Shown here: in pieces, positions 1 through 64,000 of the stretch | How positions within the stretch are numbered: position 1 is the first letter of the stretch | Layout of the letters: every line of letters begins with the position of its first letter | Assembly (NCBI GenBank): GCA_002403305.1 | Contig: DHHM01000016.1 | Span: forward strand, 122,490-186,489 | Origin: Bacteroidales bacterium UBA4772 | GTDB taxonomy: Bacteria > Bacteroidota > Bacteroidia > Bacteroidales > VadinHA17 | Reading direction: 5' to 3' | Length of the DNA: 64,000 bases | Notes under the pieces: generated by a model | Told to the model about the DNA's origin: nothing | Databases searched by the model: none | Seen by the model: the letters and a program-made list of their open reading frames with translations, nothing else | Translations under genes and position numbers: made by a program

Positions 1-204
1 GATCCCGTCAGCCTCTTTCTCAGCCATCTCGCTGTAGGCAGAATAGTCAAGCGCCTTGATCCTGTTACCGTTGACCTCATCGTCACGTACCTTGCCGATG
101 AATATTGAGACTGCCCCGGCACCGTTGTCATCATTGCCCAGTGTCATCAGCTCCGAAATAAGAAGAGGTGTAATTGGCCCCCCGACCAGATACCTGTTTT
201 TCAT
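1..204 (-). CDS. moaE: Molybdopterin synthase catalytic subunit MoaE (N-terminal 68 aa only; gene runs off the window start)
   Basis: My translation of the minus strand from the ATG at 202-204 gives MKNRYLVGGPITPLLISELMTLGNDDNGAGAVSIFIGKVRDDEVNGNRIKALDYSAYSEMAEKEADGI. The GAxxxFxGxVR...L.Y.aY..MA pattern is MoaE-like. The gene lies directly downstream of a MoaD-like gene. Confidence 0.7.
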   Translation of the reverse strand, partial: MKNRYLVGGPITPLLISELMTLGNDDNGAGAVSIFIGKVRDDEVNGNRIKALDYSAYSEMAEKEADGI

Positions 205-289
205 CTGTTAACTGTTAATTATTTAAGGGTCAGATGGAACCGCATGATTATTTCTCTCATGCCTGTTTCATTTGGCAGAATTAAATAGG

Positions 290-532
290 TTAACCCCCTT
301 CAAAAGGAGGAAGTATTGCAATTATATCATTTTCTTTCAGCAGTGATTCCTCTTTAAGCAGATTTCTGTTGAGGGCGAGCCTGAAGGTGACCCTGCTCAT
401 TGCCGGGTATCTTTCAAGTATCTGCTCGCACAGGGATGCCGTATCTTCTGCCGTAAAATCCTCGGAAGCCTTGCCGGCAACCTGCTGTGCAGCACCAAAA
501 TAGAGAACCTTAACCTGTGTTGCCATGGTCAA
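290..532 (-). CDS. moaD: Molybdopterin synthase sulfur-carrier subunit MoaD (ThiS/MoaD family)
   Basis: 80-aa ORF ending in the diagnostic C-terminal Gly-Gly (...ILPPFEGG). Size and the VLYFG...AG pattern fit MoaD. Followed by moaE. Overlaps the polA stop by 4 nt. Confidence 0.75.
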   Translation of the reverse strand: MTMATQVKVLYFGAAQQVAGKASEDFTAEDTASLCEQILERYPAMSRVTFRLALNRNLLKEESLLKENDIIAILPPFEGG

Positions 533-3435
533 TGTGCCTCCAGCCAGTTGTTACCCGTACCTGTGTCAACCTCCAGCGGTATGGCCAGGTCTGCGGCACC
601 CTTCATCTCTTCGATGACCAGCCTCCTTAGTTTTTCCACCTTGCCGGCATCAACCTCAAAGATAAGTTCGTCATGCACCTGGAGTATCATCTTTGCCCCG
701 GGCATCTCTCTCTCAAGCCTTCCGGCGATCCTGACCATGGCTATCTTGATGATGTCCGCAGCGCTGCCCTGTATGGGCGCATTGATGGCATTGCGTTCGG
801 CATTGCCCCTTACCACCTGGTTTCTCGAGTGAATATCGGGCAGCCAGCGGCGTCGGCCGAACATTGTCGTCACATAGCCCGACTCCCGTGCACGGCTGAT
901 GCTCTCATCCATGTAAACCTTCACCCCGGGGTATGAGTTGAAATAACCGTCAATCAGCTCTTTGGCCTCCTTGCGCCCTATGGTCAGCCTTTCGGAGAGC
1001 CCGAAGGCGGAGATGCCATAGATAATCCCGAAGTTGGCTGTCTTGGCTTTTGCCCGCATCTCGCGCGTCACCTCATCAAGGGCGACTTTGAAGATCTTGG
1101 CAGCCGTAGCCGAATGAATATCCTGTCCTGAAAGAAAGTCGGATATCATCGACTCGTCGCCGCTCAGGTGAGCCATAAGCCTCAGCTCTATCTGTGAATA
1201 GTCGGCGCTGAGAAAGATCTTACCCTCTGCAGGAATGAAGGCTTTTCTGATCTCGCGCCCCTCGGCGTCACGCACCGGTATGTTCTGCAGATTAGGATTC
1301 GTTGAACTCAGTCTGCCGGTTGATGCAACGGCCTGGTTATATGTAGTGTGTATCCTGCCGGTAACAGGACTGACCAGTCCGGGCAGTGCCTCGACATAGG
1401 TAGAGAGCAGTTTCTTCACACCCCGATACTCAAGGACCTTGCCTATTACAGGGTGCCTGGGTGACAGCCTTTGCAACACCTCCTCATCGGTGCGGTACTG
1501 CTTTGTTTTTGTAAGCCGGACATTGTCATCAAGCTTCAGCCTCACGAAGAGTATCTCTCCCAGCTGTTTGGGAGAGGAGATGTTAAATTCCTGCCCGGCC
1601 AGGGTATAGATCTCCTTTTCAAGTTTTATCAATGTCTCACGCAGTGTGACGGCAAAACTGTTAAGAGCATCACTGTCGAGCATGACGCCTGTCCTCTCCA
1701 TATCGGCAAGAACAGCTATCAGGGGCATTTCGATGTCGGCAGCCAGTTTTTCAAGGCCCTCTTTTTTGAGTATCGGAGCAAACTTCTCCTTCAACTGCCA
1801 GGTAACATCGGCATCCTCCACTGAATATTCCCTGAGCTGCTCCCTGCCAACATCCCTCATGTTCTTCTGTTTGGGACCTCGTTCGCCAATGAGCTCTTCT
1901 ATATGAACAGGTTCATAGTTAAGGTAGCTGGCCGAGAGCAGGTCCATGTTATGACGCATGTCGGGCTCAAGGAGGTAATGTGCTATCATTGTGTCAAACA
2001 GGGGACCCCTGACCCTGATACCGTATCCTGACAGCACCTGGATATCAAATTTCAGGTTTTGTCCTGTTTTGACGATTTTTTCATCTTCAAACACTCTCCG
2101 GAAAGGCTCCAGCCTCTGCAGTGCCTCCTCTCTGTCAGGCGGAAGCCACAGCATGGTTCCTGAGCCCTTCTGCCAGCTGAAGGCGACAGCTACGAGCGAG
2201 GTATTGAGAGGGTCGAGGGAGGTGGTCTCGGTGTCAAAGCAGAACTCTTTAAGTGCTGCAAGCCGTGCTGCCAGCTCCTCTGTCTCCTCCATGTTTCCTG
2301 CAACACTATATTCGTGAGGGGTATTGCTGATGTTTGAGGCGGATGAACGCGTTGCGGCGGCAGGGTTGCCGAAAAGTGTTCCCTGGCTGCCGGCGCTGGC
2401 TTCAGAGGCAGCATCGCCGAAGAGAGTCCCCGCGCTTCCGGACCCTGGTTCAGAGGCTGCTGCGCCAAAGATGGTTCCCGTACCGCCTGGTGATTCAGAG
2501 GTTGATGCCTCTGTTCCGGCAACATCATGCCGGGGTTTTCCTGAGGTGCTACCGGCTGATACCGGGAGTCGTGAGGCCATAGTCCTGAACTCCAGCTCCT
2601 CATAGAGCGTTCGCAGTGCCTCCGGATCTGCCCCGCTGCGGTGGAACTCCTCGTGACGGAATTCCAGCGGCACATTCTGTTCGATTGTCGCCAGCCGCTT
2701 TGAGAGGAGGATCTGTTCCCTGTTCTGCTCCAGGATGTCCTTCTGCCGGCCTGAGAGCTCCGATGTCTTGCCCAGAAGGCTCTCAATGTCTCCGTGCTCG
2801 CTGATGAGCCTGCAGGCTGTCTTAGGGCCTATTCCCGGGGCGCCGGGGATATTGTCAGAGCTGTCGCCCATAAGGCCGAGGAGATCGGTAATATTTGACG
2901 GGGCGACGCCGTACTCCCTCATGATTTCATCTTCTCCCCATATCTCGGCTTCGCCGCCACCGCGTCCGGGACGGTACATCTTCACTCTGTTGGTGACAAG
3001 CTGTGCAAAGTCCTTGTCAGGTGTCATCATGTATGCCATGAAACCATCTTCCGATGCCTTTCGTGCCAGCGTGCCTATGACATCGTCGGCCTCGAAGCCC
3101 GGCACCTCCACGATGGGAATGCGGTATGCCTCGAGCAGCCGCTTGATATAGGGCACTGCTATTTTGATATCCTCGGGGGTAGCGTCACGGTTGGCCTTGT
3201 ATGCCGGGTATATCTCATTTCTGAAGGTAGGTCCGGGGGGGTCAAATACAACGGCTATATGCGTGGGATTCTGTTTCTTAAGCAGATCTTCCAGGGTGAG
3301 AAGAAATCCAAACACCGCAGAGGTGTTCATCCCTCTGGATGTCACGCGAGGATTCCTGATGAATGCATAGTATGACCTGAATATCAACGCATAAGCATCA
3401 AGTAAAAAAAGCCTTTTGTCCTTTTCTTCTGCCAT
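529..3435 (-). CDS. polA: DNA polymerase I
   Basis: 976-aa ORF with a 5'-3' exonuclease N-terminus (LLDAYALIFRSYYA, GFEADD), a 3'-5' exo region (FDTETTSLD), and polymerase motifs (DYSQIELR, RRxAKxxNFGIIYG, QVHDEL). The start is probably MAEEKDKRLFLLD at 3435 rather than the upstream alternative start at 3459. Confidence 0.95.
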   Translation of the reverse strand: MAEEKDKRLFLLDAYALIFRSYYAFIRNPRVTSRGMNTSAVFGFLLTLEDLLKKQNPTHIAVVFDPPGPTFRNEIYPAYKANRDATPEDIKIAVPYIKRLLEAYRIPIVEVPGFEADDVIGTLARKASEDGFMAYMMTPDKDFAQLVTNRVKMYRPGRGGGEAEIWGEDEIMREYGVAPSNITDLLGLMGDSSDNIPGAPGIGPKTACRLISEHGDIESLLGKTSELSGRQKDILEQNREQILLSKRLATIEQNVPLEFRHEEFHRSGADPEALRTLYEELEFRTMASRLPVSAGSTSGKPRHDVAGTEASTSESPGGTGTIFGAAASEPGSGSAGTLFGDAASEASAGSQGTLFGNPAAATRSSASNISNTPHEYSVAGNMEETEELAARLAALKEFCFDTETTSLDPLNTSLVAVAFSWQKGSGTMLWLPPDREEALQRLEPFRRVFEDEKIVKTGQNLKFDIQVLSGYGIRVRGPLFDTMIAHYLLEPDMRHNMDLLSASYLNYEPVHIEELIGERGPKQKNMRDVGREQLREYSVEDADVTWQLKEKFAPILKKEGLEKLAADIEMPLIAVLADMERTGVMLDSDALNSFAVTLRETLIKLEKEIYTLAGQEFNISSPKQLGEILFVRLKLDDNVRLTKTKQYRTDEEVLQRLSPRHPVIGKVLEYRGVKKLLSTYVEALPGLVSPVTGRIHTTYNQAVASTGRLSSTNPNLQNIPVRDAEGREIRKAFIPAEGKIFLSADYSQIELRLMAHLSGDESMISDFLSGQDIHSATAAKIFKVALDEVTREMRAKAKTANFGIIYGISAFGLSERLTIGRKEAKELIDGYFNSYPGVKVYMDESISRARESGYVTTMFGRRRWLPDIHSRNQVVRGNAERNAINAPIQGSAADIIKIAMVRIAGRLEREMPGAKMILQVHDELIFEVDAGKVEKLRRLVIEEMKGAADLAIPLEVDTGTGNNWLEAH
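2365..2508 (-). repeat. Three in-frame 48-bp tandem repeats inside polA, encoding 16-aa units that each carry GT(I/L)FG
   Basis: GTIFG, GTLFG and GTLFG codons start at 2461, 2413 and 2365, exactly 48 nt apart. The peptide is TIFGAAASEPGSGSAG / TLFGDAASEASAGSQG / TLFGNPAAATRSSASN, in the linker between the 5' nuclease and 3'-5' exo domains. Confidence 0.85.
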
Positions 3436-3884
3436 CACCGGTTGTCTGATGCGTACCACTCGGCAAACGAGTTGGCCGTCTCATAAAGTTTCACGCTGTG
3501 AAGAGAGACACCTTCTGGTATCTTGTCGCTGATGATTGATGCAATATCCGAAACGATGTTTTCGCATGTCGGCTGGTATGGCGAGACAATGACATTGCTG
3601 AAGTGTTTCCTGTAGCTTTCTACAAGATCTGCAGGCGCCAGTCCGGATACCATCAGAGCATGGTCAAACCTGTTGACGACATGCTCCAGCACTATCCGCT
3701 TCAGATCTCTGAAGTCGATCACCATGCCGTTGCGCGGATGATCCGTATCATCAAGCGGCAGACCCGATAAGGTCACATAAAGAAGATATGAATGACCGTG
3801 CACGTTACGGCAGGGACCGTCATAATTCCACAGCACGTGCGCCATCTCAAACCTGAATTCCCTGGTTACCCTGATAACAGACAT
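3435..3884 (-). CDS. queD: 6-carboxy-5,6,7,8-tetrahydropterin synthase (QueD / PTPS family)
   Basis: The REFRFEMAHVL...CRNVHGHSY motifs (zinc-binding His, catalytic Cys) are typical of QueD/PTPS. The ORF-track start at 3905 is GTG. The ATG at 3884 (MSVIRVTREF) is more plausible. Confidence 0.8.
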   Translation of the reverse strand: MSVIRVTREFRFEMAHVLWNYDGPCRNVHGHSYLLYVTLSGLPLDDTDHPRNGMVIDFRDLKRIVLEHVVNRFDHALMVSGLAPADLVESYRKHFSNVIVSPYQPTCENIVSDIASIISDKIPEGVSLHSVKLYETANSFAEWYASDNR

Positions 3885-3995
3885 AGTACAATTATTGATG
3901 CTCACAAAAGTAACCTATTTATCACGATTTTTGTTTATCATGTTATTTCTCACTGATATTTACAACCTTAAATGTCGTACATAATTATTTAAGCG

Positions 3996-4003
3996 TACCT
4001 TTG
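3996..4003 (+). promoter_or_regulatory. Bacteroidota sigma-A -7 box (TAnnTTTG) for the acyl-CoA ligase gene
   Basis: Exact TACCTTTG, ending 20 nt upstream of the ATG at 4024, in an AT-rich intergenic region. Confidence 0.4.
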
Positions 4004-4023
4004 TTCCCTCAAAGTAATAAATT

Positions 4024-5664
4024 ATGGATAACAAGATGATGTTGACAATCCCGTTCCTTGCCGGAGAGAGCTTCAGAAAGCACGGCAGCAACAAGGCAAT
4101 GGGATTTGTGGGAGAGGATGTTATTACATACCATCAGCTCAGTAACCGTACCCGGGCGATAACCCGCCTGCTTGAAGAATACAGGGTGCAAAAGGGAGAC
4201 AGGGTGGCTCTCCTGAGCGGCAGCATGCCCAACTGGGGTGCGACCTACCTGGCAATAACCTCAATGGGTGCTGTGGCAGTACCTATACTTCCCGACTTCA
4301 CTGCCGGGGAGGTTTCAAATGTGATGGTACACTCAGGGGCCAAAGTACTTTTTGTATCCAATGCCCTGAGGCCAAAAATTGAGGGATTCAAATCAGAAAC
4401 GCTTGAGACGGTCATATCCAATGACGATTTCTCGGTAATATCGGGAAGCAACGGCGCCAGTTTTGATCCGGAAGGAAGGCCTGAAAGGGAATACCCGGTT
4501 GAGGAAGAGGATCTGGCGGTGATAATTTACACCTCCGGGACCACAGGCAAGTCGAAGGGAGTAATGCTGACTCATAAAAACATCTGTTTTACCGCACAGC
4601 AGGTGCTCACCATCCAGCAGGTGGTGGAGAGTGATGTGTTTCTGTCAATCCTTCCGCTATCTCACACCTACGAGCAGACACTCGGTCTGATACTTCCGCT
4701 TTTCAACGGAGCCGCGATATATTATCTGCGCAAGGCACCGACACCGTCAGTACTGCTGCCTGCACTTGAGATGGTGAGGCCTACGACGATGCTCACAGTG
4801 CCACTGATAATGGAAAAGATATATTTCAGCAAGATTCTTCCGACATTCGAGAAGAACAGGCTGGTATCCTTTCTCTATCACAAAACCCCCGTGCGCAGGC
4901 TTCTTAACAAGATTGCGGGGAAAAAGATATATGCGACATTCGGCGGCAGGCTGCGCTTCTTCGGCGTGGGTGGTGCCAAGCTCACTCCTACAGTTGAAAA
5001 ATTCCTTCTCGATGCGGGCTTCCCGTATGCCATCGGTTACGGACTTACTGAGACCGCACCGCTGCTGGCAGGCACAAAGGTCGGTTCCTGCAGGCTGGGT
5101 TCCACAGGACCGGCAATGGAAGGCGTGACACTTAAGATTCACAACCCCGACCCGGTTACCGGCGAGGGTGAAGTATGGGTAAGGGGCGACAATGTCATGA
5201 AAGGATATTATCGTGAGCCGCAGATGACGGCTGAAGTAATCACACCCGACGGATGGTTCCGTACCGGCGACCTTGGGCATCTCGACAAAGATAACTATCT
5301 TAGTATCAGAGGACGGCTTAAGAATATGATCGTTGGTTCAAGCGGTGAGAATATCTATCCTGAAGAGATTGAATCAGTCATAAACGACTTTGGGCACGTG
5401 ATTGAGTCTCTGGTGGTGCAGCAGAAGGGCAAGCTAGTTGCAATGGTCCATGTAAACATTGAGGAACTGCAGGCAAAATACCAGCAGATGAAGAAGGAGA
5501 TCACGGATCATGCGGAACATCTGGTGGAAGAATATCTTGAGGAGCTGCGCAGGTACGTCAATTCGAAGGTAAACAAATACAGCCAGTTGCAGCTTGTAGT
5601 TTACCAGCCTGAACCATTTCAGAAGACAGCAACGCTCAAGATAAAGAGATTTCTCTATTACTGA
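4024..5664 (+). CDS. Long-chain fatty acid--CoA ligase (AMP-binding / ANL superfamily)
   Basis: AMP-binding signature IYTSGTTGKSKGVMLTHKN, GYGLTE, and WFRTGDLG...RLKNMI motifs. 546 aa. Confidence 0.85.
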   Translation: MDNKMMLTIPFLAGESFRKHGSNKAMGFVGEDVITYHQLSNRTRAITRLLEEYRVQKGDRVALLSGSMPNWGATYLAITSMGAVAVPILPDFTAGEVSNVMVHSGAKVLFVSNALRPKIEGFKSETLETVISNDDFSVISGSNGASFDPEGRPEREYPVEEEDLAVIIYTSGTTGKSKGVMLTHKNICFTAQQVLTIQQVVESDVFLSILPLSHTYEQTLGLILPLFNGAAIYYLRKAPTPSVLLPALEMVRPTTMLTVPLIMEKIYFSKILPTFEKNRLVSFLYHKTPVRRLLNKIAGKKIYATFGGRLRFFGVGGAKLTPTVEKFLLDAGFPYAIGYGLTETAPLLAGTKVGSCRLGSTGPAMEGVTLKIHNPDPVTGEGEVWVRGDNVMKGYYREPQMTAEVITPDGWFRTGDLGHLDKDNYLSIRGRLKNMIVGSSGENIYPEEIESVINDFGHVIESLVVQQKGKLVAMVHVNIEELQAKYQQMKKEITDHAEHLVEEYLEELRRYVNSKVNKYSQLQLVVYQPEPFQKTATLKIKRFLYY

Positions 5665-5757
5665 CCCGGAGCCGGATGCCGGATGATGCAGACGTCATGT
5701 AACTGATGATAACGCCGTTCGGGTTTTTTTGCTAATTTGCGCCAAATTTTAACACCT

Positions 5758-6366
5758 ATGTCGGTTGCGAAAAAGTCACTGCTGCTGATCTTCTCCATAC
5801 TGCTTGTCGATCAGATCCTCAAGATCATCATTAAAACCAATATGGTCATTGGCGAGGAGATACATGTGGCAGGCAACTGGTTCCTGATACACTTCCTTGA
5901 GAACAACGGCATGGCTTTCGGTATGGAGTGGGGCGGCAAGGCCGGCAAGATAGCCCTTTCTGCATTCCGGATGCTGGCCATAGCAGGGATCTCGTGGTAT
6001 CTGGCCGGCATTATACGAAAGAAAGCCCATATAGGACTTGTACTGTCAGTCAGTGCAATAATCGCCGGCGCAGCAGGAAATCTCATTGACAGTGCCTTTT
6101 ACGGCCTGATCTTCAGTGAGAGCTGGCACACCCCGGCAGTCCTGTTCCCGGAGGGAGGAGGATATTCCTCATTTCTGACGGGAAGGGTGGTGGATATGTT
6201 CTATTTTCCGATTATAGACACGCAATGGCCCGAATGGTCGCCGATCAGACCCGGACAGTCATTTGTCTTTTTCAGACCCGTTTTCAATATTGCAGACGCA
6301 TCAATCACCACCGGAGTGATCGCAATACTTCTGTTCCAGAGAAAGTTTCTTGAAGAGAAAAGGTGA
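5758..6366 (+). CDS. lspA: Lipoprotein signal peptidase II
   Basis: ENNGMAFGM, GNLIDS, VVDMFYF and FNIADASI motifs with four hydrophobic segments. The ATG at 5758 is preferred over the TTG at 5737. Confidence 0.85.
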   Translation: MSVAKKSLLLIFSILLVDQILKIIIKTNMVIGEEIHVAGNWFLIHFLENNGMAFGMEWGGKAGKIALSAFRMLAIAGISWYLAGIIRKKAHIGLVLSVSAIIAGAAGNLIDSAFYGLIFSESWHTPAVLFPEGGGYSSFLTGRVVDMFYFPIIDTQWPEWSPIRPGQSFVFFRPVFNIADASITTGVIAILLFQRKFLEEKR

Positions 6367-6436
6367 TAATTGCATATATGTCCGGTTCTTTTCAACGCCA
6401 TGCTGTGAAAAACTATCCGGGTAAAACATTTTCTCT

Positions 6437-6444
6437 TATTTTTG
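6437..6444 (+). promoter_or_regulatory. TAnnTTTG -7 box for the polyprenyl synthase gene
   Basis: Exact TATTTTTG, ending 21 nt upstream of the ATG at 6466. Confidence 0.4.
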
Positions 6445-6465
6445 AGCTTATTACAGGCCGGAAAG

Positions 6466-7440
6466 ATGTCAACCATTGCAGATATTAAGAGCCCCGTTGC
6501 CGCAGAGATGCGCGATTTTGAGTCCTACTTCGCAAAGACGCTCCGTAGTGATATCCCATTTTTCCGGGTCATCCTTAATAATATCATACGCCGGAAGGGC
6601 AAGCAGCTAAGGCCTCTTCTGGTGTTTCTCTCCGCCAGGCTCCACGGCACCATCACCGAGACAACATACATAGCCGCCACCTTCATCGAGCTGCTTCATA
6701 CGGCCACCCTGGTGCATGATGACGTTGTTGATGATGCCTCGGAACGACGAGGACTGCCGACTGTCAATGTGCTTTACAACTCAAAGATCGCCGTGCTGGT
6801 TGGTGATTACCTGCTTGCACAGGGAATGCTTATCAGTGTTTCGAAGAAGCGTTTTGACATGCTTGGCATTGTCTCCGACGCCGTGAGGGAAATAGTAAAG
6901 GGAGAGCTGATACAGCTGCAGAAGACCCGCAGGCTGGATATAAGGGAAGAGGATTACTTCCGCATCATAAGGATGAAGACTGCGGCGCTGATTGCAGCTT
7001 GCACCGCCTGCGGCACCAGCTCTGTCACCGATGACCCGGAGACCATCGAAAAGATGAAATCGTTCGGCGTAAATGTGGGTGTGGCATTCCAGATAAAGGA
7101 TGACCTCCTTGACTATACAAGCAACGGACTGACGGGGAAGCGTGAAGGAAACGACATTAAGGAAAAGAAGATCACTCTGCCGCTGATTCATGCGCTGCGC
7201 GAGGCCGGACCGGCAGAGAGAAGGAAGATAAAGCGCATCATAAGGAAAAAGAAGAAATCGCGTGGTGAGATCAGGGAGGTGATCGCTTTTGTAAAAAATA
7301 ATCACGGCCTTGAATATGCCGAGACAAAAATGCAGGAGTATGCCGACAGGGCTATTCATATCCTTGAGGAATACCCCGAATCAGAAACCAGATCTGCAAT
7401 GATGGAATTTGTAATATTTTCAACACTGAGAAAAAAATGA
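6466..7440 (+). CDS. Polyprenyl diphosphate synthase (IspB/octaprenyl-type trans-isoprenyl diphosphate synthase)
   Basis: First and second Asp-rich motifs (LVHDDVVDD and FQIKDDLLDY). About 324 aa from the ATG at 6466 (the ORF-track start at 6442 is TTG). Confidence 0.85.
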   Translation: MSTIADIKSPVAAEMRDFESYFAKTLRSDIPFFRVILNNIIRRKGKQLRPLLVFLSARLHGTITETTYIAATFIELLHTATLVHDDVVDDASERRGLPTVNVLYNSKIAVLVGDYLLAQGMLISVSKKRFDMLGIVSDAVREIVKGELIQLQKTRRLDIREEDYFRIIRMKTAALIAACTACGTSSVTDDPETIEKMKSFGVNVGVAFQIKDDLLDYTSNGLTGKREGNDIKEKKITLPLIHALREAGPAERRKIKRIIRKKKKSRGEIREVIAFVKNNHGLEYAETKMQEYADRAIHILEEYPESETRSAMMEFVIFSTLRKK

Positions 7441-7877
7441 AAGATGTCGCCCGCTTCCTGTCACTGGAAAAGTATGCCATTGCAGGAGTGTCACGTGATC
7501 CGAAGAAATTCGGGCAGGTCATGTTCAAGGATCTGCGCAAAAAGGGAATGGATGTTGTCCCCATTAATCCCAACGCAGAATCGATCGACGGCGTGAGATG
7601 CTTTGGTTCCGTAAAGGAACTTCCATCAGACATCAGGGGGGTGATCTTTATGACACCAAAGGAAGAGACTGCCGCCGTTGCCAGGGAGGCCGCTGAACAC
7701 GGGATAAAGGATCTGTGGATCCAGCAGGGGGCAGAAACCAAATCGCTGGTTGAGGAATTTTCAAAGGAGGATCTGAACTTTATCCACAACCAGTGCATCC
7801 TGATGTTCTGGAAACCGAACGGAGTGCATTCCGTACACCGTTTTCTGAAGAAAATCTTCGGGGCACTTCCCGCGTAA
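7437..7877 (+). CDS. CoA-binding domain protein (YccU-like)
   Basis: 146 aa with YAIAGVSRDPKKFG...VPINP...IDG, as in small CoA-binding proteins. ATGA start/stop overlap with the upstream gene. Confidence 0.6.
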   Translation: MKDVARFLSLEKYAIAGVSRDPKKFGQVMFKDLRKKGMDVVPINPNAESIDGVRCFGSVKELPSDIRGVIFMTPKEETAAVAREAAEHGIKDLWIQQGAETKSLVEEFSKEDLNFIHNQCILMFWKPNGVHSVHRFLKKIFGALPA

Positions 7878-7972
7878 ACTAAAATTTTTAAATGTCAGGA
7901 GGTTAAGACGTCACCCACAGCCTCGTTAGTCGCTGTGATTCAGGTGATTATCAAGACTGGTGAGGCTGATTG

Positions 7973-7984
7973 TTCCACGTGGAA
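7973..7984. repeat. 12-bp perfect palindrome TTCCACGTGGAA between convergent gene ends (possible hairpin or operator)
   Basis: Read directly. It lies 5 nt beyond the uvrC stop codon. The 14-nt string TGTTCCACGTGGAA recurs in the palindrome at 12030-12053. Confidence 0.35.
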
Positions 7985-7989
7985 AATAG

Positions 7990-9783
7990 TCATTTTTGGA
8001 GGGCTGCGATCACTATCGCAGCCTTTTGCTTCCCGATTGCCGCCTCAAGTTCTGCCGGGGAGGCTTCAGCTGCCTTTCTGACCGAACCGAATCTCTTAAG
8101 CAGTTTTTCCTTGGTTTTCTCCCCTATGCCCGGGATCTCATCGAGAAGAGAACTGTTCATGCCGGCACTTCTCCGGTTGCGGTGAAAGTTAATGCCGAAT
8201 CTGTGTGCTTCGTTCCTGAGATGCTGAATGATCTTCAGCGTTATGCTGTTCCTGTCGAGATAGAGAGGAACAGAATCACCGGGGAAATATATTTCCTCAA
8301 GTTTCTTTGCAATACCAATGACGGTAATCCTTCCTCTCAGTCCAAGAGACTCAAGGCTCTTAACTGCCGATGAGAGCTGCCCTTTGCCGCCATCTATCAC
8401 TATCAGCTGAGGCAGTGGTTTCCCTTCATCAAGCATTCTCCTGTATCGGCGGAATAGCACCTCCTCCATGGAGGCGTAGTCGTCGGGCCCGGTAACACTC
8501 TTTATGTTGAAATGACGGTATTCACTGTTGCTGGGTTTACCGTTACGGAAGACGACACAGGCCGCTACCGCTGATTCTCCCTGTATGTTAGAGTTGTCGA
8601 AACATTCGATATGAACAGGCAGCAGCGGCATGTGGAGATCCTTTTTCACCTTCTCAAGGTTTCTTTCGGTTCTTTTCTCCTTTGACTTTTCGGCTGCTTT
8701 CTTTTGTCGTTCAAGCTTGAAGAAGACCGCATTGCGCTCCGCCAGCTGTAGCAGCTTGAGCCTGTCGCCCCGCTTCGGAACACTGTATTTTACCCCCTCC
8801 TCCAGGATGTCAGGCATAACGGGAACGATTATCTCTGGTGAATCGCTTGAGACCCTCTGCCTGATCTCCGTGACAGCCGTTGACAGGACCGATTCCCTCT
8901 CCTCCTCCAGTCTCATCCTGAGCTCAACCGGCCAGCTCTGTACCACTGCGCCCGCAACAACCTTCATATAGCTGACATACAATGAGTTTTCATCTTCAGA
9001 ACAGCCGAAGACATCAACATTCCTGACAGAGCTGTTGACAACCACCGATTTACTCCGGTAGCGCGAAAGTATTTCAAGTTTCTCCTTTATTTTCTGGGCC
9101 TCCTCAAATTTCAGTTCAGCTGCATAATATTTCATCTCTTTCTCAAGATGTGCTGTGACTGAACTTATATCTCCCTTGATTATCTGCCTTATTTTCAATA
9201 TGTTCTGATTATATTCCGTTTCACTGATAAGCCCTGTGCATGGGGCTTTGCAGTTTCCCATATGATACTCCAGACAGACTTTGAATCTGCCTTCCTTAAT
9301 CTGCTTTTCGCGCAGGGGAAGCGAACATGTCCTTATCTGGTAAAGCTGCCTGATAAGTTCAAGCAGTGTACGTACGGCAGGTACAGAAGTGTATGGACCA
9401 AAATATGATGATCCGTCGGCAATCAGTTTGCGGGTCATGAACACACGCGGAAAGTGCTCATTCTTAATGCATATCCAGGGATAGGTCTTATCATCCTTCA
9501 GGAGAATATTGTACCTCGGCTGATGCTTTTTTATTAGGGAGTTTTCCAGAAGCAGTGCCTCCGACTCATTGTCAACCACAATATGGCGCAGTTCTGCCGC
9601 TCTTGAAAGCATCACGCGGGTTTTTCCCGATTGTTGTCCCGAGAAGTATGAGGCCACCCTTTTGCGCAGGCTGCGGGCTTTACCTACGTAAAGTATTGTT
9701 CCCGAGGCATCTGCGAACTGGTAGACGCCCGGGCTGTCCGGGAGGTTTGGGACTGTAGATCGTATATTTTCCTTTTCTGGCAA
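7990..9783 (-). CDS. uvrC: Excinuclease ABC subunit C
   Basis: GIY-YIG N-terminus (PGVYQFADASGTILYVGKA...RYN), UvrBC domain, RNase H-like endonuclease region and C-terminal (HhH)2 (LDEIPGIGEKTKEKLLKRFGS). The apparent start is TTG. Confidence 0.95.
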   Translation of the reverse strand: MPEKENIRSTVPNLPDSPGVYQFADASGTILYVGKARSLRKRVASYFSGQQSGKTRVMLSRAAELRHIVVDNESEALLLENSLIKKHQPRYNILLKDDKTYPWICIKNEHFPRVFMTRKLIADGSSYFGPYTSVPAVRTLLELIRQLYQIRTCSLPLREKQIKEGRFKVCLEYHMGNCKAPCTGLISETEYNQNILKIRQIIKGDISSVTAHLEKEMKYYAAELKFEEAQKIKEKLEILSRYRSKSVVVNSSVRNVDVFGCSEDENSLYVSYMKVVAGAVVQSWPVELRMRLEEERESVLSTAVTEIRQRVSSDSPEIIVPVMPDILEEGVKYSVPKRGDRLKLLQLAERNAVFFKLERQKKAAEKSKEKRTERNLEKVKKDLHMPLLPVHIECFDNSNIQGESAVAACVVFRNGKPSNSEYRHFNIKSVTGPDDYASMEEVLFRRYRRMLDEGKPLPQLIVIDGGKGQLSSAVKSLESLGLRGRITVIGIAKKLEEIYFPGDSVPLYLDRNSITLKIIQHLRNEAHRFGINFHRNRRSAGMNSSLLDEIPGIGEKTKEKLLKRFGSVRKAAEASPAELEAAIGKQKAAIVIAALQK

Positions 9784-9811
9784 AGAGGGTTTGAATTTAT
9801 TTCACTTTCCC

Positions 9812-9819
9812 CAAAGGTA
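9812..9819 (-). promoter_or_regulatory. TAnnTTTG -7 box for uvrC
   Basis: Minus-strand TACCTTTG, 28 nt upstream of the TTG start at 9783. Confidence 0.3.
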
Positions 9820-10395
9820 TAAAAATGAGGAATTGAAGATAACAGGCAGCGGAATGATATACATATATTTGTTAGTCAAATAGTTGCCCGTAACAGACAA
9901 AGATCAATCCATTGGATTACCCATCGAAGAAAGGAATGTTATATTGTGATGCCCCGGAGCTAAGGATGTGAAGATGGGGAATGAACTGCGAAGCACCGTT
10001 AAATTCTGCGGTGGAGATAGAATAAGGTCTGATGTACCATGGTCGAGCTTCGTGGGCAAAATGTGTTCGCCGGGGCTGAACCATAATTAGCAGGGATATC
10101 AGGAAGTGCACTTCTATAAAAGCGCGTTGTTGGATGCTCTCTCCCGGTTCGGAGGAGGTACACCCTTGCGATGAACAGGCAGGGGATAAGTTTTCCTGCA
10201 GCCTATTCAACAAAGATCGGAACGGGCAGGAGTGCCGGTTTGCCGTGGGGTTTTCGCCCGTCTGGATTTAGCTGTGGCCAATGAAGCTCGTCAGCTGATT
10301 ATTCAGCCAGGAGCGGAACCTGCCATCATGATGTGGTGTCACGATCTCCGTACCCGCGGGGTGTGAACCCGGTGGTGCAACTGTTTTCCTCCGGA

Positions 10396-12015
10396 TTATT
10401 CTACAAAGAGCGGTACGTGGCGGAATGCCAGTCCGTCGAACAGTCCGCGGTCGCTTATCTTGAGCTCGGGAATGACCAGAAGGGCCATAAAGGAGAGGGT
10501 CATAAAGGGTGCATCGAGCCTGCATCCGAGATTCCTGACGCTCTCCGATAGTCGTTCGTACTGTCGAGCCATGGCTGTTACAGGAATATCAGACATGATG
10601 CCTGCAACAGGCAGACGAAGGATTTCAGCCCCGTCATCGGAGACTACTGACATACCGCCCCTGGCGTCGGTTATCATATTAATTGCACTGATTATGTCGC
10701 GGTCATTGGTTCCAACGGCTATTATATTATGGCTGTCGTGAGCAACCGACGACGCCATGGACCCGCTCTTAAGCCCGAAGCCCCTGATGAAGGCGACTGC
10801 CGGGGGTTTATCGTTGTACCTCTCCTTAACTACGATTTTCAAAAGATCTTCTGCGGGACGCGGTTCCACATATTTACCTGTCGCCGCTTCAGTTGTTACA
10901 GTATCAGTGAGAAGCCCGCCGTTTCGTGCTACGATAACCCGTATCCGTTTTCCGGTATTCCCGACTCTTATCTCGCCCGGCAGCAGGTGACTACAGTTGA
11001 AATGATTGACCTTCATAACCACTCCAGGTGAAAAGAGTGATTTCACACCGTCAAAAACGCATTTTCCGTTTATGAAGGTTTGCCTGATATTCATCTTCCC
11101 GGGATCATCAGTTACTATAAAGTCTGCCGGGTCTCCCGGCTTCAGCAGTCCGACATTGAGTTTATAATGCTCTGCACTGTTTACCGATGCGGCCCTGATA
11201 ACGTTGAAAATATCATATCCCATGCTGATTAGTCTTGCCACCAGCCGGTTAATATGTCCCTTTTCCAGGGTCTCAGGATGCATGTCGTCACTGCATAGCA
11301 TCACATCATCAGGATTTGTCTCCAAAAGCGGTGCGAGTGCCTCAAGGTTTTTTGCCGCACTGCCTTCTCTGATGAGTATCTTCATCCCGCCTGCAATCTT
11401 TTCCTGTGCCTCTTCAAGGGTAGTACATTCATGGTCGGTAGTAATTCCAGACCTAATATACTTTATAAGATCTTTCCCCGTCAGACCAGGCGCATGGCCG
11501 TCTATTGGAACGGCTGCATTCCGGGCAACTTCAAGCTTACGTACCACCTCGGGGTCATCATGCACCACTCCCGGGAAGTTCATCATCTCGGCCAGGAACC
11601 CTATCATATCATTTTCCAGAAGTTCTTTTATATCATCCGCGTCAATGCGTGCACCACTGCTTTCAAAATCTGTAGCCGGCACGCATGATGGTGCACCAAA
11701 TATAATTTTCAACGGCACACTTCGGGAATTCTCAATCATGAATTTTACTCCCTCACTACCCAGCACATTCCCTATCTCGTGCGGGTCAGCCACCACCGCC
11801 ACAGTCCCGTGCCGTACAGCAGCGACGGCAAAATGTGATGGCACAAGCATGGAACTTTCGATATGCACGTGCGCATCAGCCAATCCCGGCATGATGTAAA
11901 TATCAGGTCCCGATCCGGTTTCTTCCATGCTCTCTATTATGCCTGCTGAAATAGTAACAGCACCTTGATAGATGCGCCTCTGATGCACATCAATAATTTT
12001 TCCAGATATTTTCAT
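10396..12015 (-). CDS. ade: Adenine deaminase (amidohydrolase superfamily)
   Basis: 539 aa with the metal-binding motif PGLADAHVHIESSML, then HEIGNV...DGHAP...TDHE, typical of Ade. Confidence 0.85.
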   Translation of the reverse strand: MKISGKIIDVHQRRIYQGAVTISAGIIESMEETGSGPDIYIMPGLADAHVHIESSMLVPSHFAVAAVRHGTVAVVADPHEIGNVLGSEGVKFMIENSRSVPLKIIFGAPSCVPATDFESSGARIDADDIKELLENDMIGFLAEMMNFPGVVHDDPEVVRKLEVARNAAVPIDGHAPGLTGKDLIKYIRSGITTDHECTTLEEAQEKIAGGMKILIREGSAAKNLEALAPLLETNPDDVMLCSDDMHPETLEKGHINRLVARLISMGYDIFNVIRAASVNSAEHYKLNVGLLKPGDPADFIVTDDPGKMNIRQTFINGKCVFDGVKSLFSPGVVMKVNHFNCSHLLPGEIRVGNTGKRIRVIVARNGGLLTDTVTTEAATGKYVEPRPAEDLLKIVVKERYNDKPPAVAFIRGFGLKSGSMASSVAHDSHNIIAVGTNDRDIISAINMITDARGGMSVVSDDGAEILRLPVAGIMSDIPVTAMARQYERLSESVRNLGCRLDAPFMTLSFMALLVIPELKISDRGLFDGLAFRHVPLFVE

Positions 12016-12032
12016 CTTATTGGTTAAAAAAA

Positions 12033-12050
12033 GTGTTCCACGTGGAACAC
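12033..12050 (-). terminator. Intrinsic-terminator-like hairpin after mnmG (7-bp stem, ACGT loop, T7 tract on the minus strand); core of a 24-bp perfect palindrome
   Basis: GTGTTCCACGTGGAACAC, followed on the minus strand by TTTTTTT (plus-strand A run at 12026-12032). The full palindrome AAAGTGTTCCACGTGGAACACTTT spans 12030-12053. Confidence 0.6.
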
Positions 12051-12056
12051 TTTCTA

Positions 12057-13931
12057 TTATCTGCGAAGATACATTATCAGAATTGAAATATCAGAAGTTG
12101 ATACTCCGCTAATTCTTGATGCCTGACCTATGGACGCCGGTCTTATTCTGGAAAGCTTCTGGCGTCCCTCCGTTGATATTGATACCAGCTCGTCATAGCT
12201 TATGTCATCAGGGATTTTCAGATCCTCCATTCTCTTTATCTTGTCCGCCACTCCTCTCTCTCTCTCCAGATATCCGGAATACTTGATGCGGATTTCTGCT
12301 GCTTCAATGATATCTGTTTTGCTTTCCGCCCTGTTGCACAGAAGTACTTCTGATCCCCGGACTTCAGGCAGTAGCTCCTTCAGATCTATTTGCGGCCGCG
12401 CGGCAATATTTATTGCTTTAATTTTCTGACTTATTGGTGCAGTCCCACGCTCAGCAAGGAAATAATTTATTTCTCCCGGGCAAACAGTGCTTCTTTTCAG
12501 AAATGCCTCCAGCTCCTCAACCATGGCATATTTCATCTTCATTCTCTGCATCCTCTCTTCACTCACGGTTCCAATACTGTATCCCTTACCTGTCAGCCGC
12601 TCATCCGCGTTGTCCTGCCTTAGCAAGATCCGGTATTCTGCTCTTGATGTAAACATCCTGTATGGTTCGTCTACTCCCTTTGTCACGAGATCATCAATCA
12701 AGACCCCGATATAAGCTTCGTCACGTCTCAGTATAAACGGTTCCCCTCCTTTCATTTTGAGCACGGCATTTATTCCAGCCATCAATCCCTGTGCACCGGC
12801 CTCCTCATATCCGGTTGTTCCGTTTATCTGTCCTGCAAAGTAGAGTCCATCCACCCTTTTTGTCTCAAGCGTATGCTTCAGCTGTGTGGGCTGGAAGAAG
12901 TCATACTCTATTGCATATCCGGGCCTGTATATAACTACATCCTGCAGTCCCTTTATCTTATGAAGCGCACCGATCTGTGTTTCAAGCGTAAGGCTGCTGG
13001 CAAATCCGTTAATATAATATTCATTGGTTTCCCATCCTTCCGGTTCAAGGAAGAGCTGATGTGATTCCTTTCCTTCAAAGGTTACGATTTTGTCCTCCAC
13101 GCTCGGACAGTACCTTGGTCCCCTCCCCTTGATCCTTCCTGTAAAGAGCGGCGAAAACTTCAGCCCTTCCCTCAAAACCTCGTGTGCTTCCCTGTTTGTA
13201 TGAGTGATGAAACAGCTCCTCTCGTCCTTAATCACAACCCGGTCATTCATAAATGAAAAGCATCTGCCGTCGCCATCGCCCTTCTGCTCCGTCATCTCTG
13301 AAAACCGAACGCTTCTTCCGTCTACCCTGGCACTTGTTCCCGTCTTAAGCCTCCCGACCTCAAAACCAGCCTCTCTTAACTGGTCACTAAGGCCCAGCGA
13401 TTCGGCGTCTCCTGACCGCCCCCCAGGCATGGTGCTGAATCCCACATGCATCAGTCCATTAAGAAAGGTGCCGTTTGTAAGTATCACAGCCTCTGCCCTG
13501 AACTCATTCCCGAAGGTTGTCTTCACGCCTTTTACCCGCCCATCTTCCAGTATCAGTCGGTTTGCCTGTTCCTGCCATATGTGAAGGTTATCAGTCTCCT
13601 CCAGTAACTTCCTCCACTCCCTGCTGAACAGCATCCGGTCACACTGAGCCCTCGGGCTCCACATTGCAGGGCCCTTGCTCCTGTTGAGCATCCTGAACTG
13701 TATCATCGTTCTGTCAGTCACAAGTGCTGACATTCCTCCCAGTGCATCTATCTCCCTGATTATCTGTCCTTTGGCTATACCTCCCATTGCCGGGTTGCAC
13801 GACATCTGGGCCAGCTTTGTCATGTCCATTGTGACAAGCAGTGTCTTTGCCCCCATTACAGCAGCTATATGCGCGGCCTCGCAACCTGCATGACCACCGC
13901 CAACAACAATTATATCATAATTGAAATTCAT
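12057..13931 (-). CDS. mnmG: tRNA uridine 5-carboxymethylaminomethyl modification enzyme MnmG (GidA)
   Basis: N-terminal FAD motif YDIIVVGGGHAGCEAA, then SCNPAMGGIAKG, GPRYCPSVEDK and INGTTGYEEA. 624 aa. Confidence 0.95.
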   Translation of the reverse strand: MNFNYDIIVVGGGHAGCEAAHIAAVMGAKTLLVTMDMTKLAQMSCNPAMGGIAKGQIIREIDALGGMSALVTDRTMIQFRMLNRSKGPAMWSPRAQCDRMLFSREWRKLLEETDNLHIWQEQANRLILEDGRVKGVKTTFGNEFRAEAVILTNGTFLNGLMHVGFSTMPGGRSGDAESLGLSDQLREAGFEVGRLKTGTSARVDGRSVRFSEMTEQKGDGDGRCFSFMNDRVVIKDERSCFITHTNREAHEVLREGLKFSPLFTGRIKGRGPRYCPSVEDKIVTFEGKESHQLFLEPEGWETNEYYINGFASSLTLETQIGALHKIKGLQDVVIYRPGYAIEYDFFQPTQLKHTLETKRVDGLYFAGQINGTTGYEEAGAQGLMAGINAVLKMKGGEPFILRRDEAYIGVLIDDLVTKGVDEPYRMFTSRAEYRILLRQDNADERLTGKGYSIGTVSEERMQRMKMKYAMVEELEAFLKRSTVCPGEINYFLAERGTAPISQKIKAINIAARPQIDLKELLPEVRGSEVLLCNRAESKTDIIEAAEIRIKYSGYLERERGVADKIKRMEDLKIPDDISYDELVSISTEGRQKLSRIRPASIGQASRISGVSTSDISILIMYLRR

Positions 13932-14350
13932 CCGGCATATGATAAAGCCAGATACATCTCTTCCATCTCCCTCATCTTTGCCTTCTGCTCAGCTGTTCTG
14001 TCATCATATCCGCACAAGTGGAGTACTCCATGAAAAACAACCCGTTTCAATTCACTCCTGAACGGTACATTGAACTTCATTGCGTTTTCCCGCACCCTGT
14101 CGATGCTGATATATACTTCACCGTTAACTGTCTTACCGCTGTTATAGTTGAACGTAATAATGTCTGTGTAATAGTCGTGCCCCAGAAATTCATTGTTTAT
14201 CTCATACACCTTACTGTCGCCCGTAAAGACCAGGTCAATTGTCCCCTGCTTCATTCCCGCATCAGATATTATCCTTCCAATAACCCTCTTCAGTGCCTTA
14301 CTTTCACGCAGTCTGAACTTTTCAATATCGTAGTGTACCCTTATTACCAA
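13928..14350 (-). CDS. ybeY: rRNA maturation RNase YbeY
   Basis: Zinc motif HGVLHLCGYDD near the C-terminus. The ATG at 14395 would overlap the upstream gene by 41 nt. The in-frame TTG at 14348-14350 (LVIRVHYDIEKF) gives a typical ~140-aa YbeY and starts just after the upstream stop. Confidence 0.85.
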   Translation of the reverse strand: MVIRVHYDIEKFRLRESKALKRVIGRIISDAGMKQGTIDLVFTGDSKVYEINNEFLGHDYYTDIITFNYNSGKTVNGEVYISIDRVRENAMKFNVPFRSELKRVVFHGVLHLCGYDDRTAEQKAKMREMEEMYLALSYAG

Positions 14351-14354
14351 TCTA

Positions 14355-14747
14355 CTAATATCTGAACTGCATTTTAACCTCGTTACCTGACTCATTAAAC
14401 TCTATCTCATCTGACAGGTTTCTCATCAGAAAAACACCCCTGCCGTGAAGGTTTTCAATATTTTTAGGATCAGTAGGATCCGGGAGATTGCTGTATTCAA
14501 ATCCTTCTCCCTCATCAGTTACAGTTACGTTGAAAAAGTTCCCGTCAGCTGCGAAATCAACCTTAACAATCTTTTTTATGTCTCCCTTGTTTCCGTGCAA
14601 TATGGCATTATTCACGGCCTCAACGGTGGATATGAGTATCTTGCCGTATACCTCATCCGGTATTCCCAGTTTCTTCGAAAGTGTATCGACAACGGTTTCA
14701 ACAACCCTGAGGTTTTCAACGTCTGAATTAATAGTAATACTTTCCAT
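14355..14747 (-). CDS. Small HATPase_c protein (SpoIIAB/RsbW-type anti-sigma-factor-kinase-like)
   Basis: 130 aa with N-box E..NNAILHGN and G-boxes DEGEGF / GRGVFLM, and no other domains. Confidence 0.6.
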   Translation of the reverse strand: MESITINSDVENLRVVETVVDTLSKKLGIPDEVYGKILISTVEAVNNAILHGNKGDIKKIVKVDFAADGNFFNVTVTDEGEGFEYSNLPDPTDPKNIENLHGRGVFLMRNLSDEIEFNESGNEVKMQFRY

Positions 14748-14804
14748 CCTGTTTCCCTATCAGTTTTTATACTAACAGGTCAATTTTTTTGTTTCAAAAT
14801 TTAA

Positions 14805-15986
14805 TCATTTTTTTAACAGCCACCGTTCCGGGTCAAGTTTTTTCTTCTCTTCGTAGATCATGAATTTTATTACGCTTTTTCCTCCATCCCTGCTGTCGCT
14901 GAAAACATCGCCCAAAATCCCTCCTGTTACAACTGCATCTCCGGCCTTTACCTTCACATTAACAATATTCTGATATACAGTCAAATATTTACCGTGCCGT
15001 ATTATCACTGCCATATTCGCACCTGATATTGCGAACACTCTAACCACCTCACCCTTGAATACTGCTTTTGCCCTTGTGGTCCCGCTCGATGTAATCTCAA
15101 TCCCAATGTTGTCCTCAGTCACATTCTTCAATACTGGGTGCGGCTGCAGTCCAAAGTGACTTGTGATCAGTCCCTGGTCCACAGGCCATGGTAATTTCCC
15201 CCTGTTCTCCCCGAACAACTCTCCTATAACCTTCATCTCATTGCTCATCGGGGTCACAGCACTTCTTTTTCTCTCTTCCTCTATCAATCGGGCAATCTCA
15301 TTTTCAATCTGCTTTGCTATCCTTTTCTTCTGTGCAAGATCCTGCTTCAGCTGTGCTTCCTTTTTCGCCAGGGTACTTACCATCCTCTCCTTCCTGCTCT
15401 TTTCATTCCCCAGCATCTGTTTCTGCCTTTCTTCCCTTTCCTTCAGATCATTGATGTTTTTCCTGTCTTTCTCCAGCCTCTGCTGTGTCTTATGCAATTC
15501 CTTATATATCGTCTCTATTGTCTCCGATTCCTTTCTTCTGTATCGTGCTATCTGCTGTATATATTTCAACCTCTTGTAACCCTGGTTGAAATCTGCAGAT
15601 GATAGAATGAACGCTACTGCCGGAGTGCCCTTCGTGGCCTTGTATGCACTTACTATTGACCTGGCATAATCATTTTTAAGACTATTCAGGTCCTCCTCAA
15701 GCATCTCTCCCGCCATCCGGTTGAGTGAGATCCTGTATTCCAGAAGTGATATCTCCCGGCCATATTCATTAATCAGCTTCTCCCTCAGGTTCAGCTTCTT
15801 TCCAATGACCCTGAGCTCATTCAGGTTCTCGCTCCTTTCACTGGCCGTACTCCTGAGCAGTCTGTCAACATATTCTATCTCCTCGAGGTTTTTCTTCCTC
15901 ATCTCCTCAAGCTCGGCACGTGACTGTCCCTTAACTGCGATCAGCGCGCACATCATGATCAAAGCCGACAGAAACACTCTTTTCAT
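14805..15986 (-). CDS. Murein hydrolase activator EnvC-like (coiled coil plus degenerate LytM/M23 domain)
   Basis: Signal peptide, ~230 aa of heptad-rich coiled coil, and a C-terminal LytM fold (LPWPV...GIEI...IIRHGKYLTVYQNI). The catalytic HxxxD / HxH histidines are replaced, as in EnvC-type activators. Confidence 0.75.
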   Translation of the reverse strand: MKRVFLSALIMMCALIAVKGQSRAELEEMRKKNLEEIEYVDRLLRSTASERSENLNELRVIGKKLNLREKLINEYGREISLLEYRISLNRMAGEMLEEDLNSLKNDYARSIVSAYKATKGTPAVAFILSSADFNQGYKRLKYIQQIARYRRKESETIETIYKELHKTQQRLEKDRKNINDLKEREERQKQMLGNEKSRKERMVSTLAKKEAQLKQDLAQKKRIAKQIENEIARLIEEERKRSAVTPMSNEMKVIGELFGENRGKLPWPVDQGLITSHFGLQPHPVLKNVTEDNIGIEITSSGTTRAKAVFKGEVVRVFAISGANMAVIIRHGKYLTVYQNIVNVKVKAGDAVVTGGILGDVFSDSRDGGKSVIKFMIYEEKKKLDPERWLLKK

Positions 15987-16747
15987 ATGTTGCTTCTCCG
16001 GTATGATGGCAGGTTAAACACGATCTCCTCATCAAAGCCTGTAACCAGTTCGTCTATCCTCACTGTCACATGCAGCTTTTTCTTTTTCTCATTCATCTCA
16101 ATGTGCGTAGCATATTTCTTATCTCCGCCACTCTTGAAATCGCCGAAATGCATCGTAATCTCATGTCCCGACGCCACGGTACTAACACTTTGCCTGCACA
16201 CCTTCATCTCATCAACACATATCACCACCTCTCTTTCCGTGTTCATGTCCGATACCCTCATTATCAGCTCATTTGCGCTCACTGCTTCAAACTGTGCACT
16301 GTACAGTTCCGGTATGTCGCCAAAGAGTATCTCCACGAAATCGCCAGGCATCCCGTTCTTTTGCATGAAGACATCTCTTTTTCCCACATACACAGTTCTG
16401 TTGAACCTGTCTATTGCTGCTATTTCATTTCCCACAGCAAGTAATCTCACCAATTCTATTCCAAGCGGTCCTCTCACTGACGCAAGAAAATCACCATCCC
16501 TGTTTATCCTCGCAGTAAAGGCAAAGGTTCCCTCCACCTGTGTTCCCTGAAGTTCTACTTTTCCCCTTCGAATAACGAATCCCTCTTCAGTGATATTATA
16601 TCCCTTGACTATGCCAGCCATTGCACTGTAACTTACCGCACCTCCTGCCGCATCCGGTATAGCGCTCTTCCTTCTGCGTGCAGCTGAGCAACCGGCAAGC
16701 ATAACTATCAGCAGAACTACAATCGCTAATCTTAATCCTTCCCGCAT
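15983..16747 (-). CDS. Lipoprotein, DUF4292-like
   Basis: Lipobox LIVMLAGCS after the internal Met at 16747. Its position between a TPR lipoprotein and an EnvC-like gene is the arrangement I recall for DUF4292 in Bacteroidota. The family call is from memory only. Confidence 0.5.
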   Translation of the reverse strand: MREGLRLAIVVLLIVMLAGCSAARRRKSAIPDAAGGAVSYSAMAGIVKGYNITEEGFVIRRGKVELQGTQVEGTFAFTARINRDGDFLASVRGPLGIELVRLLAVGNEIAAIDRFNRTVYVGKRDVFMQKNGMPGDFVEILFGDIPELYSAQFEAVSANELIMRVSDMNTEREVVICVDEMKVCRQSVSTVASGHEITMHFGDFKSGGDKKYATHIEMNEKKKKLHVTVRIDELVTGFDEEIVFNLPSYRRSNI

Positions 16748-18447
16748 TTCTTTATCTCCTCCTCCAGATAGGATTTTGAGCTGTCCTTTTCCAGCGATGT
16801 CTTCCAGTATTCCGCAGCCTCTTCGCATCTTCCCAGTTCATATAGAATAAATCCCATATGTTCCAGTATCTCTGCGTCATTCACATCATCCGCATCAACT
16901 ATTCTCTGCATCTGTTTCCATGCGCGCCTGTGCTTTCCCAGCTTATATAGCACCCATGCATATGTATCTATATACGTGGGATTATCTCCCTCCTTCCGCA
17001 TAACCTCTTCTGCCATCTTCAGGGCCTTTTTCAGCTCACGCTCATCTTCGGCAAGAAAATAGGCATAATTGTTAAGTATCAGCACCTCTCCTGGCGACAG
17101 TGTCAGGGCTTCCTCATAGAACCCGAAGGCAGCATCCGGATCTTTCATCCTGAATTTAAGATCTCCCATCATTGAGAGAACCTGTACCTTCATCCCGTCA
17201 TCATTTCCTGCCAGGATGAGTGCTTTCTTCAGTTCTGTGTCTGCTACCTGGTACTCTTCAAGTTCCATCGCAGCTATAGCATAATATACTTTCCCGATGA
17301 TGCTTCTGTTGTTTTCACGTGAATAGACTGCGGCAAGGTTATACACCTTCCTGTATTCTTCTTGTCCTGCATAGAGCAGTATCAGTCTCTCCTTTAGGTA
17401 AAATCCGGGCTTCACCCTATCAATTATCGCTTCATACCGCGAAATTGCCTCATCGAGGCGGCCTGCGTTCTCATACATTAGGGGCCTCATTGACAGTATC
17501 TCCTCATCGTCGGGATATTTACCCTCAAGTATTATCAGGCTCTCTTCCAGTGAGTGGGAGTTTTCCTTTACATAGGCAGTGTCAGTCAGCAGTCTTCCGG
17601 CGACAGATATCTTTCTTTCCCTGTCAACAACCTCACTTTCAAAAACACTATTCAAAAATCCCGAAATATCAGCATAATCCTTTTTGTATACCTGGTTCAT
17701 CAGGTATAGCAGCTGTGTCTCTATATTATCCGGATCCTTATCAATTATTGACCTGTATATGCTGTCGCTCTTCTCAATATCACCCGCCTCGTAACTTATA
17801 TCTGCAAGCAACGCTTTGTATCTCATTTCGTCCGGCTCTCTTTCAATCAGTCTTTCGGTTCTCTTTGCAGCCTCTTTCAGGTCTCCTTTCATTATCAGGC
17901 CGGAGATCATCATGAGGAACATGTCATCGTTGAGCGCACCCTGGTTGTTCAGAATGCTGAAGAGCGAATCTGCCTTTTCGGCTTCTCCTCTTTCTGCATA
18001 GAGTCCTGCCAGTATTGAATTAACCTCCACCGCCCGGTTGTCAGCCTTCAGCGCCCTGCTGAAATATACCAGTGACGAATCCTTATGTTCATACTGTGTG
18101 AAAAGCGAACCGGCTGCCAGCTGGTACCAGTAGTTATCCGGCTCCAGTCGTGCTGCTGCCGAGGCATACTTAACCGCTTTCTCTCCCATGCCTGCGGCCG
18201 AATATATCTGTGCCAGCTCGAAGTAGGGAACAGAGCGTGCCGGATCAGTCTCTATGCATTTCTCAAACAGTCTTGCAGCTTCATTTACATCACCCACATA
18301 TTTCTGTCGCAGTGCCTCGGTCAGCATATAGTCATACCTGCTGTCGGGCCTCACTATCTTATCTGTGTCTGCCGTAGGTGCGACGGTTCCTGTGGAACAG
18401 CCGTTTATCAGCAGCACTGCTGCAATTATCCAAAGCTCTTTTCTCAT
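16732..18447 (-). CDS. Tetratricopeptide-repeat lipoprotein
   Basis: Lipobox LLINGCS. Repeated 34-aa A..Y/F...G....A...F..AL..DP units run throughout the 571 aa. Confidence 0.75.
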
Positions 18448-18878
18448 CTCTTGCCCGAGTGTCCGAATCCTCCGGTTCCTCTCTCCGTCATTTTTATTTC
18501 ATCTGTTTCAATCAACTCGGCCTTCTCATTATGCGATATAATCATCTGCGCTATCCTGTCGCCGTCATTTATGGTGTAATTACAGTCTGACAGGTTTATC
18601 AGGATCACGCATATTTCTCCCCTGTAGTCGGCGTCAATTGTCCCCGGCGAGTTTAGCACCGTGATCCCGTGTTTGATGGCCAGGCCGCTTCTTGGCCTTA
18701 CCTGTGCCTCATAACCTTCCGGCAGTTCAATAAACAGACCTGTTGACACAAGTCTTCTTTCCATGGCTTTTAGGGTAACCGGTTCCCGGATATCAGCCCT
18801 CAGATCCATGCCTGCAGAAAATTCAGTCTCGTATGACGGCACCGGGTGTTTTGACCTGTTAACTATTCTGATCTTCAT
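18444..18878 (-). CDS. dut: dUTP diphosphatase
   Basis: [30 protein letters not shown] and [10 protein letters not shown] motifs. The real start is probably MKIRIVN at 18878, since the upstream extension overlaps the flippase gene. Confidence 0.9.
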
Positions 18879-20346
18879 TTTTCCTTTTAAACAATAACGT
18901 AAAGTATTTATCCTTAATCTCTGCCACGGCAAAGAAAATGAAAAGGAGTATAGTGTCAAAAACGATGCCGGTTATTTTGTTCTCCGGGGCCAGCAGTCGT
19001 GATAGTGCCAGTAGTACCACCGCCAGCGTTATGTAGAGCACTATCTTCAAAGTCTCATACTTTATCGGATAATATTTCATGCCCACAACATATGATAACA
19101 CCACCATTGACAGGTAGCAGGCCACGTGTGCCCATGCAGCGGCGATATAGCCGTAGCGGGGCACAAACAGAAGGTTTACCAGTACTGTTACGGCGGCTCC
19201 CGCCAGCGTGATCCATGCTCCGTAGATGGTTCTGTCATCTACCTTGTACCATATGCTTTGGTTGATGAAGATGCCGAGCAGGAGGTATCCCATGCTTACT
19301 ATAGGCACCACCACCAGTGATTCCCTGAACAGCGGTCCTATAATTATCTGCAGTGCTTCAACATACAGGTTTATACCCAGGTAGAGTATCAGTGCGGTTA
19401 TCACAAAATACTTCATGGTGACCGCGTATATCTCCTTCGCATCCTTGCTTCCGGCCTTTTCAAAGAAGAAGGGCTCCGCGGCAAAGCGGTACATCTGAAT
19501 AAACAGAGACATCAACACTCCCACCTTGTACCCTGCACCGTAAAGACCCACTGTGGCGAGACCCTCTGCGCCTCCTATCAACCGCCGCAGCAGTATTTTG
19601 TCAAGCACCTCGTTCAGTGACCCTGCCATGCCTCCTACCAGTAGCGGCCAGCTGTATGAGAGCATACGCACGAACAGTTTTCTGTCAAAAACCGGACGTA
19701 TCTTCAGCACATATGGCAACAGCAGCAGCAGCGTAACGGCTGACCCAACCAGATTGGCCACGAAGACGTAACCCACCTGCATATCCGGATTATATATCTT
19801 AAAAATCTGTTCATTTCCCCGCTCTGCCATCGTCGGCGCCGCCTTCAGGAAGAAAAAGACCGTGATAATGGTCACGGCCACATTTATGATCTTCAATATG
19901 CTGAAGGTTCTGGCCCTGTTGTTATTGCGGAGCCATGCAAACGGTATTGCCGAAAAGGCATCTATGGCCACTATCCATGAGAACATCCGTATGTATTCCG
20001 GGTGTTCCTCATAACCGAGAAATCCTGACACAGGAGTGATGAAAAGGCTCACCGCCATTATGAAAAAGGCCGAAGTGGCAAAGAGACTGACCAGGGCGGT
20101 GCTGTAAACCGTCTCTGCCGGCGCCTTTTTTCCCGAGAACCGGAAATAGGTCGTCTCCATCCCGTAGGTTAAAATGACCAGGGCCAACACCATCCAGGCA
20201 TACAGCTCCGTGACAACACCGTACTGTTCCCTGCCTAGAATATAGGTATAAAAGGGTGTCAGCAGAGCATAGTTCAAAAATCGCGGCACAACGGTGCCGA
20301 AACCGTAAATGACAGTTTGCCCTGCAAGCTTACGTATATCGTTCAT
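18859..20346 (-). CDS. Polysaccharide/oligosaccharide flippase family membrane protein (MOP superfamily, Wzx-like)
   Basis: 495 aa with ~14 hydrophobic helices. The N-terminal [21 protein letters not shown] pattern is typical of polysaccharide biosynthesis (Wzx/RfbX-like) proteins. Confidence 0.7.
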
Positions 20347-20361
20347 GCTTAACTCTTACTG

Positions 20362-20369
20362 CAAATATA
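20362..20369 (-). promoter_or_regulatory. TAnnTTTG -7 box for the flippase-dut operon
   Basis: Minus-strand TATATTTG, 15 nt upstream of the ATG at 20346. It abuts the oppositely oriented box at 20370-20377. Confidence 0.35.
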
Positions 20370-20377
20370 TATCTTTG
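20370..20377 (+). promoter_or_regulatory. TAnnTTTG -7 box for the PPIase-pheS unit
   Basis: Exact TATCTTTG, ending 21 nt upstream of the ATG at 20399. Confidence 0.4.
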
Positions 20378-20398
20378 TCCTTCGTAAATAATAAGAAA

Positions 20399-21196
20399 AT
20401 GAGGAGTTCCTTACGCATCTTGTTACCGCTTTCAGCCGCAATGCTGCTGGCTGGTTGTACAACCGGCAGCGGATCCGGCGTCCGCGCCGAGATCAAAACT
20501 ACCGAGGGAGACATACTTATCTCCCTGTCTGACCTGACGCCCCTGCACCGCGACAATTTCATAAAGCTTGCCGAGAGTGGCTTTTATGACGGGGTCTCTT
20601 TTCACAGGGTGATAAAAGATTTCATGATCCAGACGGGTGACGGATCCACAAAACAGGATACGTCCATACTGAATGATGATTATACCATACCGGCGGAGAT
20701 CAACGACTCACTCTTTCACAGGCGGGGAGCTGTGGCAGCAGCCCGCATGGGCGATGATGTTAATCCTGACCGCAACTCATCAGGAACACAGTTCTACATT
20801 GTACAGGGAAAGGTTTACAACGATGAGGAACTGGCCAATACCATTCAGCGCATTGAGTACAACCACCGTCAGTATCTCTACAACAAAGCTCTCAGTGAGC
20901 TGCGTCGGGAGGCCATGCAGTCCGATAGCGTCGTCTCGGAGGATATGATTCAGCAGAATGCTATTGTCAGGGCTTATGAGGCGATGGAAGATGCGGGCCC
21001 ATATAGCATGCCGGAAGAACACATTAATGTTTACAAAACTACAGGTGGGACACCCTTTCTTGACGGTGCATATACCGTCTTCGGCGAGGTTCTGGAGGGA
21101 ATGGAGGTTGTTGATGCTATTGCCGCCACGGCTACAGACATGACTGACAGGCCGGTAAATGATATCAGGATAATAAATGTTAAGATCATAAAATAA
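20399..21196 (+). CDS. Peptidyl-prolyl cis-trans isomerase, cyclophilin type (lipoprotein)
   Basis: FHRVIKDFMIQTGD, GTQFYIV and YTVFGEVLEGMEVVD motifs. Lipobox LLAGCT after the Met at 20399. The ORF-track start at 20309 overlaps the divergent gene and was rejected. Confidence 0.85.
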   Translation: MRSSLRILLPLSAAMLLAGCTTGSGSGVRAEIKTTEGDILISLSDLTPLHRDNFIKLAESGFYDGVSFHRVIKDFMIQTGDGSTKQDTSILNDDYTIPAEINDSLFHRRGAVAAARMGDDVNPDRNSSGTQFYIVQGKVYNDEELANTIQRIEYNHRQYLYNKALSELRREAMQSDSVVSEDMIQQNAIVRAYEAMEDAGPYSMPEEHINVYKTTGGTPFLDGAYTVFGEVLEGMEVVDAIAATATDMTDRPVNDIRIINVKIIK

Positions 21197-21211
21197 TATT
21201 GGGCCACGGAG

Positions 21212-22255
21212 ATGATTGCCAGGATTGCAGAATTAAGAAAAGAGGTTGAAGATTTTCAGATATCAGGATCTGATCTGCTGGAGCAGTTCAGGATAACATA
21301 TCTGAGCAAGAAGGGCAGTATTTCAACGCTTTTTGAGGGGTTCAGAAATGTTCCGCCTGAAGAGAAGAGGGAGACAGGCAGGCTTTTGAATGAGCTAAAA
21401 CAGCTGGCTACCGACAAGTACAATGAGCACAAAGACCGCATCTCCGTTGCTGATACCGTCACTTCTGAAACTGACCTTTCCCGTCCGGCCTGGCCCTTCA
21501 GTGCGGGTACACGCCATCCCATATCCATTGTCCGCAACCAGATAATTGACATATTCAACCGGATAGGATTCACAGTTTCGGAAGGACCGGAGATAGAGGA
21601 TGACAATCATGTCTTTACCATGCTCAATTTTGCCAGTGACCATCCGGCACGCGACATGCAGGATACCTTTTTCATCAGGAAGAGCTCCGGCGTGGAGTCT
21701 CATCCCGACGATGTGCTTCTGCGAACACACACCTCATCCGTACAGGTGCGTGTGATGGAGAAAGAGCAGCCTCCCATCAGAACCATCTCTCCCGGCAGGG
21801 TCTTCCGCAACGAGGCTGTCTCAGCCCGTGCCCACTGCATCTTCCACCAGGTTGAGGGACTGTATGTTGCCGAGAACGTCTCTTTTGCCGATCTCAGGCA
21901 GACGCTTCTCTATTTTGCCGTAGAGCTATTCGGCAAGGATGTGAGGATAAGGCTCCGGCCTTCCTTTTTCCCCTTTACGGAGCCTTCGGCAGAGATGGAT
22001 ATAAACTGTAATCTGTGCGGAGGAAAGGGCTGCAGCGTATGCAAGGGCACAGGCTGGCTCGAGCTCCTTGGCTGCGGCATGGTTGATCCCAATGTCCTTG
22101 ATGCATGCGGTATTGATTCAGAAAAATATACGGGATATGCTTTCGGCCTGGGTATTGAGCGCGCTGCTATGCTTAAATACGGCGTCAATGATCTCCGTCT
22201 CTATTTTGAAAACGACATCAGGTTTCTTAATCAGTTCCGGTCTGAAATTTTATGA
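21212..22255 (+). CDS. pheS: Phenylalanine--tRNA ligase alpha subunit
   Basis: Class II aaRS motifs (HPARDMQDTFF, LRTHTS, GRVFRNE, FPFTEPSAE, AFGLGIERAAML). 347 aa. Confidence 0.95.
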   Translation: MIARIAELRKEVEDFQISGSDLLEQFRITYLSKKGSISTLFEGFRNVPPEEKRETGRLLNELKQLATDKYNEHKDRISVADTVTSETDLSRPAWPFSAGTRHPISIVRNQIIDIFNRIGFTVSEGPEIEDDNHVFTMLNFASDHPARDMQDTFFIRKSSGVESHPDDVLLRTHTSSVQVRVMEKEQPPIRTISPGRVFRNEAVSARAHCIFHQVEGLYVAENVSFADLRQTLLYFAVELFGKDVRIRLRPSFFPFTEPSAEMDINCNLCGGKGCSVCKGTGWLELLGCGMVDPNVLDACGIDSEKYTGYAFGLGIERAAMLKYGVNDLRLYFENDIRFLNQFRSEIL

Positions 22256-22301
22256 TTTTCATTAATTAATACTCACCTTTGTCATCCTAACCTCCCGAGT
22301 T

Positions 22302-23003
22302 ATGAAACAGCATGACTTATCCATGGTATTATGTGAAAAATGCGCGTTTGAAACAAACGCCGTCTTCCGCTTTCTGACCCGTGATGAGATTGACAGGCTA
22401 AACTTTGAGAAGGATTTCAGACACTACAGGAGAGGTGACATTCTATATCATGAAGGCAACCGTATAAGCGGTTTCTTCTGTATCCATTCAGGCATCATAA
22501 AGGTATTCAAGACGGGTGTTGACGGTAAGGAACAGATCATCCGTTTTGCACGCCGCGGCGAGATCATCGCCTACCGGTCAGTATTGAGCAATGAGCCGGC
22601 ATGTACTTCGGCCAAGGTTATCGAGGACAGCCAGGTCTGCTTCATCCCCTCCGAGTTACTGATACAGTTTGTAAAGACGAATCCATCCTTTGCCTTTGAG
22701 GTGGTCAAGCTCACCTGTAACGAGCTTGCAGAGGCTAACTCATATATTACTGACATAGCCCAGAAGACTGTGCGGGAGAGGGTTGCAGAGGTGCTGGTGA
22801 AACTGGTCGGCGATTTCGGTCTTGACGACCAGAAATTCCTCCGTATATCCCTGACACGTGAGGAGCTGGCGAACATCGTCGGCACTGCCACCGAATCTGT
22901 GATCCGTCTTCTCTCTGAATTCAAGAGCGACAGGCTTATTGAGCTCAGCGGCAGGAAAATTAAGATTATTGACCTCAAGGGTCTTGAAAAGTTGAGTTCT
23001 TAG
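22302..23003 (+). CDS. Crp/Fnr family transcriptional regulator
   Basis: cNMP-binding beta-roll (GDILYHEGN...G..KVFK...DGKEQI) plus a C-terminal HTH (LTREELANIVGTATESVIRLLSEF). Confidence 0.8.
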   Translation: MKQHDLSMVLCEKCAFETNAVFRFLTRDEIDRLNFEKDFRHYRRGDILYHEGNRISGFFCIHSGIIKVFKTGVDGKEQIIRFARRGEIIAYRSVLSNEPACTSAKVIEDSQVCFIPSELLIQFVKTNPSFAFEVVKLTCNELAEANSYITDIAQKTVRERVAEVLVKLVGDFGLDDQKFLRISLTREELANIVGTATESVIRLLSEFKSDRLIELSGRKIKIIDLKGLEKLSS

Positions 23004-23061
23004 CTTACCGGGCCCTGTTGTTCTGAAAAGAGGATTAACATATTTTCCCGGCACCGCTGTG

Positions 23062-24081
23062 TCAGAACAGTCTTCCGTCACTGCCCGGCACCAGTCCCAG
23101 GTGTACGTAGGCAATCTCCGTCGCCTCACGTCCCCGGGGCGTTCTTTTTATGTAACCTTCCTTGATAAGGAAGGGCTCATATACCTCTTCTATGGTTCCG
23201 CTCTCTTCTCCCACGGCTGTGGCAACGTTGTTCAGTCCCACCGGTCCGCCCCTGAACTTTTCAATGATTGTCTTAAGTATGCGGTTATCCATCTCGTCAA
23301 GACCGTGCTTGTCAATATTCAGTGCCTCGAGGCTATAGCGCGTTATCTCCAGGTCAATGGCCCCCGTACCCTTCACCTGCGCAAAATCACGTACGCGCCG
23401 TAGCAGTGAATTGGCTATCCTCGGCGTACCGCGGCTGCGTGAGGCGATCTCCAGCGCGGCGATCTCGTCTATGTTTATATTGAGAATTCCTGCTGATCTT
23501 TTCACTATCCCTTTCAGTATCGGAGTATCATAATATTCCAGGTGGAACTTTATGCCAAACCGGGCTCTGAGAGGGCTGGTCAGCAGGCCTGAACGGGTGG
23601 TGGCCCCAATGAGTGTAAATGGATTCAGCTTCAGCTGAACGGAGCGGGCACCCGGACCCTTGTCTATCATGATATCAATCTGGTAGTCCTCCATCGCCGA
23701 GTATAGGTACTCCTCCACCACGGGGCTCAGCCGGTGGATCTCATCTATGAAAAGAACATCCCCGTCTTCGAGGCTGGTGAGCAGCCCGGCCAGATCTCCG
23801 GGTTTGTCGAGCACCGGACCCGAGGTAACTTTCAGTTTAACCTTCAATTCATTGGAGATGATGGTGGCCAGGGTGGTTTTTCCCAGTCCCGGAGGCCCGT
23901 GCAGAAGCACATGGTCAAGAGCCTCTCCACGCTGCAGTGCTGCTGTGACAAAGACGTTCAGGTTTTCGGTAATCCGTGGTTGCCCCCTGAAGTCGTCAAA
24001 GGTTAGTGGCCGCAGCTGTTTCTCCAGTTCCGCATCACCGGCGAGGGTTATCTCTTTTCTCAGGTTGAACTGTTCGCTCAT
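23062..24081 (-). CDS. ruvB: Holliday junction branch migration DNA helicase RuvB
   Basis: Walker [12 protein letters not shown], Walker [10 protein letters not shown], sensor [18 protein letters not shown] and [15 protein letters not shown]. Confidence 0.95.
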
Positions 24082-24090
24082 TGTCCGAAG

Positions 24091-25641
24091 CTATTTTATG
24101 CGCCTGACGCCGCTCTCGGGCAGATTTACCGCCACCCCGTTTATACTTGTCTCTACATCATCACGGTAGGTGACTGAGAGAATCACTTCGCCCTCTTCAC
24201 TGTACTTTTTCCATGTGCGCGTCCTGAGGCCATTCCGGTAATAGCGATCCTCCCTGAGCCTCCCGCTGTCATACCACAGCATATGGTGGCCCACGGGATT
24301 ACCCTGTCTGTATTCTCCGCGGAATCTCAGTTTTTCATTGCGATAATATGCCTTCCACTCGCCTTCGCGTAGCCCCAGAAGATACTTGCCTTCTTCGATG
24401 TTGTCACCTGTTCTGAAGATCCATTCGCCGTTTCTCTCTCCGTCAGCATATTCTCCCCGTGCTATTACTTCTCCGGTGCGTGTGAACTCAGTATACTGAC
24501 CATCTCTCCTTCCCTGGTAATAATCCTCCTCCCTCAGCAGTTCTCCCTCCGGATAATACCAGCGCCATGTTCCGTCAATGCGGCCGTTATTGTATGATCC
24601 TGCCTGCTCAAGCCTTCCGGCAGCATTATAGAATTTCCATGCTCCGGCGCGCCTGTTGTTGACATATGCCCCCTCCGCCATCAATGTTCCGTCAGCGGAA
24701 AAATCCTTCCACGGACCGTTCCTGTTGCCCTCATCATCAACGATTCCTTCAGATATCAGGACGCCGTTATCATTATATATTTTTGCAATCCTGACTGTTC
24801 CGTCGCTGTTGTACTCACGGTGTATCCCCACCGGGATACCCTCTTTGAACGGACCTGAATAGATCAGCTTTCCCGATTCGTCATACCGGTTCTCAATATC
24901 AATCTCTGCGCTGTTGTCAATCTCTGTGCCGGTGACCTTGCCGTTGTCATAAAGCAGTGTAACCAGAAGCCTTCCCCTCTCATCATATTCCTTGTAATAG
25001 CCGTGAAGCATGTCATTACGATAATTTCTCTCGGTTTTTATTGTACCGCCAGGGTAAAAATCAAGCCATTCTCCCTGTTTTAGTCCTGCTGCATCTGTCT
25101 GGTTTATGCGCTCGCGGCTGATGAGGAAGTCATTGTTGTATTCAAACATGGTGACTATTTTTCCCTCTTTGTCATACTCACGTGACAGTCCGTCTTTTTT
25201 ACCGTTAATATAGGGGATTGTCTGTCTTATCTTGCCATCCGGATAGAAAATGCGTGCTACCCCCTCCTTTTTGTCGCCCGCGTATAGCTCTGAAGAATGC
25301 ACATAGAGTCCGTGAACCGCGTCTTTCTTATACCTGAAATAATATCCGTTTCTCTTTCCCAGAAGATAACTGATCTTCTCCGTCGTGTCACCTGCCTGGT
25401 CATAGAAGATCCATATGCTGTCAAGGAGAAAGCTGGTTCTTTTCCCTTCGGACTTAAGCACACCGGTGACATAGTAACCTTTCCAGTATCCGTCCGGCTT
25501 CCCGTTTCTGATAAATCCTTCGCTTGATATATTGCCGTTTGGATATTTAAACTGCTGGAAGCCATCCTTCAGTTCCCTGTTCTGCTGCGCAGCAAGGTAA
25601 AAAGGAATAAAAATCAGAAGGGTGAGTATAAGTCTCTTCAT
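24091..25641 (-). CDS. Secreted MORN-variant repeat protein (YwqK-like repeats)
   Basis: Signal peptide MKRLILTLLIFIPFYLAAQ, then ~18-20 tandem G.W..YY.NG.l...G.Y..G...G repeats. The start is taken at 25641 (the ORF-track start at 25671 overlaps nadA). Confidence 0.65.
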   Translation of the reverse strand: MKRLILTLLIFIPFYLAAQQNRELKDGFQQFKYPNGNISSEGFIRNGKPDGYWKGYYVTGVLKSEGKRTSFLLDSIWIFYDQAGDTTEKISYLLGKRNGYYFRYKKDAVHGLYVHSSELYAGDKKEGVARIFYPDGKIRQTIPYINGKKDGLSREYDKEGKIVTMFEYNNDFLISRERINQTDAAGLKQGEWLDFYPGGTIKTERNYRNDMLHGYYKEYDERGRLLVTLLYDNGKVTGTEIDNSAEIDIENRYDESGKLIYSGPFKEGIPVGIHREYNSDGTVRIAKIYNDNGVLISEGIVDDEGNRNGPWKDFSADGTLMAEGAYVNNRRAGAWKFYNAAGRLEQAGSYNNGRIDGTWRWYYPEGELLREEDYYQGRRDGQYTEFTRTGEVIARGEYADGERNGEWIFRTGDNIEEGKYLLGLREGEWKAYYRNEKLRFRGEYRQGNPVGHHMLWYDSGRLREDRYYRNGLRTRTWKKYSEEGEVILSVTYRDDVETSINGVAVNLPESGVRRIK

Positions 25642-25642
25642 T

Positions 25643-26590
25643 TTATAAGCCCAGTTTTGCCGATATATCAAGCATTCTCCTGATAGGTATCAACGCCTGT
25701 TTTGCTATCAACGGATCAACTATTATTTCAGGCTCTTCAAATTTAAGCGATTTATATATCTTTTCAAGAGTTATGAGCTTCATGAAATTGCATTCACTGC
25801 ATCCGCAGGTTGAATCTTTCGGCGGTGCCGGAATAAATATCTTCTCCGGCCTGGCTTTTTTCATCTGGTATATGATGCCAGGTTCTGTAGCTACTATAAA
25901 TGTTTTACCCTTATCTTTTTTTACAAATGAGAGCAGACCTGATGTTGAACCTATATAATCTGCAACAAGTCTAACCGGCATCTCGCACTCCGGATGTGCA
26001 ATTATCTTTGCGTCACTGTTTTCACGCTTCAGCTTCAGGATAGCCTCCAGGGAAAACTCCTCATGAACATGACATGCACCGTCCCAGACAAGTATATCCC
26101 TTCCCGTCAGGCTCTTTATATAATTTCCAAGATTACGGTCTGGTCCGAAGATTATCTTTTCATCCTCAGGAAGAGACTCAATTATCTGCCTGGCATTTGA
26201 AGATGTGCATGCAATATCACTCAGGGCCTTTATGTCAGCTGTTGTATTTACATAGGTAACGACAGTTCTTCCGGGGTTATCACTGATGAACTTAGCAAAA
26301 TCCTCCCTTCGGCATGAATCGGCCAGTGAGCATCCTGCCAGCATATCCGGAATGATTACCTTCTTTTCCGGTGACAGTATCTTTGCAGTCTCGGCCATAA
26401 ATTTCACTCCTGCAAACACTATAATATCAGCTTCAGTCTCTGCTGCCTCCTGTGAAAGCGCCAGGCTGTCGCCAATGAAATCGGCTATATCCTGAATGTC
26501 AGAAGTCTGATAGTAATGTGCCAGTATTACAGCATTTTTCTCCTTTTTGAGCTCTTCAATCCTGCTTGCGATATCTTTTTCAACAACCAT
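25643..26590 (-). CDS. nadA: Quinolinate synthase
   Basis: ILAHYYQ, FMAETAKIL, the three Fe-S Cys contexts (AGCSLADS, CHVHEEF, CPNMK-like CSECNFMK) and TEPGIIYQM. Confidence 0.9.
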   Translation of the reverse strand: MVVEKDIASRIEELKKEKNAVILAHYYQTSDIQDIADFIGDSLALSQEAAETEADIIVFAGVKFMAETAKILSPEKKVIIPDMLAGCSLADSCRREDFAKFISDNPGRTVVTYVNTTADIKALSDIACTSSNARQIIESLPEDEKIIFGPDRNLGNYIKSLTGRDILVWDGACHVHEEFSLEAILKLKRENSDAKIIAHPECEMPVRLVADYIGSTSGLLSFVKKDKGKTFIVATEPGIIYQMKKARPEKIFIPAPPKDSTCGCSECNFMKLITLEKIYKSLKFEEPEIIVDPLIAKQALIPIRRMLDISAKLGL

Positions 26591-27103
26591 ATTTTATATT
26601 ATAGTTTTAAGAAATTTATATATGATGCTTATTATATACTGTTAATTCTGTTCAAACAATTTTACGATTCATTTTGCAAAAATGGAGGTTAAAAGATTAA
26701 TAACAGCTTTTAAACACAACAAAAAGCATACCTTATTTGAAAAAGAGACAATTACCCATTAGATTAACAATTGTTACGTCTTTTTTGTTGACAGTGAAAG
26801 TTAATAAAAGATCACACTCCGGGTGTTGAGCAATGGTTGAAATATCATCATTCAGAAATGAGAAATTGTTTTTGAAAACAGAAAAAAAATACATGTAGGA
26901 CAAAGAACACGAGCCAGAACAATTAATGAACAAAAAATTAAAACGGTGGTTACATGTTATTAACAGATGAAACTTGCATGACCGCCAACTCTCAGACAGA
27001 TTTGATCAGCAATGTCACGCAAGTTACATCCGACCAATCAGATAAAATTGTTATTTACGAATCAAACAGGCTATGTTTTCTTTTCTGGTATTAATTACAG
27101 GAC

Positions 27104-27111
27104 TATATTTG
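27104..27111 (+). promoter_or_regulatory. TAnnTTTG -7 box for rpiB
   Basis: Exact TATATTTG, ending 20 nt upstream of the TTG start at 27132, in a 540-bp AT-rich divergent intergenic region. Confidence 0.35.
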
Positions 27112-27131
27112 TATAAAAATATAAGGGTGTT

Positions 27132-27572
27132 TTGGAAAAAATCATAATTGCCTCAGATCATGCCGGTTTCAGGCTCAAGGAAAAGCTCGTTACGTGGCTC
27201 ATTTCACACAGGTATGAAGTTAAGGATATAGGTTCTTTTTCTGAAGACAGCGTAGATTATCCTGATTTTGCCCATCCGCTGGCAGAGGCCGTGGAGAAGG
27301 GTGATTTCAGCTACGGCATAACCATATGCGGTTCTGGCAACGGCATCAATATGGCGACCAACAAGCATCAGAAGATAAGGTCTGCTGTATGTTGGTGTGA
27401 GGAAATCAGTAAGCTTGCCAGGTCACACAACGACGCCAACATCTGTTCGCTTCCGGGACGGTTCCTGAAGGAGGCTGAAGCAATAGCGATAGTCAAAACT
27501 TTTCTTACAACAGATTTTGAGGGAGGCAGGCACAAGAGAAGGATTGACAAAATTCCGGTAAAGAACCCCTAG
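27132..27572 (+). CDS. rpiB: Ribose-5-phosphate isomerase B
   Basis: IIASDHAGFRLKE, ICGSGNGINMATNK and NDANICSLPGRF motifs (RpiB/LacAB family). TTG start. Confidence 0.85.
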   Translation: MEKIIIASDHAGFRLKEKLVTWLISHRYEVKDIGSFSEDSVDYPDFAHPLAEAVEKGDFSYGITICGSGNGINMATNKHQKIRSAVCWCEEISKLARSHNDANICSLPGRFLKEAEAIAIVKTFLTTDFEGGRHKRRIDKIPVKNP

Positions 27573-28013
27573 ATGCTTTCATCAACATGCAAATACGGCA
27601 TCAGGGCTGTGATCTTTATTGCGGCAAAACCTGAACAGAACACACATACAGGACTCAGGGAGGTATCTGAAAAGCTGAAAATCCCGCAGCCCTATCTGGC
27701 GAAGATTCTCCAGATACTGACGAAGAAAAAGATACTTCATTCATCAAAGGGTCCGCACGGCGGATTTATCCTGATGGTCCCCGCCTCTGATCTTACCCTG
27801 ATGGATATAATAGATGCTATTGACGGAAGGGATTTCTTTGACAGCTGTTACATCACCGGGGAGAAATGCAATTTTGATGAGCCCGACAGGGGAGTCTGCA
27901 TTCTTCACAATGATCTGAGGAAGGAAAAGGTACGCCTGGAAAAATTCTTCAGCTCAAAGAGCATTGAAGCGTGTGCCGCGCAGCTGAAGAAATATCCGTC
28001 GATCAGGCTCTGA
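27573..28013 (+). CDS. Rrf2 family transcriptional regulator
   Basis: N-terminal winged helix (KYGIRAVIFIA......L.EVSEKLKIPQPYLAKILQILTKKKILHSSKGPHGGF). It starts at the nucleotide after the rpiB stop. Confidence 0.8.
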   Translation: MLSSTCKYGIRAVIFIAAKPEQNTHTGLREVSEKLKIPQPYLAKILQILTKKKILHSSKGPHGGFILMVPASDLTLMDIIDAIDGRDFFDSCYITGEKCNFDEPDRGVCILHNDLRKEKVRLEKFFSSKSIEACAAQLKKYPSIRL

Positions 28014-28422
28014 ATCTTGCCAGCATCATTCTCGCCAGATAGGCTACCAGAAGACCGGTAAGAACACCCCCGACATTGGCCAGCAGGTCAAAAGTCTCAG
28101 CCTTGCGCGATGTGGTCAGGGTCATCTGCATGATCTCCATAATTGCTCCTAAGAGAAGCGGAATGAGCATGAGGGGATAAATGAAGCTGCGGTTCAGCTG
28201 CCATCTGCATGAATCGAGAAGCAAGACAGCCGAAAAAAAGGCATACATCGTAAAATGGCCCATCTTGTCAATATAGGGAATGTCGAGCATCCGTCCGGGA
28301 ACCATCGTTTTGCTTCCGGAGAGACTGAGCCAGGTGATCAGCAACCCGATGATAATGCTCTTATAATATTGTTTTATAATGCGATATAGCATGCATGGGT
28401 GATGAGATTGCGAAAATAGCAA
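28003..28422 (-). CDS. VanZ-like family membrane protein
   Basis: 139 aa with four hydrophobic helices and a DKMGHFTMYAFF motif. Family assignment is from memory. Overlaps the convergent Rrf2 gene by 11 nt. Confidence 0.5.
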   Translation of the reverse strand: MLFSQSHHPCMLYRIIKQYYKSIIIGLLITWLSLSGSKTMVPGRMLDIPYIDKMGHFTMYAFFSAVLLLDSCRWQLNRSFIYPLMLIPLLLGAIMEIMQMTLTTSRKAETFDLLANVGGVLTGLLVAYLARMMLARFRA

Positions 28423-28464
28423 ACTAATGTTGAATCTTTTGTATTTTTAGAGGATATATTTATC

Positions 28465-29595
28465 ATGGCCGGCGTCTACATCCACATACCTTTCTGCAGG
28501 AGCTTTTGCAGCTACTGTGATTTTTACAGCGTCACAGACTGCAGTGAAACGGATGCCCTGGTTGAGGCGCTCACACGCGAGGCTGCTCTGAGATCGGGCT
28601 ACCTCTACAATGAGACGGTGGATACTGTATACCTGGGGGGAGGAACACCCTCTCTGTTGAGCGTGGCCCAGGCAGAAAGGATTCTTGCTGCAGTGTGGAA
28701 GAACTTCAGTATAGGCAATGACCCTGAGATAACAGTGGAGGTAAATCCTGATGATATAAAGCCAGGGTATATAAGCTCCCTGGCATCCCTTGGCGTCAAC
28801 CGGATCAGTGTCGGAGTGCAGTCCTGGGATGACGACAGGCTTAAATACCTGGGCAGGAGGCATAGTGCGCGTCAGTCTGCCGAAGCGCTTGAGAGGATTT
28901 TCAGTGAGGGAATAAAAAATGTGTCGGTTGATCTTATTTACGGCATTCCGGGCATGACAACGGCTGACCTGAGGCAGGATATTGAGAAGACACTGACCTT
29001 TCCCGTGACACATATTTCAGCCTATCATCTGACGATAGAGGAGGGGACACCTCTCCACCGCCTCAGGGAGAAAGGGAAGCTCACTGAGACAGACGAGGAG
29101 ACCAGCAATTCGATGTTCATGCTGTTGATAAGCCTGTTGAGGGAGAGGGGATTTATTCATTACGAGATCTCAAATTTTGCCCTTGAAGGATTTATCTCGA
29201 GACACAATTCAGCATACTGGAAGCAGGTGCCCTACATAGGCCTGGGACCCTCGGCACATTCTTTTGACAGAAGGTCGAGGCAGTGGAACATCTCAGACGT
29301 CAGGGAGTATATCAGATCGGTAAATGAAGGGAAGGTATCGTCTGAACGGGAGGAGCTTGACAGGCTGACCCTCTTCAACGAGTACATCATGACCGCTCTG
29401 CGCACCGCATGGGGTATCGATCTCACACATGTTGAAAACAGCTATGACAAGGAGCTCCATGATTACCTTGTCAACATGTCGGGTAAATATATCCGATACG
29501 GGCTGATGAAAAGGGAAAGAGACACCCTGGTCCTGACGGATCAGGGCAGGATGATCTCTGATAATATTATTGCGGAACTGCTTATGGAGCTGTGA
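28465..29595 (+). CDS. hemW: Radical SAM heme chaperone HemW (HemN-like, oxygen-independent coproporphyrinogen oxidase family)
   Basis: YIHIPFCRSFCSYCDF radical-SAM CxxxCxxC motif, GGGTPS, and an HemN_C-like C-terminus. 376 aa. Confidence 0.85.
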   Translation: MAGVYIHIPFCRSFCSYCDFYSVTDCSETDALVEALTREAALRSGYLYNETVDTVYLGGGTPSLLSVAQAERILAAVWKNFSIGNDPEITVEVNPDDIKPGYISSLASLGVNRISVGVQSWDDDRLKYLGRRHSARQSAEALERIFSEGIKNVSVDLIYGIPGMTTADLRQDIEKTLTFPVTHISAYHLTIEEGTPLHRLREKGKLTETDEETSNSMFMLLISLLRERGFIHYEISNFALEGFISRHNSAYWKQVPYIGLGPSAHSFDRRSRQWNISDVREYIRSVNEGKVSSEREELDRLTLFNEYIMTALRTAWGIDLTHVENSYDKELHDYLVNMSGKYIRYGLMKRERDTLVLTDQGRMISDNIIAELLMEL

Positions 29596-30504
29596 TCAAC
29601 CCCTTCCCTGCAGTAACAGTTCTCCTGCGCCGATCTTCTGGCTATCGAGATATAGCTCAACACTGTAGGTTCCCGGGATAAAATCGCCGGTGTTGTCCAG
29701 GAAGATGCACATCTCGATGTCACTGTTGGCATAATCCACGGCCCTGTTGGCAGAGAATATCAGCTGTTCGCCGTTAACCTCAAACAGGTTGTCAGGGGAG
29801 GTGGTGATCACAAGCTGATCAGGGCGGACGACCCTGAGATAGACTATTTTGTTGCCTGCTTCGGCGATCGGGTTCTCCCTGAGGGTGAAGCATACCCTCA
29901 CCTTATCAAGATTCCTGATCTGGTCAGTCTCCTTCCGTTTTTTGTTCAGAGCCATGGCAACTATGTCCTTGGCCTGTATCATGGCGGCCACGCTCACCTT
30001 GGAGGTAAGCTCCTCCCTTGTCTTTTCCAGTTCGACATTGCTCTCCTGTACCGCAGTCATCTGCTCCTTGATCTCCACATTTTCAGCGGTTAACATCTGA
30101 TTACGCGTATTGAGAGAGTCTATCTGTACTATATAGCTTTTCATGATATCACGCATGGTGCTGATCTCAGCCTTGTATTTTCTTATCAGCTGCGCATTGG
30201 AGGCGCTGACTTCAAGAAGCTTCTGGATCCTGTTGCGCTCACGCTGCAGCTCTGCATTGAGTGTGTCATTGCTTGTCTTGAGGGTATCATATCCGTACAT
30301 CATCATGCGGAGCTCATTGGCCAGAGAATCTTTCTCTTCTGTAAGCACCTGCTCCATCTCAACCATCTTGCTCTTCTGGTTGTAGTACAGAACTACCAGT
30401 GCAATCAAACCGAGTGTCAGGATTATCGTAGACACTATCATGACAACAGGAGCACCCTTTTTGTGCTCAATGTGTTCAGCCTGATATTTTTCGTGATTTT
30501 CCAT
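29596..30504 (-). CDS. Membrane-anchored coiled-coil protein, function unknown
   Basis: One N-terminal TM helix (VVMIVSTIILTLGLIALVVLYY), ~150 aa of coiled coil, and a ~130-aa beta-rich C-terminal domain. No recognisable catalytic motif. Confidence 0.6.
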   Translation of the reverse strand: MENHEKYQAEHIEHKKGAPVVMIVSTIILTLGLIALVVLYYNQKSKMVEMEQVLTEEKDSLANELRMMMYGYDTLKTSNDTLNAELQRERNRIQKLLEVSASNAQLIRKYKAEISTMRDIMKSYIVQIDSLNTRNQMLTAENVEIKEQMTAVQESNVELEKTREELTSKVSVAAMIQAKDIVAMALNKKRKETDQIRNLDKVRVCFTLRENPIAEAGNKIVYLRVVRPDQLVITTSPDNLFEVNGEQLIFSANRAVDYANSDIEMCIFLDNTGDFIPGTYSVELYLDSQKIGAGELLLQGRG

Positions 30505-30614
30505 ATGTTTATTATTTTATCCGGGGCAAAATTACTAATTATTACAGAACAATGCGTTTTTCTGCCGTTTGATTATCTTAGCCCGGCGTATTCTGGCTTA
30601 AACAACATGGCTTT

Positions 30615-32018
30615 ATGAGTGGATTTTACGGTTCTGTATCCGACAGGGACTGCGTTGATGATGTGTTTTACGGCACTGATTATCATTCACATCTGGGCAC
30701 CAAGCGTGCCGGGATGGTCTTTTATGACTCCGGGACAGGTTTCCGGAGGAGCATTCACAACCTGGAGAATGAGTATTTCCGTAACAAATTCGAGACAGAG
30801 CTCAAGGATTTCGGGGGAAACAGCGGAATGGGAGTGATCAGCGACACCGACCCTCAGCCTATACTGTTCAACTCACATCTCGGGCCGTTTGCCCTTGTCA
30901 CTGTATCCAGAATTGTGAATATCAGCGAGCTGGCTGATTATTTCCTGGCCAGGAAAAAGCATTTTACGGAAAACTTCATGGGCAATATCAACCCAACGGA
31001 GATGGTTGCAAATATCATCTGCGAAGGAGACTCTTTTGTTGAGGGTATCACCCAGGTGTTTGAAAAAATCAAAGGGTCGTGTTCTCTTCTGGTGCTTACT
31101 AAAGACGGTATCATTGCTGCTCGCGACAGGCTGGGCCGTACGCCGGTGGTAATCGGCAGGAAGGAGGGAGCCCTTGCCGTAGCCTCCGAGACATGCTCCT
31201 TTCCCAACACCGGGTTTGAGACCGAATATTTCCTCGGCCCGGGCGAGATAGTACATCTACGCTCCAACGGATTCACACGGCTGAAGGCACCGGGGAAAAA
31301 GATGCAGATATGTGCTTTCCTCTGGGTCTATTACGGATTTCCGACCTCCGAATATGAAGACAGAAATGTTGAGGAAGTGCGCTACCGATGTGGCGCTGCA
31401 CTGGCCAAACGTGATCCGGTGAAGGCTGATTTCGTCTGCGGAGTCCCCGACTCGGGAATAGGGCATGCACTGGGATATGTCAATGAGAAATCTGTGCCCT
31501 ACATGAGTTCCTTTTCAAAATACACTCCCACCTGGCCCAGGAGCTTCATGCCGCAGCGGCAGATACAACGCGACCTTGTGGCAAGAATGAAGCTGATACC
31601 CAACAAGAAGCTTACAAAAGACAAATCGATTGTTTTTCTTGACGACAGCATTGTCAGGGGAACGCAACTCAGGGACAACACCAAGGACCTGCGCGAAGCA
31701 GGCGCAGGCGCGCTCCACATGAGAATAGCCTGCCCGCCGCTGCTCTATCCCTGTCCCTTCCTCAACTTCTCACAGTCGCGCTCAACCCTTGAGCTGGCAG
31801 CCCGGAAGGCGATAGTCAAGCTGGAGGGCGAGGAGAGAAACATTGAAGAGTACCTTGACCCTGACTCTGAAAAATATGCACTGATGGTCAATGAGATAGC
31901 CTCCACGCTGGGCATGGATACCCTTATGTTCCAGCGCCTTGACGACCTGGTGAAAGCCATCGGACTGCCACGGGAGAAGCTCTGTACCCACTGCTGGGAC
32001 GGCAGCAGCAGCTTCTGA
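30615..32018 (+). CDS. Amidophosphoribosyltransferase-like protein (class II GATase fold plus PRTase) lacking the N-terminal Cys nucleophile
   Basis: PRPP-binding loop IVFLDDSIVRGTQ, GVPDSG, and a C-terminal CTHCWDG. The N-terminus MSGFYG aligns with the canonical MCG(I/V)xG but has Ser at position 2. Confidence 0.75.
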   Translation: MSGFYGSVSDRDCVDDVFYGTDYHSHLGTKRAGMVFYDSGTGFRRSIHNLENEYFRNKFETELKDFGGNSGMGVISDTDPQPILFNSHLGPFALVTVSRIVNISELADYFLARKKHFTENFMGNINPTEMVANIICEGDSFVEGITQVFEKIKGSCSLLVLTKDGIIAARDRLGRTPVVIGRKEGALAVASETCSFPNTGFETEYFLGPGEIVHLRSNGFTRLKAPGKKMQICAFLWVYYGFPTSEYEDRNVEEVRYRCGAALAKRDPVKADFVCGVPDSGIGHALGYVNEKSVPYMSSFSKYTPTWPRSFMPQRQIQRDLVARMKLIPNKKLTKDKSIVFLDDSIVRGTQLRDNTKDLREAGAGALHMRIACPPLLYPCPFLNFSQSRSTLELAARKAIVKLEGEERNIEEYLDPDSEKYALMVNEIASTLGMDTLMFQRLDDLVKAIGLPREKLCTHCWDGSSSF

Positions 32019-32279
32019 TTATGTTGAAAAGTATGGGGAGATGTTAATTAATTAACGTTCGTCTAAATAAATAATACTGTTTATCAGTTTATTTTTACGT
32101 TTAATCAAAACATTGAAACTCTTGCGGAAGGTTTCATGTTTAACTGGTCAAAGGGAAACAGAACATAATAGTTTTAGAAAAACTTCAATTATCGGATAAT
32201 AATATCCTTATATTTTCAGTTAAGTCATAGAAAATTAATCATAGCGAATAGTAATTATCAACCTTTAAAATTATCTCAG

Positions 32280-32783
32280 ATGAAAATGATTCTTTTGTTT
32301 TCAGTAATCATGATCGCGTTCACCGCAGGCAGCTTTGCACAGTCAAGTGATACAGAGCAGACGACAGCCACGGCTACCATTTTAGGTCCGCTTGCACTGA
32401 CCAAGGTTAGCGACATGGATTTTGGTACCATTGCCGTTACCGGTACCGCAGGAACTGTTGTGCTGGGCATCGATAACTCCAGGACAGCTGTTGGACCTGC
32501 ACTTGTTCCTCCTGCTGCCGGTGTTGCTGCATCATTTACCGTATCGGGAGAAGCCAGCCGGGCATACACCATTACCCTTCCTGCCAACGGTGACGTCACT
32601 CTTGTCAACGGGACGAATTCAATGGCGGCAAACGATTTTGTTCATAACGCTGGCGGTACTCCTGCATTGGACGGCACAGGTGCTGCTGCGTTTACCGTAG
32701 GAGCAACACTGTCAGTCGGCGCTGCCCAGGCAGCCGGAGTATATACGTCGGCAAACTTTCCCGTGACCATCAACTACAACTAG
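32280..32783 (+). CDS. Secreted DUF4402 / SCPU-like (archaic chaperone-usher pilin-like) subunit 1
   Basis: Signal peptide ending FAQ. 167 aa, Thr/Ala/Gly-rich. Has L.L....DMDFGTI near the N-terminus, SFTVSGE...YTITLP, FTVGATLSVGAAQAAGVYTS.F.VTINYN at the C-terminus, and no Cys. This layout matches what I recall for DUF4402. Confidence 0.65.
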   Translation: MKMILLFSVIMIAFTAGSFAQSSDTEQTTATATILGPLALTKVSDMDFGTIAVTGTAGTVVLGIDNSRTAVGPALVPPAAGVAASFTVSGEASRAYTITLPANGDVTLVNGTNSMAANDFVHNAGGTPALDGTGAAAFTVGATLSVGAAQAAGVYTSANFPVTINYN

Positions 32784-32812
32784 GAACTCCTTACTGCCCG
32801 AAACGGACATAG

Positions 32813-33346
32813 ATGAAAAGGCTCGGGATACGATCCATAAGCCTCATTACCTTATACCTGGTTTTTGCCTTTGCGGCGGAAGCCCAGCCGGCGGCTTCTT
32901 CCACTGTGACAGGGCATATAACTGCCGAGGTTATCTCCACGCTGACTGCCATAGAGACCACGCAGCTCAGTTTCGGCAGGTTTTCACCGGGGCCCCAGGG
33001 CGGTAAGTTAATTCTTACACCTGAAAGTTCCATTTCAGTTATGGGAAGCGTATGGCCCGGCAGCGGCACACACAGCGCTGCGAGCTTCTACGTCACCGGA
33101 GATCCGGGGGTGGCTTATACTGTAAGCCTGCCTTCGGATCCGGTTACCATAACTCACCTGGGATCGGCCAGAACCATGACGGTGGAAGAGTGGCGGTCGG
33201 TGCCGGAGGCAGAGCCGGGAGCCGGCGTGCTGGAAAACGGATCACAGGTGGTATATGTGGGGGCCACACTCAACGTGGGAACCCTGAATGATAATCCCGT
33301 AGGTGTCTATACGGGCACCTATAACATAACCTTCGAGTTCAACTGA
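32813..33346 (+). CDS. Secreted DUF4402 / SCPU-like subunit 2
   Basis: Paralogue of the previous gene: signal peptide ending AEAQ, QLSFGRF, SFYVTGDPGVAYTVSLP, VGATLNVGTLNDNPVGVYTGTYNITFEFN. Confidence 0.65.
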   Translation: MKRLGIRSISLITLYLVFAFAAEAQPAASSTVTGHITAEVISTLTAIETTQLSFGRFSPGPQGGKLILTPESSISVMGSVWPGSGTHSAASFYVTGDPGVAYTVSLPSDPVTITHLGSARTMTVEEWRSVPEAEPGAGVLENGSQVVYVGATLNVGTLNDNPVGVYTGTYNITFEFN

Positions 33347-33376
33347 CCGCGGAAAGAAATCTTAAATCCCGAAATA

Positions 33377-34222
33377 ATGACAAAGCTATCTATGCGGCTT
33401 TTTACGGCAGGCCTGATCCTACTTCAGGTCTTTTTTCCATTTATTGCAAGGGCACAGGGCGACCTTCTCGTCACCCCCAGACGGGTGGTTCTTGATGCCC
33501 GGCAGAGGTCGGTGGACCTGAGCCTGGCCAACATCGGAAATGACACGGCCACCTACAACATCTCGATCGTGCAGATCAGGATGACCGAAGAGGGTGCCTT
33601 TGAAACCATCACCGAACCTGATGCAGGACAGCAGTTTGCAAGTCCCTACCTGCGGTTCTTTCCCAGGTCAGTGACACTCAGCCCTGACGAAGTGCAGACA
33701 GTCAAGATCCAGATGGTACGGACCAGGGAGCTGCTGTCTGGTGAATACAGGTCGCATATCTATTTCAGGGCTGTGCCAAAGGAGAAGCCCCTCGGGGAAG
33801 AACCGCAGGTACAGCAGGATCCTTCAACCATCTCCATCAAGCTTGTCCCTGTCTTCGGGATAACCATCCCGGTCATAATAAGGGTGGGACAACCATCTGT
33901 AGATGTTTCTCTTACGGATCTCTCGCTGAACTTTGTCAATGACACTGTTCCCAGGTTTGGATTTAAATTCAACCGCGCAGGAGACTATTCTGTTTACGGT
34001 GATATCTCCGTTGACCATATATCACCCGGCGGCGTGACAACCCGTGTGGGCATTGCCAACGGTCTGGCGGTCTATACGCCCAACAGCGTCAGAAAATTTG
34101 AATTTAACCTTCAAAATGCTCCTGGCGTTGATTTCAGCACAGGCATACTGCGGGTTACCTTCTCTGCATCCTCCGATGTAAAACCTGAAAAATATGCTGA
34201 GGCAGAATTGAATTTGGACTGA
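33377..34222 (+). CDS. PapD-like two-domain periplasmic pilus chaperone
   Basis: Signal peptide ending ARAQ. LLVTPRRVVLD......V.L.L.N.G resembles the chaperone A1 strand with the anchoring Arg. FFPRSVTLSPDEVQTVKI and GEYRSHIYFRAVP resemble the F1/G1 strands. A second beta-sandwich follows. Located in a pilin-chaperone-usher context. Confidence 0.6.
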   Translation: MTKLSMRLFTAGLILLQVFFPFIARAQGDLLVTPRRVVLDARQRSVDLSLANIGNDTATYNISIVQIRMTEEGAFETITEPDAGQQFASPYLRFFPRSVTLSPDEVQTVKIQMVRTRELLSGEYRSHIYFRAVPKEKPLGEEPQVQQDPSTISIKLVPVFGITIPVIIRVGQPSVDVSLTDLSLNFVNDTVPRFGFKFNRAGDYSVYGDISVDHISPGGVTTRVGIANGLAVYTPNSVRKFEFNLQNAPGVDFSTGILRVTFSASSDVKPEKYAEAELNLD

Positions 34223-34275
34223 ATTTCAATAAGCGTTCTGTCTTTTAACATTCACTTTTTTGTTCTGAGAAAATA

Positions 34276-37200
34276 ATGAATAAACTATCGCCATGCAGTA
34301 AAGACTTATTAAGGACGTTGATTTTCAGCGCTGTACTTATCATCTTGTCGGGGCTGGACAACACAGCGTTGGGGCAGACAACATTAGCAACATGGAATTT
34401 CCCCAACAATCCGGATAATGCAATCTGCGATGGGGGGATTGCCGCAAATGCGGCAAAAACCATTTCTACAGTAGGGGGAACTTCTGCAATTGACTATTCC
34501 TACAGCGGGGCAAGCACAAACTGCGCATATGCTACATCATGGAATAGTGGCAGCGGATCAAAATACTGGTACATTAACATTGTTACCACGGGGTACTATA
34601 ATATAACCGTCTCATCTGCCCAGCGTGGACATGAACAGGGCTCAACAAGAGGCCCGAGAGATTTTAGACTTGAGTATAATGTTGGTGGAGGATGGGTTGC
34701 GGTATCCGGGGGCTCAATTACTGTCGCAGATAATTTCACAACAGGCCTATTAAATAATCTCGCCCTGCCTGCCGCATGTGACAATCAGGCTGCTCTTCAG
34801 CTTCGCTGGATAATGACCTCAAACACCTCAATAGACGGTCATACGGTAAGTGCTTCAGGTTATAACCAAATAGATAATATTGAAATAAACGGGAATCCTC
34901 CCGGCCTTTCTGTTACACCGACAAGTCTCGATTTTGGTTTTGTAGCCAGCGGTTCGACGTCATCCAACATGACCTATACACTTTCCGGTGCGGGGCTCTT
35001 CCCCTCCGCAGGCAATATTAACGTTGCGGCACCGTCCAACTTTGAGGTCTCATTAAGCTCAGGTTCCGGCTTTGCCTCATCAATTAATGTTCCTTTTACA
35101 TCGTCGACACTGGCTGCGACTACTATTTATGCCCGGTTTAGCCCGACAAATCCCGGTACAAATTATAGCGGCAATATTACAAACAGCGGGGGAGGTTCTG
35201 CCGTTAAAAATGTAGCAGTATCAGGCAATTCAATAGTTTCTTATTGTACTTCAAGCGGTAATACGACTTACCAGACAAGCATAACTTATGTAAATATCAA
35301 TACGATCAGCAACTCCAGCGCCAAACCTTCAGGATATAGTGATTACACATCGCTGGTTACCGATGTTATCAAGAGCAGCTCTTATAACCTGACCGTCAAC
35401 CTGAATACAGATGGCAACTATACCGTTTATGCAATGGCATGGATTGACTGGAACGGGAATGGAAGTTTTAATGATTCCGGAGAATCCTATAACCTTGGCA
35501 CTGCTGTCAACACAGCCAATGGTCCGACCAGCCTGAGCCCGCTAAGCATTACCGTTCCTGCCGGAGCCGTCACCGGCACCGTCAGGATGAGGGTTTCTGC
35601 CAGGTATGATGCATATCCTGCTTCCTGTGATACGGGGTTCGACGGCGAAGTTGAAGATTATACTCTGAATATTGCACCGCCCAGTTTAATTTATTATTCC
35701 CAAAATTCTGATCCGGCACTTCTTTCAAGCTGGAATACAAACAGAGCCGGAGGGGGTAGCAGTCCGGCAAGTTTTACGGCCAACAACCAGACATTTGTCA
35801 TTCAGGCTTCTAATTCCATGACAGCCGGCTCAGCCTGGAGCGTTTCGGGCAGCAACACAAAAGTAGAGATGGAAGGTGGAGCATCTCTTACCGCTAATTC
35901 AGCAATATCTCTTTCTGCAGCCACAACTTTTCAACTCGATAATGGGGCAACATACAATCATAATGTATCATCAAATACAGTGTGGTCTGGTATTGAAATT
36001 ATTGACCCGGGCTCAACGGTTGTATATGGCTTTGCCGGAGCACAGGATATATCAGCTCAGTCTTACGGAAATATCACTGTCAGTGGCGGGGGTACCAAAA
36101 CGATGCAGGGCAATATATCTGTTGCCGGAACCCTGAGCCTCAGCAATGGAAACCTCAGTCTCGGATCCGGGGCCTATGATCTTACAATTGGGACAGGGGC
36201 AACAATTACAACTTCCGGATCATTCAACAATACCCATATGATTGTGTGCGACGGAAGTGGAAGCCTTATTAAACTGGGAACCACTGCCTCTGCCTTTTCC
36301 GTTGTTTACCCGGTAGGAACCGGCACTTATTACACTCCTTTTGAAATTGCGGCTCTTACAGCTACCGTTACCGGAACAGGAAGCATCAGTGTCAGGACTG
36401 TTGCGGGTACGGCTCCGGGGCCTCCGGCCGCTGCCAGTACTGATCTGATGAAATACTGGAACATATCAACCACGGGTATAAGCGGGATATCCGCAAATAT
36501 AAGGCTGACATATATCAACCCCGGAGAAGTGGGATCCGGTGGTGATCAGACTAAGTACGTTCCTTATCTTTATTCCGGAGGCGTCTGGGCTCAACCGAGT
36601 TTTTACAGTGCAGCAGGAACAAATCCGATGACCGTATCGGGAACCTCAACTCTCAGCGGCCAGTGGACCGCACGGGAGGAGCCGGTCTATGGAACATACT
36701 ACTCTTACCAGTCGGGACCCTGGAACTCAGCAGGCACATGGACCAAGGATCCGTCAGGAACACTGTCTGTTAGCCCGGGAGTACCATCGGCAACAGACAG
36801 GGCCGTAATTCTTAATGGCCGTACGGTATCCACAACTGCAAATGGCGAAAACGTACTTTCTGTTCAGATCAATGATGGTGGAATTCTTGACCTTGGGACC
36901 TACACAACGCAAAACTTCACTGTTATACGTGGAGAAGGACTTGTACGATTGCAGACAAGCATCTTTCCTTCCGGCGACTGGAGCAATTTTGTAGCTGAAG
37001 GAGGGGGTACGGTGGAGTATTACAACACTTCAAATTTTACAGTTTCTCAGCTGTCATATAATAACCTGATAATAAATCTTTCATCCTCGGCCATAGTAGC
37101 AACGCTGACAGGTAATATGACCCTTAACGGGAACCTGACCATTACCAGCGGGAAGCTTCAGATTAATGACGGCTCCTCAACAGGACGGAATGTGACGGTG

Positions 37201-40200
37201 GCAGGTAATGTTGATGTCAGTACCAGCGGAAGCATAGGCATTGGAACGGGAAATGCCAATCACAGGTTTACAGTCAACGGAGATTTTACAAACGAAGGGG
37301 TGGTGAGGATGACCAATCAGGATGCCCCCAGTTACACAACAACGCCCTCCAACGGCAGATCTGACCTGGTCTTCAATAATCCCAATGCAAACCAGAACCT
37401 CATTTGCAACGGACAGAGTGATTTTTACAGGATAGAAATTGACAAGGGCATTGACAAGACCTATATTCTTAATATAGATGCCAGTAATAATACCAATTTC
37501 AAGTTGTTCGGAAGGTCCAATCTGCAGTCAAGCCCGCCATCAAATGATCCTCCGGCCATTGAAAATCCAAATGCCCTGGGTCTTCTTGCCGGAACCGTTC
37601 GTCTCGGACCTAATATTGTGTTACCCAGTCTTTCAGGCGATGCCGTTTACAACATAGACCTTGATGCACAGCTATGGCTTGACGGGGCAGATGTTACATT
37701 TTCTGCAGCGGCATCGAACTCTTCCATAGTTGTATATGGCAACCTCCGGGTATCAAACCAGGCAACGCTTAACGCCAATGGTAACCAGGGGATAGTAATG
37801 CGTGATCAGAGCGCATTAATAATTGAGTCTGGTGTTGTTACCACTGACTGCATTCGTACCTCATATATCTCGGGCGCACACAGGGGTGCCTTCATCATGT
37901 CAGGAGGCATCCTCAATATCGAAGGAAACACCTATAACATTAGCGGGTTGAACATCTATGCATCGTTCACACTTCCATATCCGGATAATGTTTTCAAAAT
38001 GACCGGAGGAACGATCAACATTCTTTCCCCGACAACAATAACAGGTGGCTCCGGATCAAACTTCAGCCTTATTCTTGGCTCTGGTTCCAACAATTTTTAT
38101 GTCACCGGCGGCACAATAAATATAACCGTGCCAACAGGCAGAAACGCGTATATAAACACTACATCTCCACTCTGGAACCTGAGTTTTATAAGCACTTCCG
38201 CAACCTACAGGGGACAAATACAGGCTTATGCGGGTAATTCCAGCCCTGCTATTCCTGCCATATCTGCCCGGCCTCTTATCATTTACAATGATCTGAACGT
38301 TTTGGACAATGCAGTCTTTAATGCCAACGGCAGTAATGTTACTATCGGGCATAGCTTTGTCATAGATCCCGGTGCCGGATATGAGTGCGGAGATAATACA
38401 ACAACCTTTAATGGCCTGGCAGGTCAACGGTTCACCAATTCAGGAACAGTAAATAACGGGACGGGGCTTTACAATCTTACAATTGCAGACAGCTCAAACA
38501 CAGACATCTTCTCTGACAATCTGATAATAAGAAAGGACCTGATAATCAGTAACGGTAGTATCCTCAATGATGTGGGTCATTCAATCAGTGTGGCAGGGAA
38601 CATTACCAATTCAGGGAGTCACACCAGCCAGGCCAGTGGTGCCATTATCCTTAACGGAACAGTTGCACAGACATTAGGAGGGTCGGGCAGTGGAGTCTTT
38701 GGCAACCTGACAATCAACAAAACTGCAGGGACAACCATTTTCACGGCAAATCAGTCGGTCATTGGTAACCTCCGGCTGGCGAATGGCTTAATTGATGCAG
38801 GTACCCTTAACATATCCCTGGGTTCTTCAAGCAACATATATGATGCCATTACCGGGACAACTGCAAATTTTTCTGCCACAAAAATGATTCGTCTTGCCGG
38901 TAACAGCAGTGACGGCGGGGTTACCAAAACATACGGCAGCATTGGAGCCTTTCTGTTTCCGGTAGGAACAGCCAGCGACTACACTCCGGCAACAATACAG
39001 TTTACTGCCGCCCCCACAGAGTGGGGTTCGGTAACAGTCAGGCCGGTGGCACAGGCACACCCCCTTTTAACGTCCGCCCTGGCTCTGACCTATTACTGGT
39101 CGGTTACCTCCTCAGGATTCTCCGGCGTGTCCGCTGGTTCCGTATCGCATACTTATCAATATGTAACATCCGATATCACCGGAACGGAAAGCAATTATAT
39201 TCCGGGGTCATATCGTCCTTATGCCTGGACCCCTGTAATTGACAATTCAAAAGTTGTTGATGCAACAAATACAATACTCTTCGGACCGGTAGATTATATT
39301 GATGGTGATTATACTGCCGGTGAGACTGCGGCATTCATGAGTATTAAAGTTTTCTACAGCAGGCAAACAGGCGACTGGAACGATCCGGCCACCTGGAGCT
39401 CCACCGGGGTAGGAGGAGCGACTGATGGTGACATCCCGGGTGCCGGAAACCCTGTCGTTATAGGAGACAATACAAATAACCACACAGTTACGGTACCTGT
39501 TGGTTATAATAATATTACTGTTGGAGGGTTAGAGATAAGTCAGGGATCCACCCTGGACCTGCAGACCACCACGGGCCATAATTTTGGTGCCATACCTGAT
39601 ACCCGGGTAACCGGAACAGGCCGGCTGCGCATCTCATCTTCCGGTGCAACAGCAACATTCCCCGGAGGCGACTTTGGTAATTTTCTTTCCGGCGGCGGCG
39701 GCATCGTTGAATATTACAGTACGGCAACAATGGGAGCGACTACCTTTACGCTTCCTGCCACATATTTGTCAGGAGCCGCAACCATTAATCTGACAGCATA
39801 TAACAATCTTGTTACTGCTCCTGCTGCCGGCAAAAATATTGTTCTGCCAAATATAAATCTGGCCGTTCATGATGATTTCACCCTTTCTGGCAGCGGTATC
39901 TCTCAATTAAATGTACTTGCATCCACAAGGGTTGTAACCATTGATTCAAACCTTGTAATAGGAAGTGGTACGCTCCGTTACATGAACGGCAACAATACCG
40001 CCCAAAGCCTGATAGTATCAGGAAATGTTGTTATAAACGATGGTGCAGTCTTTGACGTAAACACCAGCGGTTCGGCCACGAACCTCCTGACAATATATGG
40101 CGATCTGACAAATAACGGCACTTTTGATATGTATAAAGCGGCGACCCAGGTTTGCAATGTGACTTTTGCCGGTAATATCAACAAGGAAATTAACGGTGCA

Positions 40201-43200
40201 GGTGCCATAACGGATTTTAACATTATTGAGGTAAACAAGGGAAACTCAAGAAATACCGTGCTGGAGGTCAAATCATCAGTCCTGACAATTAACACGAACC
40301 TTTCAACGGCGCTACTCCTGACCAACGGTACTTTCAGGCTTACAAGCCCCATCATTCTTAATCTTACGGATGCGGGGAGCTTCACAATCCCGATGACAGG
40401 GGCGCTTTCCGCCAACGGAGGTACTATAAATATAGGTGGCGCTTCAGCAACAAATGCTACTGACCTGTTTCTCGACGGCAGGCTGGAAGTGCTGGCCGGA
40501 GCCGTAAATATCGGAACAGCAGGGAACAACCTGAACAATGATATTGAATACTCATCCGGAGGCACACCTGAAATTTTGGTTAGCGGTGGAACTCTTTATG
40601 TAAACGGACAGATACGGCGCGTAACAACTATCAATACAGGATCTCTCAGCTACACACAGAGCAATGATGCCAGTGTGGTAACTGTTGCTGGCCGGAACCC
40701 CGACAACGCCCGGGCAATATTCGAGATCTTGAATAGTGGCAGTAAGTTTAATATGAGCGGTGGTACACTTAACATTACAGGTTCGTTTAATAACGCTGAT
40801 TATTTTGATTTTTATCTTGTCCCGGATTCAAGCACGGTAACCGGTGGCAATATTTTATTCGGATCATCGGTGACACCGGTAAATACGGTGTTCAGTATGG
40901 CAACATCGACCGAGCTCTACAACCTGGCCATAGATGATACATCAGGCAGCAAAACGCTGGACCTGAAGATATATCCACTGATATTAAACAATCTTACCAT
41001 AAACGGAAATACAGTCTTCAGAGCTAAAGGACTGAACGTTACCATAGGCGGCAGCCTGACTAACGGCAACAACACATCCGGGACTGGCGTAAGTACCGGA
41101 GGATACCAGCCGGGTAACATAAACCAGGTAACCACATTCAATGGTGCCGGGTTATGTGCCATAACCGGCACGGGGTCTAACCTTACTAACTTTGCAAACC
41201 TGACAATTGACTCTGACGGCACCCTGCTTCTCTCATCAAACAGTAATATCAGAATCAGTTCGGGCCTTATCATAAGCTCAGGGTACCTTGATGATGGCGG
41301 AAATAACATTTTTCTGATGGGTAATCTTATCAACACTGCAGCCCATGCAAGCTCAATAGCCGGCGGAGGCATACGCCTTGAGGGCAGCCAGCCGCAGGTG
41401 ATCTCGGGAAACGGAGAGGGTATTTTTGGAAACATTACAATTAATAACACCACCGGGATCAGTATAGTTGACAGGACAATAATTAACGGATTGCTTACAT
41501 TTACCGGTGGAGCTATATATCTTGACGACTATTCCCTTGTCCTTGGTACAAATGCATCAATAGGCGGTGTGACTGATCAGACCAGGATGATTATTCTTAA
41601 CGGCGTTATTTCTGATGCGGGTGTCACAAAGATCTTCCCCTCCGGAGCGTCGGCCTTTACATTCCCCATCGGAGTAGCAGGTAAGTATACGCCGGTCTCA
41701 TATAATTTCACAACGAACACCAATATTGGCGCATCAATAACGGTGGAACCCGTAAATTACAGCCACCCGCTTATGGATCTGCCCGCCGGTGATGAGCTGG
41801 ACTACTACTGGAATGTGCTATCAGAAGGATTTGTTGATGCATATACTGTTGACCATGGTTATTCATATGATGCCGGTGATGTAAACGGAGTGGAAGCAGA
41901 ATATGTTACAGGAAGATTTACTGCCGGGAACTGGTCTCCTGTAGGAGGTATTGATGAATCCTCGGTTAACCCTGTAACGCATACCATAACCCTGCTATCC
42001 AGGGGTTATGTTGATGGCGAATATACTGCCGGGAAAAGCATCAATTTCTCCAATACGTTTACAATGTATAGTATCAAATCAGGCAACTGGTACGGCGATA
42101 ATACATGGTCTGTTACTGATGGCGGACCCCCCTGCGGGTTTGATCCAAACGGTAATATTGTGGTAATTAAACCGGGCCATGTGGTTACATTGAACAATAA
42201 TTCTGCCTATGCATATTCCGTGGCCCTTAACGGTGCTCTTGATGCCGGGATCACATACTACCACAACCTGGGTCATGTGAGTGGCAATGGGATTCTAAAA
42301 ATGACATCAACATCTCAGGGAATATTTGTCTTTCCCGGGGGCGACTTCAGTGGTTTCGTCTATACAACCGGCAGCACCGTAGAGTTCTTTGGTGATAACC
42401 AGGCATCACTGCCGGCAAAACCCGGGAATATTTATAAACCTTACCAGAATGTGATTTTATCCGGATCGGGTAAAAAAACCATGCCTTCTGAAGACCTGAA
42501 GATACTTGGTAATCTTATAATCCGGGACGCATCCACCTTACTGAGTAATGAGCTCTACAATAAGAAATTAATTATCTCAGGTAACTGGATTGACAACAAC
42601 ACTTCAGCTACAGGTGGTTTTCTCCCGGGCAAGGGGGGTGCCTATTTTTATGGAACCAGCCCGCAGATTATTTCAATAACAAACGGAGCCACGACAGAGG
42701 CTTTTTATGATCTGGAGATAAATAATGTAACAGGATTAACATTGTCTGGTGCAGGGAATGTTAATGTTTCAGACAAATTGATTTTAACCAGGGGTATCAT
42801 CAGCACCAGTGTTGTAAATCTGCTTTCAATTTCCAACACAAGTGAAAAAGCTGTTGAGAATGGGGGAGATGATTCATTTGTAAGCGGACCATTACAGAAA
42901 CGTATTCTTGCCGGAAGAGGTTTTAACTTTCCTATAGGAGATGCATTAGGTGGTGCAGGCGGATTACGGTATGGTGAATTAATACTTACCGGCGCTTCCG
43001 TAACCGGCTATTATCAGGCGCAATATTACAACCATAATCCGCTTGATGATGGTTACGATCCTGACAATGTTACAGCACCGATAGATGTTGTTAGCAGTTC
43101 GGAATACTGGAGAGTAAATGGTCCCGCTCTTTCTACTGCCAACATTACGCTCAGGTGGGATGATCAGAGTGGAATCATCCCTGTTGATGCCTCAACCAGG

Positions 43201-46200
43201 GCAAAGCTTCGTGTGGTGGAGTGGAACCCCTCATGGATCAACCGGGGCAACGGGAAAATAAGCGGCAATGCCCAGGAGGGTACCATAAGAACCAGTCCGG
43301 AGGTCAGCCTTTCCGGTGATCACCGGTTTTCCCTGGGCGTTGAAAGCCTGCCCACTGCAACCATAACAAGCGGAGCAGCAGGGATATGCGATGACGGATC
43401 CACTACAAGCATTTCAATAAACCTGACCGGAACAGCTCCATGGACCATCAAATACAAGATTAACGGAGCATATGAGACAACCATTTCAAATATTGGAACA
43501 TCACCATATACATTAGTTGTCTCCAATTCAATTCCGACGCTTGCCTCCGGAGGCCCCGGCCTCTATTCATTTTCCATCTCTTATATAAAAGATGCAACAG
43601 GCACAACGGGCATACGTGACTTTACAACCACCGGTGACATAACTTTATATGCGTCTCCCACACCGGCCATTTCCGGGCTTTCCACCACACCGGCCAACTC
43701 GTTGGAAACATACAGCACCATGGCGGTGGCAGGAGATACATACCTGTGGAGTGTAACAGGAGGTGTCATTCAAAGCGGGCAGGGGACAAATTCAATAGCA
43801 GTACTATGGGGCTCAGGTCCGGCAGGAAGCATCACCCTGACCGAAACCGTAACTATCGGCGGATGTAGTAAGATCACTCCTCCCTACAATGTTACAATTA
43901 CAGATATTCCGAATCCCCTGGTTACAGGGAACACCTCCGTTTGCCTGGGTTCTGCAGAAACATATTCAACACCGCTTGTCGGCAGTCATACTTATGCCTG
44001 GGTAGTTACCCGCGGGACATTTACCATTGGTGCTACAAACAATATTATAAATGTTACCTGGACATCTACAGGAGCCGGAGCGGTAAGCGTTACTGAAACA
44101 GGTGCCTCCCCGGTAGTAAACACACTCCCTGTTACAGTAAACCCTGTTCCTCCGGATAATAATGCTGTATCTGATCCCACTACATGCGCCAATGTGCCGG
44201 TGAATATCATCATTTCTGCAGCACCCGCAGGCATTTCCTATCAGCTTCGTCTGAACAGTGATAATTCTCCCGTCGGATCCCCGGTGAGCAGCATGGCCGG
44301 GGGTGATGTTTCCATACCGGTCACGCCGGCAGCTACCACTACATATAATATCTGGGCATCAAATGAGTATAGTTGCGGGGTTATGCTTACTGACCTTGCT
44401 GTAGTTACCGTGGTGAATGAGCAGATCTGGACAGGAGCAGCGGGAACAGACTGGAATGTCGCGGGAAACTGGTCCTGCAATATTGTCCCCACTCAGACAT
44501 TATCCGTTCAGATACCTGATGTGGCAAATAAACCGGTACTCAGTAACGGAGCAAATGGAGGCGTCAGCAATATTGTAATAGATAACGGAGCGTCACTGAC
44601 AATTACAGGTAACACAATCACTATTTCCGGAGATATAACAAGTAACGGAGGCCTTGATGCCTCAGCCGGCACTATTGAAATGAACGGGTCTGTTGCACAA
44701 CAGATCGGGGCCGGCGTTTTCAGCGGAAATACTATTCAGGGACTGATAATTGACAATTCTGCAGGAGTAACCCTTCAGGGGCCGCTTACGGTTACCGGAG
44801 TGGTATCTGTACAGAACGGAACCCTCTCGTCAGGCGGTAATCTAACCCTTGCCTCAACAGCTGCAGGAACTGCTCTCATAAACGGATCGGGCGCCGGGAC
44901 AGTGGCAGGCAATGTCACAATGCAGAGATACCTTGACCCGGGATTCGGATACAAATATTTCAGCTCACCCTTCCAGGCATCAACGGTAAGTGAGTTTGGA
45001 GATGATATGGACCTTACATACTCATTCCCACTATTATACCGGTTTGATGAGAACAGTGCCTATTCAGGATGGATTGGCTACGCAACCGGAACAAATATCC
45101 TTAATCCCATAGAGGGCTACGCCGTTAACTTCGGTGAACTGACAGATCCTAAAACAGTTGATGTCACCGGTATTGTCAATAATGGGAGCTACTCTGTTAA
45201 TCTCTATAATCACAATAACGAGTTTACCACCGGCTTTAACCTGGTTGGTAACCCATATCCGTCACCTGTTGACTGGGACGGACCGGGATGGACAAAAACG
45301 AATATTGATAACGCCCTTTATTTCTTCAGAGCCAGCACCACGGATCAGTACGGAGGTACTTACAGCAGCTATGTTAACGGGATTTCGAGCGACGGGTTTG
45401 CCTCAAATATAATTCCGTCTATGCAGGGTTTCTTTGTACATGTCTCTGACCTGACTTACCCTGTGACCGGCACGCTGGGGGTATCAAACAGCTCAAGGAT
45501 AAATAACCTGACAAATCCCTTCCTGAAGTCGGCCAGGGTGAATAATTATCGATTCCTGGTAAGGGCAACAGCCTCCTTTACCGATGACCAGACCTCAACC
45601 GATCCTCTGGTGATCTGTTTTGATAATAATGCGGAAAAAGAGTTTGACGGCGCTTATGACGCCCTGAAGCTGTTTAATACTGACATGATGGTAACCAATT
45701 TCTACTCGGTTCTTCCGTCACAAAAGAAACTTTCAATAAATGCATTGCCTGACCAGACAGATACGATATTGTCTATTCCTCTCGGTTTGACTGTTTATCG
45801 CGATGGTGAGGTAAAATTCAGTTTCAGGGATGTTGAGAATCTTCCCGTCGGGGAAAATATCTATTTCCGTGATGCAGTGACCGGTGCCAGCGTAAATCTT
45901 ATCGGAACCAGTGATTACAGGGTCGAGCTTAAACAGGGAGAATATCACGGCAGATTTTCACTGGCATTTGTCAAGAACACCACATCCGTGCCTGACCCCG
46001 TCGCAGCTGATGATCTGTTCCAGGCCTGGATGTCGGAAGGGATGGTAAAAGTCAGGATTGGTCATGTTGAAGGCGACAGGGGGATGATTACCCTTTACAA
46101 TTTGTCGGGTATGCAGGTCTGCTCCGAAACAGTGTATGAACCCGGTGAATATCATCTGAATATCAGATTGATGCAGGGGGTATACGTTATTACATATACG

Positions 46201-46245
46201 ACGGGCAACGTACAGCGAAGCATAAAGCTGGTACAGGGAAAATAA
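34276..46245 (+). CDS. Giant (3989 aa) secreted surface protein: N-terminal beta-sandwich domains, GEVED domain, four beta-helix supermodules, Ig/PKD-like array, T9SS C-terminal sorting domain
   Basis: A single uninterrupted 11.97-kb ORF with a signal peptide (...LDNTALGQ). Gly/Asn/Thr/Ser-rich beta-solenoid repeats run throughout, the GFDGEVEDY motif is present, and the C-terminal ~78 aa fit the Por/T9SS CTD pattern (see sub-features). Confidence 0.9.
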   Translation: MNKLSPCSKDLLRTLIFSAVLIILSGLDNTALGQTTLATWNFPNNPDNAICDGGIAANAAKTISTVGGTSAIDYSYSGASTNCAYATSWNSGSGSKYWYINIVTTGYYNITVSSAQRGHEQGSTRGPRDFRLEYNVGGGWVAVSGGSITVADNFTTGLLNNLALPAACDNQAALQLRWIMTSNTSIDGHTVSASGYNQIDNIEINGNPPGLSVTPTSLDFGFVASGSTSSNMTYTLSGAGLFPSAGNINVAAPSNFEVSLSSGSGFASSINVPFTSSTLAATTIYARFSPTNPGTNYSGNITNSGGGSAVKNVAVSGNSIVSYCTSSGNTTYQTSITYVNINTISNSSAKPSGYSDYTSLVTDVIKSSSYNLTVNLNTDGNYTVYAMAWIDWNGNGSFNDSGESYNLGTAVNTANGPTSLSPLSITVPAGAVTGTVRMRVSARYDAYPASCDTGFDGEVEDYTLNIAPPSLIYYSQNSDPALLSSWNTNRAGGGSSPASFTANNQTFVIQASNSMTAGSAWSVSGSNTKVEMEGGASLTANSAISLSAATTFQLDNGATYNHNVSSNTVWSGIEIIDPGSTVVYGFAGAQDISAQSYGNITVSGGGTKTMQGNISVAGTLSLSNGNLSLGSGAYDLTIGTGATITTSGSFNNTHMIVCDGSGSLIKLGTTASAFSVVYPVGTGTYYTPFEIAALTATVTGTGSISVRTVAGTAPGPPAAASTDLMKYWNISTTGISGISANIRLTYINPGEVGSGGDQTKYVPYLYSGGVWAQPSFYSAAGTNPMTVSGTSTLSGQWTAREEPVYGTYYSYQSGPWNSAGTWTKDPSGTLSVSPGVPSATDRAVILNGRTVSTTANGENVLSVQINDGGILDLGTYTTQNFTVIRGEGLVRLQTSIFPSGDWSNFVAEGGGTVEYYNTSNFTVSQLSYNNLIINLSSSAIVATLTGNMTLNGNLTITSGKLQINDGSSTGRNVTVAGNVDVSTSGSIGIGTGNANHRFTVNGDFTNEGVVRMTNQDAPSYTTTPSNGRSDLVFNNPNANQNLICNGQSDFYRIEIDKGIDKTYILNIDASNNTNFKLFGRSNLQSSPPSNDPPAIENPNALGLLAGTVRLGPNIVLPSLSGDAVYNIDLDAQLWLDGADVTFSAAASNSSIVVYGNLRVSNQATLNANGNQGIVMRDQSALIIESGVVTTDCIRTSYISGAHRGAFIMSGGILNIEGNTYNISGLNIYASFTLPYPDNVFKMTGGTINILSPTTITGGSGSNFSLILGSGSNNFYVTGGTINITVPTGRNAYINTTSPLWNLSFISTSATYRGQIQAYAGNSSPAIPAISARPLIIYNDLNVLDNAVFNANGSNVTIGHSFVIDPGAGYECGDNTTTFNGLAGQRFTNSGTVNNGTGLYNLTIADSSNTDIFSDNLIIRKDLIISNGSILNDVGHSISVAGNITNSGSHTSQASGAIILNGTVAQTLGGSGSGVFGNLTINKTAGTTIFTANQSVIGNLRLANGLIDAGTLNISLGSSSNIYDAITGTTANFSATKMIRLAGNSSDGGVTKTYGSIGAFLFPVGTASDYTPATIQFTAAPTEWGSVTVRPVAQAHPLLTSALALTYYWSVTSSGFSGVSAGSVSHTYQYVTSDITGTESNYIPGSYRPYAWTPVIDNSKVVDATNTILFGPVDYIDGDYTAGETAAFMSIKVFYSRQTGDWNDPATWSSTGVGGATDGDIPGAGNPVVIGDNTNNHTVTVPVGYNNITVGGLEISQGSTLDLQTTTGHNFGAIPDTRVTGTGRLRISSSGATATFPGGDFGNFLSGGGGIVEYYSTATMGATTFTLPATYLSGAATINLTAYNNLVTAPAAGKNIVLPNINLAVHDDFTLSGSGISQLNVLASTRVVTIDSNLVIGSGTLRYMNGNNTAQSLIVSGNVVINDGAVFDVNTSGSATNLLTIYGDLTNNGTFDMYKAATQVCNVTFAGNINKEINGAGAITDFNIIEVNKGNSRNTVLEVKSSVLTINTNLSTALLLTNGTFRLTSPIILNLTDAGSFTIPMTGALSANGGTINIGGASATNATDLFLDGRLEVLAGAVNIGTAGNNLNNDIEYSSGGTPEILVSGGTLYVNGQIRRVTTINTGSLSYTQSNDASVVTVAGRNPDNARAIFEILNSGSKFNMSGGTLNITGSFNNADYFDFYLVPDSSTVTGGNILFGSSVTPVNTVFSMATSTELYNLAIDDTSGSKTLDLKIYPLILNNLTINGNTVFRAKGLNVTIGGSLTNGNNTSGTGVSTGGYQPGNINQVTTFNGAGLCAITGTGSNLTNFANLTIDSDGTLLLSSNSNIRISSGLIISSGYLDDGGNNIFLMGNLINTAAHASSIAGGGIRLEGSQPQVISGNGEGIFGNITINNTTGISIVDRTIINGLLTFTGGAIYLDDYSLVLGTNASIGGVTDQTRMIILNGVISDAGVTKIFPSGASAFTFPIGVAGKYTPVSYNFTTNTNIGASITVEPVNYSHPLMDLPAGDELDYYWNVLSEGFVDAYTVDHGYSYDAGDVNGVEAEYVTGRFTAGNWSPVGGIDESSVNPVTHTITLLSRGYVDGEYTAGKSINFSNTFTMYSIKSGNWYGDNTWSVTDGGPPCGFDPNGNIVVIKPGHVVTLNNNSAYAYSVALNGALDAGITYYHNLGHVSGNGILKMTSTSQGIFVFPGGDFSGFVYTTGSTVEFFGDNQASLPAKPGNIYKPYQNVILSGSGKKTMPSEDLKILGNLIIRDASTLLSNELYNKKLIISGNWIDNNTSATGGFLPGKGGAYFYGTSPQIISITNGATTEAFYDLEINNVTGLTLSGAGNVNVSDKLILTRGIISTSVVNLLSISNTSEKAVENGGDDSFVSGPLQKRILAGRGFNFPIGDALGGAGGLRYGELILTGASVTGYYQAQYYNHNPLDDGYDPDNVTAPIDVVSSSEYWRVNGPALSTANITLRWDDQSGIIPVDASTRAKLRVVEWNPSWINRGNGKISGNAQEGTIRTSPEVSLSGDHRFSLGVESLPTATITSGAAGICDDGSTTSISINLTGTAPWTIKYKINGAYETTISNIGTSPYTLVVSNSIPTLASGGPGLYSFSISYIKDATGTTGIRDFTTTGDITLYASPTPAISGLSTTPANSLETYSTMAVAGDTYLWSVTGGVIQSGQGTNSIAVLWGSGPAGSITLTETVTIGGCSKITPPYNVTITDIPNPLVTGNTSVCLGSAETYSTPLVGSHTYAWVVTRGTFTIGATNNIINVTWTSTGAGAVSVTETGASPVVNTLPVTVNPVPPDNNAVSDPTTCANVPVNIIISAAPAGISYQLRLNSDNSPVGSPVSSMAGGDVSIPVTPAATTTYNIWASNEYSCGVMLTDLAVVTVVNEQIWTGAAGTDWNVAGNWSCNIVPTQTLSVQIPDVANKPVLSNGANGGVSNIVIDNGASLTITGNTITISGDITSNGGLDASAGTIEMNGSVAQQIGAGVFSGNTIQGLIIDNSAGVTLQGPLTVTGVVSVQNGTLSSGGNLTLASTAAGTALINGSGAGTVAGNVTMQRYLDPGFGYKYFSSPFQASTVSEFGDDMDLTYSFPLLYRFDENSAYSGWIGYATGTNILNPIEGYAVNFGELTDPKTVDVTGIVNNGSYSVNLYNHNNEFTTGFNLVGNPYPSPVDWDGPGWTKTNIDNALYFFRASTTDQYGGTYSSYVNGISSDGFASNIIPSMQGFFVHVSDLTYPVTGTLGVSNSSRINNLTNPFLKSARVNNYRFLVRATASFTDDQTSTDPLVICFDNNAEKEFDGAYDALKLFNTDMMVTNFYSVLPSQKKLSINALPDQTDTILSIPLGLTVYRDGEVKFSFRDVENLPVGENIYFRDAVTGASVNLIGTSDYRVELKQGEYHGRFSLAFVKNTTSVPDPVAADDLFQAWMSEGMVKVRIGHVEGDRGMITLYNLSGMQVCSETVYEPGEYHLNIRLMQGVYVITYTTGNVQRSIKLVQGK
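35242..35673 (+). other. GEVED domain within the giant protein
   Basis: YCTSSGNT...AWIDWNGNGSFND.GE...VRMRVSARY......C.TGFDGEVEDYTLNI. The terminal G(E/D)VEDY motif gives the family its name. Confidence 0.6.
35695..43342 (+). repeat. Four divergent tandem supermodules, each an entry motif YxS..SG.W....TW, then a beta-helix, then an FP(V/I)G...YTP beta-sandwich cap
   Basis: Entry motifs are at aa ~474 (YYSQNSDPALLSSWNT), 808 (YYSYQSGPWNSAGTW), 1693 (FYSRQTGDWNDPATW) and 2597 (MYSIKSGNWYGDNTW). Cap motifs are at aa 678 (YPVGTGTYYTP), 1561 (FPVGTASDYTP), 2463 (FPIGVAGKYTP) and 2885 (FPIGDALGG). The two long copies are 885 and 904 aa. The copies are recognisably similar at the protein level only. 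Confidence 0.7.
43343..44420 (+). other. Array of Ig/PKD-like beta-sandwich domains in the giant protein
   Basis: Repeated ~80-90 aa units with patterns such as YLWSVTGGVIQSGQGTNSIAVLWGSGPAGSITLTE and YAWVVTRGTFTIGATNNIINVTWTSTGAGAVSVTE, as seen in Cytophaga/Flavobacterium-type surface proteins. Confidence 0.5.
46009..46242 (+). other. T9SS (Por secretion system) C-terminal sorting domain
   Basis: The last 78 aa are DDLFQAWMSEGMVKVRIGHVEGDRGMITLYNLSGMQVCSETVYEPGEYHLNIRLMQGVYVITYTTGNVQRSIKLVQGK. This contains the v.lyn..G..v, l....l..GvY.v and k.vk pattern of type A CTDs. Confidence 0.75.
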
Positions 46246-46326
46246 AAGAGAACTCGCATGAGCAATATTTTACATAAGAAACTGGGGATCAAAATTAATG
46301 CAAGTGATGTCAGGCGGTTGATAAAT

Positions 46327-46845
46327 ATGGATATGCCAGGTGTAGTAAGGAAGGCAGTCATTGCAGCTAGCCTGCTTCTGGTGTTCGGATTTTTCACGGA
46401 AGTCATTGCTCAGCCGCTGCCGCCACGGCCGGTGATCATCACGGTGAATAGCTCCCAGCCACTGGCATTCGGAGCCTTCACTCCCGGTGCTGCCGGAGGT
46501 GCGGTCACAGTAACACCCGACGGAGGCACACGATGCTCATCAGGTACGATTATTCTCCTCAACATGGGTATGATATATACTCCTGCCATGTTCTACGTGA
46601 CGGCCAACCCCGGGACAGTCATCTCACTGCTCTCCGGGCCTCCATCGACCATCACCGGGAGCAACGGAGGCACGCTTACATTGCAGCCCGACGGCACATG
46701 GCCTGCTTCACCATTTGTTACCACGGTACCATATCAGCAGCAGACAACAGTGCTGGTGGGTGGGACGCTCACCGTCGGGACCATCGCCGCTAATCCCCCG
46801 GGCAGCTACAGCGGGACAATAGATGTAACCTTTGTCCAGGAATGA
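46327..46845 (+). CDS. Secreted DUF4402 / SCPU-like subunit 3
   Basis: PLAFGAFTPGAAGGAVTVTPDG, MFYVTANPGTVISL and VGGTLTVGTIAANPPGSYSGTIDVTFVQE parallel subunits 1 and 2. The ORF opens at ATG 46258, 12 nt after the giant gene stop. The ATG at 46327 gives a canonical signal peptide (MDMPGVVRKAVIAASLLLVFGFFTEVIAQ). Confidence 0.6.
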   Translation: MDMPGVVRKAVIAASLLLVFGFFTEVIAQPLPPRPVIITVNSSQPLAFGAFTPGAAGGAVTVTPDGGTRCSSGTIILLNMGMIYTPAMFYVTANPGTVISLLSGPPSTITGSNGGTLTLQPDGTWPASPFVTTVPYQQQTTVLVGGTLTVGTIAANPPGSYSGTIDVTFVQE

Positions 46846-46881
46846 ATCACTGATGACCTCCCGCGAAACGGATATGTAATT

Positions 46882-49800
46882 ATGACAGAAAGCAAGGCAT
46901 ATACCACGTTAATAAACAAAGGTGGTATGCCTGTGCTTAATTTACGGACTGCTATTGCAATGATGGTCCTGCTGCTTGTGTCAGTGACGGTGCCCGTTAC
47001 CGCCCAGGAAGAGCCGCAGTATGATGAGTTTCCTGTTTACGTCAGGGTGCCTTACATAGGCATCTCAGAAATCGATGCCGTCATTAAGGGAGAGGAGGTC
47101 TGGCTGTCACTCTCCGGTCTCTTTGATTTTCTGAAGATAAAAAATGTGATCTCTGACGACCTTGAGAACGTCAGCGGTTTCTTTATCAAACCTGATGAGA
47201 CATACTCCGTCGACAGGGTCAGCAACAGCATCGTCTATGGGGGCAGGACCTTCCAGCTTGCAGAGGGAGACATCATACGGTCAGAGACAAACCTATATCT
47301 CCGGTCAGACCGATACGGTCAGGTATTCGGCCTTGACTGCAACTTCAGCTTCAGGGACCTTACAGTCACCGTCGATACAAAGCTTGAGCTGCCTGCCATA
47401 CGTGAGATGAGGCAGGAGGAGATGAGAAGGAACATCACCCGCCTCAGAGGGGAGGTCAGGGTTGACACTACCATCGGCAGAAGCTATCCCGGATTCAGGT
47501 TCGGCATGGCCGACTGGTCCGTTTATGCCAGTGAGCAGCCCGGCGGCAGGTCCGAGGGAAGGTTCAATCTGGCGCTTGGCTCTGTCATCGCAGGGGGCGA
47601 GGCAACCGCTTCACTGACATATTATACGGCTACGGAGTTCAGCGAAAAACAGCAGTACTACATGTGGCGGCACGTAAACAACGACCGCACATGGCTGCGG
47701 CAGATAATGGCAGGAAAGATAACCACCCAGGCCACCTCCTCAATCTACAATCCGGTAGTGGGGGTGCAGTTTACCAACAGGCCCACCACCTTCAGGCGTT
47801 CGTTCGGAACATACACCCTGACTGACCGCACTGATCCGGGCTGGACTGTGGAGCTTTATGTGAACAATGTTCTTGTCGACTATGTAAAGGCCGATGCCTC
47901 CGGATTCTTCACCTTTGAGGTGCCACTGGTCTACGGCAATACCATGGTCAAACTTAAATTCTACGGTCCCTGGGGTGAGGAGAGGACACGGGAACAGAAC
48001 ATCAGCATACCCTATAATTTCCTGCCACAGAAGGAACTCGAATATACTGTGAGTGCAGGGATGGTTGAAGATTCGGCATGGAGCCGTTTTTCCAGGACGA
48101 CAGTACGTTACGGAGCCACCAGGTTCCTGACCCTGGGAGGGGGATTTGAGTATCTCTCTTCCGTTACCGGCGGTCCCCTGATGCCGTTCGCTGATGCCTC
48201 CGTGAGGGTTACCAGCAACCTTCTGCTGTCGGGTGAATACACCCACGGGGTACGCGCCAGGGGGACACTGGCCTATCGGCTTCCTTCAAACATCCGCCTT
48301 GACCTTGCCTATACGCGTTATGACAGGAATCAGACAGCCATTTCATACAACTATCTGGAAGAAAGAAAAGCCTCATTGTCTCTTCCTCTGAAGATTAAGA
48401 AAAAGACACTCTATTCAAGGCTCTCCTGGTATCAGATCGTCTTTCCCGGTTCAAAATATGCCACGGCTGAATGGCTGATGGCTACCTCATTCTCGCGTGT
48501 CAGTGCCAATATGACCACCTACGGGGTCTTTTCGGAATTCTTTGATCCGAACATCTACAGCAACCTCAGCCTGGGATTCCGTCTCCCGGGAAATTTCGTC
48601 ATCATGCCGCAGCTTCAGTACAACTATACCGGGAAGGAATTCCTTTCAACCCGTGTAAGCATGGAGAAGCGGGTCTTCGAAAAGGGATACCTGAACGGAT
48701 CGTATGAGTACAATTTCCGGAATAAGATCCACATTGCGGAGCTGGGTATCAGGTACGACTTTTCATTTGCGCAGGCGGGCATCTCTGCCCGTCAGGCCAA
48801 TTCAAACACCACACTGGTACAGTATGCACGAGGCAGCCTGATAAATGACCGCCAGACCTCATACCTGAAGGCAGACAACCGTACCAATGTTGGCAGGGGC
48901 GGCATCTCCGTCATTGCGTTTCTTGACCTGAATGCCAACGGCAGGCGCGATGCCGGAGAACCGAAAGCAGCAGGCATCAACCTCCGGTCAAACAGCGGCA
49001 GGATAGAGCGAAGCGAGAAAGACACCGTTATTCACATTCTTGGAATGGAGCCATATGTCAGGCATTTTATTGAGGTGGACGAGGGTAACTTCGACAACAT
49101 ATCGTGGCGGATACCCAATAAGTCAATAGCGGTGGTTGTGGATGCCAATATGCTCAAGCTGATTGAGATACCTGTCAACGTCTCCGGTGAAGCCTCGGGC
49201 ACCGTGACTGTCGTGGAGGATAGCCGCATTGCCGGGCTGAGCCGCATAATCGTAAATTTCACCGACAGTAATGGTACCCTGAAGGCTAAAACCATAACGG
49301 AGGAGGACGGATATTTCAGCTACTTCGGCCTGGAGCCGGGAGCCTATACGGTGCGTGTTGACACAGGACAGCTGAGAAGGCTGGGAATGACCTCCGTACC
49401 CGATTCACTGCTCTTCAGTATAATGACCAACCTGGAGGGCGACTATATCGAAGGACTTGACTTTACGCTCAGGAAGAAGGCTCCTGTGGTTGATACGGTG
49501 GCAGTTCCCGAACCTGTTATGGTTGCCGACACTGTCGCCGTTCCTGCCACTAAACTGTTGCCTGGCACCGACAGTGTTCCCGCCGCAGTGGCTGACACGG
49601 CTGTTGCTCTTATACCGACGCCGGAGAGGGTGGTAACCACTGACACATCATTCCTGGTGATACACGAGGTAACCCGCGAGCTGGTGACGATAACCGAAGA
49701 CTACTATGCCGTTCAGTTCGGGGCCTTCCGCAACAGGCTCTATGCCGAGATCATGAAACAGAAGGTGGAGGGCGCCCTTGACAAGAACGTGGAGCTCTTT

Positions 49801-50652
49801 GAGGAGGATGGCTTCTGGAAGGTACGCATAACAGGCTTTGACGACCGCGAGGATCTTGAAAAGTATATTCCTGTAATACACGGACAGGGTATTACGGAAA
49901 TCTGGGTTATCAGCAACAAGGCGGTGAAGGGAGAATGGATTACCACAGGCAGGGAGGACTCTCTTGCCGTGGTGAGAGAGACTGTCACCGAAAAACCGGC
50001 CATTCCAATGGTCATCTCGGGTAATACCCTGCAGCTTGGCGCCTTTGAAACGGCTGAAGAGACGGAGCCAATAAGCAACAGGCTGCTTGCTGCGGCGGAG
50101 AAGCTGGTAACGGTAAGACAGGATGAGGGCCTCTGGAAGGTGCAGATCAGTGGTTTTGAAGATACTACTGATATTCGCGAATTCATACCTCTGCTGCAGG
50201 AGCGGGGCTTCACTGACATATTGGTGCTTCACCAGACGGAAGAGGGGTTGGTGCCGGTGGTCCCGGTCGTGATTCCTGAGGCGGCTGAGGCTCCGGCAGA
50301 GCCCGGCATGAAAGAGATACCGGTACCGCAGGTGTTACCCGAACCGGCAGAGGCAGCACCGGAACAGCCTGTTTTTGAGGAAGAGATCGTGCCTCCGCCG
50401 CCTACGGCACCCCTGCCGAGATTCCTGTTGCATGCAGGCAACTATCGTAAGCTGTCTGACGCCGAGAGAGCAAAGAAGAAGATTGAAAGAAGGCTGAACC
50501 TGCCGGTGGAGATAATAGAGGACTGGGACAGCTACAGGGTGGTGGTGACCGGCTTCTTCACCAGGGAGGAGACCTATCCTTACTACCCGGAGCTTGCAGG
50601 TCTTGGATTCTCCGATATCTTTGTCTACGAGAAACCTTTGATCGACAGATAA
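46882..50652 (+). CDS. Usher-like outer-membrane protein fused to an SdrD/Cna-B-like module and three C-terminal SPOR domains
   Basis: Signal peptide (alternative start at 46927). An N-terminal domain with V.V...G..EIDAVIKGEEVWLSLSGLFDFL resembles usher NTDs. Long Tyr/Gly/Arg-rich beta-strand segments follow. A plug-like segment GWTVELYVNNVLVDYVKADASGFFTFEVPLVYGNTMVKLKFYGPWGEERT resembles the usher middle domain. FLDLNANGRRDAGEP...EEDGYFSYFGLEPGAYTVRV is SdrD-B/CarboxypepD_reg-like. SPOR repeats complete the protein (see next feature). Confidence 0.6.
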   Translation: MTESKAYTTLINKGGMPVLNLRTAIAMMVLLLVSVTVPVTAQEEPQYDEFPVYVRVPYIGISEIDAVIKGEEVWLSLSGLFDFLKIKNVISDDLENVSGFFIKPDETYSVDRVSNSIVYGGRTFQLAEGDIIRSETNLYLRSDRYGQVFGLDCNFSFRDLTVTVDTKLELPAIREMRQEEMRRNITRLRGEVRVDTTIGRSYPGFRFGMADWSVYASEQPGGRSEGRFNLALGSVIAGGEATASLTYYTATEFSEKQQYYMWRHVNNDRTWLRQIMAGKITTQATSSIYNPVVGVQFTNRPTTFRRSFGTYTLTDRTDPGWTVELYVNNVLVDYVKADASGFFTFEVPLVYGNTMVKLKFYGPWGEERTREQNISIPYNFLPQKELEYTVSAGMVEDSAWSRFSRTTVRYGATRFLTLGGGFEYLSSVTGGPLMPFADASVRVTSNLLLSGEYTHGVRARGTLAYRLPSNIRLDLAYTRYDRNQTAISYNYLEERKASLSLPLKIKKKTLYSRLSWYQIVFPGSKYATAEWLMATSFSRVSANMTTYGVFSEFFDPNIYSNLSLGFRLPGNFVIMPQLQYNYTGKEFLSTRVSMEKRVFEKGYLNGSYEYNFRNKIHIAELGIRYDFSFAQAGISARQANSNTTLVQYARGSLINDRQTSYLKADNRTNVGRGGISVIAFLDLNANGRRDAGEPKAAGINLRSNSGRIERSEKDTVIHILGMEPYVRHFIEVDEGNFDNISWRIPNKSIAVVVDANMLKLIEIPVNVSGEASGTVTVVEDSRIAGLSRIIVNFTDSNGTLKAKTITEEDGYFSYFGLEPGAYTVRVDTGQLRRLGMTSVPDSLLFSIMTNLEGDYIEGLDFTLRKKAPVVDTVAVPEPVMVADTVAVPATKLLPGTDSVPAAVADTAVALIPTPERVVTTDTSFLVIHEVTRELVTITEDYYAVQFGAFRNRLYAEIMKQKVEGALDKNVELFEEDGFWKVRITGFDDREDLEKYIPVIHGQGITEIWVISNKAVKGEWITTGREDSLAVVRETVTEKPAIPMVISGNTLQLGAFETAEETEPISNRLLAAAEKLVTVRQDEGLWKVQISGFEDTTDIREFIPLLQERGFTDILVLHQTEEGLVPVVPVVIPEAAEAPAEPGMKEIPVPQVLPEPAEAAPEQPVFEEEIVPPPPTAPLPRFLLHAGNYRKLSDAERAKKKIERRLNLPVEIIEDWDSYRVVVTGFFTREETYPYYPELAGLGFSDIFVYEKPLIDR
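49702..50633 (+). repeat. Three SPOR (septal peptidoglycan-binding) domains separated by Pro/Ala/Glu/Val-rich linkers
   Basis: SPOR1 (~49702-49915): YYAVQFGAFRNRLYAE...DGFWKVRITGFDDREDLEKY. SPOR2 (~50023-50232): LQLGAFETAEE...EGLWKVQISGFEDTTDIREF. SPOR3 (~50419-50633): FLLHAGNYRKLSDAERAK...WDSYRVVVTGFFTREETYPY. All fit the Q.GAF....A......l.......y.V..G.f....eA pattern. Confidence 0.75.
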
Positions 50653-50667
50653 CAAACATCAGGAGAG

Positions 50668-51510
50668 ATGAAATATGCAGGTGCCCATGTAAGCGCAGCG
50701 GGAGGGGTTGAGAACGCCCCCCTGAATGCCCATGAGATAGGAGCGAAGGCCTTTGCCTTCTTTACCAGGAACCAGCGACAGTGGGTCGCACCCCCGCTGA
50801 CGCAGAAGAGCATCGAAGCCTTCCGCAATAACTGTGAGAAATATGATTTTAAGCCTCACCAGATACTGCCGCACGACAGCTACCTTATCAATCTCGGCAA
50901 TCCCGATCCGGAAGGCCTGGGCCGCTCACGGTATGCCTTCAACGATGAGATGAAGAGATGTGAACAGCTGGGCCTTGACAGGCTCAATTTCCATCCCGGA
51001 AGCCATCTTGGCAGGATGACGGAGGAGGAGTGCCTCAACCTGATAGCTGAGTCGGTCAACATAGCCCTTTCAAAAAGCAACGGCGTGATTGCGGTCATAG
51101 AGAACACTGCAGGACAGGGCACCAACCTCGGATACCGGTTTGAACATCTCCGGCATATTATTGACAGGGTGGAAGACAAGAGCAGGGTGGGGGTCTGCAT
51201 TGACACCTGCCATTCATTCACGGCAGGATATGATATCTCTGATGCCGAAGGATTCAAAAAGGTGTTTGATGAGTTTGACCGCATCGTGGGTTTTAAATAC
51301 CTGTGCGGCATGCACCTCAACGATTCAAAGAAGGCGTTTGGTACGCGCGTCGACCGTCACGACAGCCTTCACAGGGGAGAGCTGGGCGATGAGGTCTTCT
51401 CACTGATAATGAATGACCCGCGCTTCGACGGAATTCCGCTCATCCTGGAGACCCCCGACGAGTCGCTGTGGGCGGAGGAGATAAAGTTTCTCTACTCACT
51501 TCAGAAATAA
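50668..51510 (+). CDS. nfo: Deoxyribonuclease IV (endonuclease IV)
   Basis: [47 protein letters not shown] and ILETP motifs (TIM-barrel AP endonuclease 2 family). Confidence 0.9.
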
Positions 51511-51648
51511 TAACACCGGGTCGGAAAAACACGTGGTTGTTGCTTTTCACCAGGTATGTCCCGGGTTTGAATAAGCCCCGGGCCTGACCATACGCCAGGT
51601 TACTGTTTATTGCCGGACATATGCTGATCGTAAAGAGGTGTAAGGCTG

Positions 51649-52053
51649 CTATTTATTTTTGACCTTTCCTCTTGAGATCTCGATGCCGGCCGGAAAAAGG
51701 ACATCGCCGGCCTCCTCGGCAGTGATGAATATCTCACTGAATTCAAAGGCGGTCAGCGAGCTCAGTGAAGTTGTCCTGGCGTTCTTTACGTCAAGCTGCC
51801 CCAGGTTTTTGACTTCACCGTCTGTTGTGACTACCCAGACCACATAGGTGGTTTTCCCGGGGGCAATCCTGCCCGCTTCCGCCAGGTTCCTGGCCGTGAC
51901 CGTCACCTCGTAATTGTCGTGCTTATCCTGCTTCACGGAGGCAGAGATATCTGCCGCAGGAGCGACGGCCGATACAGGGAAGCTCACCGATGATGAACAC
52001 GATGCTGACAGCATCATGATCACTGCAACTGAAACCAATTGAAAGAACTTCAT
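51649..52053 (-). CDS. Small lipoprotein, function unknown
   Basis: Lipobox MLSASCSS. 134 aa, beta-rich. No recognisable motif. Confidence 0.5.
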   Translation of the reverse strand: MKFFQLVSVAVIMMLSASCSSSVSFPVSAVAPAADISASVKQDKHDNYEVTVTARNLAEAGRIAPGKTTYVVWVVTTDGEVKNLGQLDVKNARTTSLSSLTAFEFSEIFITAEEAGDVLFPAGIEISRGKVKNK

Positions 52054-52135
52054 TTTTTAATTAATTAGATTGTTGATAAAAATATTCTTTACTGACAAAT
52101 CTGGTCGTGTTAAAAAACTTCCCGGGTTATCCAAG

Positions 52136-53212
52136 TTAGTATCTGACCTTAAGTGATATACTGCCAAGGCCCTTAAGATCTTCGGCATCAGCGAAGAAGA
52201 CCTTTCCCTTTTTGGAATAGATCTCCCATGCAATGAATGATGTAATATCATCAATTACTCCGGGAAGTGAGGCATCGTCAACAGGCACTATTTTGTCATA
52301 GGCTTTTACGATAACCGGGATGTAATAGTCGTGGCGGACTATCAGAGTGTCACCTTTTCCCGCTTTTGCAGCATTATATATCTCCTGCAGGTCAGTGTAA
52401 ACCTTTCCTGCAGCAGCAGCATCCTTCATATCCATAACAGCTTCCGCAACACGTTCCCCGTGAAGTTTACTGATGGTTTTCCAGGCCTGTGCGGCAATGA
52501 AATGGGTTGCAACATTGTTGTAGTTGATGTCGGCATAACCGTAATAAATGTCAGGCCTGTCGGCTACCTGAAGCAACCGGCTGTAATTGTCTTCAGTGCA
52601 GATAACCATACACTCCTGACCGGTCATGTTATGTTCCTTCACAACAGCCTTGTCTACCCTGTTAAGAAACTCCCTGACCATTTTGTCAACTGCTTCAGGG
52701 TCACTCAACTTCTTGCGGTCTGTATGGAACAATGGGCTTTCGCCGAAAGGAAAATAGCGATTTTGTACCTCACCGGTGATATGGTCATTGGAAGCCTGGA
52801 ATAGCTGAGTCCCACCCTGGGAGAGCAGCAGGACGAGATACTCCTCAACCCTTGCAACTGCATATATCAGAGGCCTGAGTGAAAAGTGTTCACTTATCTC
52901 AACCCTGTCTTTGTGAGCAGGCAATGAAGATTTTACAATCTCTCTGGTCTTGTTTGAGAGGAATATATGGAGGCTGTCAAGATTCAGGCTCATATCTGTC
53001 TCCTCGGGAACCAGGGCAAGTTTTTTCAGCAGCGCCATGACATCTCTTTTACCGAATTCTGCAATCACCCGTTTTTCAGCCTCCCGGCAAAGATTCTTCA
53101 GGATGATACGATCCTTCTGATAGTCGGGTTTGGTACGGTGAGTGTTCAACGAAATAGTGACACAGGGATTCCCTGTCTCGGCGGCTAGTTTTTCAATTAT
53201 CTCTCTCTTCAT
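52136..53212 (-). CDS. Cytoplasmic protein of unknown function, possibly bacterial eRF1-like (baeRF-type)
   Basis: ~358 aa from MKREIIEKL with no signal peptide. The N-terminal pattern PCVTISLNTHRTKPDYQKDRIILKNL..EAEK resembles what I recall of baeRF3-type proteins. This is a weak call from memory. Confidence 0.55.
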   Translation of the reverse strand: MKREIIEKLAAETGNPCVTISLNTHRTKPDYQKDRIILKNLCREAEKRVIAEFGKRDVMALLKKLALVPEETDMSLNLDSLHIFLSNKTREIVKSSLPAHKDRVEISEHFSLRPLIYAVARVEEYLVLLLSQGGTQLFQASNDHITGEVQNRYFPFGESPLFHTDRKKLSDPEAVDKMVREFLNRVDKAVVKEHNMTGQECMVICTEDNYSRLLQVADRPDIYYGYADINYNNVATHFIAAQAWKTISKLHGERVAEAVMDMKDAAAAGKVYTDLQEIYNAAKAGKGDTLIVRHDYYIPVIVKAYDKIVPVDDASLPGVIDDITSFIAWEIYSKKGKVFFADAEDLKGLGSISLKVRY

Positions 53213-53377
53213 GATTTTCTCTCCTCTTTGCATTTGTAATGACGTTTGACTGGACTGCTGCCGGGTGCCGTTTATTGATTTGGCATGTTTTAATTATCTT
53301 TGGCGTCGGTTCAGTTTTTCACTATTAAGATATGATAAAGATTTAAAACTGAAGGCACCGGTTCCGGAATAATTGAC

Positions 53378-54658
53378 ATGACGAACTATATCATATTAGT
53401 ACTCTGCATCATAGTGATACTCTCGTATCTGTTTGACATTACGAGCAAGTATTCTAAGATTCCGGGAGTTATCCTTCTGATCGGGCTCGGTATCCTGTTG
53501 CAGGTGATCACTGAATCTTCAGGGTTTGTCATCCCGAACATGCAGCCGGTGCTTCCCGTAATAGGCACCCTGGGGCTTATACTGATAGTCATGGATGCCA
53601 GCCTCGATCTCAAGCTTGAAAAAAAGAAGGCCAGGCTGCTGCAGAAATCGGTTCTCTCGGCCCTGACTCTTCTTATTCTTGTCACTGCTGCTTCGGCTTT
53701 TATACTGGTACAGCTCTTTGATTATTCAGGTACGGCTGCAGTACTGAATTCCATCCCTATGGGGATCATCAGCAGCGCCGTGGCCATACCCTCGGCAGGG
53801 AGCCTGAATGATCGGGAGAAGGAGTTCATAATCTACGAGAGTTCCTTCTCGGACATATTCGGGATCATGGCCTTTGACTTCATCCTCTTCAACCAGGGAG
53901 ACCTGTCTGGCGGGATACCCCATTACCTTTTACTGGCTTTGATCACGGTGGTGGTGGCTATTGCAGTCTCCTCAGGCCTGGCCATGCTGCTTCACAAGAT
54001 AAAATACCATATCAACTACATCATCATCATGACTGTGATGGTGTTGGTATATTCACTGGCAAAGATGTACCACCTGCCCGCCTTGCTGCTGGTCCTGGTC
54101 TTCGGGATTACCCTTTCCAACAGTGAGCTCGGGGAGCACACTCCTATCAACAAGTTTGTCGACTTTGACAAGTTCAGGAAAGATATTGACTCGTTCTCGA
54201 AGATCCTCGGAGAGTTTACATTCCTCGTGAGGTCTTTCTTCTTCATCATTTTTGGGTATTATACCTCTCTTGAAGGCATCTTTTACCCCATGAATCTCCT
54301 GATCGCTTTTTCTGTTACCGTGGGCATCCTGCTGATAAGATGGCTTTTCCTCTGGTTTGTGCTGAGGGAGAAGAGTCTCTCCCTGGTCCTCTTCGCCCCG
54401 CGCGGATTGATAACCATCCTTCTGTTTATCAGCATTCCAGCGGCCTATATCATCCCCGAGATCAACACTGAGGTTATCACCCTGGTTATACTGATGACCA
54501 TGCTGACGATGATGGTGGGCAATATCATCTCCCCAAAAACAAAGGAGGTGGTTGATTTGCCGGAGACGGAGCTGCCGGAGGTAATAATTTCTGAGGCTGA
54601 GGAGCAATATCAGGATGACGGGGAGCGTTCTGCCAATCAGGCAAAAACCGAATTATAA
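53378..54658 (+). CDS. Cation:proton antiporter (Na+/H+ exchanger family)
   Basis: 426 aa with ~11-12 TM helices, a GLGILL...ESS..D.FGI pattern, and an acidic cytoplasmic tail. Confidence 0.75.
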   Translation: MTNYIILVLCIIVILSYLFDITSKYSKIPGVILLIGLGILLQVITESSGFVIPNMQPVLPVIGTLGLILIVMDASLDLKLEKKKARLLQKSVLSALTLLILVTAASAFILVQLFDYSGTAAVLNSIPMGIISSAVAIPSAGSLNDREKEFIIYESSFSDIFGIMAFDFILFNQGDLSGGIPHYLLLALITVVVAIAVSSGLAMLLHKIKYHINYIIIMTVMVLVYSLAKMYHLPALLLVLVFGITLSNSELGEHTPINKFVDFDKFRKDIDSFSKILGEFTFLVRSFFFIIFGYYTSLEGIFYPMNLLIAFSVTVGILLIRWLFLWFVLREKSLSLVLFAPRGLITILLFISIPAAYIIPEINTEVITLVILMTMLTMMVGNIISPKTKEVVDLPETELPEVIISEAEEQYQDDGERSANQAKTEL

Positions 54659-55537
54659 CTCCAGCGGATTGTCGTGCTTGATGAATGTTTTACTTTCAAG
54701 TTCACTGAAGGCAAGGTTCAGTTCCTCCTGTGTGTTCATGACTATAGGGCCTCCCCAGGCGACGGGTTCCTGCAGCGGTCTGGCTGCGATAACGAAAAAT
54801 CGGGCTCCCTCCGGCCCAGCCTTTATCCTTACCTCATCAAAGTCAGAGCTGTCTGGGGAAGACGCAGTCATCAGCATCGCACATGCCTTTTCTTCAAAGC
54901 TTTCCAACGCTTCATCAGCGGCCAGTGTTCCATCTATGAGGTAGAGAAACATGGTCTGGTCGTTGGTGGTTTCCGCGTAGCTCCAGGTGCTTTCAGGATC
55001 CAGGGTGACATCGAGATACTGTACTTTGACATATTCACCCCTGACAGCGCCCGGGTTGTTTTTAAAATTGCCTGACAGCACTCTTATTGTCGCGTTTTCT
55101 TCACTGACCACTGCCACATCCTGCTGTCTGATATCACGGTAGGCAGGCTGGGTCATCTTATCTTTCCCGGGGAGGTTGACCCATAACTGACAACCCAGCA
55201 TTCTCTCTGAGGCCCGGGGCATCTCCTGGTGGATGATGCCTGATCCGGCGGTCATCCACTGGCATTGAAGATCCCCTATTACACCCTTGTTACCCAGGCT
55301 GTCTCCATGTTCAATGTCGCCCTTCAGCAGATAGGTGACTGTTTCTATGCCCCGGTGGGGATGCCAGGGAAACCCCTTGATGTAATCCTCGGGATCTTTA
55401 GAATCAAATCCGTCAAGCATCAGAAACGGATCAAAATCCCTGATAGTTCTATACCCCAGCACCCTGCGCAAATGAACTCCTGCCCCGTCAACAGCATGCT
55501 GACCCCTGACAACCTGTGTTAATTTCCTTGATGACAT
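54653..55537 (-). CDS. Pirin family protein
   Basis: Cupin metal motif FPWHPHRGIETVTYLLKG...H.DS.GN and the QLWVNLP motif. 294 aa (bicupin). Confidence 0.85.
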   Translation of the reverse strand: MSSRKLTQVVRGQHAVDGAGVHLRRVLGYRTIRDFDPFLMLDGFDSKDPEDYIKGFPWHPHRGIETVTYLLKGDIEHGDSLGNKGVIGDLQCQWMTAGSGIIHQEMPRASERMLGCQLWVNLPGKDKMTQPAYRDIRQQDVAVVSEENATIRVLSGNFKNNPGAVRGEYVKVQYLDVTLDPESTWSYAETTNDQTMFLYLIDGTLAADEALESFEEKACAMLMTASSPDSSDFDEVRIKAGPEGARFFVIAARPLQEPVAWGGPIVMNTQEELNLAFSELESKTFIKHDNPLEL

Positions 55538-55763
55538 ATCTCTTCGGGTATTGATGATGAGGCAATTTTACTTAAAAATCATGGAATGGCAATGCCAACC
55601 CTGTTGTTCCTGTACCAATCCGGCAGACACCTCCGTGTCCGTCCGCACCTGTCAAAAATGTCCCTCACCCGGAAAAAACAGTCGTTTACCGACGAAGATT
55701 AGTTTTTATGTGGCTCCTGATCTACTTTTACGGCGAACTTGAAAAACAACTAATCCTCGACTT

Positions 55764-56711
55764 ATGAGAAATATTCTGTTATTGGGTATCGCCGTAATGC
55801 TATCTGGTTCGCTTAAGGCACAGCCTGGTGTAACCCTTAAGATGAGCCTTGAGAAAAACAAGGTGTATCAGCTCAGGTCCGAAGCAGATCAGACCGTTAC
55901 CCAGACCATTAACGGCGGTCAGCAGACTACCGAATCACATGTCAGCTATTCCATTTCATTAAAAATGGTTGATGCAACCCCGGAATTTATGATTACGGAG
56001 GTTCGCCTTGACACTATGATCACTAAAACCAATACGATGGGCAAGTTGTCAATTATGAGCTCCGCCAATGAGGGAGACATACAATCATCAGAGATAGCCG
56101 ATGTGGTCTCATGCATAATGAACCGGTTAAGCAAAAATGCCATATATGCCAAAATTGATTATTCGGGCAGGCCTGTTGAGATATTGAATGCCAGGTTGCT
56201 CTCCGAAATGATACTCAGGGATACGGCTGCCATTACTCTTGCCGGCCAGACGGGCGATGCCGTGAAAAAGCAGATTGCAGATATGATAGGCACGGAAGAA
56301 TTGAAGACAATGATTGGAATGTTTACATATAACCTTCCCGGCAGGGAGGTCTCTCCGGGCGATACCTGGAAAAACTCACAATCAATGATCTCCGGAGGAA
56401 TGATGCTTGACATCTCAACAACATTCCGGTTTACAGGGACTGAAGGTGACTTTGCCCTCATCACCTCAGAGTCTGCCATTAAGGCTGCTGATAATGCGGC
56501 ACCTATTCAGTCCGGTGGCGCGACCGTAACGTATGATGATCTCAAGGGTCTGAGCAGGGCAACCATGAAGGTTTCTGTTCTTACCGGACTGCTGTCAGAG
56601 AGCACCGGGAAAACGCGCCTTTCCGGAAACCTGGGCATAAGTGCTCCGGGATTCAGTATGCAGATGCCCATGGACATTAACGGGGAAACGAAAGTTGTTG
56701 GATTACAATAA
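55764..56711 (+). CDS. Secreted protein of unknown function
   Basis: Signal peptide ending LKAQ. 315 aa, beta-rich. Followed 18 nt later by an outer-membrane barrel gene. Confidence 0.55.
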   Translation: MRNILLLGIAVMLSGSLKAQPGVTLKMSLEKNKVYQLRSEADQTVTQTINGGQQTTESHVSYSISLKMVDATPEFMITEVRLDTMITKTNTMGKLSIMSSANEGDIQSSEIADVVSCIMNRLSKNAIYAKIDYSGRPVEILNARLLSEMILRDTAAITLAGQTGDAVKKQIADMIGTEELKTMIGMFTYNLPGREVSPGDTWKNSQSMISGGMMLDISTTFRFTGTEGDFALITSESAIKAADNAAPIQSGGATVTYDDLKGLSRATMKVSVLTGLLSESTGKTRLSGNLGISAPGFSMQMPMDINGETKVVGLQ

Positions 56712-56729
56712 ATTGATTTTGGACAGAAA

Positions 56730-59099
56730 ATGAAAAGAATTTTGATTGTATTGCTTTTGGCAGCCTCTGTTACCGCGCAGGCTCAAAATATAAGCGGTAA
56801 AGTATGCCTGGAGAGTGACAGGTCTCAGGTGCCCTACGCCACGGTTGGGCTGATGCAGTTGCCTGACTCGTCAATGATTACGGGTGTAATTACCCTGACA
56901 GATGGAGGTTATCTTCTTGAAAATGTAAAACCCGGAAATTACTTCGTCAGGGTAAGCTATGTGGGTTTTGCAACCGTCGGCAGGAGCGTTGCCGTGGGGC
57001 CAGCTGATGCTGATGTTACCGTCGATACCATCTTTTTGTCTGAAACCACGGCAACCATAGGTGAGATTATGGTGGTGGGAGAACGTCTGAAGGGTAAGGA
57101 GATGGTTGACCGAACCAGCTATGCCATCCCTGTCGCAGTCTCGCAGACAGCCACCAACGGTTATGACCTTCTGAAAAAGATACCACAGGTCAATGTTGAT
57201 TTCCAGAATAACGTGACTCTTAATGGCAGCAGCAACTTCATCATCCAGGTTGACGGGAGACAGCGTGACAAGGAATACCTTGCCAGGATCCTGCCTTCGG
57301 ATATCGAAACTATCGAGATCATAACCAATCCGTCAGGCAAATACGAAGGCAATATCGATGGGGTGATAAGCGTAATACTGAAGAAAGAGGCCAGGTACGG
57401 AGTGAACGGCAATATCGGTGCCAATGTAAAACCTTTTAACAAACTCACCAGCCAGGTCACCGGCAGCCTGGACTACTCCATTGGCAAGATAACGTTTTAT
57501 ATTACAGCCCTTAACATTTACCAGGCTCTTGATATCAGCCAGTCAAACAAGAGTATCTTCACTGCAATAGACTCAACGATCAGCCTCTCGGGAAGCGGAG
57601 GCATTGAGGTAACCTTGTCGACAATCAACAGCGGATTTGATTATTACATCAATGATAAGAACAGCCTGAGCCTGAATGTCAGTTACAAGCCTGTAAACCA
57701 GGATGTGGATCTCCCGGGTGAGACTTTTCTCTATAAGGGTGAAAACCCGCTCAATACGATTTCCTCGCTCACACATAATGGTTATGGCAGTGAAGAATCG
57801 TCAGCCTCGCTGTTTTATAAGAAAACATTTACCAACCCGGTTCAGGAGCTGACGGTCGAAAACACTTATTATAATTTCAGGTCGGTGGAGGATAACAGCT
57901 TCGACAATACCCGGTATCCCTATGATTCGGAGATTGTGCTTGATACTTATTCCCGGCACGAGGAGAATCTTAACAGGAGGAATTATTATTCCGGAAAGGT
58001 AAATTATGTCCATCCGCTGGGGATGAATGCGAAGCTTGAATCCGGCTACCAGCTGTACTACCAGCAGATGAGTTATGATTTTACCATAAATGACCTGGAA
58101 GCGGAAAATCTGTTTGAATATGCCGAACTGAGAAATTCGTTTTACACCGGGGTTACCTATAACGTAAAGAAGATTGGGATGCAGGCAATGCTTAGAGTGG
58201 AGAACAGTCACATCATGGCAGACTCTGTTTCCGAGCCGGATTACACCTGTATTCTTCCGACAGTCAATATACAGTACAAGTTTTCGGCATCGCATAACCT
58301 GAAGTTTACGTACAACAGGAGGATTAACCGTCCGGGGATTTATGACATGAACCCATATTTCAGAACGGACCAGAACTATAACATCACCCAGGGGAACCCT
58401 GATCTCAGGCCTGATTATCGTGACCGCCTTCAGCTTACCTACACATGGAATTTCGGGAGCAACTACTTCTCTCCCTACATCTATAATGAGTACTTCTCTA
58501 ACAGGGTGGGGAATGAATACAAGGTCACACAATCGCCTGTTGACAATACGCTGATTACATTTACCAGGCCCTATAACCTTCTGAACGGTTACGAGCTGGG
58601 AGGCGGCATAAACGCCACGCTGTGGTATGTCAACTTCAACGCCAGGGTATACAACGGTCATATAAATGAATACACCGGTCCCGACTTTACGATACCCGGA
58701 AGGGATTACTTCTCATGGAGCATGACAGGGGCTGCATATCACAGCTTTGGCAAGGACAAGAAGACTACCGCTTTTGCCTTCCTGAGTTATAACGGTGTGA
58801 ACGTGAATGCCAGGTCGAGGACATATAATCACCCTTTCTACGGGCCGGGAATTCAGACTCAGATCAAGAATCACAGTTTGGGAGTGGTATGGGTTTTGCC
58901 ACTGTCAACCAATGTCAGGCTGAACCGTACGGAAACCGAAACTCCTGAATACTCCTCAACAAATATTATTGGCTTCAATGCCTCGAATTTCTTCCAGTTC
59001 TCCTACTCCTACAAATTCAATAAGGGGAAGAGCGTGAAGAAGCTCAACCGGAAAGTTGAAGTGGAGAGCGACAGCAAAGGCGGGGCTCTGGTTAAATGA
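56730..59099 (+). CDS. Outer-membrane beta-barrel protein with N-terminal carboxypeptidase-regulatory-like domain (TonB-dependent-receptor-like)
   Basis: Signal peptide, then ISGKV......VPYATVGL......G..T...G.Y.L.NV.PGNY.V.VSYVGF (CarbopepD_reg), a plug-like segment (IEIITNPS.KYEG), and a long Tyr/Asn-rich barrel ending in an aromatic-rich C-terminus. Confidence 0.75.
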   Translation: MKRILIVLLLAASVTAQAQNISGKVCLESDRSQVPYATVGLMQLPDSSMITGVITLTDGGYLLENVKPGNYFVRVSYVGFATVGRSVAVGPADADVTVDTIFLSETTATIGEIMVVGERLKGKEMVDRTSYAIPVAVSQTATNGYDLLKKIPQVNVDFQNNVTLNGSSNFIIQVDGRQRDKEYLARILPSDIETIEIITNPSGKYEGNIDGVISVILKKEARYGVNGNIGANVKPFNKLTSQVTGSLDYSIGKITFYITALNIYQALDISQSNKSIFTAIDSTISLSGSGGIEVTLSTINSGFDYYINDKNSLSLNVSYKPVNQDVDLPGETFLYKGENPLNTISSLTHNGYGSEESSASLFYKKTFTNPVQELTVENTYYNFRSVEDNSFDNTRYPYDSEIVLDTYSRHEENLNRRNYYSGKVNYVHPLGMNAKLESGYQLYYQQMSYDFTINDLEAENLFEYAELRNSFYTGVTYNVKKIGMQAMLRVENSHIMADSVSEPDYTCILPTVNIQYKFSASHNLKFTYNRRINRPGIYDMNPYFRTDQNYNITQGNPDLRPDYRDRLQLTYTWNFGSNYFSPYIYNEYFSNRVGNEYKVTQSPVDNTLITFTRPYNLLNGYELGGGINATLWYVNFNARVYNGHINEYTGPDFTIPGRDYFSWSMTGAAYHSFGKDKKTTAFAFLSYNGVNVNARSRTYNHPFYGPGIQTQIKNHSLGVVWVLPLSTNVRLNRTETETPEYSSTNIIGFNASNFFQFSYSYKFNKGKSVKKLNRKVEVESDSKGGALVK

Positions 59100-59113
59100 T
59101 TAAGGAATTGTTT

Positions 59114-59146
59114 TATCCCTGACCGTCCTGTGTGCGGTCAGGGATA
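59114..59146. terminator. Strong hairpin between convergent genes (12-bp perfect stem, 9-nt loop)
   Basis: TATCCCTGACCG-tcctgtgtg-CGGTCAGGGATA, 15 nt after the stop of the barrel gene and 46 nt beyond the stop of the minus-strand gene. No clear U tract. Confidence 0.5.
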
Positions 59147-59191
59147 GCAATTCCGATATCAACGTTCAATCCTGCTCTACCGGTTTTCCCG

Positions 59192-59761
59192 TTAAGGATT
59201 CCGCATCTCTTTTGAGAGCTCTGGACGCAGCAGGGCATTTGTAAATCCCGTCTTTATTATCTCCCGGGCCTTCTCTTCACCATACTCCCTGCTGAATGGC
59301 GGAAGAAACGCATATGCCCCGGGGGTGTTGACCATAGGATCCATCAGATATATAAAAGTATAGGTTCCGTCTTCATTGGCCCTGAGGGGCTCCAGCATCC
59401 TGACAGACATGGCGGCCGGGCTCTTCTCCTTTGAAGCCAGCCGCCAAAGATCATTGTTGAATTTTTTAAAGTCCTCCACCTTGTCTGCATTGACATAGTT
59501 ATAGAGGATCCATATCGTGTCATTATCAACACTTCTGGCTATTGGCGGAGGATTATCCGAGTTAAATATGTCACGGAATATTTTTAATTCTTTGCCAACC
59601 TTCTTCCAAATGACTATAAACTTGCTGTTCATCTCTTCGATGCTGCTTTTCAGCTTGGCATTTTCCTGTCCTGATGCGGAGAAACATGCCGGCAGGATAA
59701 GAGCAACCATGACTGCGCCGGCCAGGTGAGAGTGCAGTGCTTTCAGTACAATTGTCTTCAT
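59192..59761 (-). CDS. Secreted protein of unknown function
   Basis: 189 aa with an N-terminal hydrophobic signal (AVMVALILPACFSASGQ). No recognisable motif. Confidence 0.5.
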   Translation of the reverse strand: MKTIVLKALHSHLAGAVMVALILPACFSASGQENAKLKSSIEEMNSKFIVIWKKVGKELKIFRDIFNSDNPPPIARSVDNDTIWILYNYVNADKVEDFKKFNNDLWRLASKEKSPAAMSVRMLEPLRANEDGTYTFIYLMDPMVNTPGAYAFLPPFSREYGEEKAREIIKTGFTNALLRPELSKEMRNP

Positions 59762-59800
59762 AGCTTTTCAGATTAAGTGGTTACTAAAGATTTAACAGAT

Positions 59801-59808
59801 CAAAATTA
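59801..59808 (-). promoter_or_regulatory. TAnnTTTG -7 box upstream of the 59192-59761 gene
   Basis: Minus-strand TAATTTTG, 39 nt upstream of the ATG at 59761. Confidence 0.3.
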
Positions 59809-60061
59809 GGCCTGCAATGACCTGGTAGTCTATTTGATTTGTCCCAAAATTGGACGTTTTTGTATCAATACCTGTGACTGGGATTATGGCCGGGGCAAAC
59901 ACAGTGACCGATATTGAAAAGATAAAAGTGATTTTGCAGTCAAAAAAAGAAAACAGTTCGTTTGAATGACTGAAAAAATTTAACCAAGTTTGTCTTGATT
60001 TGATCTGGCATTTGACCCCATTCAACCTGGTACCATTAAGCTATTCAATTCTTAAAGCCTT

Positions 60062-61423
60062 ATGAGCACTAACACCACAAAACTATCCCTGAAGGAAAAG
60101 ATCGGATATGGTCTTGGCGATACAGCTTCCCACTTTGTATGGGACATGGTAGGCTTCTGGATCCTGATTTTTTATACGGATACCTTCGGAATATCGGCGG
60201 CGGCGGCCGGGACTATCATGCTGATAGCCCGATTTTGGGACATGCTCAGCGATCCGCTCATGGGTATCATAGCCGACAGGACCAGCACCCGGTGGGGGAA
60301 ATTCCGTCCCTACCTGCTGTGGATGGCACTTCCCTACAGCGTACTGGCTGTGCTTACCTTTTCAACACCTGACATAGGCCCCACCGGAAAAGTGATTTAC
60401 GCCGGAGTCACATATCTGTTGCTTATGACCGTTTTTACTGCCATCAACCTTCCATATTCCTCGCTTGGCGCTGTAATGACCTCCGACTCCTATGAAAGGG
60501 CAGGATTGAATTCATACCGGTTCATATTTGCCTTTGCCGGACAGCTTATCGTCACGGGGACCGCACTATACCTGGCCGGTTTCTTTGGCAAGGGCGACAA
60601 CGCCAAAGGATATCAGTACACCCTGTTGCTGTTTGCGGCAATCAGTTTCATCCTGTTCATGGTTACCTTCATGACCACTAAAGAGAGGGTAAAGCCACCT
60701 GCCAAACAACAGCACAATCTTAAACAGGATATCAAAAACCTTTTCAGGAACCGTCCCTGGGTCATACTCTTCTTTGTGGGCATTGTTTCATTTATCATGT
60801 TTGCCCTGCAGAATCTTTCAATTGCCTATTACTTCAAATATTATATTGGGCAGGAACAGAACGTTCAGTTGTTCAATGTAATCGGTACCGTTGCACTGAT
60901 AGCGGGTATCCCGTTCTCAAAACCGCTGGCAAAAAGGTTTGGTAAACGGAATGTTTATATTGCCAGTTCATTGCTCTCAGGCCTGTTTTTCATTTTGTTA
61001 TATCTCCCTGGCAGCGAGAACATGACTGCCGTTTATATACTGAATGTTCTGGCAAAATTCACCTACGCTCCTGCCGTTCCCCTGCTCTGGACAATGCTTG
61101 CCGATACTGCCGATTACTCCGAATGGAAATTTGGCCGGCGTGCAACCGGACTGGTCTTTTCGGCAGCAACATTTGCACAGAAGGCCGGATGGGGCATTGG
61201 AGGCGCACTGGCAGGCTGGATGCTGGCCCTGTTTCACTTCGTTCCCAATACCGACCAGTCTGCCTCCACTCTTACCGGAATCAAACTGATGATCTCAGTC
61301 TTCCCCGGGATTCTGTATATGTCGTGCGCCATCCTTCTCTGGTACTATGCCATTGACCATAAAACCTGCCTCCTGATGCAGGAAGAACTGGATAAAAGGA
61401 GGGAAGAGTCAGAAGAGAAATAA
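60062..61423 (+). CDS. Glycoside-pentoside-hexuronide (GPH):cation symporter family MFS transporter
   Basis: N-terminal KIGYGLGD.......F.....YTD..G, the DxxxD-containing loop ARFWDMLSDPLMGIIADRT.TRWGKFRPY (GPH signature), and 12 TM helices. Confidence 0.8.
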   Translation: MSTNTTKLSLKEKIGYGLGDTASHFVWDMVGFWILIFYTDTFGISAAAAGTIMLIARFWDMLSDPLMGIIADRTSTRWGKFRPYLLWMALPYSVLAVLTFSTPDIGPTGKVIYAGVTYLLLMTVFTAINLPYSSLGAVMTSDSYERAGLNSYRFIFAFAGQLIVTGTALYLAGFFGKGDNAKGYQYTLLLFAAISFILFMVTFMTTKERVKPPAKQQHNLKQDIKNLFRNRPWVILFFVGIVSFIMFALQNLSIAYYFKYYIGQEQNVQLFNVIGTVALIAGIPFSKPLAKRFGKRNVYIASSLLSGLFFILLYLPGSENMTAVYILNVLAKFTYAPAVPLLWTMLADTADYSEWKFGRRATGLVFSAATFAQKAGWGIGGALAGWMLALFHFVPNTDQSASTLTGIKLMISVFPGILYMSCAILLWYYAIDHKTCLLMQEELDKRREESEEK

Positions 61424-61599
61424 AGAGGGAAGTGTGCGCCTGCTTAAAACTGATAATTGCGACAGCGCCCTCAGTGAATACTACATAACAGAGATGCCTG
61501 TGCCACCTCTGAAATAGATAATTTCACCAGCGAATTCAGTATATACTAATTGACAAGGATTCCTGTGCAACATTCAAAAATGATAACAACACCAGTATT

Positions 61600-62868
61600 A
61601 TGAAAAAGTTACTTCCAATTCTGATTTTCGCCGTGGCTGCCATGTTGGTTGCATCATGCAACCCGAAGCCGCGCGCCACGGGTAAAACCGCAGCAGAGAT
61701 TCTTGGCTCACCCGACTACCAGGCCATCTCATACGGAGGGTATAGGGAAAAGACAAGAGATATTCAACCCACGATTCCCCAGCTGAAGGAGGACATGAAG
61801 ATATTGTCGGCCATGGGAATTAAGATGCTTCGCACCTATAATGTCCATCTTGATGAAGCTGCCAACCTGCTGGAAGCGATAAGCCAGCTGAAGAAAGAGG
61901 ACCCCGGCTTTGAGATGTCTGTGATGCTGGGTGCATGGATCGATTGCAAAAATGCCTGGACAGATCTCCCCGACCGCATCAGAAACGAGGAGAGTCCCAG
62001 AAATGAGACAGAGATTAATCGCGCTGTTGAGCTGACACAACTATACCCCGATATTGTAAAAATAATAGCCGTGGGTAACGAGGCCATGGTGCACTGGGCG
62101 TGGGATTATTATGTTGAACCAGGTATCATCCTGAAATGGGTAAACCATTTGCAGAGCCTTAAGGAGACAGGTAAATTGCCCGGAACACTGTGGATAACCA
62201 GTTCGGACAATTATGCATCGTGGGGCGGAGGCGGAACCGAGTACCATCTGGAGGAGCTCAACGAGCTCATCAGAGCGGTTGATTTTATTTCAATGCACAC
62301 CTACCCGATGCATGAAACACATTATAGCCCAGACTTCTGGAGAGTCCCGGTTGAGCAGGAAGATCTGTCAGATATGGAGAAAATAGATGCTGCCATGCTA
62401 AGGGCCAGGGATTATGCCATTGCTCAGTACGAAAGCGTGGTCACATACATGGAAGACCTCGGTGTTGACAAGCCCGTTCATATAGGCGAAACCGGATGGG
62501 CGACCGTTTCAGATGGTCTCTATGGGGACACCGGATCCAGAGCGACCGATGAATACAAATCAGCACGCTATTACCATCTGATGAGGGAATGGACCAACGC
62601 TAACGGCGTAAGTTGTTTCTGGTTTGAAGCGTTTAACGAACAATGGAAAGATGCTGCAAATCCGCTGGGCTCAGAGAACCATTTCGGCTTGTTTAACCTT
62701 CAGGCCCAGGCAAAACATGCCTTATGGGACCTGGTGGATGCCGGCATCTTTGATGGCCTCACCCGTGACGGCAATCCTGTCACCAAAACATTCAACGGCG
62801 ACACTGCTGCCTTGATGCAGCAGGTGAAAGTGCCGCCGGCCTTACAGGAAATCAGGGCGGACCAATAA
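61600..62868 (+). CDS. Glycoside hydrolase lipoprotein, GH17-like (putative beta-1,3-glucanase/glucanosyltransferase)
   Basis: Lipobox LVASCN. AISYGGYR, LRTYN, acid/base context AVGNEAMV, nucleophile context IGETGWAT, and FEAFNEQWK...E.HFGLF. This layout matches clan GH-A family 17 as I recall it. Confidence 0.6.
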   Translation: MKKLLPILIFAVAAMLVASCNPKPRATGKTAAEILGSPDYQAISYGGYREKTRDIQPTIPQLKEDMKILSAMGIKMLRTYNVHLDEAANLLEAISQLKKEDPGFEMSVMLGAWIDCKNAWTDLPDRIRNEESPRNETEINRAVELTQLYPDIVKIIAVGNEAMVHWAWDYYVEPGIILKWVNHLQSLKETGKLPGTLWITSSDNYASWGGGGTEYHLEELNELIRAVDFISMHTYPMHETHYSPDFWRVPVEQEDLSDMEKIDAAMLRARDYAIAQYESVVTYMEDLGVDKPVHIGETGWATVSDGLYGDTGSRATDEYKSARYYHLMREWTNANGVSCFWFEAFNEQWKDAANPLGSENHFGLFNLQAQAKHALWDLVDAGIFDGLTRDGNPVTKTFNGDTAALMQQVKVPPALQEIRADQ

Positions 62869-62903
62869 CTTGCATTCAGATTGTTTTTATTTCCATAAAT
62901 ATA

Positions 62904-62911
62904 TATATTTG
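62904..62911 (+). promoter_or_regulatory. TAnnTTTG -7 box for the AbiEi/AbiEii pair
   Basis: Exact TATATTTG, ending 17 nt upstream of the ATG at 62929, in a (TA)n-rich stretch. Confidence 0.35.
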
Positions 62912-62928
62912 TATATAAATAGAAATAT

Positions 62929-63564
62929 ATGTGGATTGAGTTCCAGACGAGAATGAAGCCTTTCAGGGTATTTTCAACATTGGATGTGGAAAAGCAATTT
63001 CCCTTTATGAATCTGATGAACCTGGTCCGCTGGCAGAAGAAAGGATACATTTCGAAACTGAGAAACAGGTGGTATACCTTTAACGATGCTGAAAGCAATG
63101 AGAATATTGAATGGCTTGCCGCCAACCTGATTTATGCTCCTTCTTATGTTAGTTTGCATACTGCGCTTTCCTGGTATAATCTTATTCCGGATATGGTCCC
63201 GGTTACTACTTCGGTAACTACCCGGAAAACAAACAAATTCTCAACCCATTTGGGAGAGTTTTATTATCACCGTATCAAACCGGAATTGTTCGGATTCGGA
63301 TATACACTTGAAAATATGGACGCCAGCAGTACCGCAGGCAATCTAAGCAGAAAGATTATGGTGGCTACTCCACAAAAAGCCATTCTGGATTTTTTATATA
63401 TCAATAGTTTTTACGATTCAAAAAAGGAATTGAAAGATCTCAGATTGAATGAAGGCGAACTGGCAAAAATTATTAATGATGATTTTTACAATTTCCTTGG
63501 AAGGTATAAGAGCGAAGCCCTGAATCGTAGAATTCAATTGATGACCAAAACTTATGGCTTATGA
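62929..63564 (+). CDS. AbiEi-like type IV toxin-antitoxin antitoxin / transcriptional regulator
   Basis: 211 aa. The N-terminal winged-helix-like segment (F...DV....P.MNLMNLVRWQKKGYI.KLRNRWY) and 4-nt overlap with a nucleotidyltransferase-toxin gene match the AbiE arrangement. Confidence 0.6.
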   Translation: MWIEFQTRMKPFRVFSTLDVEKQFPFMNLMNLVRWQKKGYISKLRNRWYTFNDAESNENIEWLAANLIYAPSYVSLHTALSWYNLIPDMVPVTTSVTTRKTNKFSTHLGEFYYHRIKPELFGFGYTLENMDASSTAGNLSRKIMVATPQKAILDFLYINSFYDSKKELKDLRLNEGELAKIINDDFYNFLGRYKSEALNRRIQLMTKTYGL

Positions 63565-63986
63565 TCAGCTTTGATGAAATAAAATCCTTCTTTGCAGACG
63601 GTCTCCGAAAAAATCCATCTTATTTCGAATACATGCTGAAGGAATATTTTCATTACCGGATGCTGGATATTTTGTTTTCCGGGGAGTATGCATCGAAGTT
63701 GAGTTTTATCGGAGGCACCAGTCTTAGAATACTTTATCACATCCGACGCTTCAGTGAAGATCTCGACTTTGATTGTTTTCAACTTTCCAGGGAAGAATTC
63801 ATCCAATTAACAGATAAGGTCATGGCCAGACTCAGGATGGAAGGGATTAAAGTGGAGGCTGATGACAAGGATAAGGATCTAAAACTTACTGCCTTCAGGC
63901 GGAATATCATTTTTCCCGGATTGCTGAATGAATTAGGATTGACGGGTCACAGGGAGAAGAAACTGTTGATAAAGATAGAGTTTTAA
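63561..63986 (+). CDS. AbiEii/AbiGii-family nucleotidyltransferase toxin, apparently truncated (141 aa)
   Basis: The NTase motif FIGGTSLRILYHIRRFSEDLDFD is present. The in-frame TAA at 63984-63986 ends the ORF well short of the ~250-300 aa I expect for this family. Only 14 nt of window remain after it. Confidence 0.55.
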   Translation: MISFDEIKSFFADGLRKNPSYFEYMLKEYFHYRMLDILFSGEYASKLSFIGGTSLRILYHIRRFSEDLDFDCFQLSREEFIQLTDKVMARLRMEGIKVEADDKDKDLKLTAFRRNIIFPGLLNELGLTGHREKKLLIKIEF

Positions 63987-64000
63987 TACCGTATACAAAT

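Follow-up and report, generated by a model that had tools for sequence, protein, structure and literature searches.

A conserved Bacteroidales locus combining chaperone-usher-type fibre genes with the gene of a giant protein carrying a T9SS sorting domain

Organization and conservation of the locus

The window (the whole 64-kb stretch of Bacteroidales DNA that was analysed) contains six consecutive genes on the forward strand, which encode three small DUF4402 subunits (D1, D2 and D3), a PapD-like chaperone, a giant protein with a T9SS C-terminal sorting domain (CTD) and an usher-like outer-membrane protein. An ORF check of the window returned all six at exactly the coordinates listed here, together with the main features found within and upstream of them:

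32019..32279, no strand assigned: upstream AT-rich region of 261 bp, presumed promoter region (composition)
32280..32783, forward strand: D1, DUF4402 subunit of 167 aa, candidate major pilin (Pfam PF14352)
32813..33346, forward strand: D2, second DUF4402 subunit, 177 aa (Pfam PF14352)
33377..34222, forward strand: PapD-like periplasmic chaperone, 281 aa, two Ig-like domains (AF2 model and Foldseek)
34276..46245, forward strand: giant surface protein, 3989 aa, predicted to be T9SS-sorted (ORF, orthologue comparison)
44878..46233, forward strand: RemA/RemZ-like conserved module including the CTD, giant residues ~3535-3986 (19-orthologue profile against PDB sequences)
46078..46245, forward strand: T9SS type A C-terminal sorting domain, giant residues 3935-3989 (TIGR04183, PF18962)
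46258..46845, forward strand: D3, third DUF4402 subunit, candidate tip pilin (Pfam PF14352)
46882..50652, forward strand: 1256-aa usher-like outer-membrane protein that ends in a peptidoglycan-binding tail (AF2 model and Foldseek)
47020..49485, forward strand: usher core, residues ~47-868 (secondary-structure map, Pfam, Polaromonas alignment)
49702..50631, forward strand: three SPOR repeats, residues ~941-1010, 1049-1118 and 1181-1250 (Pfam SPOR, mutual similarity)

The gaps between the genes are, in order, 29, 30, 53, 12 and 36 nt, and the upstream region has a GC content of 26% against 48% for the window, in agreement with the original prediction of six same-strand genes spaced by 12-53 nt behind an AT-rich region of about 260 bp. 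A motif search of 32019-32279 found neither the Bacteroidetes TAnnTTTG (-7) box nor a sigma-54 -24/-12 motif, the only matches being sigma-70-like and weak; terminator-like sites are weak as well and are located within ORFs. On its flanks the locus is bordered by housekeeping genes (a hemN-like gene, a gene for a GATase_7 protein and nfo), as expected for the chromosomal, non-mobile setting that had been proposed for it. No tRNA was found across the whole window, no integrase or transposase among the flanking ORFs examined, and no T9SS genes among the ORFs scanned within the 64 kb. Because synteny is conserved and tRNA, integrase and transposase genes are lacking in these searches, a one-off insertion or mobile element was ruled out.

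The order D1-D2-chaperone-CTD protein-D3-usher is kept in 68 of the 69 informative related species-level loci, which confirms that the arrangement is not due to chance; D1 is the first gene of every related locus. This subtype occurs in at least 455 species genomes, and the chaperone family as a whole comprises 2333 clusters at 50% identity. A CTD protein fills the middle slot in other Bacteroidota orders as well, which together with the 68 loci clearly contradicts the one-off insertion that had been named as a refuting case: Pedobacter cryoconitis and loci L090, L094 and L095 have one there, followed by a D3-type pilin and an usher, and so does a Chitinophagaceae MAG, whose D3 is a fragment of 81 aa. 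In L089 and L091 the RemA-like protein heads the locus instead of occupying the middle slot, and L093 has the fibre machine, including the SPOR tail, with a divergent D3 and without a CTD protein. Homologous pilin-chaperone-usher sets without a CTD protein are also encoded by Polaromonas and Prosthecochloris, and for this reason the fibre skeleton is, as judged from gene content, a putative pilus machine in its own right.

Products of the fibre-type genes

The 281-aa product is modelled by AF2 as two Ig domains (pLDDT 71). When this model was compared with the PDB by Foldseek, the list was dominated by PapD-like chaperones (CsuC, Caf1M, CfaA, CupB2, FimC and PapD; E 2e-9 to 6e-7), with CsuC among the best matches and a probability of 1.0. 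TM-scores are only 0.34-0.45 and, as they are low for both the chaperone and the usher (0.23-0.45 together), the fold assignments rest on Foldseek E-values and on the specificity of the hit lists. Profile searches stay below threshold, with no PapD match at threshold in Pfam or NCBIfam, a window copy that scores 15.9 bits against PapD_N and sub-threshold PapD_N matches in 14 of 42 orthologues; a search of the sequence against PDB sequences gave no meaningful match. Relatives of the protein are named ‘PapD’ or ‘molecular chaperone’ by JGI and NCBI. Two arginines, R36 (‘PRRVV’) and R131 (‘YFRAVP’), are invariant in 42 orthologues, and among 35 distant homologues R36 is still invariant and R131 is only the consensus residue; judged by the PapD/FimC motifs rather than by a structural superposition, they may be the counterparts of PapD R8 and K112, the basic cleft residues to which the subunit C-terminus is anchored. 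With this, the predicted PapD-like chaperone is supported at the level of the structural model, and a periplasmic role is assigned to it on that footing.

A comparable situation is found for the last gene of the locus. The AF2 model of residues 1-900 of its 1256-aa product (pLDDT 63) has ushers as 17 of its 19 best Foldseek matches, and the top 12 are all FimD or PapC (E about 6.5e-19 to 9e-12), while LptD, porins and other outer-membrane barrels appear only at E >= 7e-6; the TM-scores to known ushers are low (0.23-0.39). As we interpret the model's secondary-structure map, an N-terminal domain (47-165) precedes a barrel (209-654) interrupted by a plug-like sandwich (310-376), and two C-terminal beta-sandwiches resembling SdrD_B and CarboxypepD_reg follow (673-865), Pfam placing SdrD_B and CarboxypepD_reg at residues 778-829. 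The core aligns end to end with an 893-aa homologue from Polaromonas (E 2e-30 over residues 34-868), whose chaperone is likewise homologous (35% identity, E 1e-48). None of 41 usher orthologues matches the Pfam profiles Usher, PapC_N or PapC_C, even at E <= 10, the window protein has no Usher match at threshold in Pfam or NCBIfam, and its sequence has no meaningful match among PDB sequences. Hence it is the model, with FimD and PapC on top, that bears out the predicted usher-like protein and supports its description as an usher-type barrel. The predicted SPOR region is recognized by Pfam (67.7 bits, cut-off 21, in two stretches) and resolves into three mutually similar segments (E 8e-16, 8e-11 and 2e-5); SPOR is present in 38 of the 41 orthologues, and annotation pipelines call the usher of this family ‘SPOR domain protein’ or ‘FtsN’.

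All three small subunits match DUF4402 (PF14352) as predicted, with Pfam scores of 95, 90 and 70 bits for D1, D2 and D3, respectively. The label ‘SCPU-like’, also applied to them, was not borne out, as none of 35 DUF4402 proteins matches Pfam SCPU (PF05229) at E <= 10; neither D1 nor the DUF4402 profile has a meaningful match among PDB sequences. The predicted cleavage sites of the subunits read A|Q, without a lipobox cysteine. In alignment A4, D1 and D2 carry N-terminal extensions of 17-19 residues with an alternating pattern: that of D1 (17 residues, containing TATATIL) follows the signal peptide and precedes a DUF4402 match spanning residues 38-166, and that of D2 reads TVTGHITAEVIS. D2 forms an orthologous group of its own in this alignment, and the C-terminal ends of the two proteins are ...TINYN in D1 and ...ITFEFN in D2. 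D3 has a 12-column gap at the position of the extension; its mature N-terminus, QPLPPRPVI, consists of nine proline-rich residues without a donor-strand extension, its DUF4402 match begins at residue 61 and its last residues are ...TFVQE. In 11 of 21 related loci the CTD gene and the D3 ORF share 4 nt, the stop of the former overlapping the start of the latter, and for the window copy a true start codon downstream of 46258 is possible. The D3 type defined by QxxPPRP...TFIQE was found only in loci with a RemA-like protein. D1 is likely the bulk subunit and D2 likely an adaptor, and D3 looks like a tip subunit lacking a donor strand.

The giant protein and its sorting signal

The giant consists of a signal peptide, a hypervariable N-terminal part of ~3400 aa, a conserved C-terminal module and the CTD. 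Conservation among its orthologues is confined to the last ~560-600 aa; their size is lineage-specific, from a minimal form of ~580 aa up to >3900 aa, and their domain content varies between close relatives. A Pfam scan of the giant places a GEVED domain at residues 386-465 and PKD_6 around residues 3130-3190, both in the variable part, and gives no lectin-type match. Two supermodules of ~900 aa (809-1693 and 1694-2597) share 31% identity with each other and have no Pfam match, and residues 1-3389 gave nothing against PDB sequences. The giant had further been labelled a beta-helix protein; this label gained no profile match, and hydrophobic autocorrelation showed weak peaks only, with no clear periodicity.

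At the C-terminus, a profile of 19 orthologues (A3) aligns over its positions 142-593 with residues 981-1434 of RemA (8gl6_D; E 8e-24) and also matches residues 582-1112 of RemZ (8gl8_D; E 1e-19), a homology that covers the last ~450 aa of the giant, CTD included. All 19 orthologues match TIGR04183 (best E 2e-7) and 14 of the 19 match PF18962; in the window copy TIGR04183 scores 21.5 bits, under the cut-off of 23 and in register with the end of the model. The lysine K3984 (A3 K595) is invariant in the 19 sequences and, as read from the printed alignment, aligns at RemZ K1109/K1110, K1110 being reported to contact PorV (PMC10994853). The sorting domain initially assigned to the giant is upheld by the orthologues and by the RemA/RemZ homology, and the sequence comparisons support its placement as a RemA/RemZ-family type A T9SS cargo, the signal being present and export by this route being probable. 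No DUF4402 domain is recognized in the conserved module (hhalign probability 0.5%), on which ground a classical tip adhesin ending in a pilin domain was rejected.

A composite apparatus, its alternatives and known systems

We give slightly better than even credence to the reading that a single operon encodes a composite surface adhesion apparatus, whose parts would travel by two outer-membrane routes and become physically coupled. D1, D2 and D3 would be exported by Sec and held by the periplasmic chaperone, and the usher-type barrel, tied to peptidoglycan by its three periplasmic SPOR domains, would polymerize them into a fibre. Since D3 is without an N-terminal donor strand, it would be confined to the distal tip and would probably initiate assembly, with D1 forming the bulk of the fibre and D2 serving as adaptor. 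The giant would leave the cell via the SprA/PorV translocon by means of its CTD, its hypervariable N-terminal ~3400 aa providing the binding surface and the conserved ~450-aa pre-CTD module, together with the CTD, a constant handle. Translational coupling may supply adhesin and tip pilin in matched amounts, the conserved module would dock on D3 or on the fibre at the surface, and the fibre would then serve as a stalk, anchored in the wall, that carries an adhesin of a size no usher pore could pass. A narrower version, possible and offered tentatively, is that of a ‘split tip adhesin’, in which a T9SS-delivered RemA-like protein of 580 to ~4000 aa docks via its C-terminal module on D3, the tip of a peptidoglycan-anchored DUF4402 stalk. 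The fibre machine of L093, existing as it does without a CTD protein, counts against coupling.

This same locus, along with Polaromonas and Prosthecochloris, lends weight to the view that the fibre is a surface structure of its own and the T9SS-anchored adhesin another, driven by a common promoter on account of their shared role in attachment and never making contact. RemA/RemZ-type substrates of Flavobacterium have no known pilus partner (PMC10994853), and in L089/L091 the RemA-like gene lies outside the middle slot, which also fits such independence. We nevertheless consider mere co-regulation rather unlikely: it needs no interleaving of the kind seen here, where in several Bacteroidota orders the CTD gene is flanked within the machine by the chaperone gene on one side and D3-usher on the other, its stop overlaps the D3 start in about half of the loci compared (11/21) and the D3 sequence type goes along with the presence of a RemA-like protein.

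It is improbable, in our judgement, that the usher-like barrel and D3 have been repurposed as a wall-tethered anchor in the outer membrane for the T9SS cargo, in the way PorP/SprF-like barrels pair with type B CTD proteins, with D1 and D2 building at most a short stub. Such an anchor would suit the SPOR domains, which make the barrel a fixed point, and the CTD gene, which always directly precedes D3 and the usher; cognate outer-membrane barrels beside T9SS substrate genes are moreover a known theme (PMC10202324). However, the CTD of the giant is of type A, the chaperone and D1 and D2 with their putative donor strands are all kept, with a chaperone identity of 59-94% across 80 species, and the same trio is shared by Polaromonas, of the Betaproteobacteria, and by Prosthecochloris, of the Chlorobi, T9SS being described as a Bacteroidota system (PMC10202324). 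The absence of CTD proteins from these homologous loci argues equally against the giant itself being a tip adhesin exported by the usher, with a C-terminal domain that merely resembles a T9SS signal. An adhesin gene may occur at this position in chaperone-usher operons, and the window CTD scores just under the curated cut-off, but no pilin domain is recognized in the conserved module, the CTD recurs in every one of the 19 orthologues and homology to proven T9SS substrates is strong, down to the lysine aligned with RemZ, so that this last reading is very improbable.

As far as is known, chaperone-usher pili have been characterized mainly in Proteobacteria, and the characterized pili of Bacteroidota are of type V. 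The locus reveals a large unannotated chaperone-usher family, which in Bacteroidota has captured a T9SS cargo gene, and the hypervariable giant makes the locus stand out as a surface-diversification hotspot among environmental Bacteroidales. If the products of the operon co-assemble, they would form, to our knowledge, the first organelle built by two outer-membrane secretion systems, and a possible answer would be at hand to the question of how certain T9SS adhesins are retained at the cell surface; if the ‘split tip adhesin’ holds, it would allow Bacteroidota to equip a pilus with binding domains that are very large and diversify quickly. As Pedobacter cryoconitis is a cultured carrier, the question is open to experiment. 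Literature searches found no mention of DUF4402 and no chaperone-usher system paired with T9SS cargo in this way, in agreement with the original view that the composition is undescribed, and the pairing is at least a variant without a published description that we could find, possibly more.

Among known systems, type V pili (FimA/Mfa) are surface fibres of the same phylum. Their pilins are lipoproteins polymerized by protease-mediated strand exchange, with no chaperone or usher known, whereas the locus combines predicted A|Q cleavage sites lacking the lipobox cysteine with both a chaperone and an usher, and is therefore not of this type. A functional link to T9SS is known for them: gingipains, which are T9SS substrates, process type V pilins (PMC10202324).

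Closer in architecture are the archaic (sigma-type) pili, represented by Acinetobacter Csu (CsuA/B-A-B-C-D-E), which share a two-Ig chaperone, an usher-type barrel with N-terminal domain, plug and C-terminal sandwiches, and several small beta-rich subunits with N-terminal extensions, one subunit, as the tip subunit, being without. They differ in that the subunits described here belong to DUF4402 and not to SCPU, the usher escapes the Pfam Usher/PapC profiles and carries three SPOR domains, the candidate tip subunit has a single domain without an adhesin domain, and a T9SS cargo gene lies inside the operon. Of the Csu/Mcu-type skeleton originally proposed, the chaperone and usher folds stand and membership by SCPU and Usher profiles does not, which leaves the affiliation as a resemblance. 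The loci of Polaromonas sp. E5S (plasmid pE5SP1) and Prosthecochloris share homologous chaperone, usher core and DUF4402 subunits, and lack the CTD protein, the SPOR tail and the D3-type pilin with QxxPPRP...TFIQE; these DUF4402-chaperone-usher systems are themselves uncharacterized.

For the giant, the comparison leads to Flavobacterium johnsoniae, in which RemA is a gliding adhesin; neither RemA nor RemZ is known to us to need a pilus. Both are proven type A T9SS substrates in Flavobacterium (PMC10994853), homologous to the giant over the last ~450 aa, including sorting domain and lysine, and equally endowed with a large variable adhesin-like N-terminal part. In contrast, the N-terminal 3400 aa of the giant are unrelated to theirs and hypervariable, with no lectin domain detected, and its gene is embedded in a pilus operon beside that of a putatively wall-tethered usher, an arrangement suggestive of an adhesin that stays in place instead of moving.

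Six genes on one strand and their surroundings

ORF calling placed the six genes of the locus exactly where the original prediction had them, all on the forward strand.

Features of the window (coordinates, strand, description)
29596-30504, -, DUF8429/DUF8428 protein, within the left flank
32280-32783, +, D1, DUF4402 subunit
32813-33346, +, D2, DUF4402 subunit
33377-34222, +, chaperone (281 aa)
34276-46245, +, giant protein (3989 aa)
36700-42066, +, supermodules of the giant (residues 809-2597), by mutual similarity
46258-46845, +, D3, DUF4402 subunit
46882-50652, +, usher (1256 aa)
50616-50623, +, Bacteroidetes-type -7 box TAnnTTTG (TATCTTTG), within the 3' end of the usher gene
51649-53233, -, baeRF_family3 (bacterial archaeo-eukaryotic release-factor-like) protein and adjacent small protein, just 3' of nfo

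The genes are separated by gaps of 29, 30, 53, 12 and 36 nt and are preceded by an intergenic region of 261 bp (32019-32279) with a GC content of 26%, against 48% window-wide. No convincing terminator was found between the six genes, and thus they are likely to form one operon. Region 32019-32279 contains neither a Bacteroidetes-type -7 box nor a sigma-54 motif. The start of nfo is about 45 nt past the box at 50616-50623, which suggests that nfo has a promoter of its own.

Housekeeping genes flank the locus. The left-hand ones encode a HemN-like radical SAM protein, the DUF8429/8428 protein and a GATase_7 protein, and the right-hand one is nfo; polA, uvrC, mnmG and similar genes lie elsewhere, and the whole window is devoid of tRNA genes. 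The left flank hemN - DUF8429 - GATase_7 is common to about half of the related loci. On the other side, the baeRF_family3 protein is adjoined by a small protein with a sub-threshold match to the anti-sigma model RskA_C (26.3 bits, cut-off 29.4).

Chaperone, usher and DUF4402 subunits

The sole sequence-profile signal in the chaperone is a sub-threshold PapD_N match (15.9 bits), the same model being matched by 14 of 42 orthologues. Its AF2 model (pLDDT 71) folds into two beta-sandwich domains and, when compared with the PDB by Foldseek, retrieves mostly PapD-like chaperones, including Caf1M, CfaA, YadV, CupB2, FimC and PapD, as well as CsuC from the archaic Csu system at E 2e-9 to 4e-9. The list also holds a few other two-Ig proteins, with Enterococcus WxLIP (9i25_C) at rank 1. 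Because the hits are this specific, the protein is probably a PapD-like chaperone, as had been proposed, albeit on a model of modest confidence and with modest TM-scores (0.34-0.45). The motifs 'PRRVV' and 'YFRAVP' each hold an arginine (R36 and R131, respectively) that is invariant in 42/42 orthologues, and the two may be the equivalents of PapD R8 and K112. Relatives carry the names 'PapD' or 'molecular chaperone' at JGI and NCBI.

No usher family member matches Pfam Usher, PapC_N or PapC_C; in the databases, the family goes under the names 'SPOR domain-containing protein' or 'FtsN'. For residues 1-900, an AF2 model of low confidence (pLDDT 63) was obtained, but its 12 best matches in the PDB are without exception FimD or PapC ushers (E 6.5e-19 to 9e-12), and ushers make up 17 of the top 19, the next barrel class, LptD and porins, following from E 7e-6. 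The secondary-structure map opens with an N-terminal domain rich in beta strands (47-165). Barrel strands then extend over residues 209-654, broken by a six-strand sandwich (310-376) at the place expected for the plug, and two C-terminal sandwiches follow (673-865), the second of which matches SdrD_B and CarboxypepD_reg. As read here, this map fits an usher, and the predicted usher-like outer-membrane protein is probably of usher fold, even though model confidence and TM-scores are low. Beyond the barrel, the protein ends in three SPOR repeats (approximately 941-1010, 1049-1118 and 1181-1250). Both termini are periplasmic in solved usher structures; therefore, this tail appears well placed for peptidoglycan binding.

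All three small proteins match Pfam DUF4402 above the cut-off (95, 90 and 70 bits), so this half of the earlier 'DUF4402/SCPU-like' label stands. As for the other half, none of 35 DUF4402 family members matches Pfam SCPU, even at E <= 10, and sequence searches with the DUF4402 profile found no solved structure; thus, 'SCPU-like' denotes resemblance, not membership. When aligned, these 35 sequences fall into three orthologous groups. After a predicted A|Q signal cleavage, D1 carries a 17-residue extension of alternating pattern (SATATATATIV type), and its C-terminus is ...TVNYN; D2 has an extension of 19 residues (SATGHITAEVI type) and the C-terminus ...ITFDFN. D3, which ends in ...TFVQE, has only about nine proline-rich residues (QxxPPRP) ahead of its first domain strand and lacks an extension that could serve as donor strand. 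In chaperone-usher fibres, which assemble by donor-strand exchange, the distal tip subunit is the one without a donor strand, and D3 may for this reason be the tip or initiator pilin, with D1 as putative bulk subunit and D2 as putative adaptor.

The giant protein and its distribution

Within its first 3400 residues, the giant has GEVED (residues 386-465) and PKD_6 as its only recognised domains. Its middle consists of tandem supermodules of about 900 aa (31% identity between residues 809-1693 and 1694-2597, E 1e-70). A G-W-x(n)-W motif stands at the start of each supermodule and of the conserved C-terminal module, and is common to RemA as well. As for the earlier 'beta-helix' label, a candidate reading, the supermodules gave no Pfam match and hydrophobic autocorrelation showed weak peaks only. 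Conservation among orthologues is confined to the last 560-600 aa or so (44-70% identity), length and content being variable N-terminal to it. A profile of this module from 19 loci matches RemA of Flavobacterium johnsoniae over its C-terminal ~450 aa (E 8e-24) and RemZ over ~530 aa (E 1e-19); both are type A T9SS substrates whose sorting domains have been observed bound within the SprA-PorV translocon (PMC10994853). The T9SS sorting domain TIGR04183 is just below its cut-off in the window copy (21.5 bits, cut-off 23), in register with the protein end, and is found in 19/19 orthologues (best E 2e-7), 14 of which also match PF18962; these matches support the C-terminal sorting signal originally read from the sequence. 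Five residues from the end, the invariant lysine K3984 aligns at RemZ K1109/K1110, K1110 being reported in contact with PorV (PMC10994853).

Relatives of the chaperone are numerous at E <= 0.001, with 4125 in a 90%-identity protein collection and 2333 clusters in a 50%-identity representative set, and 455 genomes encode one when a single genome per GTDB species is scanned. The best 80 of these 455 are all uncultured Bacteroidales MAGs (chaperone identity 59-94%), and their loci were annotated by ORF calling and blastp. Gene order is kept: of 69 loci with 1.5 kb or more of sequence downstream of the chaperone, 68 have a giant-like ORF directly after it, and D3 and the usher come next wherever the end of this gene is visible. 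The middle region spans 689-2768 aa in 21 complete cases and more than 3300 aa in many others, and minimal forms of the protein (~580 aa) amount to no more than the conserved module. The stop of the middle gene overlaps the start of the D3 ORF by 4 nt in 11 of 21 loci. Carriers of the locus include GCA_032942435.1 and Microflora Danica MAGs. About half of the loci have the flanks of the window, and these shared flanks indicate that the locus is inherited vertically. One MAG (CAZFIF01) has two copies, each on its own contig, whose middle proteins differ greatly (32% and 58% identity to the giant of the window); this could represent a paralogous second locus or a strain mix.

More distant contexts were found with a profile of divergent chaperones.

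Distant loci (D, DUF4402 subunit; CTD, type A T9SS C-terminal sorting domain)
L087, Pedobacter cryoconitis GCA_014207135.1: D - D - chaperone - 410 aa - 468 aa (PATR) - 581 aa - D3 - usher - D
L088, Chitinophagaceae MAG: D - chaperone - 387 aa - 581 aa (CTD/RemA-like, middle slot) - D3 fragment (81 aa) - usher (873 aa)
L090, L094, L095: order as in the window, with a CTD/RemA-like protein of 2717, 1703 and 1488 aa in the middle slot
L089, L091: 1121 aa - 164 aa - (D173 + D169) x3 - chaperone - D3 - usher
L093 (8749-14632): D - D - chaperone - divergent D3 - usher with SPOR (1077 aa)
L086, Polaromonas sp. E5S plasmid pE5SP1 (Betaproteobacteria): D - hyp - D - chaperone - usher (893 aa)
L092, Prosthecochloris (Chlorobi): D - chaperone - usher (907 aa) - three small ORFs

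The Pedobacter locus lies at JACHCC010000007.1 304965-325819. Its 581-aa protein shares 44% identity with giant residues 3434-3985 and has Por_Secre_tail at 23.5 bits; the usher there has one weak SPOR. The middle slot of this locus (10872-13549) holds two extra genes before the CTD protein: the 468-aa product has PATR repeats, and the 410-aa product, a PTL_trimer protein in precomputed annotation that our Pfam scan did not reproduce, ends in ...WTIGYNYN as D1 pilins do and may be an usher substrate. In L089 (5067-9904) and L091 (5093-9904), the RemA-like 1121-aa protein heads the locus and none occupies the middle slot; the pilin pair is in tandem triplicate 5' of the chaperone. A CTD/RemA-like protein is absent from the L093, Polaromonas and Prosthecochloris loci, and the Polaromonas usher has no SPOR. 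The D3 of L093 is without the PPRP motif and ends in ...ITCNFQ, and sigma-54-type response regulators flank L093 and L095. The chaperones of Polaromonas and the window share 35% identity (E 1e-48), and the Polaromonas usher aligns across residues 34-868 of the window usher (E 2e-30). Thus, the pilin-chaperone-usher skeleton is an old, widespread, uncharacterised family. In Bacteroidota, the phylum with T9SS, it has repeatedly retained a gene for RemA-like T9SS cargo next to one particular kind of putative tip pilin.

Possible mechanism and relation to known systems

The usher would polymerise D1, D2 and D3 by donor-strand exchange, with D3 at the tip, and the giant would exit via T9SS. Giant and fibre would function together, most simply by docking of the RemA-like module on D3 or the fibre, so that a wall-anchored fibre would display an adhesin that is very large and diversifies rapidly. 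The chance that the locus encodes such a truly composite two-pathway organelle is substantial, though below even. Two independent structures, merely co-regulated, are a rather doubtful reading of the same operon. It is improbable that usher and D3 have been repurposed as a fixed anchor for T9SS cargo, for which the PorP/SprF partners of type B substrates (PMC10202324) would offer an analogy. Export of the giant through the usher is highly improbable, given the presence of TIGR04183 in every orthologue and the RemA and RemZ matches of the conserved module. This module, moreover, shows no similarity to DUF4402 (hhalign probability 0.5%), and the giant was therefore rejected as a classical two-domain usher-exported adhesin.

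In the literature searched, no mention of DUF4402 was found, nor any description of a system joining chaperone-usher machinery with T9SS cargo in Bacteroidetes, in agreement with the earlier claim that no system of such composition had been described. T9SS has a known but indirect connection to pili in Bacteroidota, where gingipains process type V pilins (PMC10202324). In kind, the locus would be a chaperone-usher system, and it would differ from those known in an usher that is undetectable by sequence and bears a SPOR tail, in subunits that are DUF4402 proteins, and in a T9SS cargo gene embedded in the operon.
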